From Myxococcales bacterium (GTDB taxonomy: Bacteria > Myxococcota > Myxococcia > Myxococcales > 40CM-4-68-19), in assembly GCA_020201435.1 (NCBI GenBank), contig JAIVGS010000002.1, positions 8,529-72,528 of the forward strand: a stretch of DNA of 64,000 nucleotides. The letters are read 5' to 3'. Shown here one piece after another: positions 1 through 64,000 of the stretch. The notes under the pieces were generated by a model. The model did not search any database. It saw only the letters and a program-made list of their open reading frames with translations, and was not told the origin of the DNA. Within the stretch, counting starts at the first letter, position 1, and the number at the start of each line of letters is the position of its first letter. The translations under genes were made by a program, and so were the position numbers.

Positions 1-449
1 GGCAGCGCTTTCGACGTGACCGACAAAGTCAGAATCGGCGTATCTGCCGGATTTGACTTGGAATATGTCGGCGGCGCCGGCAGGGTGCGCGGGAGCAGAT
101 TCGACGAGGCGTTGATCGCCGCCTGCACGTCCTGCTCGGCGGCGTCGATGCTGCGGTCGAGCTCGAACTGCAGCGTGATCTGCGAGCTGCCGAAGCTCGA
201 CACCGAGGTCATCTGCGCCAGCGACGGCATCTGCCCGAACTGCCGCTCCAGCGGCGTGGTCACCGCCGACGCCATCGTCTCCGCGCTCGCCCCCGGCAAG
301 AGCGTCGACACCACGATGGTCGGGTAATCCACTTGAGGAAGCGCCGACACCGGCAACTGCCGATACCCGACGATCCCGGCCAGGAGCAGGCCGACCGTCA
401 GCAGCGCCGTCGCCACCGGCCGCCGGATGAATGGCTCGGAAATGCTCAA
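1..449 (-). CDS. RND efflux permease (AcrB/MdtB family), N-terminal part; the gene runs off the left edge
   Basis: Not in the ORF track because it is open at the window edge. My minus-strand translation from TTG (449-447) gives [74 protein letters not shown]..., a canonical RND N-terminus. There is an in-frame stop just upstream. It lies last in an OMP-MFP-RND gene order. Confidence 0.85.
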
Positions 450-548
450 ATCTCACCACGGAGGCACGGAGGCCACGGAGAAAAGCTTCGGGTTTCATGA
501 GGTGCAAACCAACCAAATCTCCGTGCTCTCCGCGCCTCCGTGGTGGGC
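450..548. repeat. Hairpin repeat element, copy E1 (ATCTCACC + octamer-reiterated arm, loop, complementary arm + GGTG)
   Basis: The left arm CACCACGGAGGCACGGAGGCCACGGAGA (454-481) is complementary to the right arm TCTCCGTGCTCTCCGCGCCTCCGTGGTG (518-545) at about 25/28 positions. Flanks and architecture match E2-E4. It sits in the spacer between the adaptor stop and the RND start. Confidence 0.75.
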
Positions 549-558
549 AGTTGCAGTT

Positions 559-1767
559 TCATCGGCCGCCTCGCTTCGGGGTGTCGGCCTTGGGGCCTTC
601 GCCCTCGCGTGGAGGGCGTTGCTGACCGCCGCCGGCGGGGCGCGCTGCGACTTTGGCCCCGGCGCGGAGCTGGTTCTGGCCGTCGGAGACGACCTTTTCG
701 CCCTCGGCGAGGCCGCGCGCGACGACGGCCAGGTCGCCCTCGGTGATCTCGACCTCGATCGGCCGCGGCTGGACCGTCTGGTCCTGCTGGATCACGTAGG
801 CGAACGTCCCTTCCGGGCCGCGCTGGGGCACCGTCGAGGGCACCACCAGCGCGTCCTTCCGCGTCGTGAGCAAGAGCCGCGCTTTCACGAACTGGTTCGG
901 CCACAACAGCCGTCCAGGATTCGGCACCACCGCCTTGAGCCGCATCGTCGCGGTCGCCGAGTTGATCTGGTTGTCGACCAGCTCCAGCCGCCCCGACGAG
1001 AGCCGCTGCGCGCCGTCGCGGCTCCAGGCCTCGACCGGCAGCTGCCCGTTCTGCAGCTGCGCCATCACCCGCGGCAGCTCGTCCTGCGGCAGGCTGAAGA
1101 TCACCGCGATCGGATCGAGCTGGGTGATCACCACGATCCCGTTCGCGTCGGACGCGTGGACGAGATTGCCGGGGTCGACCTGCCGGATGCCGGTCACGCC
1201 GTCCGCCGGCGAGCGGATCGACGCGTAATCGAGGTTGAGCCTGGCGGCGTCGATCGTCGCCCGATCGACCTCGACCGCGCCCTCGAGCTGCCCGACCAGC
1301 GCGGCCTGATCGTCGGCCTGCTGGGGCGCGATCAGCTTCTGCTGCGCAAGGTTGCGATATCGTTCGAGATTCAGCTTGGCGCCCTTGAGCTGCGCCACGT
1401 CCCGCGCGAGCGCGCCCTCGCCCTGCTTGAGCTGGTTCTGGAACGGACGCGGATCGATCTGCGCGAGAAGATCGCCCGCGTGCACCGGCTGGCCCTCGCG
1501 GAACAGCACCTTGTCCAGCCGGCCGTCGACCTGCGAACGGACGGTCACGGTCTTGAGAGCGGTCACGGTGCCGAGCCCGTCGAGGAAGATGGGCACGTCC
1601 TTCTTCTGCACCGTCGCCTCGACGACCGGGACCTGCCGATTCGCGGCCTGCTGCTGCTCGCGCGCCGCGCCCGCCTGCTGCGCGCTGGTGCGTTTGCGGA
1701 CGAAGAACGCGATCGCGGCGATCACGACCACCGCGACCACGATCAAAATGACTCTGCGGTCCTTCAC
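559..1767 (-). CDS. Efflux RND periplasmic adaptor subunit (membrane fusion protein, HlyD/MdtA family)
   Basis: ORF 559..1827. It has an N-terminal TM segment (ILIVVAVVVIAAIAFF), then a coiled-coil/lipoyl/beta-barrel type sequence (VRSQVDGRL..., RSPADGVTG, ATMRLKAVVPNP). The start is set at GTG 1767, preceded by GGAGG and 4 nt after the upstream gene's stop. Confidence 0.9.
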   Translation of the reverse strand: MKDRRVILIVVAVVVIAAIAFFVRKRTSAQQAGAAREQQQAANRQVPVVEATVQKKDVPIFLDGLGTVTALKTVTVRSQVDGRLDKVLFREGQPVHAGDLLAQIDPRPFQNQLKQGEGALARDVAQLKGAKLNLERYRNLAQQKLIAPQQADDQAALVGQLEGAVEVDRATIDAARLNLDYASIRSPADGVTGIRQVDPGNLVHASDANGIVVITQLDPIAVIFSLPQDELPRVMAQLQNGQLPVEAWSRDGAQRLSSGRLELVDNQINSATATMRLKAVVPNPGRLLWPNQFVKARLLLTTRKDALVVPSTVPQRGPEGTFAYVIQQDQTVQPRPIEVEITEGDLAVVARGLAEGEKVVSDGQNQLRAGAKVAARPAGGGQQRPPREGEGPKADTPKRGGR

Positions 1768-1771
1768 GGAA

Positions 1772-3046
1772 TTACCTCCGTCCCAGCGCGCGCAACAGCT
1801 GCGCCCGCGCCTTGGACAGCGTGTCATCGGCCTGCACCAGCTGCGCCGCGGCCTGCGTCACCGCGACCTGCGCGTCGCCCAGCTCGATCGCGCTGCCGAC
1901 GCCGACCTGGTAGCGCTGCTCGGCGAGCGTCAGGCGCACCTTGGCGTTGGTCAGCGCTTCCTGCGCGGCCGAGATCGACTCCTTCGCCCCCCGCACCGCG
2001 AGCCGCGCGCTGTCGACGTCGCTGCGCAGCGTCTGCTTGAGGAGGTCGAGCTGGGCGACCTCGCTGCCGACGTTGGCTTCGGCCTCGGCCACCTGCGCGC
2101 GCGTGGAGCCGCCCTGGAAGATCTGCCAGGTGGCGACGACTCCGACGGTCGCGTTCCAGCCGAGGTCGGAGAGGCTGGTGCCGCTCTGGGCGACGCCCGC
2201 GCTGCCGCTGATCGAGGGCCAGTACTGCCCCTGCAGCGATCGGACGGTCAGCTCGTCGGCGTGGACCAGCGCCTCGATCGAGGCGAACTCCGGGCGGTCC
2301 TTGACGGCCTCGTCGTAGAGCGGCTGGGTGTCGGCGTCCTCGTTCTGGACCGCGGGCATGGCTTCGTCGGCGACGTCGTAGTCGGTGGTGCCGAGGATCC
2401 CCATCGCCGAGTTGAGCGTGACCTTCGCGGTCTCGTACGTATTCTGCGAGTTGATCAACGCGACCCGCGCGTTGGCGGTGTCGGTGCGGGCCTGGGCGAG
2501 GTCGATCTCCGGGTGGGTGCCGGCCTTGACGAAGCCTTCGGTCTGCTGGAGGTGCTTCTGCTGGTTGGCGAGCGTGTCGGCAGCGACCTGGACCAGCGCC
2601 TTGTCGGCCCGCGCGTCGAAGTAGGCGGAGCGGACGGTGAAGTCGACCGAAAGCTCGGTGGCGCGCTCGGTCGCGGCCTGCGCGTCGGCCTGGGCCTTCG
2701 CCGCTTCCCAGCGGTTCGGCGTCGAGAAGAAGTCGAACAGAAGCAGCGAGGCGGTGAGGCTGTCGGACCAGGTGTTGCCGCTCGCGACGCCGGTCGGACA
2801 CGGGGCGGTCGGGTCGGTGGAGCAGGAGGCGCTGCGGACCGTCACCGTGCCGGCGCTGTGCTGGAAGCCGGCGCGCGCGGAGACCTGCGGGAGCATCGGC
2901 GCGAACGCCTGCTGCGCGCGGGCGGCGGCTGCCTGGGAGCCGGCGCGGGCCTGGCGGAGCTGCGGCTGGTTGGCGCGAGCGCTGTCGACGGCCTGCTGCA
3001 GCGTGACGACGCGCGCCGCGGCCAGCACCGCCAGGAGCAAATTCAC
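1772..3046 (-). CDS. TolC-family outer membrane efflux protein
   Basis: ORF 1772..3046 (424 aa). It begins with a signal-like N-terminus, LTLQQAVDSARANQPQLRQA, followed by the two repeated alpha-helical/beta halves typical of OMF proteins. It is the first structural gene of the efflux operon. Confidence 0.85.
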   Translation of the reverse strand: MNLLLAVLAAARVVTLQQAVDSARANQPQLRQARAGSQAAAARAQQAFAPMLPQVSARAGFQHSAGTVTVRSASCSTDPTAPCPTGVASGNTWSDSLTASLLLFDFFSTPNRWEAAKAQADAQAATERATELSVDFTVRSAYFDARADKALVQVAADTLANQQKHLQQTEGFVKAGTHPEIDLAQARTDTANARVALINSQNTYETAKVTLNSAMGILGTTDYDVADEAMPAVQNEDADTQPLYDEAVKDRPEFASIEALVHADELTVRSLQGQYWPSISGSAGVAQSGTSLSDLGWNATVGVVATWQIFQGGSTRAQVAEAEANVGSEVAQLDLLKQTLRSDVDSARLAVRGAKESISAAQEALTNAKVRLTLAEQRYQVGVGSAIELGDAQVAVTQAAAQLVQADDTLSKARAQLLRALGRR

Positions 3047-3510
3047 GCGTCACCTCCGGCGGCTGCGGGGCCCTCGTCCGGCGCGAACTCCGCGAGATTG
3101 CGCACCACCTTACGCAACGCGGCGCGGAACATTTCCTGTTCGCGGGCCGACATCCCTTGCACGACGGCGGACCGGACGCCAGTGGCGATGGGGGCGATCC
3201 GTTGGGCGAGCCGCACTCCGGCGGCGGTCAGCGTCACGCGGACGACGCGGCGATCGCGCGGGTCCGGTTCGACCCTCAGCAGGCCGCGCCCGGCGAGGCT
3301 CTCGGCGATGCGCGAGGCGGTCGGAGGATCCATGTGCTGGCGGCGCGCGATCTCGCCGAGTGACGCGCCGGGGAGCTCGCGATTCGCGTTGAGGAACCAG
3401 AATTGCGGCAGAGTGAGGTGGCGGGGGCGGACGGCGCGCTGGACCGCCTGCTTGATGCTGCGGCGGGCGGCGCCGATGAGGAGGCCGACGTATTCTTGTT
3501 CCTGCAACAT
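3043..3510 (-). CDS. MarR family transcriptional regulator
   Basis: This is the C-terminal 155 aa of ORF 3043..3717, starting at MLQEQEYVGLLIGAARR... The winged-helix core reads LTLPQFWFLNANRELPGASLGEIARRQHMDPPTASRIAESLAGRGLLRVEPDPRDRRVVRVTLT. It has a GTGA overlap with the OMP start. The upstream part of the ORF translates a tandem repeat and was rejected. Confidence 0.85.
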   Translation of the reverse strand: MLQEQEYVGLLIGAARRSIKQAVQRAVRPRHLTLPQFWFLNANRELPGASLGEIARRQHMDPPTASRIAESLAGRGLLRVEPDPRDRRVVRVTLTAAGVRLAQRIAPIATGVRSAVVQGMSAREQEMFRAALRKVVRNLAEFAPDEGPAAAGGDA

Positions 3511-3597
3511 TTGCGGTGGCAAGTAACGACTCGGCGGGCGTCGGGTCAAGCGAATGAAACAAAGGGAAACTCGAAAAAAGCAAAGGACGATGCGGCC

Positions 3598-3759
3598 GCA
3601 GTGACAGTCGAAGGCTCGCGCGAGGCTGCTTCTGATTGCTTCTGCGAGAGGGAAGCGAAAAGGAGAAGGAAAACGAAAAGGAGAAGGAAAACGAAAAGGA
3701 GAAGGAGAAGGAAACAAAAGGATTGGGAGCCCTCGCGCCAGCGCTTCGGGCTGTCACTG
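3598..3759. repeat. Long imperfect inverted repeat enclosing a purine-rich tract (marR/clc divergent intergenic region)
   Basis: The left arm GCAGTGACAGTCGAAGGCTCGCGCGAGGCT (3598-3627) pairs with the right arm AGCCCTCGCGCCAGCGCTTCGGGCTGTCACTG (3728-3759). Paired blocks are CAGTGACAG/CTGTCACTG, CGAAG/CTTCG and GCGCGAGG(G)CT/AGCC(C)TCGCGC. Confidence 0.7.
3656..3714 (+). repeat. Tandem 18-bp purine repeat (CGAAAAGGAGAAGGAAAA), 2 perfect units plus an expanded third
   Basis: Read directly: units at 3656-3673, 3674-3691 and 3692-3714. It is embedded in an ~85 nt near-homopurine run on the + strand. It generates the spurious KEKENEKEKEN and FSFSFSFS ORF translations. Confidence 0.9.
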
Positions 3760-3830
3760 TCGCTGCATTGAAAAGCCTTTTGCTGAAATGCGCGACACCG
3801 TACGCGATTCGTGCCAAAGAAGATGCCGCC

Positions 3831-5795
3831 GTGAGCAGGGTGTCTCCGAAACTGCCGTGGGAACGCGCGGTTGTGATGCTGGTCGCGGCGGTCGTCGGCC
3901 TCTACGGCGGCATCGCGGCGGGGCTGTTTGCGGTCTGCATCCGGTTCGTGCAGCTCTTCCTGTTCCGCGGGCGCGAAGTGGCGATGACGCTCTTCGGACC
4001 GGAGCGCGAGATGTGGGTGCGCTATTTCGCCGAGCGGCTGACGGCGGCGCGGTGGCACCTCGAGTTCGCGGCGCTGGCGGCGCTGATTCTCGCGGCGGCG
4101 GTGGTGCTCGACCGGTTGGGGGGCACGCGGCTGCCGGTCTTCGAGGCGCGGCGGCTGCGGGCGGTGGCGCTCGCGGCGTCGCTCGGGCTCGCGCTCTACT
4201 ACCCACTGGTCCTGGTCAAGACGTTCAACGGCACGTTTCACGAGACCGACGGCGGGCTCTACGAGCTGCTCGCGAATGCGCCGCGATGGATCTGGCTGAT
4301 TGCGCCGGCGATCGGGGCGCTGCTCGCGGCGCTGCTCGTCCGACATGTCAGCCCCGAGAGCGGCGGACACGGAGTCGTCGAGGTGATCGAAGCGGTCCAC
4401 GAGCGCACGCCGATCAAGGGCCGGGTCGCGATCTGGAAGTCGCTGGCAGCGGGCCTCGTCATCGGCTCGGGGGGGAGCGCGGGGCGGGAAGGGCCGGTCG
4501 TGCACCTCGGCGGCGCGGTCGCATCGTCCTTGAGCCGCTTTCTCGAATTGCCGCGCAGCGAGACGTCGATCCTGCTCGCGGCCGGAGCCGGGGCGGGGAT
4601 CGCGGCGTCGTTTCAGGCGCCGCTCGCGGGATCGCTGTTTGCGCTGGAGATCGTCCTGGCGGATTTCGACGTCCGACGCTTCGCGCCGGTGGTGCTGGCG
4701 TGCGTGACGGCGACCGCGACCTCGCGCGCGCTGCTCGGCGGCGGAACCGATCTGCGGCCGGTGAGCTGGACGCTGAACCACCCCTCCGAGATCGCGGTCT
4801 ACCTGCTCCTCGGCATCGTCGCGGGACTGTGCGGGATCGTCTACGTCAAGGCCGTCCATGGCGCGGAGGAGCGGATCCACGCGGTCAAGCTCGGGGCGGT
4901 CACCAAAGCGGCGCTCGGCGGGCTCGTGGTCGGCGCCATCGGCCTCGTCGCCCCGCGCGTCCTCGGGACCGGGATCGAGTCGATGAACGCCGCGCTCGCC
5001 GGCCAGCTGACGTTCGCCGCGCTCCTGCTCGCGCTCGTCGCGAAGATGGTCGCGACCTCGGCCACGCTCGGTTCCGGATCGCCGGGCGGCAGCTTTTTTC
5101 CCGCCGTCTTCCTCGGGGCGATGCTCGGCGGCGCCTTCGGCCACGTCGCCCATGCGGCGCTGCCCGGCATCGTCTCGGGCGCCGATGCGTATGCGGCGGT
5201 CGGCATGGGGGCGGTCGTCGCGGGCGCGACGCTCGCGCCGCTGACCGGCGTGCTGATGATGTTCGAGCTGACCGGCAGCTACCAGATCGTGCTGCCGCTG
5301 CTGGTGGCGTGCGGCGTCGCCGCGGCCATCGCCCACGGCGTCCTGGGCGGGTCGATCTACACCATCGGCGCGCGCCGCCGCGGCATCCGGTTGTCGCGAA
5401 GCGGCCCGCAGCTCTCCGATCTCTCCGTCGCGCAAGCGCTCGATCAGGTCGACCCGATCCCGGCCGATCTTCCCTACGCAGAGCTGCTGCGCGTGATCGG
5501 TCCGACGCTGCACGCGGCGTTTCCGGTGGTCGCCGACGCGCAGGGCGTGATCGGCCTGCTCTCGGTCCGCGAGGTCCGGCGCGCGCTGCTCGATCCGGCC
5601 GTCGACAAGTCCTCGACTGCCCGCAGCTTCACCAAGGCCGCGCAATCGCTGCTGCCCGACGACGACCTCGGCACCGCCGTCCAGCGGCTGGCGGAGACGG
5701 GCGAAGCGCTCGTCGTCGACGCCGAAAACCGCCCGGTCGGCATCATCACCCGAGAGGGTATTCTCGACGCTTGGCGCCGCGCGACCGGGACCTAG
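3831..5795 (+). CDS. ClC family chloride channel / H+-Cl- antiporter with C-terminal CBS-domain pair
   Basis: ORF 3636..5795. It carries ClC signatures GSGGSAGREGP, GIAASFQAPLAG and GSPGGSFFP across many TM segments. The C-terminal CBS pair reads (...AFPVVADAQGVIGLLSVREV..., ...ALVVDAENRPVGIITREGIL). The start was chosen at GTG 3831 (ATG 3876 is the alternative), because upstream codons translate the purine repeat. Confidence 0.85.
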   Translation: MSRVSPKLPWERAVVMLVAAVVGLYGGIAAGLFAVCIRFVQLFLFRGREVAMTLFGPEREMWVRYFAERLTAARWHLEFAALAALILAAAVVLDRLGGTRLPVFEARRLRAVALAASLGLALYYPLVLVKTFNGTFHETDGGLYELLANAPRWIWLIAPAIGALLAALLVRHVSPESGGHGVVEVIEAVHERTPIKGRVAIWKSLAAGLVIGSGGSAGREGPVVHLGGAVASSLSRFLELPRSETSILLAAGAGAGIAASFQAPLAGSLFALEIVLADFDVRRFAPVVLACVTATATSRALLGGGTDLRPVSWTLNHPSEIAVYLLLGIVAGLCGIVYVKAVHGAEERIHAVKLGAVTKAALGGLVVGAIGLVAPRVLGTGIESMNAALAGQLTFAALLLALVAKMVATSATLGSGSPGGSFFPAVFLGAMLGGAFGHVAHAALPGIVSGADAYAAVGMGAVVAGATLAPLTGVLMMFELTGSYQIVLPLLVACGVAAAIAHGVLGGSIYTIGARRRGIRLSRSGPQLSDLSVAQALDQVDPIPADLPYAELLRVIGPTLHAAFPVVADAQGVIGLLSVREVRRALLDPAVDKSSTARSFTKAAQSLLPDDDLGTAVQRLAETGEALVVDAENRPVGIITREGILDAWRRATGT

Positions 5796-5905
5796 GTCGG
5801 AGATTCGGGGACACAATACTTATCTCCGACTTTAGCGCGGCCCCTTCCCCCGGCATGTATGACTCCCTGAGTCGGAGTTGAGTATTGTGTCCCCATAACT
5901 CCGAC
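5796..5905. repeat. Nested inverted repeat: two 35-bp hairpin units in inverted orientation separated by 40 bp
   Basis: Unit A (5796-5830) is GTCGGAGATTCGGGGACACAATACTTATCTCCGAC. Unit B (5871-5905) is GTCGGAGTTGAGTATTGTGTCCCCATAACTCCGAC. Each has a perfect 9-bp stem and a 17-nt loop. B matches the reverse complement of A at 30/35 positions. Confidence 0.85.
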
Positions 5906-5923
5906 GTGCATCGGAGGTGGGTG

Positions 5924-7420
5924 ATGGAGAGGTTCAACATCGGGGCGGAGTTGATCGAGCGGAACCTGCGGGAGGGCCGCGGGCGGAGCCCGGCCATCTG
6001 GGCGGCGGGGAAGACGCTGACGTACGGCGAGCTGTCGGCGCTGGTAGACCGGGTGGGCGCCGCGTTTCTGAAGGCGGGAGTGAAGCCGGAGCAGCGCGTG
6101 CTGATGGTGATGCCGGACTCGCCGGAGCTCGCCGCCTGCTATCTCGCGGCGATGAAGATCGGGGCCGTCGCGGTGCCCTGCAATCCGCTGCTGCGGACGG
6201 CTGACTACGCGTATTTCCTCGAGGAATCGCGCGCGGCGCTGGTCGTCACCGCGGCTGCGCTGCGCGAAAAGCTGCCCCGGCACGACAAGCCGATGCTGGT
6301 CACCGGCGTCGACTTCGAGAAAGCGCTCGCCGAAGTTCCCGAGCAGAAACTGGAGGCGGCGCCGACGAGCAAGGACGAGGCCGCGTTCTGGCTCTGGACG
6401 AGCGGCTCGACCGGCAAGCCGAAAGCTGCCGTCCACGCGCACCAGGACTGGCCGCACTGCTGCGAGCTCTACGGGCAAGGCATCCTGAACCTCCAGCCGA
6501 AAGACCGCTGCTACTCGGCTTCCAAGCTCTTCCACGCCTACGGTCTCGGCAACGCGCTCGCCTTCCCGTTCTGGGTCGGCGCGAGCACGATCCTTTCGCC
6601 CGACCGCCCCACCCCCGACGTCGTCTACAAGGCCATCGCGGACGGCCGGCCGACGATCTTCTTCGGCGTCCCCACGCTCTACGCCGCGATGCTGCAGGCA
6701 AAGGGCGATCCGGAGGTGGAGAGCCTGCGCGTCTGCGTCTCGGCCGGCGAGCCGCTCCCGGGCGATCTCTTCAGCCGCTGGAAGTCGCGCTTCGGCACCG
6801 AGATCCTCGACGGAATCGGTTCCACCGAAGTCCTGCACATCTACGTTTCACCCCGAATGGGCGCGGCCAAGCCCGGCTCGACCGGCCTTCCCGTCGACGG
6901 CTACCAGGTCCGTATCGTCGACGAGCTCGGAAACGACGTGCGCGAAGGTGAGACCGGCGACCTCGTCGTCCGCGGCGCCTCGACCGCGCTCTTCTACTGG
7001 AACCGCAAGGACCAGAGCCGCCAGAAGATGCGGGGCGAGTGGTTCTTCTCGGGCGACAAGTTCCGCCAGACCGAGGACGGCGAGTTCCACTACGTCGGCC
7101 GCTCGGACGACATGTTCAAGACCGCGGGCGAGTGGATCTCCCCCGCCGACGTCGAGTCAGCGCTGATCTCACATGGCGCGGTCCTCGAGTGCGCGGTGGT
7201 GGCGAAGAAGAGCGAGGACGGGCTGCTCAGGCCGCGCGCGCACGTCGTCCTCGTCCAGGGCAAGCAGGGCTCGCCCGAGCTCGCCGAGGAGCTCAAGCAG
7301 CACGTCCGCGGCAAGTGCGCGGGCTACATGGTGCCGCGCGACATCGTCTTCGCAACCGAGCTGCCGAAGACGGCGACCGGCAAGATCCAGCGATTCCTGC
7401 TGCGCGACGCGGATGTCTGA
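5924..7420 (+). CDS. AMP-forming acyl-CoA ligase, benzoate-CoA ligase family
   Basis: ORF 5885..7420, start at ATG 5924 after GGAGG. It has the AMP-binding motifs WLWTSGSTGKPKAAVH, YGLGN and GEWFFSGDKF, and a C-terminal PKTATGKIQRF. Overall similarity is to aromatic-acid CoA ligases. Confidence 0.85.
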   Translation: MERFNIGAELIERNLREGRGRSPAIWAAGKTLTYGELSALVDRVGAAFLKAGVKPEQRVLMVMPDSPELAACYLAAMKIGAVAVPCNPLLRTADYAYFLEESRAALVVTAAALREKLPRHDKPMLVTGVDFEKALAEVPEQKLEAAPTSKDEAAFWLWTSGSTGKPKAAVHAHQDWPHCCELYGQGILNLQPKDRCYSASKLFHAYGLGNALAFPFWVGASTILSPDRPTPDVVYKAIADGRPTIFFGVPTLYAAMLQAKGDPEVESLRVCVSAGEPLPGDLFSRWKSRFGTEILDGIGSTEVLHIYVSPRMGAAKPGSTGLPVDGYQVRIVDELGNDVREGETGDLVVRGASTALFYWNRKDQSRQKMRGEWFFSGDKFRQTEDGEFHYVGRSDDMFKTAGEWISPADVESALISHGAVLECAVVAKKSEDGLLRPRAHVVLVQGKQGSPELAEELKQHVRGKCAGYMVPRDIVFATELPKTATGKIQRFLLRDADV

Positions 7421-7778
7421 CCTCCAGGTCGATGGAGCGCGGATCCCCTACCAGGACGCCGGCGGGCCCGGCCCGGCGATCGTCTTTTCGCACGGCCTCC
7501 TCTGGAGGACGGCGATGTACAGGTTCCAGATCGAGGCGTTCCGGAAAGACTTCCGCCCGCATCGCGTACGAGGAGTACGCCGACGCACGACGCACTGCCC
7601 GACGATCGTGACCTCCGGCGCCGAGGACGGCGTCGTTCCGGCACGCAGCGAGCGGACCGCTCCAAAAATCCCGGGCGCGAAGTTCATGTCGATTCCGCGC
7701 CCCGGACACACCTCGAGCATCGAGGAGCCCGAGGCGGTGAACGCCGCACTTCGTGAGTTCTGGTCGCACATCGGGTGA
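7413..7778 (+). pseudogene. alpha/beta hydrolase remnant with an apparent internal deletion (121 aa, no nucleophile elbow)
   Basis: The N-terminus (GPAIVFSHGLLWRTAMYRFQIEAFRKDFR) and C-terminus (PTIVTSGAEDGVVPARSERTAPKIPGAKFMSIPRPGHTSSIEEPEAVNAALREFW) are those of a ~270 aa alpha/beta-fold hydrolase. The middle, including GxSxG, is missing. Confidence 0.5.
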
Positions 7779-7825
7779 CCTTCACTCACAGCGAAAATCC
7801 CCCTCGAAGCGTGTAAGATCTCCTG

Positions 7826-10768
7826 ATGCTGGCGGTAGTTACGGCGTTCGTGCTGCTGGCGGCCGTCCCCGCCGAGCCGCCCGGCCGATTCGCGTTCCGC
7901 AGCTACGCCAGCGAGCAGGGATTGGAGAACCTATCGGTCCTCGCCATCGTCCAGGATCGCGAAGGATTCCTGTGGGTTGCGACCGAGGACGGCCTCTACC
8001 GCTACGACGGCGACCGCTTCCACCGGTTCGGCGCCGAGGACGGCCTGCCGTCCAACCAGATGACCTCGATCGCTCTCGGCGACGACGGCCGGTTGTGGGC
8101 CGGCACGTTCCGCGGCGTGGCGCTCTTCGACCAGGGCCGCTTCCGCCAGGTGGCGAAGTCGCTTCCCGATCTGCTCATCAAAGGGCTCGCCCCGGCCCCC
8201 GGCGGCGCGCTCTGGGTCGCGACCGGCGCGGGGCTTTTCTTCGAGTCGAGCCGCGAAAAATTCGACGCCGTCCCGGGGTGGCCGGCGGCCGTGTCCGCGA
8301 CGGCGGTCTGGGCCGACGCGCGCGGGATCGTCGCCGCCACTCCCGGCCGCCTCTACACGCAAAAAGAGCGACGGTGGGTCGCGCACGAGGCCGAGCCGGA
8401 GCGCATCGACGCGGTCGTCCGCGATCGCCGCGGTACCATCTGGGCGCGCTCCGCCGGCCATCTCTGGGCGCTCGCCGATGGGATGGAAAAGCTGGAGGAC
8501 TTCACCCACGTCCTGCCCGGCTCCAGCGACACCGGGTACCTCTCCCTCGACCAGCAGGGCACCCTCTGGGTCCCGACCGACTCGGGCCTCCTCTACAAGG
8601 AGGAGGGTGGACCGTGGAGCGTGATCGGACCCGCGCAGGGCCTGCCGGCCTCGTGGGCGCGCACCGCGGCCGAGGATCGCGAAGGCTCGATCTGGATCGG
8701 CGTCACCGGCCTGCACCGCGCCGTCGGCCGCGGGCTGTGGCGCGTCTATTCGACCCGCGAAGGGCTGCCCAGCGAGGTGGTGTGGACCGAATGGCGCGAC
8801 AAGAAAGGAGCGCTCTACGTCGGCACCGATCGCGGTCTGGTCCGCGCGGCCAACTCCCGCTTCGAGCTCGTCCGCGGCAGCGAAGGCCACGCCATCCGCT
8901 CGGTGACCCAGCTGAAGGACGGCGCGCTCTGGATGGGCGGCAGCCCGCCGGAACTGCTCAGGATCGACGAGGGCAGGGTCGACCGCTTCCCGATCCGCGC
9001 CCGGAAGGTGTTGACGCTCCTCGCCTCCAGCCGCGACGAGCTGTTCGTCGGCACCGACGGCGGCGGACTGCTCGAGCTGCAGGGCAACGAGCTGGTGCCG
9101 GTCGCGGTCCCCGGCGGCAGCGTGCAGGAGCGCTTCAGCCACGTGATCGAGGATCGGACCGGGCGCATCTGGGCGGCCGGCGAGCTCGGACTCGCCTTCC
9201 GCGGCAAGAACGGCGAGTGGCATCGGCTCGGCACCGCCGACGGCCTGCGCGACGAGCGCACCGCGTACCTGCTCGAGCGCCGCTCGGGCGACATCTGCGT
9301 CGCGTACCGCGAGACGATCGGTTTCTCCTGCTTCCGGCCCACCGCGCAGGGACTGCGCGCCGTGCAGCACATCGACGCGTCGAACGGCCTGCAGAACGCC
9401 CGCGTCTACCTGCTCGGCGAGGACCGCAACGGCCGGCTCTGGGTCGGCACCGGCCAGGGCGCGGACGTCTTCGACGCGCATGGCACCGAGCACTTCGGCC
9501 AGGCGCGCGGCATGGCCGGCGACGACTGCGACGCCAACGCGTTCCTCGCCGATCCCAACGGCGACGTCTGGCTCGGCACCAGCACCGGCCTGGCGCGCTT
9601 CATCGGCGGAAACTACGCAGGGCCCCCCGATCCGCCGCACCCGGTGATCGTCGAGGCCCGGGTCGGCAACTCGCGGCTGCTCGGCAAGGAGCTGCACAAG
9701 GTCGAAGGGCGCAATCCCGCGCTGGAGGTGCACTTCGCGGGCCTCTCGTTCCTCGACGAGGCGCGGGTGCAGCACCAGGTGCGCCTGTTGCCGCTCGAGC
9801 CGGAATGGCGGCAGGCCAGCGTGCGCGAGGCGCGGTACAGCGCGCTCGGGCCGGGCAGCTACGTGTTCGAGGTGCGGGCGCGGATGGCGCCGGGCGCCTG
9901 GAGCGAGCCGGCGCGGCTCGATTTCGTCCTTTTGCCGCAGTGGTGGCAGACGGTATGGTTCCGGGTCTCCGTCTCCCTGGCCGCGGCGGCGCTGCTCGGG
10001 TGGGTCGTCAACTGGCGCGTGCGGCGGCTGCAGCAGCGCAATCGCGAGCTGGAAAGCCAGGTGAACGTCCGGACCGGCGAGCTGGCCTCGGCGAACCAGG
10101 CGCTGCGGGATCTGGCGGTGAGCGACCCGCTGACCGGGCTCAAGAACCGGCGATACCTCGAGCTGGCGATGCCGGAGACGGTCGCGCAGGTGATGCGCCA
10201 CCACCGCGGCCCGAGACCGGCCAAAGCCAACGCCGACCTGCTGCTGCTGATCATCGACCTCGACGATTTCAAGAGGATCAACGACACCTGGGGCCACGGC
10301 GCGGGCGACCGCGTGCTGCAGCAGGCCGGGAAACTGGTGGCGCAGATCTGCCGCGAGTCGGACTCGCCGGTGCGCTGGGGCGGCGAGGAGTTCGTCGTCG
10401 TCGCGCGCAACGCCGACCGCGCGATGGCCGCGAGCGTGGCGGAGCGCATCTGCGAGCTGTTCCGCGAGCACGACTTCGACGTCGGCGGCGGACAGACGGT
10501 CGACGTCACCTGCTCGGTGGGGCTGGCGGCGTTTCCGTTCGCCGACCTGCCGTGGGAGGACGTGATCGAGCTCGCCGACCATTGCCTCTACGCGGCGAAG
10601 CGCGCGGGCAAGGACTGCTGGGCGATGGCGACCCCTTCTCCGGCGCTGCAGGCCGCCGACTTGAGCCGCCGACTGCGCGGCGAATTCGCCCAGCTCGTCT
10701 CCGAGCGCCAGATCGTGCTCACGCTCTCCGCAGAAGTCCCGTCCGTCCTCGCGCAGGCCGGCCACTAG
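7826..10768 (+). CDS. Sensor diguanylate cyclase: periplasmic two-component-regulator propeller repeats + Y_Y_Y-like region + TM + GGDEF
   Basis: ORF 7826..10768 (980 aa). It has a signal peptide, many repeats of the GLPSN...D..G.LWVGT type, and a TM segment (WFRVSVSLAAAALLGWVV). The GGDEF domain reads DPLTGLKNRRY...IIDLDDFKRINDTWGHGAGD...RWGGEEFVVV. Confidence 0.9.
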   Translation: MLAVVTAFVLLAAVPAEPPGRFAFRSYASEQGLENLSVLAIVQDREGFLWVATEDGLYRYDGDRFHRFGAEDGLPSNQMTSIALGDDGRLWAGTFRGVALFDQGRFRQVAKSLPDLLIKGLAPAPGGALWVATGAGLFFESSREKFDAVPGWPAAVSATAVWADARGIVAATPGRLYTQKERRWVAHEAEPERIDAVVRDRRGTIWARSAGHLWALADGMEKLEDFTHVLPGSSDTGYLSLDQQGTLWVPTDSGLLYKEEGGPWSVIGPAQGLPASWARTAAEDREGSIWIGVTGLHRAVGRGLWRVYSTREGLPSEVVWTEWRDKKGALYVGTDRGLVRAANSRFELVRGSEGHAIRSVTQLKDGALWMGGSPPELLRIDEGRVDRFPIRARKVLTLLASSRDELFVGTDGGGLLELQGNELVPVAVPGGSVQERFSHVIEDRTGRIWAAGELGLAFRGKNGEWHRLGTADGLRDERTAYLLERRSGDICVAYRETIGFSCFRPTAQGLRAVQHIDASNGLQNARVYLLGEDRNGRLWVGTGQGADVFDAHGTEHFGQARGMAGDDCDANAFLADPNGDVWLGTSTGLARFIGGNYAGPPDPPHPVIVEARVGNSRLLGKELHKVEGRNPALEVHFAGLSFLDEARVQHQVRLLPLEPEWRQASVREARYSALGPGSYVFEVRARMAPGAWSEPARLDFVLLPQWWQTVWFRVSVSLAAAALLGWVVNWRVRRLQQRNRELESQVNVRTGELASANQALRDLAVSDPLTGLKNRRYLELAMPETVAQVMRHHRGPRPAKANADLLLLIIDLDDFKRINDTWGHGAGDRVLQQAGKLVAQICRESDSPVRWGGEEFVVVARNADRAMAASVAERICELFREHDFDVGGGQTVDVTCSVGLAAFPFADLPWEDVIELADHCLYAAKRAGKDCWAMATPSPALQAADLSRRLRGEFAQLVSERQIVLTLSAEVPSVLAQAGH

Positions 10769-10890
10769 AAAAGCAACATCTCACCGCGAAGGCGCGAAGA
10801 CGCGAAGGGGTTGGGACTCTTGCAACAATCGCCGCTCCGCGAACATCCCGAAACCTTCGCGTCTTCGCGCCTTCGCGGTGCGCTTTTGTA
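10769..10890. repeat. Hairpin repeat element, copy E2
   Basis: There is a perfect 27-bp stem: CACCGCGAAGGCGCGAAGACGCGAAGG (10782-10808) pairs with CCTTCGCGTCTTCGCGCCTTCGCGGTG (10854-10880). The outer flanks AAAAGC/GCTTTT are also complementary. It lies between the DGC stop and the marR-2 start. Confidence 0.85.
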
Positions 10891-10931
10891 GTTGGTTGTA
10901 AGAGCAACGAATTCGGTGTACGTGCCGGGGG

Positions 10932-11369
10932 GTGCCGGACAAGGAACCGGTGGGGCTGTTGATCGGGGCGGCGCGCAGGAGGATGAAGCGCGCGGTCACC
11001 GACCGGGTGAAGCCGCACGGCCTCACCGCGCAGCAGTTCTGGGCGCTGGTCAACATCGACGAAGCCGACGGGTCGTCGCTGGGCGAGGTCGCCGACCGCC
11101 TGCGGATGGACGCGCCCACCGCCTCCCGTGCCGTCACCCAGCTTCTGCGCCGCAAGCTGGTCAAGGCCGAAGGCGATCGCGGCGATCGCCGCCGGCTGCG
11201 CCTGCGGTTGACACCGGCCGGCCGCGCGCGGATGCCGCCCTTGCGCGCGCTCGCCGCCGAGCTTCGCGGCGCCGCCGTGCACGGCCTTTCCGGCGACGAG
11301 GAAGCTGCGTTGCGCGGCCTGTTGCGCAAGGTGATCGCGAACCTCGACGCGCTGATCCGGCCCTCCTAG
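10932..11369 (+). CDS. MarR family transcriptional regulator (paralog of 3043..3510)
   Basis: ORF 10932..11369 (145 aa). The sequence PVGLLIGAARRRMKRAV...LTAQQFWALVNI...SLGEVADRLRMDAPTASRAVTQLLRRKLV...DRRRLRLRLTPAG aligns along its length with the first MarR. Confidence 0.85.
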   Translation: MPDKEPVGLLIGAARRRMKRAVTDRVKPHGLTAQQFWALVNIDEADGSSLGEVADRLRMDAPTASRAVTQLLRRKLVKAEGDRGDRRRLRLRLTPAGRARMPPLRALAAELRGAAVHGLSGDEEAALRGLLRKVIANLDALIRPS

Positions 11370-11383
11370 CGCCGTGGTCGAAT

Positions 11384-12544
11384 CTATTCGACGACGAGCT
11401 CGGCGTTGCCGAACGCGAGCGCGGAGAGCGCCATCGACCGCAGGTGCGCCGGGAAGGGCGAGAGCGCTTCCTGCGCGGTCTCGGCCAGCGTGCGGCCGCC
11501 CTTGAGCAGCTCCCGCGAGAGCGCGTCGAGCGCGGGCTGGACGTCGGTCGCGACGCCGTGATCGAGCGGCTTCGCGATGTGCGCTTTCTGCAGGAAGAGC
11601 GAGAGCACGCCGATCAGCGGCGAGGCGCCCTGGAAGAGCTCGGTCGCGGCGCGCAGGCCCGGCGCGGTCCGCCGCGCGACGTGCGCGGCCTCGAGCAGGT
11701 GGGCGGCGGCGAGCAGGTGGCGCGGCAGCATCTGGATGGTCCCCGGATACGGCCCCGCCTCGCGGTTCAGGATCATGCTCAGCCGCCAGGAGCAGGTGAG
11801 CAGCGCCGCCTGCCGCGAAGCGGTGCGCGCCGCATCGGCGAGCCGCGGATCGCCCGCGACGCCGTGATGGACCCGCCAGCTCTCGAGGAGCGAGCGCAGG
11901 TATTCGGCGCGGTCGAGGACCTGCGGGGAGTGGTGCGCCGGCATCGGCTGCCGCCGCATCACCGCGATCATCGCTTCCTCCTGGAAGGCGGCGAACGCGG
12001 CGTAGTCGGGCTCGTCGAGATGGGCGTCGATCGCGTCGCGGACGAGCTGCTCGTGCGCCGCCCAGCCGAGCTCGATCGCGCCCTCCGGCGGCGAAATGTC
12101 GCCGCGGCCGAAGAAGGTCGGCCCCTCGGCGTCGATCTGCTTCTGCAGATCGGCCCAGCTCTGTCCGTTGCGCGCCTCCGACGAATCGGTCAGCGGGCAG
12201 ATCTTCGAGTTGAAATCGACGACCCGGACGTCGCCGACCTGGAAGATGCGGTTGAACGGAAAGAACCGGCAGGTGTGGGGCTTGTCGTCGTAGCCGTGGT
12301 CGGTCTCGATCGAGCAGAGGCCGTCGGGCCGTAGCATCCAGCAGCCGTCGGTCACGTCCATGATCTGGGCGAACCGCGAATTGAGCGGATAGACCAGCGA
12401 CGCCATCCGCGGCTCGAGCCGGGCGAAGCGGACGACCTCGTCGCGCGCCTCGAGCGCGACGCCCTTGCCCTTGCAGCAGAACGAGCCGCAGGAGGGGCAG
12501 TCGTACTTCAGCGCGCGGTCGGAGAAGGTGAAGAAGCTCTGCAT
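11384..12544 (-). CDS. YkgJ-family cysteine-cluster (CxxCGxxCC) protein with a long C-terminal extension
   Basis: ORF 11384..12544 (386 aa). The N-terminus has CPSCGSFCCKG ... GCWMLRPDGLCSIE ... HTCRFFPF, the putative zinc/iron-chelating domain pattern. I did not recognise the C-terminal ~230 aa. Confidence 0.6.
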   Translation of the reverse strand: MQSFFTFSDRALKYDCPSCGSFCCKGKGVALEARDEVVRFARLEPRMASLVYPLNSRFAQIMDVTDGCWMLRPDGLCSIETDHGYDDKPHTCRFFPFNRIFQVGDVRVVDFNSKICPLTDSSEARNGQSWADLQKQIDAEGPTFFGRGDISPPEGAIELGWAAHEQLVRDAIDAHLDEPDYAAFAAFQEEAMIAVMRRQPMPAHHSPQVLDRAEYLRSLLESWRVHHGVAGDPRLADAARTASRQAALLTCSWRLSMILNREAGPYPGTIQMLPRHLLAAAHLLEAAHVARRTAPGLRAATELFQGASPLIGVLSLFLQKAHIAKPLDHGVATDVQPALDALSRELLKGGRTLAETAQEALSPFPAHLRSMALSALAFGNAELVVE

Positions 12545-12604
12545 CCGTCCATGCTAGCGGATGTGGCGGGCGTTCAGAAAGCGACACAGGCCTCGAAGCG
12601 AACG

Positions 12605-12631
12605 AAGGCCGCATCGGTCGGATGCGGCCTT
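12605..12631 (-). terminator. Candidate intrinsic terminator hairpin downstream of 12697..13620
   Basis: AAGGCCGCATC-GGTCG-GATGCGGCCTT forms an 11-bp perfect stem with a 5-nt loop, about 66 nt past the minus-strand stop. The trailing sequence on the minus strand is only weakly T-rich (TTCGTTCGCTTCG). Confidence 0.5.
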
Positions 12632-12696
12632 CTAATCGGAACGGACCGGCGCTGACGCGCCGGGGCCCCGGACCTCAGCCTTCCCGGGCTCCAAGC

Positions 12697-13620
12697 TTAT
12701 TTCTTGGCGGCGGCAGGCGCCGGCGCGGCGGCGGGAGTCGCGGCGGTCACCGGAGGCTGCGTCTCGGCGGGCGGGTCGACCACCAGCCCGCACTTCGCGT
12801 TGGCCGGCTTGGGGACGCTGAACCACCGGTTGATGTCGTGGCAGGTGTAGCGGCAGACGCCGTTCTCGGCGCGGCCCTCGTCGGTCATCACGCACTTGCC
12901 GGGATTCTCGATCTCGAGGATCGCGGCCTTGATCAGGCCCTTCTCCTGCTGGTCCTGCTCGGCGGCGTAGGCCTTCTCGAGGTCGGGCCTGGCCGAGACG
13001 TCCTTGTGATTGCGGATGTGCTCGAGCATCAGCTCCTTCGCCTTCCAGTCCTGCTCGGTGGTGACCATCCCCGCGAGCTGCGCGTTGCTCCTCCAGCCGG
13101 GCACCTGCATCAGGCGGTAGAGCGCGCCGAGGTAGACGTTCTTGCGCGTCTTGTCGTGGTTGGTCAGCGCCTTCTCCATCACGGCGACGGCGTCCTTGCC
13201 GCCCTGGTCGGCGAGGGCGTCGAGCGCGAAGCAGGCGTAGACCGGGTACTCGTCCTTCACCACCGGGCAGCTCTCGAGCACCTGGGCGTAGACGGGGACG
13301 GCTTTCTCGCCGAGCGCCTTGACCGCGCGCCGCACGGTCGCGGGCTGGTTGCCGCGGATGCAGTCGTGCTCGATGATCCCGCGGCGGGTCTGGTCGTTCT
13401 CGAGATCGGCGGGAAGCCGCTGGTCGCGGCTGATGGCGATGGCGAAGAGCCGGGCGTTCACGCCCTGCGGGAAGCAGGACGGGGCCTTCACGTCGGGCGC
13501 CAGCTGCTCGATCTCCTTGAGCTCGCGGGCGTCCTTCGATTCCGGGCTGTTGTAGTCGTAATAGACGTACCCGCCGAGGGCGAGAGCGCCTGCGCCGATG
13601 AGGATCGTGGAGAGTTTCAT
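12697..13620 (-). CDS. Hypothetical membrane-anchored/secreted protein (helical-repeat-like, Pro/Ala-rich tail)
   Basis: ORF 12697..13620 (307 aa). It has an N-terminal hydrophobic anchor (MKLSTILIGAGALALGGYVYY), high third-position GC, several Cys pairs and a C-terminal PPAETQPPVTAATPAAAPAPAAAKK. I recognised no family. Confidence 0.6.
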   Translation of the reverse strand: MKLSTILIGAGALALGGYVYYDYNSPESKDARELKEIEQLAPDVKAPSCFPQGVNARLFAIAISRDQRLPADLENDQTRRGIIEHDCIRGNQPATVRRAVKALGEKAVPVYAQVLESCPVVKDEYPVYACFALDALADQGGKDAVAVMEKALTNHDKTRKNVYLGALYRLMQVPGWRSNAQLAGMVTTEQDWKAKELMLEHIRNHKDVSARPDLEKAYAAEQDQQEKGLIKAAILEIENPGKCVMTDEGRAENGVCRYTCHDINRWFSVPKPANAKCGLVVDPPAETQPPVTAATPAAAPAPAAAKK

Positions 13621-13691
13621 GGGTCCGGATGCTACTGCGCCGGCTGGGCAAGCGGCTAGAGCAAAGTGGTGTTAAGTTGCGCGGCCCGGTG

Positions 13692-14534
13692 ATGCTGCAG
13701 CTCGTCGAAAAGCCGTCGCAGGAGGAGCTCGAGAAAGGAGCGATCCTGCAATTTTCCCGCGCTCCGGTCGAGCTGCCGTCGGCGGAGGACCAGCAGTTTC
13801 TCAGAGAGGGATTGGCGCCGTATCTGCGCCGGAAGAACGTCTCCTGGTACCCGCGCGCCGGCAAGCTGACGGGCTTGCAGGCGCCTGCCGGGGTGGCCGC
13901 CCGGGCGAGGCGGATCCTTCGTGAGCACTCGCTGCGCGTTGGCGAGTTCCTGCGGCGGTCGATGCCGGAATTCACCCGCGACTGGGAGCCCGGGACGTCC
14001 AGCTTCCGGCCGCTGGAGGAGCGGGGGCGCGGCCTCTCGTCGCACGCGTCGAACGAGCTGGTGCATGTCGACGCGGGCGCGTACGGCGCGACGCACGGAG
14101 ACCGGATTCTGCGGTTTTTCGTGAACCTCAATCCGACGCGCGATCGGGTGTGGATCTCGCGCGGCAGCTTCGGGGAGTTGTGGAAGTCGTTCGGCGCCGA
14201 GGCGGGCGTGCCGGCGGGTGCGCTCGAGCCGACCGTCGCGGAGCGCGCGTACTCCGCGGTGGTGCGCGCCTTTCCGATGGGGCGGGTGATCGACACCTCG
14301 CCGTACGACCGCCGCATGCGCCGGTTTCACAACTGGATGAAGGAAACGCCGGCGTTCCAGCACGGGCCGGTCGAGCGGTTTTCGTTTCCGCCCTATTCGG
14401 CGTGGATGGTGCTGACCGACGGCGTGTCGCACGCCTGCATCGAGGGGCAGCACGCGCTGGTCGACACCTTCATCGTGCCGCTGCGCAACTGCAGGCTGCC
14501 GGCGCCCTACCACCTGCTTTCGGGGCGTGCTTGA
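13692..14534 (+). CDS. Kdo hydroxylase-like (KdoO family, Fe/2-oxoglutarate dioxygenase-like) protein
   Basis: ORF 13629..14534. The sequence SNELVHVDAGAYGATHGDRILRFFVNLNPTRDRVW resembles the KdoO HxD region. It is followed in the same operon by heptosyl- and glycosyltransferases. The start was moved to ATG 13692 because 13629 would leave only 8 bp to the divergent gene. Confidence 0.55.
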   Translation: MLQLVEKPSQEELEKGAILQFSRAPVELPSAEDQQFLREGLAPYLRRKNVSWYPRAGKLTGLQAPAGVAARARRILREHSLRVGEFLRRSMPEFTRDWEPGTSSFRPLEERGRGLSSHASNELVHVDAGAYGATHGDRILRFFVNLNPTRDRVWISRGSFGELWKSFGAEAGVPAGALEPTVAERAYSAVVRAFPMGRVIDTSPYDRRMRRFHNWMKETPAFQHGPVERFSFPPYSAWMVLTDGVSHACIEGQHALVDTFIVPLRNCRLPAPYHLLSGRA

Positions 14535-15556
14535 AGACCGTCCTCGTGCTGCGGTTTTCAGCGGTCGGCGACGTGGTCCTGACTTCGCCGGCGATCGACG
14601 CGCTCCGGGCGGCCTGGCCCGAGGCGCGGATCGTCTATGCGATCAAGGAGCGGCTCGCGCACCTCGTGCAGCACAATCCTCATGTCGATACCGTCGTCGG
14701 GCTGCGCGCGGGTGAAGGGCCGCTCTCCTACGCGAAACGGCTGCGGGCGATCAAGCCGGACGTGGTGCTCGATCTGCACGGAAAGATCCGCAGCAAAATC
14801 CTGCGCGCGTTGATGCCGGGCGTGCCGAAGGTGGTCTGGCACAAGCGCGACTTTCGCGACACGCTGCCCGTCAAGCTCGCGCTGCGGCCGTACCATTCGT
14901 CGATGCTCTTCGCCGACCGGTATCACGCGGCGGTCGAAGAGCTGGTCGGGCGATCGGTGCCGCGCGGGCGGCTGCAGTACTTTCTCGGGCCGGACGACCT
15001 GTTGGAGGCGGATCGCGTCATGCGCGCCTCGGGGCTCGATCCGTCGCGGCCGCTGCTCGGACTTTCACCGGGGGCGAACTGGGAGACCAAGCGGTGGCCG
15101 GCCGAGCGGTTCGCCGGCCTGGCGCGGCGGGCGCTGCTTCGCGGGATGCAGGTGGCGGTGCAGGGCAACGCGTCGGAAGCGCATCTCGGCCAGGCGATTG
15201 CGTCGGCGGCGCCCGGGGCAGTGGATTTGTGCGGCAAGCTCGACCTGCGCGGGCTGGGCGGATTCATCTCGCGGTGCACCGCGTTCGTCGCCAACGACAG
15301 CGGGCCGATGCACATGGCGCGCGCGCTGGGGGTGCCGACGCTCGCGTTCTTCGGATCGACCGATCCGACGATGTTCGCGTTCGACGGACATCGCGTGCTG
15401 TTCGCGGCCGTGCCGTGCGCGCCGTGCTCGTTCTTCGGCCGGCGCCGCTGCCCGCGCGGGCATTTTCGCTGCATGCTCGATCTGGACGAGGAGCGCGCCT
15501 GGGCCGCGCTCTCGCCGCTCTTTTCCGCCGGCCGGCTGCCGCTGCTCTCCGCGTGA
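14531..15556 (+). CDS. Glycosyltransferase family 9 (LPS heptosyltransferase)
   Basis: This is the C-terminal part of ORF 14150..15556, with a TTG start overlapping the upstream stop. Motifs are KTVLVLRFSAVGDVVLTSPAI, GANWETKRWPAERF and FVANDSGPMHMARALGVPTLAFFGSTDP. Confidence 0.85.
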   Translation: MKTVLVLRFSAVGDVVLTSPAIDALRAAWPEARIVYAIKERLAHLVQHNPHVDTVVGLRAGEGPLSYAKRLRAIKPDVVLDLHGKIRSKILRALMPGVPKVVWHKRDFRDTLPVKLALRPYHSSMLFADRYHAAVEELVGRSVPRGRLQYFLGPDDLLEADRVMRASGLDPSRPLLGLSPGANWETKRWPAERFAGLARRALLRGMQVAVQGNASEAHLGQAIASAAPGAVDLCGKLDLRGLGGFISRCTAFVANDSGPMHMARALGVPTLAFFGSTDPTMFAFDGHRVLFAAVPCAPCSFFGRRRCPRGHFRCMLDLDEERAWAALSPLFSAGRLPLLSA

Positions 15557-16698
15557 GCTGGCCGCGCGCGCCCCTGCTCATGGTCTCGAGCTCGTCCCGG
15601 ACGGGGCCGGCGGAAGGATTGATCTCGCTCGCCCGCGAGCTGCGCTCTCTCGGTCTCGACGCGCGCTTCGGCGGCGACACGGTGCGGCCGGGCGAGAATC
15701 TCGGCGAGCACCTCGCCCATGCCGGGGTGCCGTGGGAGCAGGAGCTGCGGCTGTCGCGGAAGGTGCGGATTCGCGACTTGGTTCGCGACGTGCGATTGCT
15801 CCGGGAGTGGGCGCGGTCGGGGCGATTCGACCTGTTCCACGCCGCGTTTGCCCACGATCACTTCGTCTCGCTGCTCGCCTCACGGCGCGCTCCCGATCTG
15901 CGCCTGGTGCGAGCGGCGCAGCGGCGGATCGACCTCGAGCCCGGGTTCCTGCGGCGGCGGCTCTGGGCGCTGCGGCGCAGCGACGGGGTGGTCGTTCACT
16001 GCGAGTCGTACCGCCGGTTGCTTCTTGGTCAGCTGGCCAAGGAGCGGGTCGCGACCGTCTACGGGTCCGTCGACGGACACTGGTTTTCGCCGGGGCGCTC
16101 GCCGGAGCTGCGCGCGCGATGGGGAATTCCGTCGGCGGCGCCGCTCGCGGGCATCGTCGCGCGGATGAAGCCGGAGCGCGGCCACCGCACGCTGCTGCGC
16201 GCCTTCGTGCGCGCCTTGCGCGAGGTGCGCGACGCCTGGCTGGTGCTGGTCGGCCGCGGCGAGGAGGAGGAGCCGTTGCGCGCCTTGACGCGGGAGCTGG
16301 CGATCTCCGACCGCGTCGTCTTCGGCGGGTATTTGCGGGGGCCGGGGCTGGTGGAGGCGTACCGGGCGCTCGACGTCGCGGTCTGGCTCCGCGAGGGCAA
16401 CGACGGCGCCTGCCGCGGAGTGCTGGAGGCGATGGCGTGCGGAGTGCCGGTGATCGCGGGCGCCGCCGGCGCGCCTGCCGAGCTGGTGACGGCGGAGACC
16501 GGGCGCATCGTCGATCCCGACGACGCCGGGGCCATCGGCGACGCCTTGGCCGGGGTTCTTGGTCATTTGACCAAATCGCGCGAGCTGGGCCTGGCTGCAC
16601 GCGAGCGCGCGCTGCAGTTCACGCCGCGGCGCGCTGCGGAAGAGACGCTGGCCTTCTGGCGCCGCCTGCGCGATCTGCCGCGGGTATGGGGGGCTTGA
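15553..16698 (+). CDS. Glycosyltransferase family 4 (GT1/GT4 fold)
   Basis: This is the C-terminal part of ORF 15094..16698, with a GTGA overlap onto the GT9 stop. Motifs include ...LVLVGRGEEEE..., FGGYLRG and EGNDGACRGVLEAMACGVPVIAG (EX7E-type region). Confidence 0.8.
   Translation: MSWPRAPLLMVSSSSRTGPAEGLISLARELRSLGLDARFGGDTVRPGENLGEHLAHAGVPWEQELRLSRKVRIRDLVRDVRLLREWARSGRFDLFHAAFAHDHFVSLLASRRAPDLRLVRAAQRRIDLEPGFLRRRLWALRRSDGVVVHCESYRRLLLGQLAKERVATVYGSVDGHWFSPGRSPELRARWGIPSAAPLAGIVARMKPERGHRTLLRAFVRALREVRDAWLVLVGRGEEEEPLRALTRELAISDRVVFGGYLRGPGLVEAYRALDVAVWLREGNDGACRGVLEAMACGVPVIAGAAGAPAELVTAETGRIVDPDDAGAIGDALAGVLGHLTKSRELGLAARERALQFTPRRAAEETLAFWRRLRDLPRVWGA
16025..16040. repeat. TTGGTCA-NN-TGACCAA family copy (TTGGTCAGCTGGCCAA, 1 mismatch)
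   Basis: Read directly, inside the GT4 gene. It encodes LGQLAK. Confidence 0.7.
16559..16574. repeat. TTGGTCA-NN-TGACCAA family copy (TTGGTCATTTGACCAA, exact)
   Basis: Read directly, inside the GT4 gene. It encodes LGHLTK and is followed by ATCGCG. Confidence 0.9.
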
Positions 16699-16706
16699 CA
16701 GCGCCG

Positions 16707-16750
16707 GTGCTAATGGATTAGCACTATGATACGTGCTAATGGATTAGCAC
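16707..16750. promoter_or_regulatory. Two identical 18-bp palindromes (GTGCTAATGGATTAGCAC), candidate BlaI-type operators
   Basis: The copies lie at 16707-16724 and 16733-16750, separated by TATGATAC. They end 15 bp before the blaI-like ATG. TTGACA at 16695-16700 and the TATGAT between the palindromes are possible promoter hexamers, but their 24-nt spacing is not canonical. Confidence 0.6.
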
Positions 16751-16764
16751 CTCCGGGAGCAGGC

Positions 16765-17130
16765 ATGGAGCTGGGCAGGCGCGAGCGGCAGATCATGGAC
16801 GCGGTCTATCGGCTGGGACGGGCCACGGTCGCGGAAGTGCGGGCGCAGCTCGCCGACCCGCCGACCTACTCGGCGGTCCGCGGCATGCTTCGTTGGCTGG
16901 AGGAGAAAGGGCAGCTCCGCCACGTTCAGGAAGGGGCGAAATACGTCTACATTCCGACCGTTGCACCTTCCAAGGCGCGGCGATCCGCGCTGCAGCGGCT
17001 GGTGCGGACGTTCTTCGGCGGGTCGACGCGCGAGGCGGTGGCGGCGCTGCTCGAGGATCGCCGGCTCGACCCGGAGGATCTCGATCGGCTGCGCGAGTTG
17101 ATCGACCACGCGCGCAAGGAGGGACGCTGA
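16765..17130 (+). CDS. BlaI/MecI/CopY family transcriptional repressor
   Basis: ORF 16726..17130, from M14. The sequence reads MELGRRERQIMDAVYRLGRATVAEVRAQLADPPTYSAVRGMLRWLEEKGQLRH...YIP. It is translationally coupled (TGATG) to the M56 protein. Confidence 0.85.
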   Translation: MELGRRERQIMDAVYRLGRATVAEVRAQLADPPTYSAVRGMLRWLEEKGQLRHVQEGAKYVYIPTVAPSKARRSALQRLVRTFFGGSTREAVAALLEDRRLDPEDLDRLRELIDHARKEGR

Positions 17131-19184
17131 TGGACGCCCTGCTGGTTCTTTGGTGGAAGGCGGCGGTGGTGCTCGCGGCGGGTGGGGCGGCAGCCGTCGT
17201 GGCCTGGCGGGCTTCGGCGGCGACGCGGCATCTGATCTGGACGGCGGCCCTGGCGGGCGCGCTGTTGTTGCCGGCGGCCATCGTCGTCCTGCCGTCGGTG
17301 CGCGTGGTCGCGCTGCCGGCGCGTCGGGCGAAGCCGGTCCCTTCGGTCGCGCGGATGCCGGTGCCCGTCGCGCCTGTCCGGGCCGTCGTGGCGCGGCCCC
17401 CGACGGTGAGCGAGGCTTTGGTGCCCGCCGCGCCTTTGAAGCGTGTTCGCCGGCCGATCGATTGGCGGCGCGTGGCGCCGTTCGTCTGGCTCGCGGGCGC
17501 GCTCGCGCTGCTCTTGCGCATCGCCGCCGGATCGCTGCAGCTGCGCGCGATGGGTCGGCGCGCGGTTGAGATCGTCGATCCGGCGTGGCGCCGGCTGCTG
17601 GTCGAGTCGGCCGCATGCCTCGGCGTGCGGGGGGAAGTGACGCTGCTCGAGAGCGCGGAGATCGAAGTGCCGGCGACCTGGGGATCGCTCCGTCCGGTCG
17701 TCGTCCTGCCGCCGGCGGCGTCGCGCTGGTCCGATGCGCAAAAGCGCGCGGTGCTGGTGCACGAGCTCGCGCACGTCGCCCGCCGCGACGCCGCCACGCA
17801 GCTGGTCGCGCGCGTCGCCTGCGCCGTCCACTGGGTGAATCCGCTCGCCTGGGCCGCGGCGGCGGCGATGCGGGCCGAGCGTGAGCGGGCATGCGACGAC
17901 TCCGTGCTCGAGGCCGGGGCGCGGCCGACTGACTACGCGACCAACCTGCTCGACGTCGCGCGCGCCGCGCTGCGCGACGGGGCGCCGGCCACTGCGCTGG
18001 CGATGGCGCGCCGGTCGCAGCTCGAAGGCCGGTTGCTGGCGGTGCTCGATCCGCGCCGTGACCGGCGGCCGCTGAGCGCGCGGCGCGCCATCGGAGTGGC
18101 GTGCGGGGCGGCGTGTCTGGTGTTGCCGCTCGCGGCGGTGCGCGCCGAGCGCGCGAGGGCACCCGAGCCCGTCATGGCGACCGTCCCGGAGCCGGAGCCG
18201 GCGGTCGCGCCCGAGCCGCTTCCCACGCCGTCGCCGGTCCGTCGCGCGCGGCGCGCGGTCGCGCAGTCGAGCGTCTCGGTGAGCTCGAGCAGCGGCGACG
18301 TGTACGCCCCGGTCCCGCCGACGCCGCCTTCCGCGCCCACGCCGCCGACGCCGCCTTCCGCGCCCACGCCTCCGACGCCGCCGACTCCACCGTCTCCGCC
18401 CTCGGCGCCGAGCGGCAACTTCAGCCAGCACATCGTTTCGAACGACGGCAGCAGGGTGTGGACCGCCGAGGCGCGGTTCCCGCGGCTCTATCGCGAGCAG
18501 GGCGCCCGCGGCGTGCTCGAGCAGGCCGGCAAGCTGCAGTCGGACTACGCCTTGCGGCGTTATCTGTCGCTGTTGATCGAGGCCGACCCGATGCAGGAGT
18601 CGACCGCGATCGCGGTGGTCGAGAGCGCGTCGCGGATGCACGGCGACTACGACCGCGCCGAGATCCTCAAGGCCGTGGCCGCCAGGGCACGGCTCGACAG
18701 CGACGCTGCGCGCGAGGCGTTCCTGCGCGCGTGCAACGGGATCTCCGGCGACTACGAGCATGCGCGCGTGCTGCACGTCCTCGCCGATCAGTCGACGCTT
18801 TCACCCGCGCTCACCCGCGGCGTGCTCGAGTCGGCCTCGACGATCCGCGGCGACTACGAGAAGTCGGGCCTGTTGATCGCTCTCGCCGGCCGCCATCCGG
18901 TCGATCCGTCCGAATACCTGCGTGCCGCGTCGACGCTCTCGGGGGATTACGAGCGCAGCCGGTCGCTGAAGGCGCTGATCGCGGCCCAGCGGTTGCCGGA
19001 GTCGTCGCAGGTCGACCTCATCCGCCAGGCGGCCCGACTCGGCGATTACGAATCGGCCGAGGTGCTGCTCGCGCTGGCGGCGAAACAGCCTCCCTCGGGC
19101 GAGGCGCTGCGCGAATACGAAAGTGCGGCCCGACGCCTGGGCGACTACTCGCGCCAGCGGGTGCTCGCCGCGCTGCACAAGTAG
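17130..19184 (+). CDS. BlaR1/MecR1-like M56 family membrane metalloprotease-sensor with a non-PBP C-terminal repeat domain
   Basis: This is the C-terminal 684 aa of ORF 16893..19184. It has N-terminal TM segments, the HELAHVARRD zinc motif, a Pro-rich linker, then about 7 repeats of ~33-36 aa each containing GDY[DE]. Confidence 0.8.
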   Translation: MDALLVLWWKAAVVLAAGGAAAVVAWRASAATRHLIWTAALAGALLLPAAIVVLPSVRVVALPARRAKPVPSVARMPVPVAPVRAVVARPPTVSEALVPAAPLKRVRRPIDWRRVAPFVWLAGALALLLRIAAGSLQLRAMGRRAVEIVDPAWRRLLVESAACLGVRGEVTLLESAEIEVPATWGSLRPVVVLPPAASRWSDAQKRAVLVHELAHVARRDAATQLVARVACAVHWVNPLAWAAAAAMRAERERACDDSVLEAGARPTDYATNLLDVARAALRDGAPATALAMARRSQLEGRLLAVLDPRRDRRPLSARRAIGVACGAACLVLPLAAVRAERARAPEPVMATVPEPEPAVAPEPLPTPSPVRRARRAVAQSSVSVSSSSGDVYAPVPPTPPSAPTPPTPPSAPTPPTPPTPPSPPSAPSGNFSQHIVSNDGSRVWTAEARFPRLYREQGARGVLEQAGKLQSDYALRRYLSLLIEADPMQESTAIAVVESASRMHGDYDRAEILKAVAARARLDSDAAREAFLRACNGISGDYEHARVLHVLADQSTLSPALTRGVLESASTIRGDYEKSGLLIALAGRHPVDPSEYLRAASTLSGDYERSRSLKALIAAQRLPESSQVDLIRQAARLGDYESAEVLLALAAKQPPSGEALREYESAARRLGDYSRQRVLAALHK
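18315..18368 (+). repeat. Perfect in-frame 27-bp tandem duplication (CCGCCGACGCCGCCTTCCGCGCCCACG x2) in the BlaR1-like linker
   Basis: Read directly. It encodes PPTPPSAPT twice and is followed by a degenerate third unit. Confidence 0.85.
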
Positions 19185-19194
19185 ATCCGCCGGG

Positions 19195-20091
19195 ATGACT
19201 CCGGGGATCTACCTCGTCCACAAGCCCGCCGGGCAGACCAGCTTTTCGCTGGTGCAGGCGTTCATGGAAGAAGTGCGCGCGTCGGGCCTGCGGCGCGACA
19301 AGCTGCCGGCCTGCCACGGCGGCGCGCTCGATCCGTTCGCCGATGGGCTGCTGCTCATCCTCGCGGGACAGGCGACGCGCCTGATGGATCTGCTGCACCC
19401 GATCCCCAAGACGTACGTCGCCGAGATCGCCTGGGGCAGCGAGACCGACAGCGGAGACTCTCTTGGCCAAATGACCAAATCGACCAAATCGCTTACGGTG
19501 ACCGAGCGGGACCTCACCGCCGCTCTGGAGCAGTTCGTCGGTTGGCGCGAGCAGGTCCCCCCGTCGACGAGCAACAAGCGCGTGGACGGTGAACGCGCGT
19601 ACCGGAAGGCGCACCGGGGGGAAACCGTCGTCCTGCCGCCTTCGCGCGTGTATCTCCACTCGGCGCGCTGGCGCTCGCACGACCTCCCCCGCGGCAGCGT
19701 GCTCGAGATCGTCACCGGCGGCGGGTACTACGTCCGCTCGCTCGCGCGGGACCTCGGGCGTGCCACTGGCGCATTTGGTCATTTGACCAAATTGCACCGG
19801 ACCGCGATCGGGCCGTGGTCCGATCCCCGGGACGGCCGCGAGCTGATCCGCGGCGCGCAGCTCTATCCCTGGTGTCCCTCGGTCGAGATCGACGAGCGCG
19901 AGCTGGCCCTCCTGCGCGGCGGCCGCGGCATCGAGCGCCGGCCGCCGACGGCGCCCGAGTGGAAATTGCCCGACGGTTTTCCCGACCCGCACGCGCCGCT
20001 TCGGGCGTTGATCGCCGGCCGGATCGTCGCCCTGCTGCGCGAGCGCGACGGCAAGCTGCACGCCGCGCCGGTCCTGCGCGGGCCGCTGTGA
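19195..20091 (+). CDS. truB: tRNA pseudouridine(55) synthase
   Basis: ORF 19123..20091, from M25. Motifs are GIYLVHKPAGQTSF, CHGGALDPFADGLLLIL (catalytic Asp), KTYVAEIAWG and VPPSTSNKRVDGERAY. Confidence 0.9.
   Translation: MTPGIYLVHKPAGQTSFSLVQAFMEEVRASGLRRDKLPACHGGALDPFADGLLLILAGQATRLMDLLHPIPKTYVAEIAWGSETDSGDSLGQMTKSTKSLTVTERDLTAALEQFVGWREQVPPSTSNKRVDGERAYRKAHRGETVVLPPSRVYLHSARWRSHDLPRGSVLEIVTGGGYYVRSLARDLGRATGAFGHLTKLHRTAIGPWSDPRDGRELIRGAQLYPWCPSVEIDERELALLRGGRGIERRPPTAPEWKLPDGFPDPHAPLRALIAGRIVALLRERDGKLHAAPVLRGPL
19463..19497. repeat. TTGGTCA-NN-TGACCAA family, long (35-nt) form: TTGGCCAAATGACCAAATCGACCAAATCGCTTACG
   Basis: Read directly, inside truB. It encodes LGQMTKSTKSLT. Confidence 0.85.
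19775..19790. repeat. TTGGTCA-NN-TGACCAA family copy (TTGGTCATTTGACCAA, exact)
   Basis: Read directly, inside truB. It encodes FGHLTK. Confidence 0.9.
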
Positions 20092-20092
20092 T

Positions 20093-20118
20093 CTGATTTG
20101 GTCAAATGACCAAATCAG
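20093..20118. repeat. 26-bp palindrome CTGATTTGGTCAAATGACCAAATCAG containing an exact family copy (20098-20113)
   Basis: Read directly. It starts 2 nt after the truB stop and contains the ligD stop codon (20115-20117) in its right arm. Confidence 0.9.
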
Positions 20119-21974
20119 AGGCCGGCGACCGCCGCGAGCGCCTGGGCCGTCAGCCGCTGGTGACTCTTCCAGTATTCCTTCCACGGGTCGGCGCGCAGCC
20201 GCGGCACCGTCTGTACGGTGAATTTCAGCGGATCGAGACGCGCCGACAGCTCGTCCCACGCGATCGGGACCGAAACCGGCGCGCCCGGCCGCGCCCGCGG
20301 CGAGTACGCCGCGATCGAGGTGTTGGTCCGGTTGTTGCGCAGGTAATCGATCAGGATCTTCTTCTCCCGCCCGGCCTTCGCGTACTCCGTGGTGTACGAC
20401 GCGCGATGCTGTCGCTCGACGGCCCGCGCCAGGTCGCGCGAAAAAGCGAGACAGTCGGTCCAGTCGCGCTCCGGAGCGAGCGGCACCACCACGTGCAACC
20501 CGCGGCCGCCGGTGGTCTTGACGAAGCTCTCGAGACCGAGGGCCCGCAGCGCCGACCGCAAGAGCCGCGCGCCCCCGACCACCTGGCGCCATCGCACCTC
20601 CGGACCCGGATCGAGATCGATCACGATTCGATCCGGCAGCTCGACCGCCTCGTCGCGCGTGTTCCAGGTATGGAACTCGATCACGTCCATCTGCACCAGC
20701 GCGAGCACCGCCTCGGGAGTATCGGCGATCAGGTACTCGCCGAGCTTCTTCTTCTCCTGAATCCGCACTCGCCGCAGGGCATCGGGGGCCCAAACCTTGG
20801 AGTGCTTCATGAACGTGCAGTCGTCGCCGATCGCGCCGGGGCAGCGCAGGAGCGTGAGCGGCCGCCCGCGCAGGTGCGGCAGCTCACGCTCGGCGACGCG
20901 GTCGTGATAGCGAGCCAGGTCGAGCTTGGAGAGGGCCTCCGCGGGAAAGACGACGCGCTCCGGATGGCTGAGCGAAATCCCGCGAACGGCGGGCCGCTCG
21001 CGGCCGACCTCGCGCGGCGCCTTGTCCTCGCGCAGTCCCTGAAAGGACGGATGGCGCAGGTTTCCGCCTTCGGTCCACTCGGTGAACATGACCTCCGCGA
21101 TCAACGCCGGTTTCACCCAGCGCGCGTTCCGCCCGAGCCAGCCCGGCGGCCGCTCGTCGAACGGGCACTCGCGCGTGCGCAGCGGCTCGAAGCGCGCGCG
21201 CAGCGACCGCGCCGCGGAGCGCGTGTAGCCGGTGCCGACCTTGCCCGCGAATCGAAGCTTGCCCGCCTCGTTCACGCCGACGAGCAGCGCCCCGATCGCC
21301 TTGCCGGGCTCGCGGGACGATTCGGTGAAACCGCCGACGACGAACTCCTGCCGGCGGACGCACTTCGTCTTGACCCACGCCGTGCTACGCCCCTCGTGGC
21401 GGGGAGAATCGAGCCGCTTGGAGACGATCCCTTCGAAACCGAGCCGGCAGGCCTCGCGAAGGACCGACGCGCCGCCGCCGAGCCAGTGCTGCGCGAGACG
21501 GACCATGCCGGTCCGCGGAACGGCTGCCGCGAGCGCGCGCGTGCGATCGCGCAGCGGCATGCGTGACAGATCGCGGCCGTCGAGCTCGAGCGCGTCGAAG
21601 ACGAAATAGACCAGCTCGCCGCGCCGGTCCCCGGCGATCCAGTTCTGCAGCGCCTGAAAGCTGGTGCGCCCATCGGCGAGGAGGACCGCGATCTCGCCGT
21701 CGAGGAGGGCGCTGGACACGGGAAGGCTGCGAGCGGCCGCCGCGACTTCGGGAAAATCACGCGTCCAGTCGTTCCCCTTGCGGCTCAGGAGCCGTACGCC
21801 GGCGCGCGCGACGCGGCATCCGATCCGGTACCCGTCGTACTTGATCTCGTGCAGCCAATCGTCGCCATCGGGAGGCGCCGGGACGAGCGTCGCGAGCTGC
21901 GGCCGGTACACGCTCACGTCGTTAGAGAGCCGGTGATGCTCGGTCGACGCCATTGCGGCAACATCGTCGTCCAA
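20115..21974 (-). CDS. ligD: Bifunctional LigD-type ATP-dependent DNA ligase + primase-polymerase (no phosphoesterase domain seen)
   Basis: ORF 20115..21974 (619 aa). The ligase motif is EIKYDGYR, with EGIVSKR. The C-terminal Pol domain has KTTGGRGLHVVVPL and LIDYLRNNRTNTSIAAYSPR. ATG 21953 is an alternative start. Confidence 0.85.
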   Translation of the reverse strand: MDDDVAAMASTEHHRLSNDVSVYRPQLATLVPAPPDGDDWLHEIKYDGYRIGCRVARAGVRLLSRKGNDWTRDFPEVAAAARSLPVSSALLDGEIAVLLADGRTSFQALQNWIAGDRRGELVYFVFDALELDGRDLSRMPLRDRTRALAAAVPRTGMVRLAQHWLGGGASVLREACRLGFEGIVSKRLDSPRHEGRSTAWVKTKCVRRQEFVVGGFTESSREPGKAIGALLVGVNEAGKLRFAGKVGTGYTRSAARSLRARFEPLRTRECPFDERPPGWLGRNARWVKPALIAEVMFTEWTEGGNLRHPSFQGLREDKAPREVGRERPAVRGISLSHPERVVFPAEALSKLDLARYHDRVAERELPHLRGRPLTLLRCPGAIGDDCTFMKHSKVWAPDALRRVRIQEKKKLGEYLIADTPEAVLALVQMDVIEFHTWNTRDEAVELPDRIVIDLDPGPEVRWRQVVGGARLLRSALRALGLESFVKTTGGRGLHVVVPLAPERDWTDCLAFSRDLARAVERQHRASYTTEYAKAGREKKILIDYLRNNRTNTSIAAYSPRARPGAPVSVPIAWDELSARLDPLKFTVQTVPRLRADPWKEYWKSHQRLTAQALAAVAGL

Positions 21975-21989
21975 CGCGTCAGCTCACCC

Positions 21990-23285
21990 TCACCATGGCC
22001 GCGCTTGCGCGGTCTCGCGGATGAAGGCCTCGAATCCCGCGCGATCCCGCGCGGCCTGCGCGATGCGCTGCACCGCCTCGCGCAGGTCGGCGATGCCGGT
22101 CGCGACCGAAAGGCGCAGAAACTGCTCCCGGTCGGCGCCGATGCGCCCGAACGACTTGCGGTCCAGCGTCGCCACACCGTGGCGCATGAGCAGGAACATC
22201 TGGAACAGCGTCACCGGTGTCGTGCGCGCGCGCTCGTCCTCGGGGAGCTCGCCGTGCGCGGCGAAGACGCCGAGCTTCTCACAGACCCCGCGCACGTTCG
22301 GCCAGACGTAGAACGCGCCCGGCGGCAGCGCGCAGCGGATCCCCTCGACGCGGCTGAGCCCCTCGACGACGAGGTCGCGCCGCTCGCGGAAGGAATCGAC
22401 CATCCGCTTCAGGGTCGGCGCGCGCAGCGGCGAGTCCAGCGCGACGCGCGCCGCTTCCTGGGTATACGCGGCAACGCACGAGAAGTAGTTGATGTTGAGG
22501 TTGCGGAAGACCTGCGCCTCCGCGACGGTCGGCAGGAGCGCCCAGCCGACGCGGCCGCCCGTCCAGGCGTAGCTCTTCGAGACGCCGGAGACGACGATCG
22601 TGCGCTCCGACATGCCCGGAAGCGCGGCGATCGATCGGTGTCCCCCGTCGAAGACGATGTCCTCGTAGATCTCGTCGGAAAAGACCCGGGCGCCCGGGGG
22701 AAGCCTGGTACGGAGGACTTCGGCGATGCCGTCCAGATCTTCCGGCGACGGAACGCCGCCGGTCGGATTGGAGGGGAAATTGAGATAGACCAGCCGCGTC
22801 CGCGGCGTGATCAGCCGCGCGAGATCCTCGGCGGCGAACGCGAAGCCGCGATCCTCGCGCAGGTAGAGCGGCACCGGCACCGCGTCGATGAAGCCGGTGA
22901 ACGACTCGTAGATCGGAAATCCGGGCGAGGGATAGATGATCTCGTCGCCCGGATTCGCATACGTCTGCTGCGCGAATCCGATCGGAACCTTCGCTCCCGG
23001 AAAGATCACCACGCGTTCGGGCGCGGCGTCGATGCCCTGCGCGCGCATGTGCCGTGCCACCGCGTCGCGCAGCGAGAGCACGCCCTGCGGCTCGCAGTAG
23101 TGCGTGTTGCCCGCGTCGAGCTGGCGCTTGATCTCGTCGCGGATGTGATCGGGCAAAGGAAAATCCGGCTCGCCGATGTTGCAGCGGATGACGCGCAGCC
23201 CGCGCGACTCTGCCTGCGCGATCATCGGCCCGAGCCGGAACGCATTCTCGGTGCCGAGGCGGGCAACGCGGTCTGCGTACATCAT
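21990..23285 (-). CDS. Pyridoxal-phosphate-dependent aminotransferase (class I/II)
   Basis: ORF 21990..23285 (431 aa). Motifs are NIGEPDFPLP, NFPSNPTGG and the SGVSKSYAWTGGRVGW Lys motif. Confidence 0.85.
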   Translation of the reverse strand: MMYADRVARLGTENAFRLGPMIAQAESRGLRVIRCNIGEPDFPLPDHIRDEIKRQLDAGNTHYCEPQGVLSLRDAVARHMRAQGIDAAPERVVIFPGAKVPIGFAQQTYANPGDEIIYPSPGFPIYESFTGFIDAVPVPLYLREDRGFAFAAEDLARLITPRTRLVYLNFPSNPTGGVPSPEDLDGIAEVLRTRLPPGARVFSDEIYEDIVFDGGHRSIAALPGMSERTIVVSGVSKSYAWTGGRVGWALLPTVAEAQVFRNLNINYFSCVAAYTQEAARVALDSPLRAPTLKRMVDSFRERRDLVVEGLSRVEGIRCALPPGAFYVWPNVRGVCEKLGVFAAHGELPEDERARTTPVTLFQMFLLMRHGVATLDRKSFGRIGADREQFLRLSVATGIADLREAVQRIAQAARDRAGFEAFIRETAQARPW

Positions 23286-24502
23286 CGGCTCCGGAACCGC
23301 GAAAGCACGGCGAGCACCTCGTCGATGTCCGACGCCGTATGATCGGCGGAAACCTGGAAGCGGATCAATTGTTCGCCCTTCGGGACCACCGGATAGTTGA
23401 GGCCGGTGGCGAGCACTCCGCTCTCACGCAGGAACCGCACCAGCGCGCGGGTGCGGTCGGTGTCGCGCACGAGGAGCGGGACGACCGGGTGCTGGCCGTC
23501 GATCGTCTCGTAGCCGAGGGTCTTGATGCCGTCCCGGAAGCGCCTGGTCATCTCGCGCAGGTGCGAGAGCAATCGCGCGCCGTTGCGGATGATCTCGAGC
23601 GCCGCGAGCGCGGCGGCGGCCTCGCCCGGCGCGATCGGATTGGAATAGATGTAGAAGGGGTTCTTCTCGCGCAGGTACCGGATCACGCTCCCGTCCGAGC
23701 AGATGTACCCGCCGTTGACGCCGATCGCCTTGCCGAGCGTGCCGACCAGGACGTCGGCGCGGCCGCCGGTGATCTCCTCGGTCCCGCGGCCGGTGGCGCC
23801 GAACGCACCGACGCCGTGGGAGTCGTCGACGACCAGCACCACGCCGCGAGCGAAGCGGCCGTCGAACCGGGCGACGATCTCCTGGATCCGATCTACCGGC
23901 GCGTGATCGCCCCGCATGCTGAAGACGCCGTCGGTGATGACGATCGCGCTGTCGCATTGTCCGACGCACTCCTCGAGCTGGTTTTGCAAGGCCTGCAGAT
24001 TCAGGTGCGGGTAGATCTTGCGCAGCTTGGCGCGCGCCAGCTTCATGCCGTTGACGATGCAGTTGTGGTTCAGCTCGTCGCTGATCAGCGCCGTCTCCGG
24101 TGTCGAGAGGCTGAAGAGGACTCCGGCCACCGCGGTGTACGCCGAGCCCGCTGCCATCGCCGCCGGCCGCGCGTGGAACTGGGCCAGGGCAGCCTCGAGC
24201 CGGACGTGAGGCTGGTACGTGCCGCTGATGAACCGCACCGCGCCGGGTCCGACTCCGTACGCGTGCGCCGCCGTCTCTTCCGCGCGCGCCAGCTCGGGAC
24301 GCAGGGTGAGCCCGAGGTAGGAGTTCGAGTTCATCCGGATGAACTCGCGATCGCCCTCACCCTCGAGGACGAAGCGCGGCCCGCGCCCTTCGCGCGCCGG
24401 TAGCACCTTCACCACGATCGATTCGGCGCCTTTCGCGGTGCCGGCGTTGTCGAGCTCGCGGAGCTGCGTTTCCAAATCCTGTACGAATTTCGCAAGCGGC
24501 AT
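23282..24502 (-). CDS. kbl: Glycine C-acetyltransferase (2-amino-3-ketobutyrate CoA ligase)
   Basis: ORF 23282..24502 (406 aa). It belongs to the alpha-oxoamine synthase family (NSNSYLGL, DDSHGVGAFGATGRG, GTLGKAIG). It is adjacent to the threonine dehydrogenase gene. Confidence 0.8.
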   Translation of the reverse strand: MPLAKFVQDLETQLRELDNAGTAKGAESIVVKVLPAREGRGPRFVLEGEGDREFIRMNSNSYLGLTLRPELARAEETAAHAYGVGPGAVRFISGTYQPHVRLEAALAQFHARPAAMAAGSAYTAVAGVLFSLSTPETALISDELNHNCIVNGMKLARAKLRKIYPHLNLQALQNQLEECVGQCDSAIVITDGVFSMRGDHAPVDRIQEIVARFDGRFARGVVLVVDDSHGVGAFGATGRGTEEITGGRADVLVGTLGKAIGVNGGYICSDGSVIRYLREKNPFYIYSNPIAPGEAAAALAALEIIRNGARLLSHLREMTRRFRDGIKTLGYETIDGQHPVVPLLVRDTDRTRALVRFLRESGVLATGLNYPVVPKGEQLIRFQVSADHTASDIDEVLAVLSRFRSR

Positions 24503-24527
24503 GTTGCAAAATCTCCTATATAAATAT

Positions 24528-25466
24528 TCACAAAAGCTGGCGCAGCATGTCCTCGGTCATCGCCGCAAGCGAATAGCGCGGCGACCACCGCCACTCCTCG
24601 CGCGCGGCCGAGTCGTCTAGCGTCTCGGGCCACGAGTCGGCGATCGACTGCCGGCGCGGATCGACGGCGTAGTCGATGCGGAAGTCGGGAATGTGCGCGC
24701 GGATCGAATCGGCCAGCTCGGCGGGCGTGAAGTCGATGGCGCCGAGGTTGTAGGCGTTCCGGTGCTTGAGCTTGCCGGGCTCCGCTTCCATCAGCTCGAT
24801 CATCGCGCGGATCGCGTCGGGCATGTACATCATCGGAAGCCGCGAATCGGCGCGCAGATAGCAGGTGTACTGCTTGTGCGCGATCGCCTGCCGGTAGATG
24901 TCGACCGCATAGTCGGTGGTGCCGCCCCCGGGATCGGTCTTGTAGGAGATCAATCCGGGAAAGCGCAGCCCGCGGGTGTCCATGCCGAAGCGGCGGTGGT
25001 AGTCGTCGCAGAGCAGCTCCCCGACGACTTTCGTGACACCGTACATGGTGGTCGGGCGCTGGATCGTGACTTGCGGCGTCTTCTTGCGCGGAGTCTCCGG
25101 ACCGAACGCGCCGATCGAGCTGGGAAAGAAGAGCGCGCAGCCGTATTGCCGACCGGCTTCGAGCATGTTGACGACTCCGTCGACATTCAGCTGCCAGGCC
25201 TGCAGCGGCCGCGTCTCGCCGACCGCGGACAGCAGCGCGGCGAGATGGAAGATGGTGTCGATGCGATGCATCTGCATCGCCCGGGTGATGTGGTGCGGGT
25301 TGAGGCAGTCGATGAACTCGAAGGGCCCGCTGTCGCGCAGCGCCGGATCGGAGGGGAGCTTGACGTCGCTCGCCACCACCGCGGAATCGCCGTAGCGCTG
25401 GCGGAGCGCGACCGTCAGCTCCGAGCCGATCTGTCCCACCGCTCCGGTGACCAGGATGCGTTTCAT
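24528..25466 (-). CDS. tdh: L-threonine 3-dehydrogenase, NAD-dependent epimerase/SDR type
   Basis: This is the C-terminal 312 aa of ORF 24528..26756. Motifs are MKRILVTGAVGQIGSEL, the YGVTKVVGE (YxxxK) motif and a GLISYKTDPGGGTTDYAV loop. It is paired with kbl. Confidence 0.8.
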   Translation of the reverse strand: MKRILVTGAVGQIGSELTVALRQRYGDSAVVASDVKLPSDPALRDSGPFEFIDCLNPHHITRAMQMHRIDTIFHLAALLSAVGETRPLQAWQLNVDGVVNMLEAGRQYGCALFFPSSIGAFGPETPRKKTPQVTIQRPTTMYGVTKVVGELLCDDYHRRFGMDTRGLRFPGLISYKTDPGGGTTDYAVDIYRQAIAHKQYTCYLRADSRLPMMYMPDAIRAMIELMEAEPGKLKHRNAYNLGAIDFTPAELADSIRAHIPDFRIDYAVDPRRQSIADSWPETLDDSAAREEWRWSPRYSLAAMTEDMLRQLL

Positions 25467-25477
25467 GGCGGCGCACT

Positions 25478-26749
25478 CTACGCCGCCTCGTCCGGTCTGC
25501 GGTGGGCGAATTGCGCGAACAGCAGCAAATCGTACGCGGCCTTGAGGATGCCGGCGCAGATCAGCGGCCATCCGTACGTCGTTCGATCGAGCAGCGCGCC
25601 GGCGATCAGCGGCGCCACCGCGGCCGCGAGGCTGCGCGGCACGTTGGTCACGCTCGCCGCCGCCGCGCGCTCCTCGCGCGGCACCATCGCCATCACGTAG
25701 GCCTGGCGCGCCGGGACGTCCATCTGCGAGAGCGCGGATCGCAGGAGCAGGAACAGCACGGCGAGCGGCAGCGTGGGCATCACTCCCGCGAGGATGACGA
25801 AGGCGTTCGAAGGGAGGTGGGTGTAGACCATCGTCCGCACGTGCCCGATCCGCTGCGCGACGCGCGCCGAGATCAGCTGGGAGATCGCGCCGAGCAGATT
25901 CACCGCGAAAAAGATCGCCGCCGCCGTCGTCACCGGCAGCGCGAAACGGCGGAAGAGCCAGAGGACGAGCAGCGACTGCACGATGAATCCGCCGCCGAAC
26001 GAGTCGAGGCTGAAGAGTGTTGCGAGCTGGAGCACGACGCTCCGCGACTGCGCGAGCGCCGCCGTCTTCTCCCGCGGCGGCGGCTCGACGGCGGGGCTGA
26101 GCTCGCGATAGAGGACGGCGCTGATCGCGCCGATGATCGCGTAGACGATGAAGCCCAGCCGCTCGGCCTGGTCGACCTGGATCTGCATCACGCGCGCGAG
26201 CTGCTCGGGACCGCCGGCGGCCAGCGCTCCCAGCGCGCCGGCGAGCGCCCCCGCGAGGTTGTACCAGGCGAAGATCTCCGTCCGATCGCGCGGCGCGACC
26301 GTCTCGGCGAGGACCGCCTGTTCGGTCGGAAGGAAGAGCGTCACGTCGCCCGACGACGGATTGAGCGTGCCGACGAAGGCGATCGCCAGCAGCGGCCAGA
26401 ACCGGGTCGCGGAAAAGAAGCCGAGGCCGGTCAGGAACATCAGCGCGGAGGCGCCGAGCAAAACCGCGCGCCGCGGCCAGCGGTGGCCGGCGAGACCGAC
26501 GGCGAGCATCAGCAGCGCGGACCCGAGCAGCGTCGCGGTGACGATGGCGCCGACCTCCAGCGCCGAGAAGCCGAGCCGCGTCAAATGGCTCGCCAGGAGC
26601 ACGCTGGCGATCCCGTCCGCGAATCCGCGTGCCGCCCGCGTCGCGACGAGCCGCGCTGCGTCTGGCGTCGCGGTCGAGGGCAGCACACGCACACCATAAC
26701 GCAACGCATCCGCGACGGCGGGCTGGGAACCTTTGACGCGTTCGGGCAT
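25478..26749 (-). CDS. MFS transporter
   Basis: ORF 25478..26749 (423 aa). It has about 12 hydrophobic segments and an MFS-like loop motif near the N-terminus. Confidence 0.8.
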   Translation of the reverse strand: MPERVKGSQPAVADALRYGVRVLPSTATPDAARLVATRAARGFADGIASVLLASHLTRLGFSALEVGAIVTATLLGSALLMLAVGLAGHRWPRRAVLLGASALMFLTGLGFFSATRFWPLLAIAFVGTLNPSSGDVTLFLPTEQAVLAETVAPRDRTEIFAWYNLAGALAGALGALAAGGPEQLARVMQIQVDQAERLGFIVYAIIGAISAVLYRELSPAVEPPPREKTAALAQSRSVVLQLATLFSLDSFGGGFIVQSLLVLWLFRRFALPVTTAAAIFFAVNLLGAISQLISARVAQRIGHVRTMVYTHLPSNAFVILAGVMPTLPLAVLFLLLRSALSQMDVPARQAYVMAMVPREERAAAASVTNVPRSLAAAVAPLIAGALLDRTTYGWPLICAGILKAAYDLLLFAQFAHRRPDEAA

Positions 26750-26758
26750 CCTTCACGC

Positions 26759-27907
26759 ATGCCCGACTTCGACTATCTGATCGTCGGCGGCGGCATGACC
26801 TCCGCCGCTGCAGCGAGAGGCATCCGCGAAGTCGACGCCGCCGGAAAGATCGGTATCCTCGGCGCCGAGTCGCACAAGCCCTACGCGCGCCCGCCGCTCT
26901 CGAAAGCGCTCTGGACGCAGGGGAAGCCGGAAGAGAGCGTGTGGCTCGATCTGCCGCAGGGCCTCGAGCTCCTCCCGGGACGCCGCGCGGTTTCGATCGA
27001 GGGAAAGGCGCACGTGGTCCGCGACGATCGCGGCGATACCCACCGCTACCGCAAGCTCCTGCTCGCCACCGGCGGGTCGCCGCGACAGCTGCCGTTCGGC
27101 AAGGACGTGATCTATTTCCGAACGCTCGACGATTATCGAAATTTGCGAAAGATCGGCGGCGACCGCGTCGCGGTGATCGGCGGCGGCTTCATCGGCTCGG
27201 AAATCGCCTCTGCGCTGGCGCAGAACGGCAAGAAAGTGACCATGGTGTTCCCCGAGGACGGCGTCTGCGCCCGCGCTTTTCCAAACGATCTGACCGCGTT
27301 CGTCACCGACTATTATCGGGAGAAGGGCGTCGACGTGCGCGCGCGGGAGAGCGTCAGCGGTATCGAGGGCGCCGCGGTCGTGACCAGGACCGGCCGCATC
27401 GAGGCGGACGCGATCGTCGCCGGCATCGGCATCGTTCCCGCGATCGATCTCGCCAGGCAGGCGGGTCTGACTGTCAGCGACGGCGTCGACGTGAACGACG
27501 CGCTGCAGACTTCGGACCCCGACATCTACGCCGCCGGCGACGTCGCGAACTTCGCCAATCCCGCGCTCGGCAGGCGAATCCGGGTCGAGCACGAGGACAA
27601 CGCCAACACCATGGGCGCGGCGGCGGGCCGTTCGATGGCCGGCGCGAGGGTGCGCTACGACCACCTGCCGTTCTTCTATTCCGATCTCTTCGATCTCGGC
27701 TACGAAGCAGTCGGCGAGATCGACGCGCGCCACCGGACCGTCGCCGACTGGAAGACGCCGTTTCGCGAGGGTGTCGTCTACTATCTCGATCGCGATCGCG
27801 TGCGCGGCGTGCTTCTCTGGAACACATGGGGCCAGGTCGACAACGCCCGCGCCCTGATCGCGGAAGCGCGTGCGCCCGCCGATCTGAAGGGGCGCTTGCC
27901 GCGCTAG
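26759..27907 (+). CDS. FAD-dependent pyridine nucleotide-disulfide oxidoreductase (ferredoxin reductase / AIF-like)
   Basis: This is the C-terminal 382 aa of ORF 25502..27907. Motifs are DYLIVGGGMTSAAAA (FAD), VAVIGGGFIGSEIA (NAD) and IYAAGDVA. Confidence 0.85.
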   Translation: MPDFDYLIVGGGMTSAAAARGIREVDAAGKIGILGAESHKPYARPPLSKALWTQGKPEESVWLDLPQGLELLPGRRAVSIEGKAHVVRDDRGDTHRYRKLLLATGGSPRQLPFGKDVIYFRTLDDYRNLRKIGGDRVAVIGGGFIGSEIASALAQNGKKVTMVFPEDGVCARAFPNDLTAFVTDYYREKGVDVRARESVSGIEGAAVVTRTGRIEADAIVAGIGIVPAIDLARQAGLTVSDGVDVNDALQTSDPDIYAAGDVANFANPALGRRIRVEHEDNANTMGAAAGRSMAGARVRYDHLPFFYSDLFDLGYEAVGEIDARHRTVADWKTPFREGVVYYLDRDRVRGVLLWNTWGQVDNARALIAEARAPADLKGRLPR

Positions 27908-27911
27908 GCCG

Positions 27912-28271
27912 GTGCTGCGCGGAGAACGACAAGAGGCGCCTGAGACCGGCGGCGTCGCCGCGGTCGAGCCGGTGTGGCGCTGCGCCGCGTGCGGACACGG
28001 CATCGCGCGGCAGCGCATTCCGCTCGACGGCGCCGAGACGCGCGCGTTCGTGAATCCGGCCGGGATCGAATACGTCATCGGCGGGTTCCGCGATGCGCCG
28101 GGATGCCGGCTGGTCAGCGAGCAGTCGTCGTACTGGGGATGGTTTCCGGGCTTCGCCTGGCAGATCGCGGACTGCGGCAAGTGCGACGTTCACCTCGGCT
28201 GGAGCTTCAGCAGCGAGTCGGAGCGGTTCTATGGGTTGATCCTCGATCGGCTGATCGCGCCCAGCACGTAA
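27912..28271 (+). CDS. Cereblon-family (CULT domain) protein
   Basis: ORF 27912..28271 (119 aa). It has CAACGH ... WFPGFAWQIADCGKCDVHLGWSF ... FYGLILDRL: the CxxC/CxxC zinc site and the aromatic-cage tryptophans of the cereblon thalidomide-binding domain. Confidence 0.8.
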   Translation: MLRGERQEAPETGGVAAVEPVWRCAACGHGIARQRIPLDGAETRAFVNPAGIEYVIGGFRDAPGCRLVSEQSSYWGWFPGFAWQIADCGKCDVHLGWSFSSESERFYGLILDRLIAPST

Positions 28272-28945
28272 GGAACCGCGACCTCGACGCGCAGCGTGCG
28301 CGGGCCGAGCGTGAAGGGTGTGAAGCCATGCTGCTCGAGCAGCGCGATCTCGAATGGGACCCATCCCCCTTCCGGCCCGATCGCAAGCACCGCGCGGCCG
28401 GCCGCCGGCGGCGTTTGTGCCGCGGCGGCCGGATGGGCGAGGAGGCGTACCGGATCGGGAAACATCGAATCGAGCTCGTCCTCGACGTACGGGCGGAAGC
28501 GTTCGCGCACGATCACTTCCGGCGGGATCGTGTCGCGCGCCTGCTCGAGCCCGAGCAGGAGCAGCTCCTCGATCGAGGCCATCACCCTCGAATCGAAGTA
28601 GCTCTTCTCGACGCGGTTGGCGTTGATCAACACCAGGCGATCGACTCCGAGGGATGCGACCGCCGGCAGGACCTTCCGCAGCGCTTTCGGCCGCGGAATC
28701 GCGAGCAGCAGCGAGACGCCCGGGCGCGGCGGAGGCGGCTCGGAAAAAGTCGCGCGCAGCACCAGCTCGGTCGTGGAAAGCGCGAGGACTTCCGCGCTTC
28801 CCTGCGGACCGCCGAGCACGCCCGCGCGAAGCTCGTCGCCCGCCGATGCGCGCAGAACTTCGCGCGCGTGGAGCAGCCGGCGGCCGGTGAGCCGCGCGGT
28901 CCCATCCGGCGCAATCTCCTCGGGCCGCAGCAGGAGCAGGTTCAT
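28229..28945 (-). CDS. rsmE: 16S rRNA (uracil1498-N3)-methyltransferase
   Basis: This is the C-terminal 238 aa of ORF 28229..30088. It shows the RsmE pattern, including AIGPEGGWVPFEIALLEQHGFTPFTLGPRTLRVEVA. Confidence 0.85.
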   Translation of the reverse strand: MNLLLLRPEEIAPDGTARLTGRRLLHAREVLRASAGDELRAGVLGGPQGSAEVLALSTTELVLRATFSEPPPPRPGVSLLLAIPRPKALRKVLPAVASLGVDRLVLINANRVEKSYFDSRVMASIEELLLLGLEQARDTIPPEVIVRERFRPYVEDELDSMFPDPVRLLAHPAAAAQTPPAAGRAVLAIGPEGGWVPFEIALLEQHGFTPFTLGPRTLRVEVAVPYVLGAISRSRINP

Positions 28946-30495
28946 GCGCGCAAAAGCGACAGCTTGTTCCGAGCGGCTTTCGCAAGCTTGCCGCGGCGTC
29001 CGCTCAACTCCTCGAGCAGCGCGATGCCCTGCGCGCGCACCTCCGGCGAAGCGTGCTCGGCGAAGTGAAAGGCGGCGTGATAGCGCGCGTCGTCGCCGAG
29101 CGATCGGTCCTTCGAGATCGATGCCGCGAGGGCGAACCCGGAGGCCGCCAGCTTTTCCAGCTCGGCGAGCGCGGGATCGGACTGCCGCGCGCGGGGATGT
29201 GGATCGAGCGACGAACCACGCAGCAAGAGGCTCGCGTGCATGTAACGATCCTGCGGCGTCCCCTGGTTCGACCTCGCCAGCAATTCCCAGACCGCCTCGG
29301 GATGCGGCGACTTGCGCGCAGCGTCGCGCAGCAATTGCGCCCATCCCTGCGGATCGGCGCGCCGGACCGCCTCGAGCTGCCGCCGCGCGATGGCGAAGCT
29401 CTTCTTGAGCATCGCCGCGCCGGCAGTCCTCAGCCTGGCCACTTCCTTCGGCGAGATCTGCACCCGCTCGAGCGCCTCGGCGAGGGCGTGCGCGCCGGCT
29501 TCCTCTTTCACCGATGCCATCGCCGAGACGAGGACCGGTCCCGCTCCGGGGAGCTCGCTCAGCGCTCGAACCGCCGCTTCGGCGCGCCCCCGATCGGCGC
29601 CGCCCGCGAGCGAGGCGAGCTCCTTTGAAGCGCCGAGCGCGCGAAGCCGCTCGATCGCCCAAAGCGCCAGCTCGCCGCCGCCGGCTTGCGCGAGCCGCAG
29701 CAGCTCCGACGGCGTCACGCCGGGCACTACGGTGAGCGTGTCCCGCGCGGCGCGCGCGACGAGCGCGTCGGGATCCTCGAGCAGCTTGATCAGCGTGTGC
29801 AGCGGTTTCGAGGCCGGCTTCCGGCCGAGCGCGAAGCGAAGCGCGGTGATCGCCTCGATGCGCACGGCCGCGGTCTGCCGCGAGGAGAGAAACGGCTCGA
29901 TCGACCTCACCGTCTCCGGCAGCTCGAGGTAGCCGAGGATCTTGATCGTCCCGCGCAGCGCCGGCTCGTCGTCCCGCAGCTTCTTGATCAGCGACGTCGC
30001 CTGCCTGGCCATCGCCTTGCGCTCGGCGGGAGAAGCGCCGCGCGCCGTTTGACGTACCGACAGCGCGACCTTGCTGACGGCGTCCCACGGCTGGCCGCGC
30101 AGTCCGTCGAGCACCATCGCAAACGATCCACGCAGCGCGGGCAGCAGGCCGGAGACCGCCGCGCGCATCTCGGGCGTGGCCTTCGCCATCCGATCGCGCA
30201 GCGCCGGCAGCACGTCCTCTCCCAGCGCGGCGATGGCCTCCGACGCAGCGTGCGACAGGTCCTTCCGCTCCAGCGCGTCGAGCAGGACCGGCAGCGCACC
30301 GCGGGCGCCCAGCTTGCCGAGCGCTTCGACCGCGGGCTCGGCGATCGCTGAGAGCTCGTCGCGCGCCATTTTCGACAGCGCCGAGATCACCGGCGGCGCC
30401 TTCGCACCCAGCTCACCGAGGACGACCGCGGCGGCGATCCGTTTGCGCGGCGAGTCATCGGAAAGGAGCGCCACGATACGTTCGACCGCGTCCAT
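28942..30495 (-). CDS. HEAT-repeat protein
   Basis: This is the C-terminal 517 aa of ORF 28942..31230. It contains repeated RIAAAVVLGELG... and AVEALGKLGARGALPVLLDAL type helical repeats. It has an ATGA overlap with rsmE. Confidence 0.65.
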   Translation of the reverse strand: MDAVERIVALLSDDSPRKRIAAAVVLGELGAKAPPVISALSKMARDELSAIAEPAVEALGKLGARGALPVLLDALERKDLSHAASEAIAALGEDVLPALRDRMAKATPEMRAAVSGLLPALRGSFAMVLDGLRGQPWDAVSKVALSVRQTARGASPAERKAMARQATSLIKKLRDDEPALRGTIKILGYLELPETVRSIEPFLSSRQTAAVRIEAITALRFALGRKPASKPLHTLIKLLEDPDALVARAARDTLTVVPGVTPSELLRLAQAGGGELALWAIERLRALGASKELASLAGGADRGRAEAAVRALSELPGAGPVLVSAMASVKEEAGAHALAEALERVQISPKEVARLRTAGAAMLKKSFAIARRQLEAVRRADPQGWAQLLRDAARKSPHPEAVWELLARSNQGTPQDRYMHASLLLRGSSLDPHPRARQSDPALAELEKLAASGFALAASISKDRSLGDDARYHAAFHFAEHASPEVRAQGIALLEELSGRRGKLAKAARNKLSLLRA

Positions 30496-30531
30496 GGCGT
30501 GAAGTCTACCCGCTCGCGTTAGAATCGGCTC

Positions 30532-31251
30532 GTGCGCCTCTTGCAGCATCGCATCGCCGGTCCGGAACCGTGTCCGTACCTGCCGGGTCTCCAGTCGACG
30601 ACCGAGACGCTCCTCATGACCGGCGTCAGTCCCGAGGAGCTGGAGCACCTGCTCGAGCGCGGTTGGCGGCGGTTCGGGCCGGTCTATTTCCGGCCGGTCT
30701 GCAAGGGCTGCTCGGAATGCGTCTCGGTCCGCGTGCCGGTGCAGGCGTTCGTTGCGTCGCCGAATCTGAAGCGCGTGATGCGGCGCGCCGCGCACGTGCG
30801 CATGGAAGTGGGCGCGCCGCAGGTCGACGACGTCCGCCTCGCGCTCTACCGCCGCTGGCACGCGTCGCGCGAAGTCGAGCGCGGCTGGAAGCCGGATCGG
30901 ATCGGCGTCGAGTCGTACGCGATGCAGTTCTGCTTCCCGCACCCGGCGGCGCGCGAGTTCAGCTACTGGGAAGGAGAGACGCTGGTCGGCATCGGCATCG
31001 CCGACGAAACGCCGCGCGCGCTCTCCGCGGTGTACTGCTACCACGACCCCTCGCGCAGCCGGCTTTCGCTGGGAACGCTGAACGTCCTGCGCGCGATCGA
31101 ATACGCGCGGAGGCGCGGCATCGCGCACGTCTATCTCGGCTACTGCGTCGAAGGTTGTGAATCGCTGCGATACAAGTCGCGCTTCCGCCCGCAGGAAAAG
31201 CTCGTCGGCCGCGTCGACGACGGGCGGCACCCGCGCTGGGATCCGGTGTGA
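30532..31251 (+). CDS. bpt: Arginyl/leucyl-tRNA--protein transferase (bacterial Ate1 homolog, Bpt type)
   Basis: ORF 30532..31251 (239 aa). Motifs are CPYLPG, GWRRFGPVYFRPVCKGCSECVSVRV and YLGYCVEGCESLRYKSRFRP. Confidence 0.8.
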   Translation: MRLLQHRIAGPEPCPYLPGLQSTTETLLMTGVSPEELEHLLERGWRRFGPVYFRPVCKGCSECVSVRVPVQAFVASPNLKRVMRRAAHVRMEVGAPQVDDVRLALYRRWHASREVERGWKPDRIGVESYAMQFCFPHPAAREFSYWEGETLVGIGIADETPRALSAVYCYHDPSRSRLSLGTLNVLRAIEYARRRGIAHVYLGYCVEGCESLRYKSRFRPQEKLVGRVDDGRHPRWDPV

Positions 31252-31664
31252 AGACGCACCAGGAACACGTCCGCATCGAGCCGCGAGGCCCGGGGTTGCA
31301 CGACGTGACCGCGCAGATCGCGCGCGTTGTCAAGGCTTCCGGCGTGCGGACGGGGATGTGTAACGTGTTCGTGCAGCATACCAGCGCATCGCTGGTGGTC
31401 CAGGAAAACGCGGACCCCGCGGTGCAGCGCGATCTGCAGCGGTTTCTCGCGCGGCTCGCTCCGGAGAGCGCGGATTACGAGCACGACGCCGAGGGGCCCG
31501 ACGACATGCCGGCGCACATCCGCGCGGCGCTGACCAGGACCTCCGAGTCGATCCCGGTCGCCGGCGGGGAGCTCGCCCTCGGCACCTGGCAGGCAGTCTA
31601 CCTCTGGGAGCACCGGCGGGCTGCTCACACGCGAACAGTGGTGGTCACCGTCTGGGGCACATGA
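31248..31664 (+). CDS. yjbQ: YjbQ family (secondary thiamine-phosphate synthase enzyme / UPF0047) protein
   Basis: ORF 31248..31664 (138 aa). Motifs are GMCNVFVQHTSASLVVQENADP, DDMPAHIRAALT and LGTWQAVYLWEHR. Confidence 0.85.
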   Translation: MKTHQEHVRIEPRGPGLHDVTAQIARVVKASGVRTGMCNVFVQHTSASLVVQENADPAVQRDLQRFLARLAPESADYEHDAEGPDDMPAHIRAALTRTSESIPVAGGELALGTWQAVYLWEHRRAAHTRTVVVTVWGT

Positions 31665-31670
31665 CTTTTT

Positions 31671-32204
31671 ATGTGCGCTCAGGCACGGGCAAGGCCTAAA
31701 CTTCAGGCGATGAGGCTGAACCGCCGCATGGAGGGTTACCTCACCGACTTGCGCAGCCGCGAGGTCGAGGCCGATTTTCCCGCGGCCGGAAAGGGCCCGG
31801 ACGTCCAGATCGTCGAGACCGGCGGGTGCGTGCTGTTGCGCGGATTCGTCAAGAAGCCGCACCTGAGCCCGAGCGATTTTCCCGATCAGACGGGGCTCGA
31901 GTGCAGCGCGAACAAGCTGCGGATGGAGGCGATGTTCCCGGCGCGGCTGGTGATGTCGTGCCCGCTGCTGCTCCTGACCGCGGGCCTTCTCACCGCGCGC
32001 GCGCTGTCGGTCGAGCTGGCCCGGCTGCCGGGAAGGTTCAACGTGATCGTGTCGTACGACGGCGACAGCTGCGCGGTCCGTTTCCACAAGATCCGCGCCG
32101 GCCAGCGCTGGCTCGCCGACGATCTCGAAGGCTACGTCGACGAAGGCGTCCTGGTCTTCGAGGCCGGCCAGGAGCTGCCGATGCCCGCGCTCCTCACCGC
32201 GTAG
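31671..32204 (+). CDS. Hypothetical protein
   Basis: ORF 31671..32204 (177 aa). It shows high third-position GC and one hydrophobic segment (SCPLLLLTAGLLTA). I recognised no family. The start is uncertain (ATG 31671, 31710 or 31728). Confidence 0.45.
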   Translation: MCAQARARPKLQAMRLNRRMEGYLTDLRSREVEADFPAAGKGPDVQIVETGGCVLLRGFVKKPHLSPSDFPDQTGLECSANKLRMEAMFPARLVMSCPLLLLTAGLLTARALSVELARLPGRFNVIVSYDGDSCAVRFHKIRAGQRWLADDLEGYVDEGVLVFEAGQELPMPALLTA

Positions 32205-32228
32205 CTCTCAGATGCACAACTTGATTGC

Positions 32229-32813
32229 ATGGCCCGCGAGGAGCACTCGCCCGCTCGTCCGGAGGGCGAGCAGAACCAGGAACAGCGGCGGCCGGTGATC
32301 GGCGTGATCGGCGACGGCATGCCCGGGTCCGACCGCGAGCGGATGGCGGCGGAAGTGGGCGCCGCGCTCGCGCGCGCCGGCGTGCATCTGGTCTGCGGCG
32401 GCCTCGGCGGCTGCATGGCAGGTGCGTCACGCGGGTACAAAGAGGCGAACGGCCCCGGGATCTGCCTTGGGCTGTTGCCCGGCACCTCGCGCGACGAAGC
32501 GAATCCATGGGTCGATCTCGCGATCCCGACCGGCGTCAACTCGGCGCAGGGCGCGCTGGTCGCGATGGCCGTCGACGCCGCGATCGTCCTCGGCGGCGGC
32601 GGCGGCACGTTGAGCGAGGTCGGTCTTCTCCTGCGCGACGGCAAACCGGTCGTCGCGCTCGACGGAACCGGCGGTGCGGCCGGACTGATCGGCGGCCAGC
32701 AGTTGGGAAAGACGAAGGTCCCGCTCGCGCACGGTGCCGACCAAGCCGTGCGCATGGTGCTCGACGCGCTGAGGGCGCACGAAAACGTCCGCGCGCTGGA
32801 CGAGAGCGACTAG
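32229..32813 (+). CDS. TIGR00725/LOG-like Rossmann-fold protein
   Basis: ORF 32229..32813 (194 aa). Motifs are VIGVIGDG..., HLVCGGLGGCMAGASRGY and IVLGGGGGTLSEVG. Confidence 0.7.
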   Translation: MAREEHSPARPEGEQNQEQRRPVIGVIGDGMPGSDRERMAAEVGAALARAGVHLVCGGLGGCMAGASRGYKEANGPGICLGLLPGTSRDEANPWVDLAIPTGVNSAQGALVAMAVDAAIVLGGGGGTLSEVGLLLRDGKPVVALDGTGGAAGLIGGQQLGKTKVPLAHGADQAVRMVLDALRAHENVRALDESD

Positions 32814-32823
32814 CGGCGCTGCT

Positions 32824-34449
32824 TCATGCGGTCCTCGCCGCCGGCTGGTCGCCGAAGTACTCGCGGATCTTGGCGTCAGCGTCGTCGCCGAAGAGGATCC
32901 GACAGGCTTCGCGCAGGCCGGGCGCGGAGCGGATCTCTTCGCGGCGCACGACGAGCGCGATCTTCGATCGCCGCCGAAGGAAGTCCTCCAGCTTGACGAC
33001 CATCTCGCGCTGCGCCGCTTCGTCGAGCTCGCAGCGGATGTACTCGCTGGTCTCGATGATCACTTCCGCCATCCGCGGATCGCGGCGGATCGCTTCCAGC
33101 AGGCCGAGCGCTTCCGCTCCATAGCGGCGCCACAGACGCGTCGAGAGCATCTCCGACGAGTGCGGCGAGGTCATCGCGTCGAGTCCCATCAGGCGCGCCT
33201 GGTGGAAGTACTCCTCGCGCACCGCCGGCGGCGGCTCGCCGCACCAGACCTTGTCCGCGTAGGGCAGGGCGACGCCGAGCTTTCGCACGATCGCGCAGAT
33301 CTCCTCGCCGACGTTCAGGCAGTCGGTGAGCTTGCCGCCGAAGATGGTGATCCGATCGCCTTCGACCTCGATGGCGTGCTTGCGCGAGAGCTGCATCCAG
33401 TCGCGCGCCCCCGCCCCCGCGCCGGTGACGACCAGCGGCCGCACGCCGCAGCGCTCGGCGATGATGTCGCGATCGCCCAACGGGCGCTGCAGCCGCAACC
33501 GCTTGTTGATGTTGTCGAGGACGAAGCGCCGATCCTCGGGCGTCACCTCGACTTCGGGCCGCTCGACGCGGGTGTCGGTGGTGCCGATGCAGGTCTTGGC
33601 GCCCATCGGGATCACGAAGAAGAGGCGGCCGTCGTCGGCGAAGAAGGTCAGCACCCGGTGGTTGGGGGTCAGCCGATCGACGAGGATGTGGATGCCCTTC
33701 GAGAACACGTGCCGATGCACGGTGCTCACCCGATCGCGCGCGTTGACCTCGTCGGCGTACGGCCCGCAGGCGTTGATCAGCAGCTTCGAATGAATGCTCA
33801 CCTCGCGGCCGGAGATCACGTCGCGCGCGCGCGTGACCCAACCCGATTCCGATCGCGAGGATCCGACCGCCTCGACGTAGTTGGCCGCCGCGCAGCCGCG
33901 GTCGAGCGCGGAGCGGATGAAGCTCCAGACGAAGCGCGCGTCGTTGTCGTGCAGGTAGGCGTCCGAGTATTCGAATCCACCGTCGAGCGCCGCGGTATTG
34001 ACGATCGGCTCTTCGACGGCGATGTCGCGCACCGAGAGCAGGCGCGGCTTGCGCGTGAAGAAGCTGCCGATCGCCCAGTAGAGCCACGCGCCGAGGAGCA
34101 GCTTCCAGCGCCCGTGCCGGAAGCCGCGCTCGTGCGAGACGTAGAAGCGGATCTCCTGCACGATCGAAGGAAACGATCGGATCAGCCTGTTGCGCGCGAG
34201 GCACAGCTTGCGCACCAGGCCGAGCTCGAGCGTCTCGAGGTACTTGATCCCGCCCCAGGCGAGATTCGAGGACTGCTGCGAGGTGACCGAGGCGAAGTCG
34301 CCCCGATCGATCAGCGCCACTTTCGCGCCGCGCCCCGCGAGCGCGGCCGCCGACACCGCTCCGTTGATGCCGCCGCCGAGGACCAGCACGTCGAACCGCT
34401 GTTCAGCCAGCCGGAGGATGTTCGTGTCCCGCAGCTTGCGGTAAGGCAT
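32824..34449 (-). CDS. glpD: FAD-dependent glycerol-3-phosphate dehydrogenase
   Basis: This is the C-terminal 541 aa of ORF 32824..35634. It has FDVLVLGGGINGAVSAAALAGRG, SSNLAWGGIKYLE and a C-terminal alpha-helical GlpD domain. Confidence 0.8.
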   Translation of the reverse strand: MPYRKLRDTNILRLAEQRFDVLVLGGGINGAVSAAALAGRGAKVALIDRGDFASVTSQQSSNLAWGGIKYLETLELGLVRKLCLARNRLIRSFPSIVQEIRFYVSHERGFRHGRWKLLLGAWLYWAIGSFFTRKPRLLSVRDIAVEEPIVNTAALDGGFEYSDAYLHDNDARFVWSFIRSALDRGCAAANYVEAVGSSRSESGWVTRARDVISGREVSIHSKLLINACGPYADEVNARDRVSTVHRHVFSKGIHILVDRLTPNHRVLTFFADDGRLFFVIPMGAKTCIGTTDTRVERPEVEVTPEDRRFVLDNINKRLRLQRPLGDRDIIAERCGVRPLVVTGAGAGARDWMQLSRKHAIEVEGDRITIFGGKLTDCLNVGEEICAIVRKLGVALPYADKVWCGEPPPAVREEYFHQARLMGLDAMTSPHSSEMLSTRLWRRYGAEALGLLEAIRRDPRMAEVIIETSEYIRCELDEAAQREMVVKLEDFLRRRSKIALVVRREEIRSAPGLREACRILFGDDADAKIREYFGDQPAARTA

Positions 34450-34488
34450 GCCTCCGAAGATACACTGCCTTGTTCGGGGGCGGATGCC

Positions 34489-35712
34489 ATGGGCGATCGC
34501 ATCGTCGGCGGAGTGATCTCGGAAAAGAACCTGGTCGGAATCCTGGTGGGCATGCTCCATCGCGGCGACCTCGACGCCGCGACGCAGCTCTACGAGCAGG
34601 GCGGCCGCGCGATCGCCGAACAAATGCTCAGCGCGTTGCAGAAGGCGGACCCGCAGATGCGCGACGCGGCGGCGCGGATGTACGTGCAGGCCCGGGACTT
34701 CGCCCGCGGCGCGCGTTTGTACGAGCAGGCCCGCTTCTGGCCGGACGCGGCGAAGCTGTACGAAGAGGCGGGCGATCTCGCTTCCGCCGCGCGCTGCTGG
34801 AAGAAGGCCGGCGAGCCGCAGAAAGCCGCCCGCGCGCTGCACGCCTCGGGAGCGGTGGAGGAAGCCGCCGCGCTCTACCAGGAGCTGAAGCAGCCCGACG
34901 CGCGCGCGGCGGTCCTGGCGCGCGGCGAGCGGTGGCTCGAATCGGCGAAGGCGTATCGCGACGCGGGAAACACCCGCGCGGAGACCGACGTGCTGCGCAC
35001 GGTTCCGGTGGAGCACCCGGATCGCGTCCCGGCGGTGAAGCGGCTCGCCGAGATCCTGCTCAAGCGAAATCGCGCCAGCGAGGCCGCGCAGCTGGTGGCC
35101 GACGCGGCGCGCGACAACGAGACGGGCCGCACCGACGTCGAATTGCACGATCTCCTCGCTTCGCTGTTCGATCAGATCGGTCAGGCCGGCCATGCGGAGC
35201 GCGTGCGCCTGCGGGCGCAGCGGCTCCGCGCGCGGCAGGCCACTCCGGAGGCGGTGCCCGCCGGCGAGACGCCGCCGCCCGAGCAGGATGGTTACCGGTT
35301 CCTCAAGCAGATCCCGATCTTCGCCCGGCTCACGCTCGGCGACATGCGCGATTTGCATCGCCTCGCCACCGAGGAGACCTGGACGCCGGGTCAGCAGATC
35401 GTCGATGCCGGCATCGATGCTCCCGGACTCGTGATCCTGCTCGACGGCGACGCCGAGGTGTATGCGCTGGGGCCCTCGGGTGCGCGGCATCTCAACAGCC
35501 TCGGCCCCGGCGCGCACGTCGGAGAGATCTCGCTGCTGACGAAATCGCTGACCTCGGCGCGCGTGACCGCTTCGACCGAGGTCCGCGGGCTGCGGATCGA
35601 TCGCGAGCGGTTCGAGATGTATCTCGCCAGCCATCCCGCGGCGGCGCTGCGCATCTACCAGCTGTTCAGCGAGGGCCTCGCCGAGCGCGTCCGCGCGCTC
35701 AGCGTTCCGTGA
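34489..35712 (+). CDS. TPR-like helical domain + cyclic-nucleotide-binding domain protein
   Basis: This is the C-terminal 407 aa of ORF 33160..35712. The N-terminal part has helical repeats (ARLYEQARFWPDAAKLYEEAGDLASAARCWKKAG...). The C-terminal cNMP domain reads (FLKQIPIFARLTLGDMRDL...GAHVGEISLLT...RSARVTA). Confidence 0.7.
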   Translation: MGDRIVGGVISEKNLVGILVGMLHRGDLDAATQLYEQGGRAIAEQMLSALQKADPQMRDAAARMYVQARDFARGARLYEQARFWPDAAKLYEEAGDLASAARCWKKAGEPQKAARALHASGAVEEAAALYQELKQPDARAAVLARGERWLESAKAYRDAGNTRAETDVLRTVPVEHPDRVPAVKRLAEILLKRNRASEAAQLVADAARDNETGRTDVELHDLLASLFDQIGQAGHAERVRLRAQRLRARQATPEAVPAGETPPPEQDGYRFLKQIPIFARLTLGDMRDLHRLATEETWTPGQQIVDAGIDAPGLVILLDGDAEVYALGPSGARHLNSLGPGAHVGEISLLTKSLTSARVTASTEVRGLRIDRERFEMYLASHPAAALRIYQLFSEGLAERVRALSVP

Positions 35713-36769
35713 AGCTCAGTGCGACGTCCGACCAGAGCGCGCGGAAGCGGGCGTCGTCGAAATCCGAGCCGGACCGCAGGAAGGTGGCGCCGACCGATTC
35801 GTAGTGGCCGATGACGTCGAGGTGATCGCCGAGGACGATCCCGGCCGCATCGCCGCGCAGCGTCTGCGACCACGCCGGAACGATGCCGTCGTTCGACGTG
35901 TCGGTCAGCGCGATGCGACGTGCGCCGATCCACGGCCCTCGCGGCACCGGCGAGCCGTCGCGCGGCGGCGACGCCGTCAGCGCGTACGTCAGATCGTAGA
36001 GCGCGCGATGCAGGGGCGCGGTGGCGAACGCGATCGGCGAGAAGCCAGCATGCGGCGAGACCGAGACGAAGTTGCGCGGCTCGACGCGGTCGCCGCCTTC
36101 GAGGCCGCGGTTGAGCTCGCCCATCGCCTCCGGCGTGAGGTCGTCGACCAGGCCGTGATCGCGCGAGACGTCCTCGAGAAAGCGGCGGATCTGGTGCGCG
36201 GTCTCGTCGTCGACGTCGGCGAGCTGGGCGATCAGCTGATCGGTCGGCGTCGGCTGCTGCAGGGTGGCCCGCTTGAGCAGATTCGCCACCGTCGCCACCT
36301 GGCCGGCGAGCCTCAGCCGGCCGCGCGAAGCGAGGATGCTGCCGAACCACAGCGCCGGCACCGCCAGCCACGCGCCGCGGCCGATCCGGCGCGCGAGCGG
36401 CGTGCCCTTGAACGGAGCGGAGATCGTCGTCAGCGTCGCGATTCGGCCCAGCATCTCGCCGCGCGGAGGCACCGCGGAATACTTCTCGTTGGCGAGCAGG
36501 CGCGCGTCGAGGCCGCCGCTCGAATGGCCGACGAGGTGCAGTTTGCGCGCGCCGGCCGCGATCAGCTCGGCGATCCTGTCATGCAGGGATCGAACGCGTT
36601 CGGCGAGGGATCCCGCCGGCGGCGGCTGGTGGACCGCGAATCGCATCGGCCGCACGTGTGCGCGCAGCAGGGCGTCCTCGACCCGCGCGAAATATTCGAT
36701 CAGGGGTCGATCCGGATGGCCGAACGCGCCGAACCCGAAGAAGCCGGGCACGAAGACGACCACTTCCAT
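35699..36769 (-). CDS. alpha/beta hydrolase (lipase-like)
   Basis: ORF 35699..36769 (356 aa). It has VVFVPGFFGF and the nucleophile elbow LVGHSSGG. Confidence 0.7.
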   Translation of the reverse strand: MEVVVFVPGFFGFGAFGHPDRPLIEYFARVEDALLRAHVRPMRFAVHQPPPAGSLAERVRSLHDRIAELIAAGARKLHLVGHSSGGLDARLLANEKYSAVPPRGEMLGRIATLTTISAPFKGTPLARRIGRGAWLAVPALWFGSILASRGRLRLAGQVATVANLLKRATLQQPTPTDQLIAQLADVDDETAHQIRRFLEDVSRDHGLVDDLTPEAMGELNRGLEGGDRVEPRNFVSVSPHAGFSPIAFATAPLHRALYDLTYALTASPPRDGSPVPRGPWIGARRIALTDTSNDGIVPAWSQTLRGDAAGIVLGDHLDVIGHYESVGATFLRSGSDFDDARFRALWSDVALSFTER

Positions 36770-37464
36770 CAGCCGCTGCCCAGCCGCTTCTTCAGCTCCT
36801 CGCGGGTGATGAAGCCGAGGTCGATCAGCACCTGGCAGAGCACGTTGAGCGCGTGGTGATCCTTTTCCGCGATCTGCTCGAGCCGCTCGACCCGCGCGAG
36901 CAGCCCGGCGAACTGCGGAGTGGAGAGCATCTTCTCCAGCCGCGCGACGCGATCGCGGAGATCGTCCGGCTGCTCGGGTTCGGGATGGATTTCGGGAGGA
37001 ATCTCCGGTTCAGCCTCCGCTGGCGGCGCGCCGAACGCCACCCGGATCGCCCCGGCGATCGAGTCCGCGGTCGCGGCTGCGGCTTCGATGCGAAAGCCGC
37101 TCAACTGCCCGATCATCGCCAGCCGTTCGGGATTCGCGGGCGCGGAGGTCGCGACGCGGAGCAGCTTCGCTTCCATATTCCCGCTGACCGGGATCACGCC
37201 GTATCGCTTGCACAACGCTTCGGTCAGCGCGGCGGCGAGCTCGCGCGGCGGCGGCGTCAGTTCCGGATTGACCATCGGAATGCCCAGCTGGTGCGCCTGC
37301 GCGCGCAGCATCACCTCTTCGTTGACGAAGCCGAGGTCGACGAGCAGGCTGGCGAGGTCGCCGCCGACCTTCTTCTGGTGATCGCGCGCATAGCGCAGCT
37401 GCTCGTCGTCGATGGCGCGATGGCGCAGGAGGAGGTCTTCGATCGCGATCCGCGGTCGCGCCAT
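36769..37464 (-). CDS. Stand-alone GspE/MshE N-terminal (T2SSE_N) domain protein
   Basis: ORF 36769..37464 (231 aa). Motifs are LLLRHRAIDDEQLRYARDHQKKVGGDLASLLVDLGFVNEEVMLRAQAHQLGIPMV... and a C-terminal VLIDLGFITREELKKRL. There is no ATPase domain. Confidence 0.65.
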   Translation of the reverse strand: MARPRIAIEDLLLRHRAIDDEQLRYARDHQKKVGGDLASLLVDLGFVNEEVMLRAQAHQLGIPMVNPELTPPPRELAAALTEALCKRYGVIPVSGNMEAKLLRVATSAPANPERLAMIGQLSGFRIEAAAATADSIAGAIRVAFGAPPAEAEPEIPPEIHPEPEQPDDLRDRVARLEKMLSTPQFAGLLARVERLEQIAEKDHHALNVLCQVLIDLGFITREELKKRLGSG

Positions 37465-37514
37465 CGCCCGATCCTGCGCCGGACAGCGGCGGCAGTCCAG
37501 AATATGCTCGCCAC

Positions 37515-38579
37515 ATGTTGAAGCCGCCGATCGCGCCGATGCTGGCCAAGCTCTCGACTGCGCTGCCCGAGGGGGACGGGTGGCTGTACGAGCCGAAATG
37601 GGACGGTTTTCGCGCGCTGGTCTTCCGCGACGGTTCGGACGTCTACCTGCAGAGCCGCGATCTGAAGCCGTTGAACCGGTATTTTCCCGAGCTGCTCGGA
37701 CCGCTGGGTGCGCAGCTGCCGGCGGGGTGCGTGCTGGATGGGGAGATCGTGATCGCCGACCCGTCGGGGCATCTCGACTTCGACGCGCTGCTGCTGCGGA
37801 TCCATCCGGCCGAATCGCGGATCAAGCTGCTCGCTTCGCAGACGCCGGCGTCGTACGTCGCGTTCGATCTCCTCGCGCGAGACGGCGAGGATCTGACCGG
37901 AACGGCGCAGGCGAAGCGGCGCGAGCTGCTGGAGAAGATCCTCTCACGGGCGACGCCCCCGCTGTACCTGACGCCGGCGACGCGCAACCGTTCGGTTGCG
38001 GGAGACTGGTTCTCCCGCTTCGAGGGTGCGGGCCTCGACGGTGTGGTCGCCAAGCGGCTGGAAGAGGCGTACCAGCCTGACAAGCGCGTCATGCTCAAGG
38101 TGAAGCACGCCCGCACCGCGGACTGCGTGGTCGCCGGTTTTCGCTGGCACAAGAACGGGCCGGGAACGATGGTCGGATCTCTCCTGCTCGGGCTCTACGA
38201 CGACTCCGGGACGCTGCACCACGTCGGCGTGACGTCCTCGTTCACCACCGCGGCGCGCAAGCAGCTCGTCGCGGAGCTCGAGCCGCTCCGCGCCGGCGCC
38301 GCGGAGAACCATCCCTGGCGCGATTGGGCTTCGTGGGCCGGCGAGCAGCGGATGCCGGGCGCGACTTCGCGCTGGAATCGCGGCAAAGACCTCTCGTGGG
38401 AACCGCTGCGCATCGAGCGGGTGTGCGAGGTTGCCTACGACCATCTGCAGGGCGACCGGTTCCGCCACGCGACCACCTTCAAGCGCTGGCGTCCGGACAA
38501 GCCGCCGTCCGAGTGCCGCTACGATCAACTCGAGGAGACGCCCGCTGCGGAGCTGAAGCAGATCTTCGGCGCGCGTTGA
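37515..38579 (+). CDS. ligC: ATP-dependent DNA ligase (LigC-like, ligase domain only)
   Basis: ORF 37515..38579 (354 aa). Motif I is YEPKWDGFR. Further motifs are LDGEIV, DGVVAKR and MLKVKH. Confidence 0.85.
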   Translation: MLKPPIAPMLAKLSTALPEGDGWLYEPKWDGFRALVFRDGSDVYLQSRDLKPLNRYFPELLGPLGAQLPAGCVLDGEIVIADPSGHLDFDALLLRIHPAESRIKLLASQTPASYVAFDLLARDGEDLTGTAQAKRRELLEKILSRATPPLYLTPATRNRSVAGDWFSRFEGAGLDGVVAKRLEEAYQPDKRVMLKVKHARTADCVVAGFRWHKNGPGTMVGSLLLGLYDDSGTLHHVGVTSSFTTAARKQLVAELEPLRAGAAENHPWRDWASWAGEQRMPGATSRWNRGKDLSWEPLRIERVCEVAYDHLQGDRFRHATTFKRWRPDKPPSECRYDQLEETPAAELKQIFGAR

Positions 38580-38619
38580 CGCTTGCCTGCGGCGACTTGT
38601 CCATTTTCACGGGCTCCGT

Positions 38620-39636
38620 ATGCTGAAAAGCGTGCCGGCGCGCAAGGAGCTGCTCCAGGTCGAAGGCCGCGAGGTCGCGATCTCGAATCCCGACAAGGTC
38701 TTTTTCCCGCAGCGCGCGATCACCAAGCTCGACCTGGTCAAGTACTACCTCGCGGTCGCCGCGGGCGCGCTGCGCGGAGCGGGCGGCCGGCCGATGGCGC
38801 TCAAGCGCTACGTCAACGGCGCCGAGGGAGCATTCTTCTTCCAGAAGCGCGCGCCGGAAGCGCGGCCGCTGTGGATCGAGGTCGTGGAGCTGAAGTTTCC
38901 CTCCGGGCGCACCGCGCGGGAGATCGTGCTGCGCGATGCGGCGCAGCTGGCATGGATCGTCAACCTCGGCTGCATCGATCTGCATCCGCACCCGGTGCGC
39001 GCGGAGGATCTCGATCATCCCGACGAGCTGCGCGTCGATCTCGATCCGGTCCCGAACGTGCCCTTCTCGCAGGTCCGCGAGGTCGCGCTGCTGGCGCGCG
39101 AGGTGCTGCGCGAGCACCGCCTGGAAGGATTTCCCAAGACCTCGGGTTCGCGCGGGATTCACGTCAACGTGCGGATTCAACCGCGCTGGACCTTCCAAGA
39201 CGTGCGCGCGGCTGCGCTCGCGCTCGCGCGCGAAGTGGAGCGCCGCGCGCCATCGCTGGCGACGTCGAAGTGGTGGAAGGAAGAGCGGCATGGCGTGTTC
39301 ATCGACTACAACCAGAACGCGAAGGATCGGACGGTCGCGTCCGCGTATTCGGTGCGGCCCACGCCCGACGCGCGAGTCTCGACGCCCCTCGGCTGGGACG
39401 AAGTTCCGAACGTCGACCCTGCGGAGTTCACGCTCGAGACGGTGCCACGGCGCTTCGCGGCGCTCGGCGATCCGCACGCGAAGATCGAGGAGGAGAAGGG
39501 CTCGCTCGAATCGCTGCTCGAGCTGTCGGCGCGGCAGAAATCGGAAGGGCAGGGCGATGCGCCGTGGCCGCCGCATTACGCCAAGCAGGACGACGAACCG
39601 CCGCGCGTGCAGCCCTCGAAGCGCCGCAAGCGCTAG
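38620..39636 (+). CDS. LigD-polymerase-domain-like primase-polymerase (Prim-Pol)
   Basis: ORF 38620..39636 (338 aa). Motifs are ISNPDKVFFP, DLDP, KTSGSRGIHVNVRI and FIDYNQNAKDRTVASAYSVRP. Confidence 0.85.
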   Translation: MLKSVPARKELLQVEGREVAISNPDKVFFPQRAITKLDLVKYYLAVAAGALRGAGGRPMALKRYVNGAEGAFFFQKRAPEARPLWIEVVELKFPSGRTAREIVLRDAAQLAWIVNLGCIDLHPHPVRAEDLDHPDELRVDLDPVPNVPFSQVREVALLAREVLREHRLEGFPKTSGSRGIHVNVRIQPRWTFQDVRAAALALAREVERRAPSLATSKWWKEERHGVFIDYNQNAKDRTVASAYSVRPTPDARVSTPLGWDEVPNVDPAEFTLETVPRRFAALGDPHAKIEEEKGSLESLLELSARQKSEGQGDAPWPPHYAKQDDEPPRVQPSKRRKR

Positions 39637-40013
39637 TGCCACTCCTGGTTGCGCACGATGACGCCGCCGGTCATCGTCGGCGGACCCGGGCGTACCGCCG
39701 CTTCCAGTTTTTCCACCAGCGCCGGCGGGTCGATCGCGATCCGCACGCCTGCCTGAGCGGCGCCGGCGAGCACCGTGACCATCGCCGCGGTCCGCAACGC
39801 CTCGCGGAAAACCGGGCGTCCTTCGCGGAGCACGAATCGGACGCACGGCGGTTCGCTGGTCGACAACAGCCGCGCCGCCTCCTCGCGCGTGAAGGTCGAG
39901 AGATCGAGCACGTCGCGTCCGCACACCTTGCAGTGCGAAACCGGTTCCTGGAATTCGGCAGCCAGTGGGCAGGGTGTGAGGACCCGCAAAGTGTCCAGCG
40001 ATCGCTTCGCCAT
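39633..40013 (-). CDS. Hypothetical small Cys-containing protein
   Basis: This is the C-terminal 126 aa of ORF 39633..42221. The N-terminal pattern CP...HCKVCGRDVLDLSTFTREEAARLL is followed by a hydrophobic segment. The family is not named. Confidence 0.45.
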   Translation of the reverse strand: MAKRSLDTLRVLTPCPLAAEFQEPVSHCKVCGRDVLDLSTFTREEAARLLSTSEPPCVRFVLREGRPVFREALRTAAMVTVLAGAAQAGVRIAIDPPALVEKLEAAVRPGPPTMTGGVIVRNQEWH

Positions 40014-40157
40014 CCGGGGCAGAACGCGCGATGTCGTTCCGCGATCTATCGATCGTAGATCCCGCCGCAAGTGAAAAGCCAACGAGTACGGCAGGATAGG
40101 CACGGCACGCGGCGTGAATTGGCGGACTTCAACCCTTTTCGGAGCCGGAGCCCGCCG

Positions 40158-42410
40158 ATGAACCGCATTGCGACATTGCTCTTCCTTTTCGCCGCCCCTT
40201 CGTTCGCGCAAGCCCAGGGTGCGCTGTTCGAACGCGCGCAAACCGGGCCGAGCCCGAATCTGCGCGCGGTCGCCGAGCGCGTGCGGGTGACGATCGATCA
40301 CCAGTATGCGGAGACCGTGCTCGAGCAGGAATTCGAAAACACGTCGGGCGCGCGACTCGAGGGTCGCTACCTCCTGCGCACCGCGGGCGCGACCGTCGAA
40401 GGATTCGCCTACTGGAACGGCGAGCAGAAGATCGTCGGCGAGGTCTTCGAGAAGCAGCAGGCGCGCAACCTCTACGAGAACGTCGTCGGCCGCAGGCGCG
40501 ACCCGGGGTTGCTCGAGCAGATCGGCGAAGGAAGCTTCGCGTTCAACGTCTTTCCGATCGAGCCGCGCGAGAGGAAGCGCGTCGAGGTCCGCTTCGGCCA
40601 GCGGCTCGCGCGCGAAGGCCGAACGATGCAGTACCGGCTGACGCTCGGTGGCGGCGAGAGCGACGTCGTCGCCGAGATCTCCGATCCGCATCCGATCCTG
40701 CGCATCGATTCGCAGAGTCATCGGCTCGACACCGAACGACTCGACGCGCGGCACGCGCGGGTGCGCGCCTTCGCCGGGCCATCGGGGACGCGAGACCTGA
40801 TCATCGACGTCGAGGTCAACGCCGATCCGTGGCAGCCGACCGCCGTCGTGCATCGCGATCCGGGCCAGGACCCCTACCTGGTGCTGCAGATGGCCGCGCC
40901 GGCGACGGTCGCGGCGAGCGAAGTCAGCCGCAAGGACGTGACCGTGGTGATCGATCGATCGGGCAGCATGACCGGCCCGCCGATGGACCAGGCCTGCGCT
41001 GCCGGCGAGCTGGTCGTGCGCCGGTTGCGGCGGGGCGATCGCGTCAACGTGATCGCCTTCGATCACACCGTCGATCCGCTGTTCACGAAGCCGCAGCCGG
41101 TCGAGACCGCGCGCGATGCGGCGCTGCAGTTCATCCATCGCATCCGCGCGGGCGGCGGCACCAACATCGCCGCGGCGCTCGACGCCGCGCTCCGCGCGCA
41201 GCACGGCGGGACCGAGCCTCACATCGTCCTCTTCCTCACCGACGGCCAGTCGGACAGTGAATCGGCGCTGCGGGTCGCTCACGACGATCGCGGCGACACG
41301 CGCGTGTTCACCTTCGGCCTCGGGAGCGAGGTGGAGAAGGCGCTTCTCTCGCGGCTCGCTTCGACCAAACGCGGGCGCTTCACGTACGTCGAGAGTCCGG
41401 AGGTCATCGAGCAGCGGGTGGGCCGCCTCTTCGACCAGATCGAGTCGCCCGCGCTGGTCGGGCTCTCGCTGGAGGCGCGGGGCGCGACGCTGCTGCGCAC
41501 GTATCCCCGGACGCTGCCGGATCTCTCGGCGGGCGACGACCTGCTCGTCGCGTCGCGGGTGATGGGCGCCCCGGGGTCGCAGCTCGAGCTGGTCGTGCAC
41601 GGCACGCTCGGCGGGCGGCAGGTTTCGTATCCGGTCAGCGTCACGCTGCCGGAGCGCGCCTCGCACCCGTGGGCGGGGCGGCTGTGGGCGAAGTCGCGCA
41701 TCGACGACGTGCTGGAGGAGATGGCGTTGACCCGCGATCCGCCCAACGAGCTGAAGGACGAGGTCATCGAGCTCGGGCTGGCGTACGACCTGGTGACCCC
41801 GTACACGTCGTTCCTCGCCGTGCCCGAGAGCGAGCTCGCCGGCGAGCAGGCGCTGACACTGGCGCAGATGCGCGAGCAGCGGGCGAAGGTCGTCGCGGCG
41901 AACGCCGACGCGGCGGCGCTGTCGCGCAAGAACATGCCGCCCGGCGATCCGCTGCTGACGGTGAACGCGCCGCGGGATGCCCTGCAGGTCACCGCATATT
42001 TCCCGTTCGGGCTGGTGCGCGACCTGAAATGGGACGATCACCTCGAGAAATGGACGCTGCGTTTCCTGGTGCCAGTCGGTGTCGCCGACGGCGATTACGA
42101 GGCGATGGTGGTCATCGTGCGCCGCGATCACACCATCGAGCTGGCGAAAGCGGCGTACACGATCGACAGCAAGGAGCCGGAGTTCGAGGTCGATGCCGCG
42201 CAGGCGATCTCCGGCGTGCACGTACGCGTAATCGCCGCCGAGCCGGCGCGGCGTGTGACCGTGGCTCTCGCCCGCGATCCGCGGCAGCGCATCGAGCTCG
42301 CCGGCGACGGCCGCGTGTTCGAAGGCGATCTTCCCGTGCGCGGCACGCTGCGGGTCGTGGTCGCGGACATGGCGCGGAACGAGACCTCGCGCGAGGTCGA
42401 GCCGCGATGA
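40158..42410 (+). CDS. Secreted VIT (vault/inter-alpha-trypsin) + von Willebrand factor A domain protein
   Basis: ORF 40071..42410, from M30. It has a signal peptide (MNRIATLLFLFAAPSFAQA), a VIT-like N-terminus and a VWA MIDAS motif (VVIDRSGSM...TNIAAAL...LFLTDGQSD). Confidence 0.8.
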   Translation: MNRIATLLFLFAAPSFAQAQGALFERAQTGPSPNLRAVAERVRVTIDHQYAETVLEQEFENTSGARLEGRYLLRTAGATVEGFAYWNGEQKIVGEVFEKQQARNLYENVVGRRRDPGLLEQIGEGSFAFNVFPIEPRERKRVEVRFGQRLAREGRTMQYRLTLGGGESDVVAEISDPHPILRIDSQSHRLDTERLDARHARVRAFAGPSGTRDLIIDVEVNADPWQPTAVVHRDPGQDPYLVLQMAAPATVAASEVSRKDVTVVIDRSGSMTGPPMDQACAAGELVVRRLRRGDRVNVIAFDHTVDPLFTKPQPVETARDAALQFIHRIRAGGGTNIAAALDAALRAQHGGTEPHIVLFLTDGQSDSESALRVAHDDRGDTRVFTFGLGSEVEKALLSRLASTKRGRFTYVESPEVIEQRVGRLFDQIESPALVGLSLEARGATLLRTYPRTLPDLSAGDDLLVASRVMGAPGSQLELVVHGTLGGRQVSYPVSVTLPERASHPWAGRLWAKSRIDDVLEEMALTRDPPNELKDEVIELGLAYDLVTPYTSFLAVPESELAGEQALTLAQMREQRAKVVAANADAAALSRKNMPPGDPLLTVNAPRDALQVTAYFPFGLVRDLKWDDHLEKWTLRFLVPVGVADGDYEAMVVIVRRDHTIELAKAAYTIDSKEPEFEVDAAQAISGVHVRVIAAEPARRVTVALARDPRQRIELAGDGRVFEGDLPVRGTLRVVVADMARNETSREVEPR

Positions 42411-43584
42411 TCGCGGCGCTTCTCCTCGCGGCGATCTTCACCGACACCGCGCAAGTCGAGAGCATTGCCACCGCCGGCGCGACCCTCTGGGCCGCGACCG
42501 GCGGCGGCGTCGAACGGTACGATCTCGCCACCGGCAAGCGGGTCCGCGTCCACACCATCGGGCCGACGCTGCGGATTTGGTCAAATGACCAAAACGGTCA
42601 AATCGCTCATGCGCGCACGCGGGATTCCGAGTGCATCCTCGAGGGCGAGACCGCAGAGTGCATTGCGGCGCCAGCGCTGCCGCCGTCGATCCCCTCGGTG
42701 ACTCCGCTGTTTCACGGAGCGCGCGAGACCGCACGCGTCGTCGCAAACGGCACGACCGTCGTCGCCACCGCGGGCAAGGGCATTTGGTCAAACGACCAAA
42801 TGCTCACCCCGCCAGGCCAGATCTGCGGCAATTACGTCGAGGCGCTGGCCGAATTCCAGGGAAAGCTGTGGGTCGGCGGGTTCGACGGCGGCCTCTGTGT
42901 CCTGGACGGGCAGCGTTTCCGAGCGGTGGCGGGGCCGTTCCGGATGATCAACGACCTGCGCACCACGCCGAAAGGCCTCTACGTCGCCTCGGCCGAGGGC
43001 CTCTACTTCACCCGCGACGGCCGCCGGTTCCGCCGCGAAGACCGCATCCGCGAGCGGGCCGTCAACCACCTCGCCGTCGGCGGCCGGTGGCTCTTCGCCA
43101 CCACGCCGTTCGCGCTGTACGCCGTCCGGCTCGATGGCCGGATCGTCAAGCGCTGGCGAAAGCCGGCCGGCTCGACCGCCCTGCAATCGGTCGCGGTGAG
43201 CGGACCGAATCTCTGGCTCGCGTCGGAAGACGTCGGCGTCATCCGCATGCGCCGAGGCAGGTTCGAAGCTTACGACCGCGCCTGGGGATTGCCGTCCAGC
43301 TGGACGGTCGACGTCGCACCGGCGTCCGACGGCGGCGTCTGGGCGGCGACGCTGCGCAACGGCTCGGTCCATCTCGACGCCAACGGACGCGTGATCGAGC
43401 TCGGCCCCGACCCGCACGCCTGGGGACTGCGCCTCTACCAGGACCGGGGCCGCACGCTCTTCGGCACGCAACAGGGCCTCGAAGGCATCGAGGGCCTCCC
43501 CGATCCGCACGTGCACGCGATCCTCCGGACACGCGACGGCCTCTGGATCGGCACCGAGGGCGGCCTGGTCCTGCTCGACGATGC

Positions 43585-43588
<4 letters not shown>
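42407..43588 (+). CDS. beta-propeller-like repeat protein (two-component-regulator-propeller-like)
   Basis: This is the C-terminal 393 aa of ORF 41669..43588, with an ATGA overlap onto the VWA gene. It carries repeated G.LW(V/A)(G/A)T / GL..... motifs. It contains two copies of the TTGGTCA palindrome. Confidence 0.6.
42577..42611. repeat. TTGGTCA-NN-TGACCAA family, long (35-nt) form: TTGGTCAAATGACCAAAACGGTCAAATCGCTCATG
   Basis: Read directly, inside the propeller gene. It encodes IWSNDQNGQIAHA. Confidence 0.9.
42781..42802. repeat. TTGGTCA-NN-TGACCAA family copy (CATTTGGTCAAACGACCAAATG; core 42784-42799, 1 mismatch)
   Basis: Read directly, inside the propeller gene. It encodes GIWSNDQM. Confidence 0.8.
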
Positions 43589-46764
<3,176 letters not shown>

Positions 46765-46797
46765 GACGCTTCAGTTTGCCACCGGTCGGCGCAACCG

Positions 46798-46910
46798 CCA
46801 AAAAGCAAAATCTCACCGCGAAGACGCGAAGGGTTAAGTTCGCAGGCCCAACGTCGCCGAGCAACCAACCCGAAACCTTTGCGCCTTCGCGCCTTCGCGG
46901 TGCGCAGTCG
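46798..46910. repeat. Hairpin repeat element, copy E3
   Basis: AAAAAGCAAAATCTCACCGCGAAGACGCGAAGGG (arm 46814-46833) pairs with CCTTTGCGCCTTCGCGCCTTCGCGGTG (46876-46902). It lies between the lon stop and the kinase start. Confidence 0.8.
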
Positions 46911-46913
46911 CTC

Positions 46914-49214
<2,301 letters not shown>

Positions 49215-49234
49215 ATTCTTCTCCTTCGCTGCGG

Positions 49235-49262
49235 AACGTAAGGCCCGCAAAGCTCGTGTCAA
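49235..49262 (-). promoter_or_regulatory. Candidate sigma70-type promoter for lon (TTGACA-N15/16-TTACGT)
   Basis: On the minus strand I read TTGACAcgagctttgcgggccTTACGTtcc about 20-45 nt upstream of the TTG start. The spacing is short and the -10 hexamer is weak. Confidence 0.3.
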
Positions 49263-49294
49263 ACGAAGCGCGTTTTGCAAAATTGTTTCGGTTA

Positions 49295-49320
49295 CCGAAG
49301 GGCAGGACTTCACCCTTCGG
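49295..49320 (-). terminator. Candidate hairpin (CCGAAGGG-N10-CCCTTCGG) upstream of the lon promoter
   Basis: This is an 8-bp GC-rich stem. On the minus strand it is followed at a distance by AATTTTG. It could insulate lon from upstream transcription. There is no canonical U-tract. Confidence 0.3.
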
Positions 49321-49360
49321 GTCGCTGCTTGGATGCTCGGCGGCCGTCGGAGATTCCGGC

Positions 49361-49605
49361 ATCGATCTCGTCGTCTCGCCGCCGTTCGCGACTCCGGCGC
49401 TGCCGCACGGCGGCGCGAAGAACTCGTCCTCGTGGCGAGCGCGAGCATGCTGTGGAACATCGCGCAGCTTCCCGCCGGCGTGGTGCCGGTAACGATGGTC
49501 CGGCCCGGCGAGGCCCGCCGCGACGGCGCGCGCGGTCTGCTCGGCAAGCTGGCGGCGAACGTCGACGCGCAGAGCGCCGGCCTGCCGGTCGGCGCGCAGC
49601 TCTCG
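49361..49605 (+). pseudogene. C-terminal relic of an amidase-signature (FAAH-like) gene, frameshifted and 5'-truncated
   Basis: Two frames read IDLVVSPPFATPALPHGG and then MLWNIAQLPAGVVPVTMVRPGE...GLPVGAQLS. These match the C-terminal region of amidase/FAAH-family enzymes. No N-terminal amidase signature lies upstream, because lon starts at 49214. Confidence 0.45.
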
Positions 49606-49703
49606 CCCCTAGGCGTAGTCGCTCGTCCTCGCAGCGATGGCGGCGGTGGAAGAGGAAGCGCGGCGCGACGCGGGCTGCCCGCGCACGCCGCGCCCCTGAA
49701 CGA

Positions 49704-50324
49704 CTAGTGCGCTTCTGCGGATGGCGGCGCTCCCTGCCCCTGTTGCGCCATCTGCGCCGCGAATTCCTCCCCGGCCTTGCGCTGCTGCTCGAACGTCATG
49801 TCCTTCTTGTGGGTCGCGACCATCCACACCTGGCCGTACGGGTCGGCGATCGCGCCCATCCGGTCACCCCAGAACATGTCGGCGAGCGGCATCGCCGCGC
49901 GGCCGCCCGCCTGGACGGCGGCGTTGAAGACCACGTCGCAGTCCGGGACGTAGAGCATGAAGCTCGACGTCGGCTTGTGGTTGGGGCCGGCGGCGGTGAC
50001 GAAGCCGGGGCCGCCCTGCATCTCGTCGTTGATCGCGACGATGGTGTCGCCGATCTTCAGCTCCGCGTGCCAGATGCTCTTCCCATCCGGCGCCGGATGC
50101 CGCGCGCGCTCCTCGGCGCCGAGCGCCTTCTTGTAGAACTCGATGGCGGAGGCCGCGTCGCGGACGGTGAGCTGGGTGATGACGTCCTGCGCGCCCGGGT
50201 TCTTGTACTTTGGCGCGGCAGACTTGCGCGGCGCGGACGCCTTGCGCGCGGGGCCGGCCTTGCGGGCAGGCTTGCGCGCCGCCTTCGTCGCGGCCGGCTT
50301 CTTCGCTTTCCTTGCTTTTGCCAT
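49704..50324 (-). CDS. VOC (glyoxalase/PhnB-like) family protein with a Lys/Ala/Pro-rich histone-H1-like N-terminal tail
   Basis: ORF 49704..50474, from M51. The tail is MAKARKAKKPAATKAARKPARKAGPARKASAPRKSAAPK. The VOC domain follows (LTVRDAASAIEFYKKALGAEE...HAELKIGDTIVAINDE...DMFWGDRMGAIADPYGQVWMVATH). Confidence 0.75.
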   Translation of the reverse strand: MAKARKAKKPAATKAARKPARKAGPARKASAPRKSAAPKYKNPGAQDVITQLTVRDAASAIEFYKKALGAEERARHPAPDGKSIWHAELKIGDTIVAINDEMQGGPGFVTAAGPNHKPTSSFMLYVPDCDVVFNAAVQAGGRAAMPLADMFWGDRMGAIADPYGQVWMVATHKKDMTFEQQRKAGEEFAAQMAQQGQGAPPSAEAH

Positions 50325-50376
50325 GTGTGGTTTCCCTCCAAAGAGCGGCGTATTCGGGCATGAGCGGGCCTCGTGG

Positions 50377-51297
50377 TCAAGGACGTCCGTGTGCGGCATC
50401 CTGCGTCCATTGCGCGACGATCTGGTCGAGCCCCTGGCGATAGCTGGGATACCGAGGCATCCACCTGAAATCACGTTTGAATTTGGCTGCGGTGGTGACC
50501 ATCGGCGTGCACAGGAAGTCGACGCTCATCCGCCCCGCGGCGAGCCGCGCGCTCCATTTCCGGACCGAGCGCGGAGCGGGCGCGCCGATGCGATCGGCGA
50601 GCGCGCGGAAGAAATCGGCCGACGTGGCGGGCTCGTCGTCGACGACGTGCCAGAGGCCGGGACCGGCGCGCTCGGCAGCGATCGCGAACGCGGCCGCGGC
50701 GTCGTCGAGGTGCAGGAAGGAGAGCCGGGCGGCGCCGCGGATCGCCGCAACCCGTCCGCGCCGCAACGACTCCGCCAAGGCGCGCGTCCCGGCGTCGGCG
50801 CCGTAAAACCATCCGCAGCGCAGCGTGCTGTAGCCGGCGTCGGCGATCATCCGCTCGCCGTCGAGCGCCGATCGCGCGACCGGGTCAGGTCCTGGCGCGG
50901 AAGTCTCGTCGAACGGCGCTCCGTCGGCCGGCCTCGCCGCCCAGACGATGCTCTGGAACACGACCCGCCGCGCGCCGACCGCGCGGGCGCAGTCGAGCAA
51001 GGCGCGCGTTCCCTCCCGGCGGATCCGATCATTGGCGGCGAAGTCGGCGAGCGAGACACGCTTCTTCTGCGGGATCGAGGTCGCGGCGTGGATCAGCACC
51101 TCGCATCCGTCGGCGGCGCGGGCGAGCGACTCCCCGTCGAAGAGATCGGCCGCTACCGGCGTGCCGCCCGCCCGCCGCACGCGCTCTTCCCCGCCGGCGC
51201 TGCGGGCGAGCCCCCGCACGTCGTGCCCGCGGCCGGCCAGAAGCCCGATCAGCCGGCGACCCAGCACACCGCTTGCTCCTGCGACGAAGACGTTCAT
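50377..51297 (-). CDS. NAD-dependent epimerase/dehydratase family (SDR) protein
   Basis: This is the C-terminal 306 aa of ORF 50377..52278. It begins MNVFVAGASGVLGRRL (Rossmann GxxGxxG). Confidence 0.8.
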   Translation of the reverse strand: MNVFVAGASGVLGRRLIGLLAGRGHDVRGLARSAGGEERVRRAGGTPVAADLFDGESLARAADGCEVLIHAATSIPQKKRVSLADFAANDRIRREGTRALLDCARAVGARRVVFQSIVWAARPADGAPFDETSAPGPDPVARSALDGERMIADAGYSTLRCGWFYGADAGTRALAESLRRGRVAAIRGAARLSFLHLDDAAAAFAIAAERAGPGLWHVVDDEPATSADFFRALADRIGAPAPRSVRKWSARLAAGRMSVDFLCTPMVTTAAKFKRDFRWMPRYPSYRQGLDQIVAQWTQDAAHGRP

Positions 51298-51336
51298 GGC
51301 ACGCAAATTTACCGATTCGTGTCCACATTGTGAGCC

Positions 51337-52995
51337 GTGCGCTATCTCGCCCTTGCGACGGATTACGATGGGACGCTCGCATTCCAGGGCACCGTCCGCG
51401 AGCAGACCTTCAACAGTCTCGTGCGGCTGCGCAAGAGCGGCCGCCGCACCATCCTGGTGACCGGACGCGAGCTCGACGACCTGCAACGCGTGTGCCCGCG
51501 GCTCGACCTGTTCGACCGCGTCGTCGCGGAGAACGGCGCGCTCCTCTACCGGCCGGAGACGCGCGAGGAGATCGTGCTCGCCGAGCCGCCGCCGCCCGAG
51601 CTCGCCGAACGGCTGCGCGCGCGCAAAGTTCCGATCTCGACCGGCAAGGTGATCGTCGCGATGCGAGAGCCGCACCAGCTCGAAGCCGTGGAGGTGATCC
51701 GCGAGCTCGGCCTCGAGCTGCAGGTGATCTTCAACAAGGGGGCGGTGATGCTCCTGCCCTCGGGGATCAACAAGCAGACCGGACTCGCCGGTGCGCTGCG
51801 AGAGCTCGGGCTCTCGGAGCGGAACACGGTCGCGGTCGGCGACGCGGAGAACGACCACGCGATGCTCGCGGCCAGCGAGTGCGGCGTCGCCGTCGCCAAC
51901 GCCCTCGACGCGCTCAAGGAGCGCGCCGACTTCGTCACCCGCGGGGCGCGCGGCGAAGGAGTCGAGGAGTTGATCGATCGGATGGTCAACGACGATCTGC
52001 GATCGGTGGTGGTCGCGCGCCATGCGCTCCTGCTCGGCATGCGGCGCGACGGCACCGAGGTCCGCATTGCGCCCGCCGGCCGCCGCGTGCTGGTCGCCGG
52101 TCCGTCGGGAAGCGGAAAGACCACCGCCGCCACCGGCTTCCTCGAACGGATCATGGGCGCCGGCTACCAGGTCTGCATCATCGATCCCGAGGGCGACTAC
52201 GAGGAGTTCGACGGCCTGGTCGGAATCGGCACCAGCGAGCGCGCGCCGTCGGTCGAGGAGGTCCTCGAGCTGCTGCAAAAGCCCGAAGTCAACGTCGCCG
52301 TCAACATGCTCGGGGTCTCAGTGGAGGAGCGGCCCGCTTTCTTCGCCGGCCTCCTGCCGCGGCTTCAGGAGATGCGCGCCAGATACGGGCGTCCGCACTG
52401 GATCGTGATCGACGAGGCCCATCATCTCCTCCCCGCCTCGTGGAAGCCGGCGCCGTTGACGGTCCCGCGCGAGCTCGGCGGCGTGATGCTGGTGACGGTG
52501 CATCCGGAGAACGTCTCGCCGGCGATGATGGAAGCGATCGACACCGTCCTCGCCGTCGGGGAGGCGCCGGAACGGACGCTCCGGCGATTCGGCGATGCTC
52601 CGCCCGTCGAGATGGAAGAGGGCGAAGTGCTCGCCTGGTCGAACGGCCAGATCGAGCCGTTGCGACTGGTGCCGGGCAAGGCGCAGCACATGCGCCACCG
52701 CCGCAAGTACGCCGCCGGCGACGTCCACGAGAAGGCATTCGTGTTCCGCGGCCCGGCCGGCAAGCTGAGCCTGCGGGCGCAGAACCTCTCGGTCTTCCTG
52801 CAGATGGCAGAGGGCGTGGACGAGGACACCTGGATGCACCACCTGCAGCAAAGCGACTATTCGCGCTGGTTCCGCGAGGCGATCAAGGACGAGGAGCTCG
52901 CCGAGGAAGCCGCCGAAATCGAGCGGCGTCATCCACCCCACAGCCGCGAGAAGATGCGCGAGGCGATCGAGAAGCGCTACACGCTGCCGGAGTGA
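51337..52995 (+). CDS. Fusion protein: HAD-IIB-type phosphatase domain + HerA/DUF87-like P-loop ATPase + conserved C-terminal domain
   Basis: ORF 51337..52995 (552 aa). HAD motifs are LATDYDGTL, the VTGR region and AVGDAENDHAML. ATPase motifs are Walker A VAGPSGSGKTT, CIIDPEGDYEEF and Walker B WIVIDEAHHLLP. The tail reads ...DEDTWMHHLQQSDYSRWFREAIKD. Confidence 0.75.
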   Translation: MRYLALATDYDGTLAFQGTVREQTFNSLVRLRKSGRRTILVTGRELDDLQRVCPRLDLFDRVVAENGALLYRPETREEIVLAEPPPPELAERLRARKVPISTGKVIVAMREPHQLEAVEVIRELGLELQVIFNKGAVMLLPSGINKQTGLAGALRELGLSERNTVAVGDAENDHAMLAASECGVAVANALDALKERADFVTRGARGEGVEELIDRMVNDDLRSVVVARHALLLGMRRDGTEVRIAPAGRRVLVAGPSGSGKTTAATGFLERIMGAGYQVCIIDPEGDYEEFDGLVGIGTSERAPSVEEVLELLQKPEVNVAVNMLGVSVEERPAFFAGLLPRLQEMRARYGRPHWIVIDEAHHLLPASWKPAPLTVPRELGGVMLVTVHPENVSPAMMEAIDTVLAVGEAPERTLRRFGDAPPVEMEEGEVLAWSNGQIEPLRLVPGKAQHMRHRRKYAAGDVHEKAFVFRGPAGKLSLRAQNLSVFLQMAEGVDEDTWMHHLQQSDYSRWFREAIKDEELAEEAAEIERRHPPHSREKMREAIEKRYTLPE

Positions 52996-53014
52996 GGTCC
53001 GAAGCCTGTAAGAT

Positions 53015-53857
53015 GTGACGATGGAATTCCGCAGGTTTCGCGGCACCGACCAGTATCTCACCTCGTCCGCGCTCGAGTCGGCGGTCAACTGCGCTCTCGC
53101 CCTCGAGCGCCCGCTGCTGGTGCGCGGCGAGCCCGGGACCGGCAAGACGCAGCTCGCGGAAGCGATCGCGTCCGGCCTCGGACTGCGCCTGATCCACTGG
53201 CCGGTGAAGTCGACGACCCGCGCCCAGGACGGCCTCTACGTCTACGACACCGTGCAGCGCCTCTACGACTCGCGATTCGGCGAGGGCGACGTGAAGGACA
53301 TCCGCCGCTACATCAAGTACGGCCCGCTCGGCAACGCGTTCGCGTCGCCGGATCGCTTGGTCCTGCTGATCGACGAGATCGACAAGGCCGATTTGGAATT
53401 TCCCAACGATCTGCTGCACGAGCTCGACCGGATGCGCTTCGTCGTCAACGAGACCGGCGACGAGATCGTCGCGCGGCACCGGCCGGTGGTGGTGATCACC
53501 TCGAACGCGGAGAAAGAGCTGCCCGACGCATTTTTGCGCCGCTGCGTCTTCCACTTCATCGAGTTTCCCGACAAGGAGCTGATGGCGCGCATCGTGCGCG
53601 TGCATCATCCCGATCTCGATCGCCAGCTCCTCGATCAGGCGTTGAAGGCGTTCTACGCGATCCGCGACACCGAAGGCCTGCGCAAGCGGCCCTCGACCAG
53701 CGAGCTGATCGACTGGATCGCCGTCCTCCGGCGGGCCGGAATCGCCAGCGTCGAGCTCGAGGCGGGGATGCCCTTCCTCGGCGCGCTCCTCAAGCGCGAG
53801 CAGGATCTGCTGGCATTCGCCGAAGCCGCCAACCGCGGCCACCGTCCGAGAGCGTGA
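53015..53857 (+). CDS. MoxR-like AAA+ ATPase (AAA_5 / CoxD-like)
   Basis: ORF 53015..53857 (280 aa). Motifs are Walker A GEPGTGKTQLA, Walker B LLIDEIDKAD, and ITSNAEKELPDAFLRRC. Confidence 0.85.
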   Translation: MTMEFRRFRGTDQYLTSSALESAVNCALALERPLLVRGEPGTGKTQLAEAIASGLGLRLIHWPVKSTTRAQDGLYVYDTVQRLYDSRFGEGDVKDIRRYIKYGPLGNAFASPDRLVLLIDEIDKADLEFPNDLLHELDRMRFVVNETGDEIVARHRPVVVITSNAEKELPDAFLRRCVFHFIEFPDKELMARIVRVHHPDLDRQLLDQALKAFYAIRDTEGLRKRPSTSELIDWIAVLRRAGIASVELEAGMPFLGALLKREQDLLAFAEAANRGHRPRA

Positions 53858-53861
53858 GCCG

Positions 53862-55043
53862 ATGTTCGTCGAGTTCCTCTACGAGCTGCGCGATCGGGGA
53901 GTCAAAGTCGGCCCCCAGGAGGCGATGTCGATCGCGCAGGCGCTGGAATTCGGCTTGCACAAAGGGACCCTCGACGGTTTCTACGAGACCGCGCGCGCCC
54001 TCTGCGTGCACCGCGAGCAGGATCTCGACGCGTTCGACCGGGCGTTCGCCCACCACTTTCGCGGCGTGCCCGACGAGGCGATCGCGCTGACCGAAGAGCT
54101 GATGGCATGGCTTCAGCAGCCGAAGTCTCGCCGGCAGTTGACCGAGCTCGAGCAGCAGCTTCTGCAACGGATGGATCTCGAGCAGGTCCGCCAGCAGATG
54201 CGCGAGCGGCTCGCGCAGCAGCGGCAGCGGCACGATCGCGGAAACCGCTGGATCGGCACCGGCGGCACGTCGCCGCACGGAAGCGGCGGGACGAATCCGG
54301 CCGGCATCAAGGTCGGCGACGCGCCCGGCGGCCGCGGCGCGATCGAGATCGCCGGCGAGCGCCATTTCAAGGACCTGCGCTCCGACGTCACCCTCGACAC
54401 CCGGCAGATCGAGGTCGCCCTCAGGCGGCTGCGCGCATTCGTCCGCGAGGGCGCGGAGGACGAGCTCGACATCGAAGGAACGATCGACAAGACCGCGCGC
54501 AACGCCGGCGAGCTGGAGCTCGAGCTGCGGCCGCAGCGGCGGTCGAATCTGCGCGTCCTGCTCCTCCTCGACGTCGGCGGATCGATGGACCCGCACGCCG
54601 AGGTCTGCGAACGGCTCTTCTCGGCGGCCAGGCGCGCGACCCATTTCAAGGAGCTGCGCACCTTGTATTTTCACAACTGCATCTACGGGCGCGTCTACGA
54701 GCGCGCTTCGCTGATGCACGGCATCGACGTGCTGCAGCTGTTGCAGGAGTGTGATCCGTCGTGGAGGCTGATCGTCGTCGGCGACGCGTTGATGAGCCCC
54801 TGGGAGCTGCAGTCAGCCGACCCGCGATGGAGCTGGAGCGACGATTCCGGCGCGCCGGGCATCGCCTGGCTGGCGCACCTCGGACAGCACTTTCCCCACT
54901 CGGCGTGGCTCAATCCCGAGCCGGAGGTCGCGTGGTACGGGACGGCCGAGGTCATCCGCCGCGTGTTTCCGATGTACCGCTTGACGCAGGACGGCCTCCT
55001 CGAAGCCGTCCACCACCTGATGCGCGGCGGAGCGCGGCGTTAG
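53862..55043 (+). CDS. VWA-domain protein, CoxE-like
   Basis: ORF 53862..55043 (393 aa). The N-terminus is MFVEFLYELRDRGVKVGPQE. The C-terminal VWA region has LLLLDVGGSM. It lies 5 nt after the MoxR gene. Confidence 0.8.
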   Translation: MFVEFLYELRDRGVKVGPQEAMSIAQALEFGLHKGTLDGFYETARALCVHREQDLDAFDRAFAHHFRGVPDEAIALTEELMAWLQQPKSRRQLTELEQQLLQRMDLEQVRQQMRERLAQQRQRHDRGNRWIGTGGTSPHGSGGTNPAGIKVGDAPGGRGAIEIAGERHFKDLRSDVTLDTRQIEVALRRLRAFVREGAEDELDIEGTIDKTARNAGELELELRPQRRSNLRVLLLLDVGGSMDPHAEVCERLFSAARRATHFKELRTLYFHNCIYGRVYERASLMHGIDVLQLLQECDPSWRLIVVGDALMSPWELQSADPRWSWSDDSGAPGIAWLAHLGQHFPHSAWLNPEPEVAWYGTAEVIRRVFPMYRLTQDGLLEAVHHLMRGGARR

Positions 55044-56455
55044 CTGTTCGCCCGCGCGAAGTGATCGGCGACCACGCTCGCCACGCACGCCGTCAGGCGC
55101 ACGCCGGTCGGGATATGCAGGAACTCGTTGGGGCCGTGCGCGTTGCTGCCCGGTCCCAGCACTCCGGTGATGAGGAACTGCGCCTCGGGAAATTGCTCGC
55201 CGAGCATGCCCATGAACGGGATCGTCCCGCCCTCGCCGAAGGCCATCGGCGGCTTGCCGAAACAGGCGAGCGACGCCCGCTCGACCGCCGACGAGAGCCA
55301 GGGGGCGAGCGGCGGCGCATCCCATCCGGTCGAGGACTTCTCCGCGTCGAACGTGACGCGCGCGCCGTACGGCGGATCTTCCTCGAACGTCTTCTTCACC
55401 AGCTTCGTCGCCTTCGCCGGATCGAGGCGGGGCGGAATCCGCAGCGAGATCTTGCAAGCAGTGTAGGGCCGGAGCACGTTGCCGGCGCTGCCCAACGGCG
55501 GCAGACCCTCGATGCCGGTGATCGAAAGGGCAGGGCGCCACGTCCGGTTGAGCACCAGCTCGAGCCGCTCGTGGGTCACCGGTTGCGCTCCGGGAGTGAA
55601 CGGGAACTTGTCGAACACCGCGTCGCCGAGCACTTCCGCGGTCGCGCGCGCCTGCTCGAGCCGCTCGCGCGGGACCTCGACCCGCAGCCCGGCGATCTTC
55701 ACCACGCCGGTGTTCTCGTCGTCGATGCGCGACAACAACCGGCGGAGGATCCGGAAGCTGGAAGGCACGATCCCGCTCGCGTCGCCGGAATGCACGCCTT
55801 CGGTTAGGATCTCGACGCGCAGGTTCCCAGCCACGATCCCGCGCAGCGACGTCGTCATCCACAGCTGGTCGTAATTTCCGCAACCGGAATCGAGACACAC
55901 GACCAGCGACGGCGAGCCGATCCGCGACGACAGGTGCTCGATGTACGCCGGCAGATCGGTCGATCCGCTCTCCTCGCAGGCCTCGATGAGGACGACGCAC
56001 CGCGCGTGGGGCGCCTTCTGCTCTTGCAGCAACCGCAGCGCCGCGAGCGAGGCAAACGACGAATACCCGTCGTCCGCGGCGCCGCGGCCGTAGAGCTTCT
56101 CTCCCTCCAGCACCGGCTCCCACGGCGACAATCCCTGCCGCCACCCGGTCATCTCCGGCTGTTTGTCGAGATGTCCGTAGAGCAGCACCGTCTCGCTCGA
56201 GTCGCCGGGCAGCTCCATGAAGATCACCGGCGTGCGCTTCTCGAGCCGCACCACCTCGACGCGCAGTCCCTGGAGCGGCTGCTTGCGGCACCACCGCTCG
56301 ATCAGCGCGACTGCGCGATCCATGTTCGCCTGCCAGTTCGGCTCGTACGCGGGCGACTTGTTGGGTATGCGGATGTACTCGCGCAAGGCGGGCAGGATCT
56401 CGCTTTCCCAGATCCGGCCCGATTCCTTCAGCGCCTGTTTGGGGTCGAAGCTCAT
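55040..56455 (-). CDS. M20 family metallopeptidase (dipeptidase)
   Basis: ORF 55040..56482. The start was chosen at ATG 56455 (56482 is the alternative). Motifs are LLYGHLDKQP, GRGAADDG, EACEESGS and PNEFLHI. Confidence 0.85.
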   Translation of the reverse strand: MSFDPKQALKESGRIWESEILPALREYIRIPNKSPAYEPNWQANMDRAVALIERWCRKQPLQGLRVEVVRLEKRTPVIFMELPGDSSETVLLYGHLDKQPEMTGWRQGLSPWEPVLEGEKLYGRGAADDGYSSFASLAALRLLQEQKAPHARCVVLIEACEESGSTDLPAYIEHLSSRIGSPSLVVCLDSGCGNYDQLWMTTSLRGIVAGNLRVEILTEGVHSGDASGIVPSSFRILRRLLSRIDDENTGVVKIAGLRVEVPRERLEQARATAEVLGDAVFDKFPFTPGAQPVTHERLELVLNRTWRPALSITGIEGLPPLGSAGNVLRPYTACKISLRIPPRLDPAKATKLVKKTFEEDPPYGARVTFDAEKSSTGWDAPPLAPWLSSAVERASLACFGKPPMAFGEGGTIPFMGMLGEQFPEAQFLITGVLGPGSNAHGPNEFLHIPTGVRLTACVASVVADHFARANS

Positions 56456-56564
56456 CGCCGGCGGTCTCCTATCACGACGCATCGACGCCGTCCCACGTCC
56501 GCGGGACCGAAAGTCTCGGTCCGGAAAGTCTGATCGAAAGCGCCGATCAAATAAGCTGCCGGGC

Positions 56565-57413
56565 GTGCTGCTGCGCCTCGTCCGCGATTTCCGCCGCGCG
56601 ATGGACCTGTCGCTGGTGCTCGATCAGGAGAAGATCGAGCACCAGCTGCGCAGCGTCGGCGAGGAGCAGTGGGCGCTCACGATCGGCGACGAGGCGGACG
56701 CCGAGCGGGCAGAGAAGGCTTTGATCGCGTTCGAGCGGGAAAATCCGCCGGTCGCAAGCCGCAAGCCGCAGGCCCCGCTGTCCGACGGCATCGGCGCCGG
56801 CGTGGTCTTCGGCCTCGCGCTGCTCGCGCTGCAGATCTGGACTGGCCCCGAATCGGACAACGCGTGGTTCGTCCGCGGCAGCGCCGAGGCATCGCAGATC
56901 GTGCGCGGCGAGTGGTGGCGCGCGATCACCGCGCTCACGCTGCACGCCGACGCCGGACATGCGGTCGGAAACGCGCTCCTCGGCGGCCTGTTGCTCACCC
57001 TGCTCGCCCGGCGCCTCGGCTCCGGCGTCGCCTCCGCGGCGATGTTGCTCGCCGGCATGCTCGGCACGTTTGCCGCCGCCGAGCTGATGCGGCGCCACTT
57101 CGTTTCCGTCGGCGCCTCGACCGCGGTGTTCGGCGGGCTCGCCGAGCTCGCCGCGCTGCAGGCGGCCGATCCCGAATCGCGCCGGCGCGCCTGGATCCCT
57201 CTCGGGGCCGGCGTCGCGCTGCTCGGGTTTCTCGGATCGTCGAAGCGCGCCGATCTCGCCGGCCATCTCTGCGGTTTCGCCGCCGGCGTCGCGATCGGCT
57301 TCGCGGTCTCGCGCCTTCCACGGCTGCGGAGCAAGGCCGCCCAGTCGGCGCTCGCCTGCGCCGCCGCATGTACGCCGGTCATCGCCTGGCTGCGCGCTCT
57401 CTTGGTCAACTGA
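56565..57413 (+). CDS. Rhomboid family intramembrane serine protease
   Basis: This is the C-terminal part of ORF 56217..57413. Motifs are WWRAITALTLHAD, the catalytic VGASTAVFGG and AGHLCGFAAG. The start is GTG 56565 (ATG 56601 is the alternative). Confidence 0.7.
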   Translation: MLLRLVRDFRRAMDLSLVLDQEKIEHQLRSVGEEQWALTIGDEADAERAEKALIAFERENPPVASRKPQAPLSDGIGAGVVFGLALLALQIWTGPESDNAWFVRGSAEASQIVRGEWWRAITALTLHADAGHAVGNALLGGLLLTLLARRLGSGVASAAMLLAGMLGTFAAAELMRRHFVSVGASTAVFGGLAELAALQAADPESRRRAWIPLGAGVALLGFLGSSKRADLAGHLCGFAAGVAIGFAVSRLPRLRSKAAQSALACAAACTPVIAWLRALLVN

Positions 57414-57417
57414 CCAA
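57402..57417. repeat. TTGGTCA-NN-TGACCAA family copy (TTGGTCAACTGACCAA, exact)
   Basis: Read directly. It contains the rhomboid stop codon (57411-57413) and ends 20 nt before the glgB ATG. Confidence 0.9.
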
Positions 57418-57437
57418 CGCGGTCCATATTCCCCGCC

Positions 57438-59312
<1,875 letters not shown>

Positions 59313-59404
59313 CGCTGCTGCACGCCGCCGAGCGCTCGGGCCGCAGTGCAGGCAGGCGACCGCCCGCAATTGTAGCGGTGTCGCGCAGGCCACAGCTTTC
59401 CCAC

Positions 59405-60367
59405 ATGCGCTTCGGCTTCCTGATGGATCCGCTCGAGCACGTCCGCGTCGACCACGACACCACCTTCGCGCTCATGCTCGAGTGTCGCCGCCGCGGCATC
59501 GAGGTGCGCGAGCTGCGGCAGGAGTGGCTCTTCCTCGCCGGCGGACGGGCGCGGTCGCGGATGCGGACCGTCGACGTCGATCGCGGCGGCGATCCGCATT
59601 TCCGCGTGCTCGCCGACTGCGACGCGCCGCTCGCCGATCTCGACGTGCTCTTCCTGCGCAAGGATCCGCCGGTCGACGTCGACTTCCTCCGCGCGACGCA
59701 GATGGTCGAGCTCGGCCCCGGACCGCTCTGGATCAATCATCCCGCCGGCCTGCGCGCCGCCAACGAGAAGCTGCTCGCGCTGCGCTTCGCCGATCTCGGT
59801 CCACCGTCGATCGTGACCCGGGAGATGACGCGGCTGCGTTCGTTCATCGCGGCTGCCGGAGGCGACGCGGTCGTGAAACCGCTCGATGGCTGCGGAGGGC
59901 AGGGCGTGGTCCGCGTGCGCGAGGGCGATCCGAACTTCAACGCGCTGCTCGAGATCGCGACCGGAGGCGGGCGCACGCCGGTCCTGGCGCAGTCGTTTCT
60001 GCCGGCGGTCCGCGAAGGTGACAAGCGCATCATCGTCCTAGACGGCGAGCCGGTGGGCGCGGTCCTGCGGGTGCCGAAGCAAGGCGAGCTGCGGGCCAAC
60101 TTCGCGGCCGGCGGTCGCGCCGCCGCGGCGCCGATCACCGCGCGCGATCGCGAGATCTGCCGCCGGCTCGCGCCCGATCTGCGCGCGCTCGGCCTCTGGC
60201 TCGCCGGGATCGACGTCATCGGCGGCAAGCTCACCGAGGTGAACGTGACCAGCCCGACCGGCCTCGTCGAGATCGACGCGCTCTCCGGAGGCTCGCTCGA
60301 GGCGCGGGTGATCGATTTCGCGCTCGCTCGCGCCGGATTGCGCGGCCGGGCCGCCGCGGGTCTGTGA
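59405..60367 (+). CDS. gshB: Glutathione synthetase (prokaryotic ATP-grasp type)
   Basis: This is the C-terminal 320 aa of ORF 56669..60367. Motifs are MRFGFLMDPLEHVRVDHDTTFALMLE, VVKPLDGCGGQGV, GDKRIIVLDGEPVGA and LTEVNVTSPTG. Confidence 0.85.
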   Translation: MRFGFLMDPLEHVRVDHDTTFALMLECRRRGIEVRELRQEWLFLAGGRARSRMRTVDVDRGGDPHFRVLADCDAPLADLDVLFLRKDPPVDVDFLRATQMVELGPGPLWINHPAGLRAANEKLLALRFADLGPPSIVTREMTRLRSFIAAAGGDAVVKPLDGCGGQGVVRVREGDPNFNALLEIATGGGRTPVLAQSFLPAVREGDKRIIVLDGEPVGAVLRVPKQGELRANFAAGGRAAAAPITARDREICRRLAPDLRALGLWLAGIDVIGGKLTEVNVTSPTGLVEIDALSGGSLEARVIDFALARAGLRGRAAAGL

Positions 60368-60963
60368 GGCTGGTGAACGCCGTTCACCGCGCGGCCGCGA
60401 TCCTTCTCGCCGGCGCTGCCTGCGGCAACGACGCGGGCGCCGGCGCCACCTTCGAGGGGTCCATCCACGGCTTGGCCATGCAGCCAAAAGACGCCATCTC
60501 CTCGCCGGCGACGGTCGCGTTCTCCTCCGGCTCGGCGCCAGTCGCCGCGATCGTGATCGGCGACGTGCCCCAACTCTGCGCGAAGGTGAGCGCCAACCTC
60601 GAGCCCAGGAGCTCGACGCTGCTGCTGCTCTTCCTCGCCGACGTGAACCCGGTCAGCGGCGCGATCCAGCCGGCGGCCGGAACCGGATCGTTTCCGGTCT
60701 TCAGGATCGGCAACGGCGCCGCCCCACCTCACTTCGCCATGGCCTCGTTCGGAGCGAACGACGCGACCTGCCACGCCATCGACGCCGATTCCGCCGACGC
60801 GGTCACCGGCTCCGTCACGCTCACCGCCAACGGGGCGGGGGCGTACAGCGGCATGTACGATCTCACCTTCGACAGCGGCGACCACGTCACCGGTTCGTTC
60901 CACACCGGTACCTGCCAGGCTTTGAGCGACTACCTCACCCGGTTCACGCACGATTGCGGGTGA
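60364..60963 (+). CDS. Hypothetical secreted protein / possible lipoprotein
   Basis: ORF 60364..60963 (199 aa). It has a signal-like N-terminus ending ILLAGAACGN (weak lipobox), Cys pairs, and an ATGA-type overlap with gshB. Confidence 0.55.
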   Translation: MRLVNAVHRAAAILLAGAACGNDAGAGATFEGSIHGLAMQPKDAISSPATVAFSSGSAPVAAIVIGDVPQLCAKVSANLEPRSSTLLLLFLADVNPVSGAIQPAAGTGSFPVFRIGNGAAPPHFAMASFGANDATCHAIDADSADAVTGSVTLTANGAGAYSGMYDLTFDSGDHVTGSFHTGTCQALSDYLTRFTHDCG

Positions 60964-60968
60964 AGTTC

Positions 60969-61003
60969 TTGGTCAAATGACCAAATCGTTCAAATCGCTC
61001 AAG
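60969..61003. repeat. TTGGTCA-NN-TGACCAA family, long (35-nt) form: TTGGTCAAATGACCAAATCGTTCAAATCGCTCAAG
   Basis: Read directly. It is intergenic, between two convergent stops (60963 and 61015). Confidence 0.9.
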
Positions 61004-61014
61004 CGGGCTCGAGT

Positions 61015-61521
61015 TCAACGGCGTGGCTTGACGGGCTCGAGCCGGATCTGCGTCCGCTCGTCCTCGTTCTCGTCGGCGACCTCGGTGAGCCGGTTGCCGG
61101 CGCGGCGGAGCCGCCGGCAGAGCTCGCGGTTGATGTTCTGCAGCACCAGCACGTAGCCTTTCACGTCGTCGCGGTAGAGCTGGTACAGGTCGAGGTTGGT
61201 CAGCTCCCAGAGGCGCGCGTCGCGCTCGACGACCACCGTGAACGGCCGCGGCTGCATCTCGATCAGCGTCATCTCGCCGAAGAAATCTCCCTCGAAGAAC
61301 CGCATCAACCGCACGGTCCCGCCCGACCCGCCGGCCTGGTTCGCGACCAGCTCACCGGAGTGGACGACGTACATCGACTTGCCGGCCTCGCCCTCGCGGA
61401 AGACGTCCGAGCCGGTCTCGTAGCTGCGCTCGACCAGCATCTTCACCAGCCGGTTCATCGTCTCGTCCGGCAGGCCGCCGAAGAACGGCGTGCGCGAGAG
61501 GAATTCCTTCAGCTCGCTCAT
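61015..61521 (-). CDS. Cyclic-nucleotide-binding domain protein (single domain)
   Basis: ORF 61015..61785, from M89. The sequence reads FLSRTPFFGGLPDETMNRLVKML...GDFFGEMTLIE...RPFTVVV. No HTH is seen. Confidence 0.75.
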   Translation of the reverse strand: MSELKEFLSRTPFFGGLPDETMNRLVKMLVERSYETGSDVFREGEAGKSMYVVHSGELVANQAGGSGGTVRLMRFFEGDFFGEMTLIEMQPRPFTVVVERDARLWELTNLDLYQLYRDDVKGYVLVLQNINRELCRRLRRAGNRLTEVADENEDERTQIRLEPVKPRR

Positions 61522-61582
61522 GATCGGACTGTAGCGCACCCGGGGCGCGGCGGCCGCGGCGGCGGCCGGATAACTTGGCCGG

Positions 61583-62128
61583 ATGACCAAGGCCGACAAG
61601 GCGAGCGACCTGTCCGAGGCCGCGCTGGCCCTCGACCACGAGCTGCGCCGCTTCGAAGACCTCGCCGCGCAGGCCGCCCGGATCCGCCTCAACACCGAAA
61701 AGAACGTCGAGCGCGCGACCGACGCGCTCTCTCGCGCCGCCGAGAGCCAGGACCGGATCAACGCCATCGTCCAGCAGTTGGTCAAGGCGGTGGGTGCGGC
61801 GCGTCAGAAGCAGGAATCCGACGCCGCCGCGCTGATCGCCCGCGCCCAGGAGATCGCGGCCCGCCGCAAGCAGTTTGCCGACGTGCTGCAGCGGATGGCC
61901 GGCCTTGGTCAAATGGCCAAGGAAGTGCAGGAGCTGCTCAAGTCCGGCCCCGGGAACTTCGACGAGATCCAGCAGCGGATGCAGAGAGTGGCCGACGACG
62001 CCGCCGAGATCGGCAAGGCAGCGCAAGACCAGGACATGGAAGACCTCTCCCGCCAGGCCGACGTCCTCCGCCAGCAGGTCCTCTCCGCGAAGAACAAGGT
62101 TTCGATCCTCGCCGCCAAAAAAAGCTGA
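61583..62128 (+). CDS. Hypothetical coiled-coil protein
   Basis: ORF 61583..62128 (181 aa). It is Ala/Gln/Glu-rich with a heptad-like sequence and good codon bias. It contains one palindrome copy. Confidence 0.55.
   Translation: MTKADKASDLSEAALALDHELRRFEDLAAQAARIRLNTEKNVERATDALSRAAESQDRINAIVQQLVKAVGAARQKQESDAAALIARAQEIAARRKQFADVLQRMAGLGQMAKEVQELLKSGPGNFDEIQQRMQRVADDAAEIGKAAQDQDMEDLSRQADVLRQQVLSAKNKVSILAAKKS
61905..61920. repeat. TTGGTCA-NN-TGACCAA family copy (TTGGTCAAATGGCCAA, 1 mismatch)
   Basis: Read directly, inside the coiled-coil gene. It encodes LGQMAK. Confidence 0.75.
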
Positions 62129-62236
62129 ACTGCGCACCGCGAAGACGCGAAGGGGCTGGGTTTGGCAACCAACGCCGCCACGCATGAACCGGAAACCTTT
62201 GCGCCTTCGCGCCTTCGCGGTGCGATTTTGTTTTAG
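62118..62236. repeat. Hairpin repeat element, copy E4
   Basis: The arm CACCGCGAAGACGCGAAGGGG (62135-62154) pairs with CCTTTGCGCCTTCGCGCCTTCGCGGTG (62196-62222). It lies between two convergent stops (62128 and 62240). Confidence 0.8.
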
Positions 62237-62239
62237 CCT

Positions 62240-64000
62240 TTAGGAGACGGCCCGCAGACGCGCCTGCTTGCGGGGCACGCGCAGGACGAACTCCGCCCCC
62301 GGACCGGGGCGCACTTCGAGCGTCCCGCCGAGACTTTGCATGACTCGCCACGCGATCGTCAGCCCCAGCCCCATCCCGCGCCCGGGCCCCTTGGTGGTGA
62401 AGAACGGCGTGAAAATCCGCGCCATCTCTTCCGCCTTCACGCCCGGCCCGTTGTCCTTCACCGACATCACGACGCTTTCGCCCTCGACGTACCCGCGCAC
62501 TCGAACCAGCCCGCTCACGTCGGGCGAGGCCTCGATCGCGTTCTGCAACAGGTTGGTCAGGACCTGGTTGAACTCCTCCGGCACGCACTCCACCGTCCCG
62601 TCTCCGATCAGGTCGGTCTCGACCTTCACCGCCCGCCCCGTCGCCGGCAGGACCATCGCGATCGCCTCCCGCGCCGCCGCGAACACGTCGTGCGGCCGGA
62701 TCGCCCGCGTATACCCCGCCCGCCCGTACGACGACATCAGCTCGACCGTCCCCGCGATCCGCTTGATCCCGCTCTCGGCGATGTCGAACAGCTCGCGCAT
62801 CCGCGCCGCCGTCTTCGAAACCTCCTCGGCAGACAGCTTCCCCTCGACCAGCGCGGAAGCGTCGATCCGCACCCTCGCGAGCGCATTCTTCAAGTAATTC
62901 AACGGGTTATTGATCTCGTGCGCGAGCCCGCCGGCGACGATCTCGAGCGAGTCCATCCGCTGCGTCAGCACGATGTCCGCGGTCGTCGCCTGCTGCTGCA
63001 CGAGCGCCCGCGCATTCGTCAACAGCTCGCGCGGCGAAAAGGGCTTCGCCAGGTACGCATTGACGCCCGTCTCGATGCCCTGCACCCGCGCGTCGAGGTC
63101 GCCGCGAGCCGTGAGCATCAGGATCGGAATGTGCCGCGTCTCTTCCGACGCCCGCAGCCGCCGGGTCAGCTCGAGCCCATCGATCCCCGGCATCATGAGA
63201 TCGGCGATGATCAGCGAGGGCCGCTCGCGCACGGCCATCTCCAGGCCCTTCAAGCCGTCCTCGGCGGAGACGACCTTGAAGTGCGACCGCAGCGACTGGT
63301 GCACGAGGCGAATGATGTCCGGCGTATCGTCGACCACGAGCGCCACGTGCGGCCGGAGGTGCTCGTCGATGTCCCGCAGCGACACGCGCCGCTCGGTCGC
63401 CTCGGCGATGTCGAGCAGCCGGTATTCGTCCCGCGCCGCCATCTGCACCGCGAAGTCCATCAGCCCCCGGTCGTTCGCGCGCGCCCCCGCCGGCACGTCC
63501 CGCGTCGGCCCGCGCCGCTCGAGCACCTCGGTCCGGAAGTGCTCGCGGTCCTTCATCAGCTCGACCGTGAACCGCGCGCCGGAAACCGACTCGGCGCGGA
63601 TCCGGCCGCCGTGCAGCCCGACGATCTCCTTCGCCAGCGCGAGCCCGATCCCGGTCCCCCCGTACCGCCGCGTCCCGCCCATGTCGACCTGGTAGAAGCG
63701 CTCGAAGATCTGCTCCGCCTTCTCCGGCGGAAAGCCCGGCCCGTCGTCCTGGACCAGCACCAGCACCGACGCCCCGACGTCGTCGAGCCGCACCAGGATG
63801 TGCCCGCCCGGCGGGGTGAACTTGGTCGCGTTCGACAGCAGGTTCAAGAAGACCCGCTCGAGCCGCTCGATGTCGCACCAGACCATACACTTCTCTTCCG
63901 GCACCGACAGCCGCAGCTCGATCCCCTTCCGCTCCGCCAGCGGCTGCACCTGCGCGACCAGGCCGCGCAGGTACTCCCCGAGGTCCTGCTCCGCGATCTT
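62240..64000 (-). CDS. Hybrid sensor histidine kinase/response regulator (HATPase - REC - HisKA - HATPase); the 5' end lies beyond the window
   Basis: ORF 62240..63949, and the frame stays open to 64000. The first ATPase has NLLSNATKFTPPGG...DDGPGF...GGTGIGLA. The REC domain has VVDDTPD...DLMMPGIDG...KPF. The second core has GGLAHEINNPL and NLLQNAIEA...DNGPGV...GMGLGL. Confidence 0.85.
   Translation of the reverse strand, partial: KIAEQDLGEYLRGLVAQVQPLAERKGIELRLSVPEEKCMVWCDIERLERVFLNLLSNATKFTPPGGHILVRLDDVGASVLVLVQDDGPGFPPEKAEQIFERFYQVDMGGTRRYGGTGIGLALAKEIVGLHGGRIRAESVSGARFTVELMKDREHFRTEVLERRGPTRDVPAGARANDRGLMDFAVQMAARDEYRLLDIAEATERRVSLRDIDEHLRPHVALVVDDTPDIIRLVHQSLRSHFKVVSAEDGLKGLEMAVRERPSLIIADLMMPGIDGLELTRRLRASEETRHIPILMLTARGDLDARVQGIETGVNAYLAKPFSPRELLTNARALVQQQATTADIVLTQRMDSLEIVAGGLAHEINNPLNYLKNALARVRIDASALVEGKLSAEEVSKTAARMRELFDIAESGIKRIAGTVELMSSYGRAGYTRAIRPHDVFAAAREAIAMVLPATGRAVKVETDLIGDGTVECVPEEFNQVLTNLLQNAIEASPDVSGLVRVRGYVEGESVVMSVKDNGPGVKAEEMARIFTPFFTTKGPGRGMGLGLTIAWRVMQSLGGTLEVRPGPGAEFVLRVPRKQARLRAVS

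Follow-up and report, generated by a model that had tools for sequence, protein, structure and literature searches.

Related repeat systems in bacterial genomes

REPINs are ~100-nt hairpin-forming inverted doublets that are dispersed extragenically, occur as singlets, doublets, and clusters, and combine a short non-autonomous form with a single small enzyme gene, the RAYT, that is itself repeat-flanked (Bertels & Rainey 2011, PMC3116915). The elements described here, four of which (E1–E4) lie in a 64-kb stretch of a Myxococcales MAG (hereafter the window), resemble REPINs in all of these respects. However, their enzyme is a PD-(D/E)XK (Cas4/RecB-like) nuclease of the GxxExxY type rather than an HUH tyrosine transposase, its gene is multicopy and often decayed unlike that of RAYTs, each arm is built of 2–4 direct heptamer repeats and not of a small GTAG/CGTC-tagged palindrome, and nearly one arm motif is found across the 10 or more phyla of the family. 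Correia/NEMIS and ERIC MITEs are likewise short gene-less intergenic inverted repeats, co-transcribed with their neighbors and derived by internal deletion from longer elements, with long stems that are potential RNase III substrates (reviewed in PMC10969869). The elements here differ from them in having no detected target-site duplication, no DDE transposase parent, terminal repeats made of reiterated heptamers, and a parent of only about 0.5 kb.

ORF-bearing intervening sequences (IVSs) of 23S rRNA, such as the 428-nt Coxiella IVS with its S23p ORF, are similar selfish inserts of ~0.4–0.5 kb with one small ORF between inverted repeats, and are tolerated because these repeats pair into a long stem within the host transcript; unlike the elements here, IVSs are located in rRNA helices, from which RNase III removes them (PMC4990558). 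The IVS ORF encodes a four-helix-bundle protein, whereas the elements here carry a nuclease and sit between protein-coding genes. Cyanobacterial STRR repeats are intergenic heptamer direct repeats. TAACTGA heptamer repeats are also intergenic, and like the arms described here are reiterated (2–6 units) in distant phyla (Beggiatoaceae, Cyanobacteria, and Bacteroidetes) with no known vehicle (PMC4679880). In contrast to the elements here, STRR and TAACTGA repeats consist of simple direct repeats immediately 5′ of start codons, have other unit sequences, and lack both an inverted partner and an associated gene. There is also a likeness to intrinsic (Rho-independent) terminators, in that a G+C-rich stem lies 3′ of a stop codon and is sometimes followed by a short T-run, but the stems here are 16–27 bp with loops of 38–47 nt, the U-tracts are short or absent, and the elements are frequent inside operons.

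Four intergenic hairpins in the Myxococcales window

The window contains four hairpins and no more, each about 100–120 nt and all of them where a sequence-only reading had placed them (Table 1). Neither nhmmer profiles of E1–E4 nor a regular expression for reiterated C.C..AG units recovered, respectively, a fifth copy or another paired or 3-unit arm in the 64 kb. The perfect 27-bp stem reported for E2 is present. The arms do reiterate every 8 nt as that reading proposed, although the core is a heptamer (CGCGAAG) with a 1–2-nt spacer rather than an octamer, and E3 and E4 are asymmetric, with two units on the left and three on the right. Other shared features hold for some copies only: E4 lacks the A-rich ATCTCACC lead and has ACTGCGCACC instead, E1 lacks the CCGAAACC loop block, and the loops, given as 40–50 nt, are slightly shorter.

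Table 1. Positions of the four elements and their arms in the 64-kb window.
Feature	Position	Strand	Description
E1	about 441–553	-	Gene-less element, CACGGAG-type units
E1 purine arm	457–480	+	CACGGAGG CACGGAGGC CACGGAG, 3 units
E1 pyrimidine arm	519–542	+	CTCCGTG CT CTCCGCG C CTCCGTG, 3 units, then GTGGG
E2	10769–10890	-	Gene-less element, CGCGAAG-type units, stem as in text
E2 purine arm	10785–10807	+	CGCGAAGG CGCGAAGA CGCGAAG
E2 pyrimidine arm	10855–10877	+	CTTCGCGT CTTCGCGC CTTCGCG, then GTGCG
E3	46798–46910	-	Gene-less element; site of presence/absence polymorphism in relatives
E3 purine arm	46817–46831	+	CGCGAAGA CGCGAAG, 2 units
E3 pyrimidine arm	46877–46899	+	CTTTGCGC CTTCGCGC CTTCGCG, 3 units
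E4	62118–62236	-	Gene-less element; arms identical to those of E3
E4 purine arm	62138–62152	+	CGCGAAGA CGCGAAG
E4 pyrimidine arm	62197–62219	+	CTTTGCGC CTTCGCGC CTTCGCG

All four copies are intergenic by GC3 frame analysis, in the contexts previously given (within an operon, after a stop, between tandem genes, and between convergent stops). On the minus strand, E1 fills the gap separating a membrane-fusion gene, whose stop is at 559, from an RND pump gene with a putative TTG start at 447–449. E2 lies directly 3′ of the TAG of a plus-strand GGDEF-domain gene (7826–10768) and upstream of a MarR gene. E3 separates two minus-strand genes, lon, which stops at 46914, and a Ser/Thr kinase-WD40 gene that starts at 46764, and E4 lies between the convergent stops of a DUF2780-like gene (TGA at 62126–62128) and a hybrid histidine kinase gene (stop at 62240).

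Predicted folding energies on the plus strand are −62.8 kcal/mol for E1 (z = −7.8), −80.0 for E2 (z = −10.0), −43.7 for E3 (z = −2.7), and −59.1 for E4 (z = −5.4), with E3 reaching −60.5 (z = −4.2) on the minus strand. Adding four related copies from elsewhere to the alignment of E1–E4 gives pairing in 94% of cells, and 7 of 20 pairs change on both sides, which none of 500 shuffles reaches; the E1 unit differs from that of the other copies on both arms (CACGGAGG / CCTCCGTG). The minus strand is probably the sense strand of E1, since in that orientation its purine arm precedes ATTTGGTTGG, as it does in related copies. The arms of E3 and E4 are identical, asymmetry included, though the loci are unrelated, and we count this as likely copying within the window genome. 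A high genomic copy number, as had been suggested, is not established; about 111 kb of related genomes contains no copy beyond one orthologous site.

A cross-phylum repeat family and its nuclease gene

E1–E4 belong to an inverted-repeat family with the architecture (T)TCAC or GAAC, two to four [C-R-C-N-R-A-G + 1–3 nt] units, a loop, the complementary arm, and GTGA(A), which is found in at least 10 bacterial phyla. A single arm pattern of 18 nt matched at least 119 genome loci, in Myxococcota, Planctomycetota, Chloroflexota, Acidobacteriota, Verrucomicrobiota, Nitrospirota, Cyanobacteria, Bacteroidota, Betaproteobacteria, Armatimonadota, and others. Among the 96 hairpins found (45 of them with 3+3 units) the caps are conserved, and the core is constant across phyla at four of its seven positions, the others differing even within one arm. 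A stop codon lies within 30 nt of about 60% of the elements versus 11% of random positions, and copies are often inside operons, for example MFP-RND (E1) and fabD-fabG in Sphingomonas. We detected neither a target-site duplication nor a defined insertion signature. The Myxococcota subfamily has conserved loop motifs of its own, and also has A-runs to its left and T-runs to its right (GCAAAAGC...GCTTTTGC). Like the earlier reading, we could assign the elements to no named family: Rfam gave no match, and no paper in the literature searched has these sequences or describes repeats that flank GxxExxY genes. The family is apparently undescribed, as well as very widespread.

Arm spacing is bimodal, with 112 elements at ≤150 nt, 50 at 350–650 nt, and none at 200–350 nt. 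The only recurrent gene enclosed by the arms among arm-sampled loci is GxxExxY (TIGR04256, E = 1e-37; PF13366, PDDEXK_3), with short forms outnumbering gene-bearing forms about 16:1 at these loci; solo arms also occur, as do solo-arm arrays that lack a gene. Sampling by protein alone gave 80 loci, 75 with both flanks, all relatives of one query at 47–93% identity, and a purine arm just upstream together with a pyrimidine arm just downstream is present at 60 of these 75 genes, compared with 4 of 144 control windows. The unit type is the same on both arms at 49 of the 60, and arms also flank GxxExxY in cultured Bacteroides finegoldii, Sphingomonas parapaucimobilis, and Bernardetia. The gene fits closely between the two arms, leaving no loop sequence on either side. 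In gene-bearing copies the arms are only about 84% complementary, which fits protein-binding repeats without naming the binder, and more distant GxxExxY members have different unit sequences, which fits gene-arm co-evolution. Residues D68, E78, and K80 are invariant, and a confident structure model (pLDDT 89) best matches Cas4 and RecB/lambda-exonuclease-type DNA nucleases, such that the enzyme looks active.

On contig L206 one full copy is flanked by two internal-deletion derivatives, one retaining the first 26 codons and the other the first 5 plus the last 30. The loops of E1–E4 contain no recognizable gene remnant, and none is detectable in most loops of the family. No GxxExxY gene was found in the window or in the roughly 111 kb of related Myxococcales DNA, so any partner enzyme in the window genome is putative.

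Turnover and probable origin of the gene-less elements

At the lon-kinase site, seven related Myxococcales lack the element three times and have it four times in three very different versions. The site is empty in genomes whose Lon is 90% (L122), 80% (L219), and 74% (L221) identical to that of the window, and is filled by a CACAGAG-type 2-unit version at 92% (L218), a 4-unit version at 83% (L121), and a 4-unit version with a loop of about 90 nt at 79% (L220). Similarly, the fabD-fabG junction is filled in one Sphingomonas species and empty in another. The gene link, the size classes, the L206 derivatives, and the lon-kinase turnover therefore lead us to read E1–E4 as MITE/REPIN-like derivatives, probably miniature gene-less members of a cross-phylum family whose full-length form bears the nuclease. 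Of this picture, the shared architecture, gene link, two size classes, deletion derivatives, and site polymorphism are shown by the data. The earlier REP/MITE-like designation is supported in a sharper form, whereas REP proper, structured RNA, and terminator are not supported.

The full-length element would be ~0.45–0.6 kb, comprising a purine-rich arm (2–4 C-R-C-N-R-A-G units with 1–3-nt spacers behind a cap, (T)TCAC or GAAC), a 120–145-aa GxxExxY/PDDEXK_3 gene, and a complementary arm ending in GTGA(A) or GTTC. Loss of the gene by internal deletion would leave a ~70–200-nt hairpin-forming inverted repeat that persists or spreads, presumably as selfish DNA in short intergenic spacers, usually a few nucleotides from a stop codon and in many cases within operons, with gain, loss, and replacement all occurring over short evolutionary distances. 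We infer that the heptamer arrays may be recognition sites of the GxxExxY nuclease, which would act in trans, at the level of DNA, to mobilize the two forms; we know of no transposition intermediate. The long stem could fold the insert out of the transcript and bring the upstream stop near the downstream start, such that operon expression is tolerated, and any terminator or stabilizer effect on mRNA ends would be a by-product.

The excess of short forms, the general lack of gene remnants in the loops, the gene-free solo-arm arrays, and the Myxococcota loop motifs favor a different order of events, with the hairpin an older dispersed palindromic repeat, GxxExxY a later invader homing into loops, and the short forms its targets. 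We regard this as unlikely, since the L206 short forms were produced by internal gene deletion, the gene abuts both arms, the arm spacing has no intermediate class, and the unit sequence shifts along with divergent nuclease subfamilies.

Host-functional RNA hairpins, either bidirectional intrinsic terminators or 3′-end mRNA stabilizers that arose or are maintained for gene expression and look alike through shared functional need, seem improbable, even though the elements adjoin stop codons, have very stable stems and the Myxococcota A- and T-runs, and are followed by UUUU in E2 and E4. Loops of this length and U-runs of ≤4–5 nt are unlike those of intrinsic terminators, a terminator scan detects only a small inner hairpin, and copies lie inside operons where termination would be harmful (MFP-RND in the window, fabD-fabG in Sphingomonas), routinely so among relatives; moreover, the lon-kinase site is empty in close relatives and full-length relatives carry a gene. 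A structured-RNA reading is not supported, as the family shows no conservation of its loops and the sense (transcribed) strand has no bias of G.U over A.C.

Binding-site arrays for a host DNA- or RNA-binding protein (e.g. a nucleoid or regulatory factor recognizing CRCNRAG), with inversion incidental, would account for the partly conserved core, the arm complementarity of only about 85%, and the solo arms. We give this little credence, because no adjacent protein other than GxxExxY is conserved across phyla, and presence/absence at orthologous sites and deletion derivatives point to element dynamics rather than regulation. REPs or REPINs that owe their mobility to an IS200-like tyrosine transposase (RAYT), or classical MITEs belonging to a DDE insertion sequence, are suggested by the extragenic inverted doublets (PMC3116915) and terminal inverted repeats but are hardly credible, as neither end has a GTAG/CGTC tag (the criterion of PMC3733652), the arms are direct-repeat arrays, no tyrosine transposase or other transposase family recurs nearby, no target-site duplication was found, and the enclosed gene is a PD-(D/E)XK nuclease.

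For the nuclease-bearing family itself, many GxxExxY genes of Anaerolineae (>100 clusters) are stable at one orthologous site with 86–100% identity, which could mean host function rather than pure selfishness.

Four hairpin elements in the window

All four intergenic hairpin elements described in the sequence-only reading (E1-E4) are present in the window at the positions it gave and with the common loop orientation it described, and their intergenic placement and gene contexts are borne out by GC3 frame analysis and Pfam (Table). Each consists of a purine-rich arm with 2-3 repeated units, a loop of 38-47 nt and a complementary arm, with the closure CAC-C...G-GTG. E1 has units of CACGGAG, and E2-E4 have CGCGAAG followed by 1-2 nt; there are 3+3 units in E1 and E2 and 2+3 units in E3 and E4. 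The caps are conserved as CTCAC-C...G-GTG in E1-E3 and GCAC-C...G-GTG in E4, window-type cap sequences being GCAAAAGCACAC...GTGTGCTTTTGC. E3 and E4 occupy unrelated loci and have diverged loops, and their arms are identical down to one T variant and the 2/3-unit asymmetry.

Each of E1-E4 has a stop codon at a distance of 0-8 nt. At E1 the stem is separated by 5 nt from the stop codon of the membrane-fusion gene (MFP) and, at its other side, by 4 nt from a putative TTG start of the RND pump gene (447-449, minus strand), such that the ribosome-binding region of the pump gene would sit inside the stem. RND efflux pump genes likewise adjoin elements in five unrelated loci (L006, L050, L100, L104 and L114).

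The predicted plus-strand folds are much more stable than those of shuffled sequences (z from -2.7 to -10.0), and the perfect 27-bp stem noted in E2 is recovered in its predicted fold. When E1-E4 are aligned to four related copies, pairing holds in 94% of cells, and changes on both sides are seen at 7 of 20 pairs, a figure matched by none of 500 shuffles. With a permissive expression for reiterated C.C..AG there are 23 two-unit chance matches in the window versus 16 expected, and paired or 3-unit arms occur only at E1-E4; profile searches (nhmmer) with the copies found no fifth copy in the window. A high genomic copy number had been proposed and is not established; 111 kb of related genomes contain no copy outside the site between lon and the kinase gene (the lon-kinase site) that E3 occupies.

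Positions and contexts of E1-E4, occupancy of the lon-kinase site in related loci, and sites of a second repeat
Feature	Window coordinates	Context or state	Basis
E1	about 441-553	Spacer from membrane-fusion gene to RND pump gene, both minus strand	GC3, Pfam
E2	10769-10890	Directly 3' of the TAG of a GGDEF gene	GC3, Pfam
E3	46798-46910	lon to kinase-WD40 gene, both minus strand	GC3, Pfam
E4	62118-62236	Between convergent stops	GC3, Pfam
lon-kinase site, window		Filled: CGCGAAG type, loop 45 nt	
lon-kinase site, L218		Filled: 2 units of CACAGAG type, loop 19 nt	Lon 92% identical to window
lon-kinase site, L122		Empty, 25 nt	Lon 90% identical to window
lon-kinase site, L121		Filled: 4 units	Lon 83% identical to window
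lon-kinase site, L219		Empty, 38 nt	Lon 80% identical to window
lon-kinase site, L220		Filled: 4 units, loop about 90 nt	Lon 79% identical to window
lon-kinase site, L221		Empty, 50 nt	Lon 74% identical to window
TTGGTCAAATGACCAA sites	16025, 16559, 19463, 19775, 20098, 42577, 42784, 57402, 60969, 61575, 61905		

The element family and the GxxExxY gene

An 18-nt arm pattern scanned across one genome per species identified at least 119 loci. The whole architecture is present at most of the matches listed, despite ~140 matches expected by chance for a random 18-mer in the DNA scanned, and the listed loci include at least 96 hairpins, at least 45 of them with 3+3 units. Hosts among the matches listed include Myxococcota, Planctomycetota, Chloroflexota, Acidobacteriota, Verrucomicrobiota, Nitrospirota, Nitrospinota, Cyanobacteria, Bacteroidota, Betaproteobacteria, Armatimonadota and FCPU426, and some IMG/VR contigs also bear elements. 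The family caps are TCAC or GAAC before and GTGAA or GTTCA after, and the cores fit C-R-C-N-R-A-G.

Head-to-tail arrays of solo arms are present in Chloroflexota (L091, 620-1000; L011, 2230-2400; L105, 6000-6230), in which the module is TTCAC, three heptamers and GTTTTCTGTTGGGG, each with its own variant (CGCGAAG, CGCGGAG, CACAGAG or CGCAGAG); these have no inverted partner and are explained by neither a hairpin nor a deletion model. L041 (3420-3840) contains four tandem copies of a 100-nt unit composed of one solo pyrimidine arm and a separate small hairpin, GGTTCGCATC..GATGCGAAC.

When 4,543 ORFs from the arm-sampled loci were clustered all against all, the recurrent families among the loci listed were common ones (histidine kinases, response regulators, RND pumps and SDRs) together with GxxExxY, a small protein (TIGR04256, E = 1e-37; PF13366, PDDEXK_3) whose gene is enclosed by the purine and pyrimidine arms; no other cargo recurs in the arm-flanked inserts of the sampled loci. 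Sampling was then reversed, with 80 metagenome loci picked by the GxxExxY protein alone, 75 of which have both flanks. In 60 of these 75 a reiterated purine arm precedes the gene and a pyrimidine arm follows it, each at no more than 150 nt, versus 4 of 144 control windows. The majority core is identical between both arms in 49 of the 60, yet varies from element to element (e.g. CGCGAAG, CACAGAG, CACGAAG, CGCAGAG, CACGGAG and CACCAAG). Cultured carriers, in which experiments are feasible, include Bacteroides finegoldii, with an arm-flanked gene downstream of radA, Sphingomonas parapaucimobilis, with one between fabD and fabG, Bernardetia, where the gene is likewise between arms, and Gemmatirosa, with an arm-flanked gene and an adjoining gene-less copy.

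Arm spacing is sharply bimodal across all loci, with 112 elements at no more than 150 nt, another 50 at 350-650 nt, and the range 200-350 nt empty. On contig L206 a full copy is flanked by two short ones, of which one keeps 26 codons from the start of the gene and the other 5 from its start and 30 from its end, showing directly a transition from full to short form by internal deletion. The loops of E1-E4 contain neither a GxxExxY gene nor a remnant of one, which together with their length places them in the gene-less size class, and neither the rest of the 64-kb window nor ~111 kb of related loci showed the gene. Frameshifted or shortened arm-flanked genes at L005 (1033-1427), L092 (2648-3027), L008 (3285-3605) and L088 (1702-2170) are consistent with decay of individual copies. 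Two IMG/VR contigs (L228 and L230) encode distant GxxExxY proteins (35-38% identity) and keep the architecture with very unlike flanking units (CGGTTCAT..., CATTTGTTT..., with ends GGTGAT or GATGA); this retention of architecture with a changed unit sequence suggests that nuclease and arms may co-evolve.

Residues H19, R66, D68, E78 and K80 and the GxxExxY motif itself are invariant in the nuclease. The best fold matches to its structure model (pLDDT 89) are Cas4 and RecB/lambda-exonuclease-type DNA nucleases, a weak similarity (E = 1.6e-4; TM about 0.45-0.48) that places the fold and not the mechanism. There is no match in PDB by sequence, nor in PHROGs or PADLOC. The family comprises 32,855 clusters at 50% identity, and has been listed as of unknown function with mixed-phylum clades (PMC3424549). 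One lineage (proteins P0121-P0240; L138-L144) is found in many Anaerolineae at apparently one junction of two co-oriented genes, with more than 100 protein clusters at 86-100% identity, a long-term retention that is unusual for a purely selfish gene. Representatives P0337-P0348 and others are 240-295 aa long with two GxxExxY domains, and may be either read-through tandem elements or genuine fusions.

Site occupancy, insertion and alternative explanations

Comparison of orthologous sites, suggested previously as a check on mobility, shows that the lon-kinase site is empty in three of the seven Myxococcales compared (Table). The window and L218 have common outer flanks and differ in every unit of both arms, a difference that independent point mutation could not produce and that implies replacement of the version at this site or its conversion by another copy. 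At the fabD-fabG junction of Sphingomonas, one species has a filled spacer and another a spacer of about 30 nt.

No target-site duplication was found at any offset among 159 elements (best 3-mer 12%, best 4-mer 5%), and both element ends correspond to AAAA.TTT(C/A)AC-core. About 60% of elements have a stop codon within 30 nt, versus 11% of random positions, counting stops of ORFs of at least 100 codons, and gene-bearing copies mostly have the same orientation as the upstream gene. By analogy with gene-bearing copies, in which GTTT... follows the purine arm, the sense strand of E1-E4 would be the minus strand; this agrees with the surrounding operon at E1 and E3 and disagrees at E2.

Complementarity of the arms is about 85%, with a marginal difference between short (86.5%) and long (84.3%) forms, and in 50 gene-bearing copies sense-strand G.U and A.C mismatches show no bias (58 versus 48, p = 0.38). 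There is thus no sign of selection on an RNA helix, and what is conserved resembles two heptamer arrays in inverted orientation, the arrangement expected of protein-binding terminal repeats.

E1-E4 carry the family arms and caps, belong to the gene-less size class and are stop-adjacent, and one of their sites is polymorphic among relatives. We infer that they descend from gene-bearing copies; they would be, or would have been, mobilised in trans by the GxxExxY nuclease, and the stem may hold the flanking stop and start close together, such that the insert would be tolerated by operons. We tentatively suggest, as a possibility to which we give somewhat less than even weight, that the GxxExxY gene and heptamer arms constitute a hitherto unrecognised superfamily of autonomous mobile elements that are ultra-compact (~0.5 kb) and occur in at least 10 bacterial phyla. 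Such elements would rely on a Cas4/RecB-like PD-(D/E)XK nuclease in place of a DDE, HUH or serine/tyrosine recombinase, would insert beside stop codons without target-site duplication and be tolerated in operons, and would have E1-E4 as MITE-like offspring.

The most serious alternative is that the hairpin is primary and the gene a later invader of its loops, but deletion derivatives exist and the gene is packed tightly against the arms. The arms could also be binding arrays for a host protein. The hairpins could be host terminators or stabilisers, but the U-tracts are weak, some sites are inside operons and orthologous sites are empty, and the loops exceed the 3-8 nt of an intrinsic terminator, a short G+C-rich stem-loop with a U-tract immediately behind it. 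At E2 a terminator scan detected only an inner hairpin of 6 pairs (tail CTTTTGTAGT), and the plus strand of E1 and of E3 lacks a T-run.

The elements could instead be REP/RAYT elements or DDE-type MITEs, but neither the end tag of REPs nor the target-site duplication of such MITEs was found. The earlier comparison with REP and MITE elements holds to the extent that the family is MITE/REPIN-like in kind, but not for the REP tag or a fixed target-site duplication. REPs are 20-40-nt palindromic units with a GTAG or CGTC tag at one end (PMC3733652); E1-E4 end in ..TCTCACC and GGTGCG.. and their arms are direct-repeat arrays, and no transposase-like family, such as the cognate IS200-like tyrosine transposase of a REPIN-RAYT system, recurs near the elements among the 119 loci listed. 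As for classical DDE-type MITEs, inverted repeats are present, and the gene-bearing copies, with their matching arms and, in L206, adjoining deletion derivatives, provide longer parents with the same ends, but no duplication of fixed length accompanies the 159 elements and the parent encodes a PD-(D/E)XK nuclease, not a DDE transposase. The family differs from MITEs and REPINs in enzyme class, arm construction and breadth of distribution, and apparently in having no target duplication. CsrA/Hfq/TRAP-type RNA-binding arrays, Chi-like sequences, DNA uptake sequences, integron attC sites and the GCGAAGC mini-hairpin did not fit the elements and were set aside as explanations.

The elements had not been assigned to a named family, and we find no published or curated description of the arms or their link to GxxExxY in Rfam or the open-access literature, where arm sequences, STRR/heptamer hairpins and the terms GxxExxY, PDDEXK_3, PF13366 and TIGR04256 returned no account of them; a 2024 MITE review is silent on the host phyla of the elements. 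Rfam covariance models gave no match in the window at the gathering score, and at permissive settings E2 gave chance-level matches only. Tying GxxExxY/PDDEXK_3 to a fixed pair of heptamer arms gives it a testable biology, that of a selfish, probably mobile cassette, a view supported by the gene-less hairpin derivatives, site polymorphism and stop-proximal insertion. The elements also account for widespread spurious small ORFs and strong intercistronic hairpins in MAGs of many phyla. If the nuclease does mobilise them, they would be among the smallest autonomous elements known, with an enzyme of a catalytic class new to transposition or homing in bacteria.

Other repeats in the window

A second, unrelated repeat is the 16-bp near-palindrome TTGGTCAAATGACCAA, present at 11 window sites with no more than 3 mismatches versus 0.05 expected (Table) and in many cases with ATCG(N)TCAAATCGCTCA after it. 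Possible identities are an operator or a further small dispersed element. A hairpin of a type unlike E1-E4, a 36-nt inverted repeat with 86% complementarity and a 38-nt spacer (5796-5905), is flanked by co-oriented genes at 3636-5795 and 5885-7420. The beginning of ORF 3636-5795 contains about 3.7 copies of an 18-nt tandem repeat, AGGAAAACGAAAAGGAGA (3649-3714).

Follow-up and report, generated by a model that had tools for sequence, protein, structure and literature searches.

A palindromic intergenic repeat between the adaptor and pump genes of a Myxococcales efflux operon probably represents a recent insertion from a multi-phylum family

The left end of the 64-kb stretch of Myxococcales DNA analysed here (the window) carries part of an efflux operon on the minus strand, for which the gene order MarR-OMF-MFP-RND-RND was established by Pfam matches on a contig of the same species (L125). 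Within the window, the gene of an MdtA-like periplasmic adaptor (MFP; 559..1767, minus strand) is followed by the 5' part of the first RND pump gene (ACR_tran; 1..449, minus strand), which continues past the window edge. From its called start, the adaptor gene (open reading frame of 422 aa) encodes a product of 402 aa, which is 100% identical to a protein of the Myxococcales MAG GCA_046262975.1. As the initial annotation had proposed, the palindromic element under study, hereafter E1, is located within the MFP-RND spacer of this operon: the TGA stop codon of the adaptor gene (559..561, read 561-559 on the minus strand) and the TTG start codon of the pump gene (447..449, read 449-447) enclose a transcribed spacer of 109 nt (450..558, minus strand), nearly all of which is occupied by E1. 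The pump start was chosen as the first start codon following the in-frame stop, and that stop falls within E1. On the mRNA, the 5' foot of the E1 stem comes 13 nt after the adaptor stop codon, and the TTG codon is found 2-4 nt from the 3' foot. This TTG is itself built from the terminal T-run of E1 plus a G (GGTGAGAT-TTG-AGC), and no unpaired Shine-Dalgarno sequence for the pump start is available beside the stem. In relatives, the pump start codon at the same site is ATG or GTG.

E1 forms a long hairpin at positions ~452-547 of the GC-rich window (the plus strand reads AATCTCACC at 449-457), comprising two arms (~452-481 and 517-547) and a loop of ~35 nt (482-516) with a small internal stem. 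The arm adjoining the RND gene (452..481; plus strand CACCACGGAGGCACGGAGGCCACGGAGA, i.e. CTCACC-ACGGAGG-CACGGAGG-CCACGGAGA) is the 3' arm on the mRNA, terminating in ...CCUCCGUGGUGAG. The arm adjoining the MFP gene (517..547; plus strand TCTCCGTGCTCTCCGCGCCTCCGTGGTG, i.e. TCTCCGTG-CTCTCCGCG-CCTCCGTGGTGGG) is the 5' arm, reading CCCACC-ACGGAGG-CGCGGAGAG-CACGGAGA on the mRNA; its middle unit is of the CGCGGAG type, with one G•U in its pairing. The preserved arm pairing described in the initial annotation was recovered by folding as 28 pairs (14+6+8) with two single mismatches, at -60.1 kcal/mol for the plus strand (z -8.5) and -62.3 kcal/mol for the minus (sense) strand (z -8.5), and none of 200 shuffles folded as well.

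Four copies of the same family (E1-E4) are present in the window, where a degenerate unit pattern gave 17 matches compared with 3.4 expected. E2 (10782..10880) directly follows the stop codon of a GGDEF gene (10766-10768, plus strand) and is itself followed by CGCTTTTGTAGTT; E3 (46812..46904) lies 9 nt past the lon stop codon (minus strand), its sense RNA having a terminator-like end (GGUGAGAUUUUGCUUUUUGG); and E4 (62133..62224), which is bordered by T-runs on either side, follows the stop codon of a minus-strand gene for a hybrid histidine kinase. E2, E3 and E4 all have T-rich tails. The flanks of E1 were confirmed as those of the family, E2-E4 having the same ATCTCACC and GGTG ends, and the arm units do differ as described, being of the CACGGAG type in E1 and of the CGCGAAG type in E2-E4. 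The loop block GCAAACCAACC, which E1 had been thought to share with the other copies, did not hold up: allowing for at most one mismatch, it matches E1 alone. Compared in either orientation, the similarity of the E1 loop to the E2-E4 loops is not significant (z 1.7-2.4), whereas the latter are homologous among themselves (z 3.5-7.5), and E1 therefore represents a separate subfamily.

Other repeats were encountered in the same window. A 16-nt palindrome, TTGGTCA-NN-TGACCAA, occurs at least seven times in the 64 kb (16559, 19463, 19775, 20098, 42577, 57402 and 60969), usually followed by ATCG..TCAAATCGCT, and may represent an operator/promoter motif or another repeat family. At 5796-5905, an inverted repeat unrelated to the E family has 36-nt arms (86% complementary; GTCGGAGATTCGGGGACACAATACTTATCTCCGACT / AGTCGGAGTTGAGTATTGTGTCCCCATAACTCCGAC) separated by a 38-nt spacer, and tandem 27-nt/9-nt repeats (CGCCTTCCGCGCCCACGCCGCCGACGC...) are found at 18298-18400, probably in a coding region.

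The initial annotation had suggested comparing the MFP-RND spacer in related genomes. In this comparison, the position of E1 inside the transcribed spacer stands, E1 replacing there a 4-nt overlap of stop and start codons: among 79 orthologous operons, taken from genomes as well as metagenomes, 63 have the 4-nt RTGA overlap (ATGA or GTGA) at this junction. Spacers of at least 7 nt are found in 11/19 relatives with at least 74% MFP identity and in 2/60 more distant ones. Their contents are diverse. The spacers of L120 and L132 contain members of the E1 family with CGCGGAG arms and a T/A-run loop, and the L135 spacer contains a member in apparently opposite orientation, judging from its AAAAGCAAC flank. 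Unrelated tandem-unit hairpins occupy the junction in L123 ((GGCTCGC)n, 2314-2416), L136 ((CCGGCCC)n, ~2704-2800) and L142 ((GTTGAGA)n, ~2472-2571), and L134 (~2704-2746) has a (GGCCTCG)x4 array with one arm only, enclosed by exact 8-bp direct repeats (GCGATGAG). The diversity of these tandem-unit inserts suggests a general process making tandem-unit palindromes in this clade. Spacers of 145 nt (L138) and of 71 nt flanked by a duplication of ~20 nt (L202) were also observed, as well as spacers of only 7-13 nt with duplicated junction sequence on their flanks (L133, with 92% MFP identity, L169 and L196), which are possibly footprints. Around every insert, 3-20 nt of the junction are directly duplicated, so that both stop and start are preserved. 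Since the length of these duplications varies, and since RTGA, which they always contain, is demanded by selection anyway, they do not prove transposition.

Relatives with 78-92% MFP identity either lack E1 or have at this site a different insert or one in another orientation. Moreover, L125 and the window are 99.4% identical over 3.8 kb, and 4 of their 22 differences fall inside E1 (p = 0.004), two of these four at the R positions of a single unit. A site orthologous to that of E2, downstream of the GGDEF gene, was found in L120 (1-57, corresponding to window 10766-10900), where the flanks TAGGCAAAATCAAAATCGC|GGTGCGCTTGAAGCC are present and arms and loop are missing, which is consistent with a precise loss of the hairpin. 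These comparisons establish E1 as a lineage-specific insertion at the point where the gene of the MdtA-like adaptor and that of the first RND pump ancestrally shared the 4-nt RTGA overlap. In addition, the RND1-RND2 junction, which lies beyond the left edge of the window, is occupied in L125 (6479-6670) by a 190-nt near-perfect hairpin of (GTGCCC)n/(GGGCAC)n units (-141 kcal/mol, z -14.5) with ATGAAC on both sides; in relatives, this junction is an overlap (GTGA).

Such junctions also bear on the idea that the spacer hairpins have grown locally, by duplication of the junction, slippage expansion of short units and fold-back template switching to produce the second arm. The junctions can indeed be arranged as a graded series leading from 7-13-nt duplications (L169, L196, L133) via the one-armed L134 to full hairpins (L123, L136, L142), the duplications at their flanks range from 3 to 20 nt, and arrays are able to expand, up to 10 units in L071. 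Nevertheless, E1 and the inserts of L120 and L135 match a design of flank and unit found elsewhere in the genome and in other phyla, which growth de novo would not reproduce, and the homologous loops of E2-E4 imply copying of whole elements; we consider a local origin improbable.

The distribution of this design was determined by a genome scan with the pattern ATCTCACCNCGNAGNCNCGNAG, using one genome per species. The family design, TCACC-(CRCGRAG-N)n ... GGTGA, was found at at least 119 loci in at least 10 phyla, the matches listed including Acidobacteriota, Planctomycetota, Chloroflexota, Armatimonadota, Verrucomicrobiota, Lentisphaerota and Hydrogenedentota as well as Binatia and Alpha-, Beta-, Gamma- and Deltaproteobacteria. 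The arms are arrays of 7-nt CRCGRAG units at 1-2 nt spacing, with (A/T)T(C/T)TCACC as the cap at one end and GGTGA/GGTGCGC at the other, and the loop is free to vary. The matches show features beyond the search pattern, namely a third or fourth unit and an A-rich lead-in. Among the matches listed, an inverted partner arm ending in GGTGA(A/G) was found within 600 nt in 65/117 cases, compared with 0/123 upstream controls at the same score; about ten of the matches listed are chance matches inside genes, and roughly one in three is a 'solo' array, whose single arm has no partner in the locus. When arrays were sought in the fetched DNA without any flank requirement, CAC preceded 202 of 265. The unit consensus is C-R-C-G/A-R-A-G, with variable positions that are overwhelmingly A or G and rare exceptions, and the unit type is mostly uniform per lineage (CACGAAG in Burkholderiales, CACGGAG in Terriglobia, CGCGGAG in Bryobacteraceae and a deltaproteobacterial MAG, and CGCGAAG in Anaerolineales). 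The pattern also occurs in six viral/proviral contigs (L126-L131, IMG/VR), one of which (L128) has two adjacent hairpin copies, and viral contigs are a possible route for the spread of the family between phyla.

Several additional arrangements of the arrays were noted. Solo half-elements of the form AAAATCTCACC(ACGGAGNC)2-4...GAGAAAA (L006, L035, L063, L091, L105, L113 and others, mostly from Terriglobia) often lie just upstream of a gene start, e.g. that of a trpA-like ORF in L006. A Lentisphaeria MAG (L071) has ten consecutive CACGGAGA units, three solo arrays are clustered ~237 nt apart in L056 (7408-7904), and in two Armatimonadia loci (L078 and L108) composite modules holding arrays are repeated. 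The hairpin loops in L036, L042, L011, L027, L079, L106 and L126 contain extra arrays of short units (e.g. CGCAGAG, GGTTTGACTA, AATTGCCAAA and TTTGGTAAT), giving rise to nested or mosaic structures reminiscent of BIMEs.

Conservation of unit and flank over at least 10 phyla would also be expected if the CRCGRAG arrays were binding platforms for a conserved DNA- or RNA-binding protein and the hairpins inverted pairs of such platforms. The frequent partnerless solo arrays, some of which lie in divergent, promoter-containing spacers (6/25), and the restriction of the variable positions overwhelmingly to A or G fit this proposal. However, neither a candidate protein nor a consistent gene neighbour was found at the loci, the 8-nt period of contiguous units is atypical among known bacterial DNA-binding sites, and nothing corresponding was found in Rfam or in the searched literature, so that we regard it as improbable.

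The initial annotation had taken the joint change of both E1 arms as covariation supporting a selected hairpin in DNA or RNA, and had suggested a survey of arm variants with covariation scoring. We made use of an ungapped alignment of 70 outer stems, in which the right arms lie outside the constraint of the search pattern and therefore permit an unbiased test. The first-unit type is equal in left and right arm in 50 of 57 cases, and 90% of the cells across the 70 hairpins are paired, a fraction which falls to 35-51% when the pairing register is slid by 1-3 columns. Cells changed on both sides numbered 115, compared with 47.6 +/- 5.7 in shuffles (0/500; 70 hairpins). The proposed survey thus did reveal covariation, at a level reached by none of the 500 shuffles. 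On the other hand, this covariation is mostly a matter of whole-element homogeneity, one unit type being used in all units of both arms; only 7 mixed arms were found, 3 of which are mirrored by their partner.

A stem selected as RNA should tolerate G•U but not A•C. We therefore compared the two classes of wobble-type mismatches, limiting this strand-asymmetry test to hairpins with co-directional neighbours, for which the transcribed strand can be deduced. Sense-strand G•U pairs (35) and sense-strand A•C pairs (41) were found in similar numbers, giving a G•U share with a 95% confidence interval of 35-58%, and a share of 75% was rejected (p = 7e-8). Accordingly, the part of the earlier claim concerning compensatory change beyond chance (115 versus 47.6, 0/500) stands, and the part concerning selection on RNA does not (G•U 35 versus A•C 41), this test speaking against RNA-specific selection on the stem. 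Because there is no G•U bias toward the transcribed strand, the covariation is the signature of a DNA palindrome and not proof of a selected RNA. We infer that the arms of E1 change jointly because the repeat is maintained as a palindrome in DNA. The likeness of units within a copy would be kept by DNA-level processes, such as descent from a palindromic master copy, slippage, fold-back template switching or gene conversion, and the 'compensatory' changes would be explicable without RNA-specific selection. Compensatory arm changes in a repeated palindrome are thus, alone, not evidence for a functional RNA, and strand asymmetry (G•U versus A•C by transcription direction) together with orthologous empty sites can tell the DNA and RNA readings apart.

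These data weigh on the proposal that E1 is a selected cis-regulatory RNA hairpin which sets the stoichiometry of adaptor and pump by attenuation, processing or coupling, its covariation reflecting selection on RNA pairing. The sense strand does fold slightly better than the antisense strand (-62.3 versus -60.1 kcal/mol), the one odd pair is a G•U, and the orientation of E1 is such that a 3' U-run results and the element abuts the start codon. A structured insert of some kind is present here in at least 10 related lineages, also at the RND1-RND2 junction, and E. coli REPs and Neisseria Correia elements are precedents for differential expression within operons. Against this, the family has no sense-strand G•U bias, its covariation is mainly homogeneity of type across whole elements, E1 is missing from L133 (92% MFP identity) and from 63/79 orthologous junctions, the junction inserts are unrelated in sequence, one of them being apparently opposite in orientation, and the family lies behind unrelated genes in either orientation. 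A purpose-made regulatory RNA therefore appears a poor bet for E1.

The genomic niche of the family was assessed using gene contexts that rest on a simple, crude ORF caller. By this measure, hairpins are found between co-directional genes (<E< 17, >E> 17), between convergent genes (>E< 9) and in divergent spacers (<E> 3), the last at 3/46, below the 25% expected (p = 0.001); solo arrays lie in divergent, promoter-containing spacers in 6/25 cases. The median distance of a hairpin past the upstream stop codon is ~15 nt, and the next start codon is usually close. Co-directional copies occur equally in either orientation (17 versus 17), and their upstream genes are many and unrelated. This is the niche of REP/BIME and Correia-type repeats, independent of orientation.

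Such a niche shares features with that of intrinsic terminators, in that a GC-rich stem lies right after stop codons, T-runs occur on one or both sides (E2-E4) and divergent spacers are depleted. The family might hence consist mainly of (bidirectional) intrinsic terminators, with E2-E4 ending transcription units and E1 acting as a leaky attenuator within the operon. E2, E3 and E4 begin 0-10 nt past stops and have T-rich sense-strand tails (CGCUUUUGUAGUU, GAGAUUUUGCUUUUU), the depletion in divergent spacers (3/46) agrees with this view, and the A-rich stretch ahead of ATCTCACC becomes a U-run on reading of the opposite strand. However, with stems of 25-30 bp and loops of 20-450 nt, the hairpins are far from canonical, stem and loop being several times longer than those of intrinsic terminators, and their primary sequence is conserved across phyla. 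Many copies have no U-run, including many forward-sense copies in which it is missing after GGTGA, or are found between operon genes in tight linkage; of the hairpins that could be classified, about three quarters separate closely spaced co-directional genes, where complete termination would do harm. As for E1, its tail provides only UUU, and a consensus terminator scan gave no call on it. We rejected E1 as a canonical intrinsic terminator, given its 28-bp stem, 35-nt loop and tail AGAUUUGAGCAUUU as compared to stems of 5-14 bp, loops of 3-8 nt and a U-tract; the U-tracts of E2 and E3 are better than that of E1, but their stems are just as long. As neither the cross-phylum 7-nt unit nor the solo arrays are explained by termination, we hold it unlikely to be the main nature of the family.

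Repeats of the REP/BIME/REPIN type resemble the E1 family in being short, non-coding intergenic palindromes with many copies, arranged as singletons, inverted dimers and clusters, which lie just past stop codons and within operons in either orientation. In REP/REPIN sequences, paired changes keep the long hairpin of the doublet (PMC3116915; PMC3733652), and inverted doublets of the E1 family do form long hairpins. Differences are evident as well. REP units are defined by GTAG or CGTC tetranucleotide tags (PMC3733652), which the E1 family lacks, its ends being (T)CACC / GGTG(A). A REP half is a short imperfect palindrome, whereas an E1-family half is a direct CRCGRAG array without self-complementarity, and the REPIN analogy only partly covers the solo arrays. 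REP sequences are usually lineage-specific, whereas the unit and flank of the E1 family are found in at least 10 phyla. Finally, REPINs are mobilised by RAYT Y1 transposases, none of which was found near the family in the window or the fetched loci: a tblastn search of the window and the other fetched loci with the sole Y1_Tnp seen (L122) gave no homologues. The latter is a 201-aa Y1_Tnp gene (PF01797, IS200/RAYT-like) at 2810-3415 of a related Myxococcales contig, near the efflux operon and not flanked by family repeats.

Correia/NEMIS elements and MITEs (ERIC, RUP, Nezha) likewise share with the E1 family a size of ~100-150 bp, long terminal inverted repeats, many copies and presence/absence polymorphism between relatives. 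Terminal inverted repeats, small size, lack of coding capacity and multiple copies, as used to recognise MITEs, are all found in the family, as is presence/absence at orthologous sites (63/79 empty, filled sites that differ, and the E2 site in L120 without hairpin). The family differs from Correia elements, which have a fixed TA duplication and an IHF site, in its duplications of 3-20 nt, and from Correia elements and MITEs in its internally repetitive arms, hypervariable loop and lack of a known parent IS. Arm pairs 1.5-2 kb apart were considered as a possible autonomous parent element and rejected, as they enclose ordinary genes (alcohol dehydrogenase, S9 peptidase), and no transposase or other mobilising gene was found at the family loci examined.

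Searches of databases and literature returned little. Rfam gave no match at the gathering threshold in the window and nothing relevant in permissive mode; in seven family loci, it gave sub-threshold generic miRNA-precursor matches on the hairpins, and the sole match above threshold was an unrelated tRNA gene. A plasmid BLAST with the consensus half-element returned one irrelevant match. In the literature, searched for the arm and flank sequences as well as by subject, no description of the family or of a tandem-heptamer-armed hairpin was found, an absence which is not proof of novelty, and the E1 family is not covered in the RepRanger, triplex-repeat and GTAG/CGTC papers. Further candidates were set aside: CsrA GGA sites, since CACGAAG and CGCGAAG units contain no GGA; integron attC, dif/Xer and Chi or KOPS octamers, on account of poor fit; Shine-Dalgarno/anti-Shine-Dalgarno mimicry, since complementarity to the 16S rRNA tail is limited to GGUGA/UCACC; and the notion that CpG deamination alone produced the R-position changes, since it accounts for position 2 of the unit and not for position 5.

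Taken together, these results favour, with a probability that we put at roughly two in three, a model in which E1 is an inserted copy of a REPIN/MITE-like repeat, whose arms covary by DNA-level processes and whose effect on the operon is a tolerated side effect. E1 is thus best read as a recently inserted copy of a multi-phylum palindromic repeat family and not, on the strength of its covariation, as a purpose-built RNA switch.

An insertion of this kind should nonetheless matter to the operon. Since the 4-nt overlap of stop and start is replaced, E1 must change MFP-RND coupling. The mRNA would have to carry a stem of ~28 bp (about -60 kcal/mol), with its 5' foot 13 nt past the adaptor stop and its 3' foot 2-4 nt ahead of a weak, element-supplied TTG that has no free Shine-Dalgarno sequence. 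With this stem standing between the stop and the element-supplied start, overlap coupling would therefore be replaced by structure-dependent coupling, in which the foot of the stem would be opened by ribosomes that finish translating the adaptor gene, making the pump start accessible. Known repeats act in comparable ways: REPs alter the relative expression of flanking genes, as exemplified by the malE-malF REP and by REPs located at most 15 nt from a stop codon, and Correia elements are co-transcribed with their neighbours, the long RNA duplex being an RNase III substrate and possible terminator, with changed operon expression. By means of the hairpin and short U-run (GAGAUUUGAGCAUUU), a block to 3'-exonucleases or RNase III cleavage, E1 would probably lower pump expression relative to that of the adaptor. 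By analogy, the role in adaptor:pump stoichiometry that the initial annotation had envisaged (through partial termination, processing or coupling) is plausible. The pump genes are intact despite E1, and the insertion is therefore at least tolerated. Because the junction inserts are unrelated, losses occur in close relatives and there is no RNA-strand signature, we favour tolerance over design and regard the effect of E1 as the tolerated by-product of an insertion that is itself selfish or neutral, and not as the work of a designed regulator. The recurrence of hairpins at the MFP-RND and RND1-RND2 junctions could, however, mean that a structured spacer is selected for and not simply tolerated.

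Overall, E1 is best classed as a palindromic intergenic repeat; as a lead, the family found across phyla and the junctions colonised by hairpins are stronger than the single copy. REP-like repeats do not usually keep a 7-nt unit and flank across phyla, and the fact that this family does so hints at a conserved factor that recognises it. We tentatively suggest, as a possibility that falls short of even odds, that the TCACC-(CRCGRAG-N)n arrays, solo or in inverted pairs, form an undescribed superfamily reaching from Acidobacteriota to Myxococcota, which a conserved machinery writes or moves or a conserved protein recognises, which has its units homogenised in concert and which repeatedly colonises stop/start junctions of operons, in which case overlap-coupled genes would be turned into hairpin-separated ones. 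Because the design occurs in at least 10 phyla and no Rfam entry or description was found, a widespread class of repeats and its mobilising or recognising factor may await characterisation. Orthologous efflux operons with a 4-nt overlap, with short duplicated-junction spacers or with several different hairpins constitute natural experiments, which may be used to study the effects of long palindromes on termination, RNase III processing, translational coupling and adaptor:pump stoichiometry.

Follow-up and report, generated by a model that had tools for sequence, protein, structure and literature searches.

The spacer between a ClC chloride channel gene and a benzoate-CoA-ligase-family gene in a Myxococcales bacterium holds two inverted 35-nt repeat units, lying within the 64-kb stretch of DNA analysed here (the window). 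We propose, with a probability of roughly 85%, that these units are TIRYT terminal repeats paired in a REPIN-like, non-autonomous dimer, and hence miniature mobile DNA of a kind already known. Most probably the dimer consists of two TIRtron ends with no gene between them. Direct support comes from the membership of both units in a dispersed repeat family, the link of that family to Y1 transposase genes, the occurrence of head-to-head dimers that are copied as units, the dispersal of the 35-nt variant, and the absence of the element from distant orthologous loci.

A nested inverted repeat in the ClC–ligase spacer

The intergenic spacer is 128 nt long, and the two repeat units and the genes on either side are arranged as follows.

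3636–5795, plus strand: ClC chloride channel gene with CBS domain, the upstream flank; its TAG stop (5793–5795) abuts unit A
5796–5830, minus strand: unit A, a repeat copy reading GTCGGAGATTCGGGGACACAATACTTATCTCCGAC; the 27-nt family core lies at 5801–5827 and reads GGAGATAAGTATTGTGTCCCCGAATCT on the minus strand
5796–5804 with 5822–5830: local 9-bp stem of unit A, from the lineage-specific extension GTCGG / GAC
5831–5870, no strand: spacer between the units, 40 nt (46 nt core to core)
5871–5905, plus strand: unit B, a repeat copy reading GTCGGAGTTGAGTATTGTGTCCCCATAACTCCGAC; the 27-nt core lies at 5874–5900 and reads GGAGTTGAGTATTGTGTCCCCATAACT
5871–5879 with 5897–5905: local 9-bp stem of unit B
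5912–7420, plus strand: benzoate-CoA-ligase-family (AMP-binding) gene, with a GGAGG ribosome-binding site at 5912–5916, ATG at 5924 and the end of the coding sequence at 7420

The upstream gene product carries Voltage_CLC and CBS domains, and the downstream product AMP-binding and AMP-binding_C domains. In the NCBI gene call the ligase starts at a GTG at 5906, immediately 3′ of unit B, as against the ATG at 5924. Much of what an earlier note on this DNA had described holds at the level of single bases: unit A begins one base past the ClC stop, 18 nt separate the end of unit B at 5905 from the ligase ATG, each unit has a perfect 9-bp stem, and unit B matches the reverse complement of unit A at 30 of 35 positions. 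The loop core that was said to be common to the two units also exists, but it is 14 nt long (AGTATTGTGTCCCC), one more than the 13 nt claimed. An inverted-repeat search of the window returned the A/B pair with 36-nt arms that are 86% complementary. The window has two matches to the stem–loop–stem pattern, and 100 shuffles had none; the core sequence lies solely at these two sites, and the window holds one doublet in all. The 40-nt spacer has no copies elsewhere, and a loose alignment links its 3′ part to the sequence that precedes unit B in an orthologous locus (L003). Because the same doublet is present, base for base, in a second, independent assembly that is 99.8% identical (L001; GCA_046262975.1, a Myxococcales metagenome-assembled genome (MAG)), it is no assembly artefact.

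Predicted RNA folding gave −13.4 kcal/mol for unit A, −12.7 kcal/mol for unit B and −57.6 kcal/mol for the entire 110 nt (z = −8.05); a 141-nt context folded at −64.2 kcal/mol (z = −4.85). The long A:B duplex is thus predicted to exceed the two local hairpins in stability by about 31 kcal/mol, and both the ribosome-binding site and the start codon lie outside either structure. Folded as DNA, the dimer is predicted to form a hairpin of −29 to −31 kcal/mol. No U-tract follows hairpin A or hairpin B, a promoter scan of the region returned no sigma-70-like site, and a terminator consensus scan returned one weak terminator-like hairpin, located in the spacer. An Rfam search of positions 5600–6100 matched no family; the best hit, to a plant miRNA model, scored 24 bits where the cut-off is 75. 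The same database, used in gathering mode on 18 related loci, gave spurious miRNA and snoRNA hits, tRNAs and one group II intron elsewhere.

The units belong to a repeat family found in many phyla

Scanning 185,579 species-representative genomes with the pattern GGAGNNNAGTATTGTGTCCCC yielded 111 copies in 93 stretches from 59 assemblies of many phyla (assemblies counted by accession prefix), against about 17 hits expected by chance under a uniform model and hand arithmetic. The hosts include Alpha- and Gammaproteobacteria, deltaproteobacterial MAGs, Acidobacteriota, Nitrospirae, Planctomycetota and the PVC group, as well as Elusimicrobia, WOR-3, Hyd24-12, Anaerolineales and two clostridial MAGs. 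Positions not fixed by the search pattern were strongly biased, with T/A, T and A inside and GGAAYT after, and the borders were sharp on both sides; the family unit is therefore the 27-mer GGAGWTAAGTATTGTGTCCCCGGAAYT. With up to six mismatches to this consensus allowed, the fetched loci contained 169 copies, whereas shuffled loci contained none. Other genomes carry between 3 and 13 repeat loci each (exact 21-mer), 13 being the maximum. Across many phyla this 27-nt end hardly varies, which may merit a study of its own. A literature text search with the core sequence strings returned no match, and the exact TIR was not found in IMG/VR viral contigs.

The local stem behaves differently from the core. 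A perfect GGAGWT/AWCTCC stem was present in 5 of 105 family copies, compared with a mean of 4.6 when the 3′ segments were permuted, and the table of A/T pairings was mixed, so covariation of the local stem across the family found no support. The A:T versus T:A difference that the earlier note had called compensatory is real for the two copies in the window, but it has no covariation support family-wide. The nested local hairpins are a feature of this lineage and not of the whole family. A CRISPR-like repeat was also considered and set aside, as the units are inverted and not direct.

The repeat brackets genes for a Y1 transposase

Clustering of the open reading frames near the repeat loci gave one recurrent protein of about 220 amino acids (220–225), with the pattern MARxARVVxPGxPHHVTQRGNRRQ...YCLMPNHVHL...YLWQGRF...Y[IV]ELNPVRA...WSS...ERTGRPLG...KPGPKP. 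This protein matches the Pfam family Y1_Tnp at 45 bits (cut-off 23), and its gene, or fragments of it, lies in 15 of the 93 repeat loci. Inverted repeat copies bracket the Y1 gene (in L014, L023, L043, L045, L072 and L086, among others), one about 30–60 nt upstream and the other across the stop codon, such that the TAA within the GGAGWTAAG of the downstream copy is the stop of the gene. Against NCBIfam NF047646, the equivalog model for REP-associated tyrosine transposases, two associated proteins scored 73.9 and 68.6 bits, below the cut-off of 80. The closest solved structure is Escherichia coli TnpA-REP (4er8; E = 2.7e-4, 24 bits).

These features agree with a described subclass of Y1 transposases. 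TnpA-Y1 subclass 2.1 (Group 1 of Bertels) is characterized by proteins of about 238 amino acids with the motifs NHVH, W[EQ] and YIELNP (Quentin et al. 2018, PMC6006769, Table 1), and the associated proteins have PNHVHL, YLWQGRF and Y[IV]ELNPVRA at 220–225 amino acids. The same study treats subclass 2.1 as identical to the TIRYTs of Di Nocera et al. 2013 (PMC3733652), for which a C-terminal helix–turn–helix extension (Bac_DnaA_C-, HTH_23- or HTH_28-like) serves as a membership criterion. The associated proteins do have a conserved C-terminal tail, ERTGRPLG...KPGPKP, and no Pfam helix–turn–helix model matches it at E ≤ 10. TIRtrons are Y1 genes flanked by terminal inverted repeats (TIRs) that share GGGGWSAS, and TIR families are moderately abundant and arranged as singles, dimers or clusters (PMC3733652). 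The outward-facing strand of both units in the window reads GGGGACAC, which fits this consensus. The action of TIRYTs on TIRs has been proposed, without a reported experiment, in both studies (PMC6006769, PMC3733652).

The associated transposase clade has at least 8,000 members in the protein database. A tblastn search returned no Y1 gene in the 64-kb window and no TIRYT gene on the short, myxobacterial-type metagenome contigs that bear the GTCGGAG variant, where all matches were marginal (E ≥ 0.016). Among 72,556 plasmids no match reached 80% coverage of the TIRYT protein, and identity stayed below 46% throughout. A Y1_Tnp gene near one orthologous ligase locus (L112) belongs to another family (HuH motif NHLHL) and is not surrounded by TIR copies.

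Head-to-head dimers are copied as units

Away from the Y1 gene, many repeat copies stand solo and others form tandem clusters (L045, L069, L104). With neighbours defined as copies no more than 300 nt apart, there were 54 neighbouring pairs. Their orientations were distributed as follows.

Minus–plus pairs (GGGGACAC...CTCC, gap, GGAG...GTGTCCCC): 39
Plus–minus pairs: 1
Tandem pairs: 14 (9 minus–minus and 5 plus–plus)

Head-to-head arrangement thus accounts for 39 of 40 neighbouring inverted pairs, and it is also the orientation of the copies around the transposase gene. The pair in the window is of this kind, with 46 nt between the cores; gaps of such doublets elsewhere range from 1 to 214 nt and include 42, 46 and 56 nt. 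In the MAG LQ108M_Bin_12, at least seven loci share an identical doublet with an identical 15-nt spacer, and we therefore conclude that doublets are copied as a unit.

The 35-nt GTCGGAG...CTCCGAC variant is itself dispersed. It occurs in the window, in the deltaproteobacterial MAG DP_35 and on 14 high-GC soil metagenome contigs, and a copy with 35/35 identity to unit A stands in an unrelated context (L067/L100). Elsewhere the neighbouring genes of this variant include rpsI and those for an HMG-CoA reductase, an MFS transporter and a DUF1349 protein, all unrelated to aromatic-acid metabolism. When the variant-bearing contigs were compared with the window by blastn, no match of 60 nt or more was found except at the orthologous locus L098; the short matches fall within 5789–5841 and 5868–5921, with the exception of one of 46 nt at 1831–1876. 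No direct repeat surrounds the dimer in the window, and its flanks, GTCGG and CCGAC, are inverted; inverted flanks without a target duplication fit a Y1 enzyme and not a DDE transposase.

Orthologous ligase loci point to insertion and turnover

The comparison of regions upstream of orthologous ligase genes that the earlier note had suggested went against ligase-specific conservation. The state of the repeat at each orthologous locus, with the identity of the ligase to that of the window, is as follows.

L003 and L098, ligase 88%: unit B alone, 32/35 identical, at equal distance to the ribosome-binding site
L113, ligase 87%: a TIR of another variant, AAATACGTATTGTGTCCCCGAATT, which L100 shares; its distance to the ribosome-binding site is 13 nt shorter
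L002, L111, L112 and L114, ligase 82, 78, 76 and 73%: repeat copy absent

L112 keeps the ClC–ligase gene order with a 51-nt spacer that is free of the repeat. In L003, a local alignment that looked for a remnant of unit A was no better than shuffles (p = 0.34). The coding sequences of the window and L003 are 86.6% identical, and third codon positions 75–78%. Against the third-position baseline, the 32/35 identity of unit B is a marginal excess (binomial p = 0.014–0.034), whereas against the whole-gene baseline of 86.6% the excess is gone (p = 0.29). The identity of unit B in L003/L098 may leave room for some constraint or co-option. As judged from these sequences, the ortholog pattern is one of lineage-restricted insertion and turnover, not of a control element that has been conserved.

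Alternative explanations

The earlier note read the nested repeat as a conformational switch for the CoA-ligase gene, in the manner of an attenuator, a riboswitch or a cruciform, and on paper both kinds of structure can form. We now give next to no credence to a riboswitch or attenuator that responds to a ligand and controls an aromatic-acid CoA ligase by alternating between the long duplex and a pair of local hairpins. The two-hairpin state lies about 31 kcal/mol above the favoured duplex, which makes a balanced switch unlikely; Rfam offers no match; the ribosome-binding site and start codon take part in neither structure; the element lacks conservation upstream of orthologues, and at 82% ligase identity and below it is absent; an identical sequence occurs in unrelated contexts and at the ends of transposase genes; and the local stem is no family-wide property (5/105 versus 4.6 permuted). 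The same counter-evidence tells against the earlier suggestion that the units are two operator half-sites for a regulator of the ligase. That a transcription factor controlling the ligase or a regulon binds here draws on the palindromic form of the units and on the MarR-family genes found near three orthologous loci (L002, L112, L114), but no MarR gene is among the scanned open reading frames adjoining the site in the window, many phyla share an identical 27-nt core, which is tied to the termini of Y1 transposase genes and not to any regulator gene, the contexts of the repeat are unrelated, and a centre-to-centre distance of 75 bp in the window together with gaps of 1–214 nt elsewhere misfits a fixed operator geometry; we hold this reading to be highly improbable. 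More generally, a role specific to this locus, which the earlier note had itself set against dispersal of copies in unrelated contexts, gives way to the finding of copies beside unrelated genes in related genomes, even with one doublet in the window. A domesticated RNA conformational device, in which a co-transcriptional hairpin A, hairpin B and the A:B duplex fix or shift the relative expression of ClC and CoA ligase, would account for the retention of unit B directly ahead of the ligase ribosome-binding site in at least three lineages; we consider it very unlikely.

The remaining alternatives accept a mobile origin or are compatible with one. The earlier note also offered a MITE of about 110 bp with 35-bp terminal inverted repeats, and this stands in so far as the feature is a miniature element; its type, however, is that of the Y1 (HUH) TIRYT repeats and not that of a classical DDE-type MITE. 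A MITE derived from a DDE-transposase insertion sequence would share the size of about 110 bp, the long terminal inverted repeats, the lack of coding capacity and the dispersed family, but the dimer in the window has no target-site duplication, none was apparent at the doublets inspected in other genomes, and the sole gene recurrently bracketed by the repeats is that of the Y1 HUH transposase, which leaves such an origin scarcely probable. A separate question is whether an inserted element has since been recruited as a cis-acting RNA, with unit B or the A:B hairpin selected as an intercistronic stabiliser, a partial terminator or a damper of translation. This reading is compatible with the mobile-element origin, and both can hold. 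It is favoured by a very stable predicted hairpin that exactly occupies the interval from the ClC stop codon to the ribosome-binding site of the ligase, by unit B at the same place in L003/L098 with an identity (32/35) somewhat above the 75–78% at synonymous positions, by a TIR-derived core directly before the ribosome-binding site in L113, and by roles of REPs in transcription termination and mRNA stabilisation that are reported in PMC3733652. Set against these points are the missing U-tract, with one weak terminator-like site that lies in the spacer; the absence of the element from orthologues at 82% or below, including L112 with the same ClC–ligase order; the different TIR variant and 13-nt shorter distance in L113, which look like turnover and not conservation; and an excess of conservation that is marginal and disappears with the 86.6% baseline (p = 0.29). 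On balance, co-option of this kind seems unlikely, if less so than the regulatory readings above.

Relationship to known repeat–transposase systems

The nearest known system is the TIRtron with its TIRYT (PMC3733652, PMC6006769). Besides the repeat start GGGGACAC, which conforms to GGGGWSAS, the repeat in other genomes brackets the gene for a Y1 protein of about 220 amino acids with NHVH, W[EQ] and YIELNP, the 3′ TIR overlaps the end of the gene, and copies away from the gene occur as singles, dimers and clusters. The window differs in that it contains the dimer alone, without a transposase, and in that its lineage has a 35-nt form with the self-complementary ends GTCGGAG...CTCCGAC. Pfam, moreover, detects no C-terminal helix–turn–helix in the associated proteins, and Quentin et al. 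(PMC6006769), in contrast to the present findings, reported that REP-like sequences were not found near subclass 2.1 genes.

REPINs and their RAYTs (Bertels & Rainey 2011, PMC3116915; Bertels et al. 2017, PMC5581495) likewise consist of two inverted repeats with a short spacer that together form a hairpin; their repeats are extragenic and also flank a Y1 transposase gene, and within a genome the doublet multiplies as a whole. The present units start with GTCGGAG, and the family core with GGAG, so that the GT[AG]G foot (GTAG or GTGG; definition in PMC6006769) is absent, and the associated proteins remain under the NCBI RAYT cut-off (74 and 69 versus 80 bits). For want of this foot, and with scores short of the equivalog cut-off, the feature is classed among REPIN-like, TIRYT-type TIR repeats and not as a canonical REPIN. 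Copy number is also moderate here, at no more than 13 loci per genome (exact 21-mer), and the repeat is near-identical across phyla, whereas each tnpA-REP gene has its own REP family (PMC6006769).

The REP and BIME elements of E. coli and their TnpA-REP (4er8; PMC3479197) share with this family the intergenic palindromic repeats and the possibility of RNA hairpins, and TnpA-REP is the nearest structure to the associated protein, although the similarity is weak at 24 bits. Each E. coli REP is palindromic and has a GTAG guide, whereas a single 27-mer here is not generally self-complementary. With IS200/IS605 the associated protein shares the Y1_Tnp catalytic domain, and a single-strand mechanism without target duplication would be expected of both; those elements, however, have subterminal hairpins and no terminal inverted repeats, and their TnpA structures match the associated protein less well than TnpA-REP does (E = 0.06).

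Proposed route of insertion and possible effects on the transcript

By analogy with the TnpA of IS200/IS605 and with TnpA-REP of E. coli, the repeat would be recognised in single-stranded DNA, with the dimer folded as a hairpin, by a TIRYT whose gene lies elsewhere in the genome. Its catalytic tyrosine would then cut and rejoin the DNA without target duplication, as described for related enzymes (PMC6006769, PMC3479197), and such transposition would be the route by which the copy or copies entered the ClC–ligase spacer. The element at this locus would then be a passenger and not a sensor. If the ClC and ligase genes are co-transcribed, folding models predict one very stable RNA hairpin of about −58 kcal/mol that would span from the ClC stop codon to 6 nt before the ligase ribosome-binding site. 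As with REP and BIME sequences, this hairpin could shield the 3′ end of the ClC message, cause partial transcription termination or lower ligase translation.

Implications

As a dimer of TIRYT terminal repeats, this locus is itself an ordinary case. The ClC–ligase spacer consists almost entirely of mobile-element ends, and it should therefore not be annotated as a dedicated control region for aromatic-acid metabolism. The wider interest lies in the TIRYT family, which is poorly studied: its near-invariant 27-nt end, its head-to-head dimers and the copying of these dimers as units offer a simple in vitro substrate, with which one could ask whether subclass 2.1 enzymes act on such ends as RAYTs do on REPINs.

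Transposon ends are conserved beyond their transposases

The 27-nt repeat GGAGWTAAGTATTGTGTCCCCGGAAYT (TIR), which forms the ends of the TIRYT-type Y1 (HUH) transposase element, is nearly invariant across 59 assemblies from many phyla; identity between the Y1 proteins adjoining these ends falls to about 50–60% (loci L004–L096). These loci were picked by an exact 21-mer, which biases them towards apparent invariance of the end; the positions of GGAGWTAAGTATTGTGTCCCCGGAAYT outside this selection are conserved too.

Orthologous ligase loci

A TIR variant whose inner half differs, AAATACGTATTGTGTCCCCGAATT, lies directly before the ligase ribosome-binding site in the orthologous locus L113 (1–60) and recurs in a high-GC soil metagenome contig (L100, about 1570–1600), where it adjoins other TIR copies. 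The first 30 nt of L113, at the contig end, form a perfect palindrome that may be an assembler artefact. At the orthologous locus L002 (ligase identity 82%), a palindrome of about 150 nt, built from runs of GACGTT/GACGTG hexamers, lies after the stop codon of the ClC gene (8258–8410), and a 495-aa gene without a Pfam match is inserted between the ClC and ligase genes on the opposite strand. At a third locus (L112), the orthologous ligase–hydrolase–MarR cluster is followed 1.4 kb downstream by a Y1_Tnp gene of another type, and no TIR copy was found near this gene:

L112 5991–6605, minus strand: Y1_Tnp gene, 204 aa, HuH motif NHLHL

Other repeats in the window

Three further repeats were observed in the window:

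16559, 19463, 19775, 20098, 42577, 42784, 57402, 60969, 61905: 16-bp palindrome TTGGTCAAATGACCAA
10769–10904, 46801–46926, 62122–62246: hairpin element of about 110–130 nt, arms CACCGCGAAGRCGCGAAG / CTTCGCGCCTTCGCGGTG
3649–3714: purine-rich 18-nt unit AGGAAAACGAAAAGGAGA, repeated in tandem about 3.5 times, 5′ end of the long ClC open reading frame

The nine TTGGTCAAATGACCAA sites were found at up to two mismatches, where shuffled sequences predict none; they belong either to another repeat, unrelated to the TIR, or to a family of binding sites. The first of the three hairpin copies starts directly 3′ of the stop codon of the GGDEF gene, and a 7.4-kb contig of the sister assembly (GCA_046262975.1) ends near this copy, at window position 11046. 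The sister contig starts at position 3596, just upstream of the tandem repeat.

Family size and copied units

The TIRYT-like protein family comprises at least 8,000 members at E ≤ 1e-20 in the protein database search. Very many of the proteins among the matches listed (P0121–P0240) are encoded on contigs of just 0.9–1.5 kb, as if flanking repeats break assemblies. No plasmid among 72,556 matched a TIRYT-like protein at ≥80% coverage, and the exact TIR had no match in IMG/VR viral contigs.

At least seven loci of the metagenome-assembled genome LQ108M_Bin_12 (L026, L033, L046, L047, L073, L087 and L092) share the same doublet of neighbouring inverted TIR copies, with an identical 15-nt spacer, gccaaacggggcgtg. 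The outer flanks are partly conserved (ggaactaaatgggcc...gagggacgac), and the unit copied in this genome is larger than the doublet. Elsewhere (L016/L085, on one Allosphingosinicella contig, L045, L051 and L074), tandem TIR copies each hold the final 30–100 codons of the transposase gene, which suggests that the 3′ end of the element has been partially duplicated again and again.

Follow-up and report, generated by a model that had tools for sequence, protein, structure and literature searches.

A probable TetR-family operator with copies within and between genes in a clade of uncultured soil "Myxococcales"

A 16-bp inverted repeat, TTGGTCA-NN-TGACCAA, recurs within genes and at gene ends of the 64-kb stretch of DNA analysed here (hereafter, the window), raising the question of what this DNA word is for. 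All ten copies listed in a preliminary description were confirmed at their coordinates: six are exact (16559, 19775, 20098, 42577, 57402 and 60969) and four carry one mismatch (16025, 19463, 42784 and 61905). Allowing up to three mismatches added a single site, at 61575, and the sites are therefore either near-perfect or absent; isolated half-sites were not enriched. Chance had been judged an unlikely source, and indeed none of 100 dinucleotide-preserving shuffles yielded any match, while arithmetic on the base composition (A=T=0.152, G=C=0.348) gives an expectation for 64 kb of ~3e-5 exact copies and ~2e-3 copies with at most one mismatch. A literature search with the 16-mer and the 14-mer retrieved no paper. 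The sites are as follows.

16025..16040, strand., one-mismatch copy TTGGTCAGCTGGCCAA with a GC centre, within the GT4 glycosyltransferase gene, peptide LGQLAK
16559..16574, strand., exact copy at the 3' end of the GT4 gene, peptide LGHLTK
19463..19478, strand., one-mismatch copy within truB, peptide LGQMTK
19775..19790, strand., exact copy within truB, peptide FGHLTK
20098..20113, strand., exact copy lying between the stop codons of truB (20091) and the convergent LigD gene (20115)
42577..42592, strand., exact copy towards the 5' end of the Reg_prop propeller gene (start 42407), peptide IWSNDQ
42784..42799, strand., one-mismatch copy in the Reg_prop propeller gene, 207 bp downstream of the 42577 copy
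57402..57417, strand., exact copy providing the rhomboid TGA stop codon
60969..60984, strand., exact copy separating two genes that end convergently at 60963 and 61015
61575..61590, strand., degenerate copy TTGGCCGGATGACCAA with two mismatches, covering the ATG of the coiled-coil gene (MTKADK)
61905..61920, strand., one-mismatch copy within the coiled-coil gene, peptide LGQMAK

The placement first proposed holds throughout. Seven copies are intragenic, in four genes (two each in GT4, truB and the Reg_prop propeller gene, one in the coiled-coil gene), one supplies the rhomboid stop (57402), and two separate convergent stops (20098 and 60969). The peptides first listed were likewise recovered: five intragenic copies share the phase nTT GGT CAx xTG ACC AAn, read as (L/F)G(Q/H)(M/L)(T/A)K, and both propeller copies read IWSNDQ. 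The host genes are functionally unrelated to one another. The palindrome at 20098 reaches 26 bp; the 57402 copy also precedes the glgB ATG (57438) by 21 bp; the 16559 copy stands ~200 bp upstream of a blaI-like gene, and upstream of truB in relatives without blaI/blaR; the 61575 copy falls in a 61-bp divergent region common to the coiled-coil gene and a cNMP-binding gene, and the 61905 copy follows it by 330 bp. Across the "Myxococcales" clade of the window, near-perfect copies occur on or just upstream of starts, on stops, between convergent genes and within genes, many of them exactly on start codons or promoters.

Copies on AUG starts, on UGA stops and between convergent genes could suggest an RNA hairpin (UUGGUC-loop-GACCAA) governing translation start or termination. 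However, the stem would have 6 pairs only, the arms are conserved base for base and do not covary, and one-mismatch variants (TTGGCC...GACCAA) are uncompensated. In addition, copies lie in both orientations relative to the host gene, and the upstream, untranscribed copy at the promoter of a TetR-family gene described below is also conserved. We therefore regard the hairpin as extremely unlikely.

It had been proposed that selection acts on the DNA word and not on the proteins, and this is borne out by the perfect retention of orthologous copies amid diverging flanks. Arm identity is 0.99 versus 0.52 for the flanks, a statistic that is biased because the sites were picked by motif match; conservation was therefore re-checked on orthologous positions not used for retrieval, and 27 of 27 were conserved, with flanks merely 33–78% identical. 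Site by site, the 60969 copy is present in 9/9 relatives, 4 of which played no part in retrieval, with a flank identity of 0.33, and the 57402 copy in 4/4, with AA, TT, AT or AC at the centre and a flank identity of 0.35. The 20098 copy is retained despite an unrelated downstream flank (identity 0.42). The site orthologous to the degenerate 61575 copy is a perfect TTGGTCAAATGACCAA in 9/9 relatives, and the 61905 copy is found in 8/8, seven of which carry the same G variant. In the propeller gene, the 42577 copy has orthologous copies in L233 and L277, and the 42784 copy is present in 2/2 relatives. The GT4 gene is more variable: the 16559 copy occurs in one of three relatives (L202), the related metagenome-assembled genome (MAG) GL92 having unrelated codons of equal length, and the 16025 copy is missing at the orthologous position in 3/3, GL92 reading TCCGGCACCTGCCGGC with no indel. 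Judged from these alignments, the 16025 copy is a young site.

The truB gene documents how such sites were gained. The site at 19463 is perfect in five related species and the one at 19775 is present in 5/5 relatives at positions not used for retrieval. As the proposed comparison of orthologues brought out, distant TruB proteins read LGRVVA and LAHLAA where the clade has LGQMTK and LGHLTK; the ancestral peptides are LGRVVA at the 19463 site and (L/R)AHL(A/S/R)A at the 19775 site. The amino-acid changes, LGRVVA to LGQMTK and LAHLAA to LGHLTK, were stepwise and without indels, and the intermediates LGQVVA, LGQVTK and LGHLAA, found in relatives, indicate point substitutions. On these comparisons, the clade copies are shown to be maintained by purifying selection.

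The same alignments bear on the idea of a small palindromic element of the REP or MITE type, inserted at or copied between loci by mobility or gene conversion, to which TetR binding would be incidental. Such an element could account for a longer flank, ...CCAAATCGTYCAAATCGCTCA, common to four loci, for an operator–28 bp–operator unit with similar spacers at at least five loci, and for the AA/TT centre seen in 144 of 160 unique sites (90%). However, the GT4 and TruB gains changed no gene length, the TruB intermediates speak for substitution, terminal repeats and target duplications are absent, and the site logo holds no information past +/-10 bp. The mobile element was rejected on the indel-free alignments at gained sites, and we consider it very unlikely. 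The centre bias and the longer flank at four loci are not accounted for by the TetR-operator reading.

Further evidence for the TetR-operator reading comes from outside the window. In Myxococcota and Gemmatimonadota, an orthologous TetR-family regulator of ~220 aa takes its start codon from the internal ATG of the palindrome. Specifically, the motif covers the regulator start codon in four phylogenetically separate genomes (L135, L139, L133 and L158), where its ATG starts TetR proteins of 220–226 aa that are 41–57% identical. Among 120 homologues, the N-terminus reads MTK in 78 (ATG ACC AA), MAK in 14 and MTN in 5, while the rest of the tail is hypervariable; over-extended gene calls read through the motif as LLGQMTK and LGHLTK-12 aa-LGQMTK. 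Those TetR loci of Myxococcota that were examined carry a further copy 54–56 bp upstream of the start copy, beyond a -35/-10-like pair, and more distant homologues retain the same architecture. Pfam assigns the regulator TetR_N (PF00440) and TetR_C_24 (PF17932), and its PDB relatives are all TetR-family proteins, the closest solved ones including AibR and KstR2. The gene usually shares a transcription unit with an AurF-like di-iron oxygenase gene, near an acyl-CoA dehydrogenase gene.

The regulator gene is absent from the 64-kb window, as judged by searching and by a Pfam scan of the ORFs, and it was not located in the source assembly, the regulators P0009, P0017, P0030 and P0241 belonging to other assemblies. 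Two MAGs of the clade, GL92 and GL140_3, carry regulator and dispersed sites together. A sigma-70 promoter scan of 56.9–62.3 kb gave no match and is therefore uninformative.

We thus consider it likely that (Y)TTGGTCA-WW-TGACCAA(R), with the extended consensus (W)(Y)TTGGTCA-WW-TGACCAA(R)(W), serves as operator for a so far uncharacterised regulator of the TetR family (TetR_N + TetR_C_24), the predicted protein–DNA link being based on conserved position. In the clade of uncultured soil "Myxococcales" that includes the source genome, extra copies are written into ordinary genes. The earlier suggestion of a very abundant operator for a CRP- or GntR-like dimer came nearest to the evidence: an operator for a dimeric helix-turn-helix regulator is the likely reading, but the family is TetR, and abundance is moderate, the copies being limited to roughly 12–20 loci per genome.

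This low copy number contradicts the proposal of a DNA-uptake-sequence-like signal that biased uptake and recombination would have spread through coding DNA. A word that lies in coding DNA in several phases as well as at gene ends, with lineage-specific recoding, fits such a signal. Nevertheless, a 19-base version of the motif was found in just 5, 3 and 2 stretches of three whole related clade MAGs and once in a 9-Mb contig, and at the TetR locus 4–5 copies fall within 1.5–3 kb, with none in the remaining ~19 kb of L173. Moreover, the word is a perfect palindrome linked to the regulator start codon across phyla, and close pairs are helically phased, at 44, 54–56 or 65–66 bp. Therefore, the uptake idea fails on a word that does not saturate the genome, is a palindrome of protein-binding size and is tied to a regulator gene, and we attach practically no weight to it. 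The ORF scan of the window returned no competence genes. In a scan of viral contigs with the 14-base core, the matches listed were all single, one site per contig. The same core turned up in other phyla, including Rhizobium and a 40-bp palindrome beside a small HTH gene; these matches were set aside as unrelated coincidences because none carries the motif-linked TetR.

With regard to mechanism, we propose that one TetR dimer would sit on each copy. On its own gene, the bound dimer would block promoter and transcription start until a ligand, probably an acyl-CoA or related lipid metabolite, frees it. The 44/55/66-bp phasing suggests interacting dimers on one helix face. Intragenic and 3'-end copies would most likely be auxiliary operators, 200–600 bp apart around target genes such as truB, the coiled-coil gene and the regulator gene itself, where they may raise local repressor occupancy, support looping or act as roadblocks. 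Counting against the operator reading, TetR regulons are usually small and promoter-proximal, and the regulatory logic of conserved sites in truB, in the propeller gene and between convergent genes is not obvious.

A further difficulty is regional. Loci syntenic with the window make up 24 of 54 clade loci in a metagenome scan and 4 of 10 in a genome scan; an ordinary regulon does not predict that ~40% of the retrieved clade sites lie in one such region. The TetR locus itself has no synteny with the window by blastn or tblastx. This concentration, together with the positional conservation and phasing of the window sites and the unrelated functions of their host genes, raises the possibility that in this clade the TetR protein was co-opted as a chromosome-position or nucleoid-associated factor, the array marking a ~60-kb domain and not regulating its host genes. 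There is precedent in two TetR-family proteins, RefZ and SlmA, and the near-palindromic RefZ sites keep their chromosomal positions across a genus (PMC6657595). On the other hand, the regulator has its ligand-binding domain complete and still sits in a metabolic operon context (AurF-like, acyl-CoA dehydrogenase), and many sites lie exactly on start codons or promoters. Membership of the RefZ or SlmA families was rejected, the RefZ model reaching just 32–44 bits of the 180 set as cut-off, with a match confined to the HTH, and SlmA giving no match. Nor was a dif-like 28-mer found, and the dif/terminus reading was rejected; the GC skew changes sign near 43 kb, at the point where the genes switch strand. 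Altogether, we regard a nucleoid factor as unlikely. The same low standing applies to a metabolite-sensing TetR with a second job, for which the phased operator array, written into housekeeping genes such as truB and retained throughout the history of the clade, would make the ~60-kb neighbourhood a ligand-switchable structural or positional chromosome mark, RefZ/SlmA-like, in place of gene-by-gene repression.

A parS/ParB centromere was also rejected: the motif is unrelated to parS TGTTNCACGTGAAACA, as previously claimed, and the window ORFs that were scanned yielded neither a ParB domain nor any comparable gene.

In conclusion, the palindrome is most likely a TetR operator regulon comparable to that of RutR, with unusually many conserved intragenic sites, as judged from sequence comparison. 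It provides a precise predicted operator and a candidate regulon (~12–20 loci) for a widespread, unstudied TetR subfamily of soil Myxococcota and Gemmatimonadota, one listed homologue being labelled Thermoanaerobaculia, and it removes a false lead, the word being neither uptake sequence nor centromere. The TruB change from LGRVVA to LGQMTK is an unusually clean natural case in which a predicted transcription-factor site has imposed amino-acid changes on a conserved enzyme. Since purifying selection on the intragenic copies is clear, the role of intragenic operators becomes testable.

Among known systems, auxiliary operators within coding DNA are familiar from lac O2 in lacZ and gal OI in galE. 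The likeness lies in additional operators that fall within the controlled gene or downstream of it, the main operator being a few hundred bp away. The lac and gal repressors are tetrameric or loop-forming LacI/GalR proteins, and looping by the TetR protein here is suggested by the phasing alone.

TetR-fold proteins that read chromosome position are represented by SlmA with its SBS sites in E. coli and RefZ with its RBM sites in Bacillus. SlmA binds tens of palindromic sites, many of them inside genes. RefZ has a handful of binding sites, near-palindromic and at positions that different species share (PMC6657595). Unlike both, the regulator described here belongs to a metabolic operon, with sites overlapping promoters and start codons, and it is not known to be linked to cell division.

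An acyl-CoA theme is shared with AibR/KstR2-type relatives through the acyl-CoA dehydrogenase in the regulator neighbourhood; KstR2 and Mce3R belong with AibR to the acyl-CoA-responsive TetR regulators, a group that figures among the nearest solved relatives in sequence. In Myxococcus xanthus, AibR controls its own expression through a palindromic operator with a 2-nt spacer (PMC5389471), and AibR has only ~2 additional candidate sites in its genome versus ~12–20 loci here. The AibR operator, CTACCTACCGGTCGGTAGG, shows no sequence relationship to the palindrome, and the regulator is therefore not AibR.

The closest parallel is RutR of Escherichia coli, a TetR-family protein that binds a 16-bp palindrome and has 14 of its 20 in vivo targets in coding DNA, hundreds of bp away from start codons (PMC2475637). 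Like the palindrome here, the RutR box TTGACCAnnTGGTCAA has 16 bp, a 2-bp centre and the same hexamers, and RutR senses a ligand, as predicted for the present regulator. The half-sites, however, are opposite (TTGACCA..TGGTCAA in RutR versus TTGGTCA..TGACCAA here), and they differ at the position that reportedly matters most for RutR. With half-site order inverted, and with scores of 36 and 30 bits where the cut-off is 368, a RutR equivalog was rejected. This would be the second TetR case, after RutR, with mostly intragenic sites; those of RutR are degenerate and have no known effect, whereas the sites described here are near-perfect and conserved across species.

A pattern search of the window for TTGGTCANNTGACCAA, the 16-bp palindrome TTGGTCA-NN-TGACCAA (20-mer operator form, CTTGGTCAAATGACCAAG), returned six exact and four one-mismatch matches, exactly reproducing the coordinates of the ten copies reported in the preliminary description. 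The opinion expressed there that chance was an unlikely origin also held, as no match appeared in 100 dinucleotide-preserving shuffles of the window (G+C 69–72%), and the counts expected from base composition are about 3e-5 for exact copies and about 2e-3 when one mismatch is allowed. Allowing three mismatches added a single site, at 61575 (TTGGCCGGATGACCAA), whose ATG is the start codon of the coiled-coil gene; half-sites standing alone were not enriched in the window.

Codon-position G+C profiles and ORF translations confirmed the gene placement originally assigned to the copies. Specifically, five are read in the phase giving (L/F)G(Q/H)(M/L)(T/A)K, and two, in the Reg_prop propeller gene, as IWSNDQ. 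One copy supplies the rhomboid stop codon and lies with the glgB ATG 21 bp downstream, while two are flanked by convergent stop codons. The third phase contains an in-frame TGA and was seen, in the window and its relatives, solely as stop codons (...LLVK-stop, ...SLVK-stop).

In relatives whose aligned DNA is 72–86% identical to the window, the word was present with at most one mismatch at 27 of 27 orthologous positions, the 19-mer match by which each locus had been retrieved being left out of the count. These positions cover both truB sites and those at 42784, 57402, 60969, 61575 and 61905, and their flanks show an ungapped identity of 0.33–0.78, which bears out the early proposal that selection acts on the DNA word itself. 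Where the ATG serves as a start codon the site centre is constantly AA; elsewhere it switches from AA to TT or back. Both sites in the GT4 glycosyltransferase gene are young: 16025 was found in none of three relatives and 16559 in one of three, and in the related MAG GL92 the corresponding codons specify unrelated residues, with no indel.

Comparison of 120 TruB homologues answered the refutation test set in the preliminary description: the word is not imposed by the protein sequence. At 60–70% identity the homologues read LGRVVA and (L/R)AHL(A/S/R)A, the close clade carries LGQMTK (34 homologues) and [FL]GHLTK (40), and the intermediates LGQVVA, LGQVTK, LGQTTK, LGHLAA and LGHLTG/R were also found. 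The word was therefore installed in TruB by stepwise substitution, which cost three or four amino-acid replacements, and was subsequently maintained. The same substitution intermediates, together with the lack of indels at gained sites, make it very unlikely that the copies are insertions of a mobile palindromic element.

A scan of 185,579 species, represented by a single genome apiece, with the 19-base form TTGGTCAWWTGACCAAATC (matched by four window sites) recovered only 40 stretches, most of them lone matches in unrelated taxa. Enrichment was seen in three "Deltaproteobacteria bacterium" MAGs (GL92, five stretches; DP_35, three; GL140_3, two), and a 9-Mb Myxococcaceae contig and two Gemmatimonadota MAGs had one locus each. 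So few stretches per genome exclude a genome-saturating signal and contradict the mechanism initially favoured, a DNA-uptake sequence, which we consider the least probable of the alternatives. The same 19-mer matched 118 metagenome stretches: the 54 with a G+C of at least 0.66 carry one to five sites each, and the low-G+C stretches essentially one each. In total, 253 sites with at most one mismatch fell into 42 flank-homology groups, or roughly 12–20 genomic loci, including the TetR locus described below, an AidB-like acyl-CoA dehydrogenase/PBP locus, an SDR gene start, a BioF-like gene end and an ArsA-like gene, among others. Synteny with the window was found for 24 of 54 metagenome loci and for four of the ten clade loci that the genome scan had yielded, which makes this region a hot spot of sites.

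With an AT centre, the 16-mer core is also kept in unrelated contexts (L130 7293 and L155 1703, from Rhizobium; L140 5706 and L191 5445). In Rhizobium it is flanked by a glutamine-synthetase-like gene and an FAD oxidoreductase, and the other context is a 40-bp palindrome adjoining a small HTH gene. Other regulators with similar boxes appear to be involved here.

At four loci (the Myxococcaceae contig, GL92 and the Gemmatimonadota loci L133 and L158), the ATG at the palindrome centre is the start codon of a TetR-family gene. The four proteins are orthologous (220–226 aa, 41–57% identical) and contain TetR_N and TetR_C_24 domains. Among the best 120 homologues from a collection of 5.8 billion proteins, the N-terminus reads MTK (ATG ACC AAR) in 78, MAK in 14, MTN in five and LTK in three, followed by hypervariable residues. 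In over-extended gene calls, translation also takes in the upstream half-site and a further operator (LLGQMTK; LGHLTK-12 aa-LGQMTK). The DNA of eight further assemblies showed a constant architecture, in the order: exact copy O1, TTGAC(G/T), 17 bp, CAAGCT, 2 nt, and O2 containing the ATG, with O1 and O2 54–56 bp apart. More copies occur at the start of the RlmI-like gene, ahead of an acyl-CoA dehydrogenase gene and at the regulator gene's 3' end, and the remaining ~19 kb of locus L173 contained none. An AurF-like di-iron oxygenase gene overlaps the regulator gene. At only 51–56% identity, homologues either retain this layout, with variants richer in G+C, or have the site on the start codon of the divergent gene.

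This conserved position at the regulator's own gene suggests that the palindrome is most likely the operator of this uncharacterised TetR protein, which is probably acyl-CoA-responsive. The regulator reached none of the NCBIfam equivalog cut-offs. Regulator and dispersed sites occur together in the clade MAGs GL92 and GL140_3; in the source assembly the regulator gene was not located among the TetR loci examined, and the window ORFs scanned included no gene for a TetR, ParB or competence protein. A structural role of the RefZ or SlmA kind would fit the hot spot and a set of host genes unrelated to one another, but the metabolic operon context of the regulator and the placement of sites on start codons make it an unlikely alternative to the operator reading.

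The site logo carries information solely for W-TGACCAA-R-W per half-site, an extent that matches the size expected of a TetR dimer site; the centre is AA/TT in 144 of 160 unique sites. An RNA hairpin is still less probable than a mobile element, as the arms are conserved base for base, variants are uncompensated and an upstream, untranscribed copy is conserved too. As for the putative operators, among 26 adjacent unique pairs less than 100 bp apart, 11 have a spacing of exactly 44 bp (at no fewer than five independent loci), eight of 54–56 bp and five of 65–66 bp. These classes are about one helical turn apart, which argues for dimers that interact along a single face of the helix.

Around target genes, sites recur every 200–600 bp. 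In the case of truB, one lies upstream in GT4, two are internal and one directly follows the stop codon; for the coiled-coil gene they are placed at -606, the start codon and +330, and for the regulator gene at -54, the start codon and the 3' end. Internal and gene-end sites might act as auxiliary operators or roadblocks. In conclusion, the best explanation of these data is an operator set of a TetR regulator whose regulon has spread into coding sequence within a single Myxococcales clade.

The 44-bp pairs form a 60-bp unit (operator, 28-bp spacer, operator), present in the clade at five or more loci (for example L134 2826–2885, L258 12899–12958, L182 7692–7751 and L291 2696–2755). Its spacers contain TCTCCTCTGG/CCAGAGGAGA or a short CCCTC..GAGGG hairpin, and it is frequent at gene ends, where the first operator gives the TGA stop codon. 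A longer right flank, TGACCAA-ATCG-TYC(A/G)AATCGCTCA (...CCAAATCGTYCAAATCGCTCA), is common to four independent loci, truB included, and was found in the following copies:

Window 19463–19495, long-flank copy
Window 42577–42610, long-flank copy
Window 60969–61002, long-flank copy
Locus L127, 2301, long-flank copy
Locus L186, 12297, long-flank copy
Locus L207, 9330, long-flank copy

This flank resembles the half-site edge repeated directly over 9 bp, and in truB it is recoded too (ARGDAS to KSSKSL); its origin may be gene conversion, or it may serve as a third half-site.

Some other features of the region were recorded. An AT-rich 18-bp palindrome, GTGCTAATGGATTAGCAC (window 16707–16730), between the GT4 stop (16698) and the start of a blaI-like Penicillinase_R gene (16765), is probably a BlaI/MecI-type operator of the blaI-blaR pair. 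The "Myxococcales bacterium" MAG GCA_046262975.1 has a TruB identical to that of the window, and the NCBI MAG contig with this identical protein (L121) has 267 bp, lacking from the window, in its blaR-like M56 gene (7804–8070; window ~18463). The extra piece holds a one-mismatch copy, TTGGTCGGATGACCAA, read SWSDDQ, and reflects strain variation or a difference in assembly. A relatives' site absent from the window (L186 ~12260–12330, minus strand; syntenic with window ~53.85 kb) lies within a possible 15-codon upstream ORF, MPERFERFGQMTKRG, whose stop overlaps the next gene start (TGATG). The window also contains two LigD-related genes:

20115–21983, minus strand, full LigD (ligase and Prim-Pol domains)
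38557–39636, plus strand, Prim-Pol-only LigD gene, 17 kb from the full LigD

GC skew turns from positive to negative at about 42000–44000, where plus-strand VWA/Reg_prop genes give way to a minus-strand kinase-WD40 gene. The change matches the gene-strand switch and, as no dif-like site was found in the window, it is not evidence of a replication terminus.

The closest solved relatives of the regulator are the TetR-family proteins 4mxm/4mo7, 3vpr, KstR2, AibR and Mce3R; the AibR operator is unrelated in sequence to the clade palindrome. RefZ is a TetR protein that reads conserved chromosomal positions (PMC6657595). The closest precedent is RutR, which recognises a 16-bp TetR-type box and has 14 of its 20 in vivo targets in coding DNA (PMC2475637); its box consists of the same hexamers as the clade palindrome, but in the opposite order.
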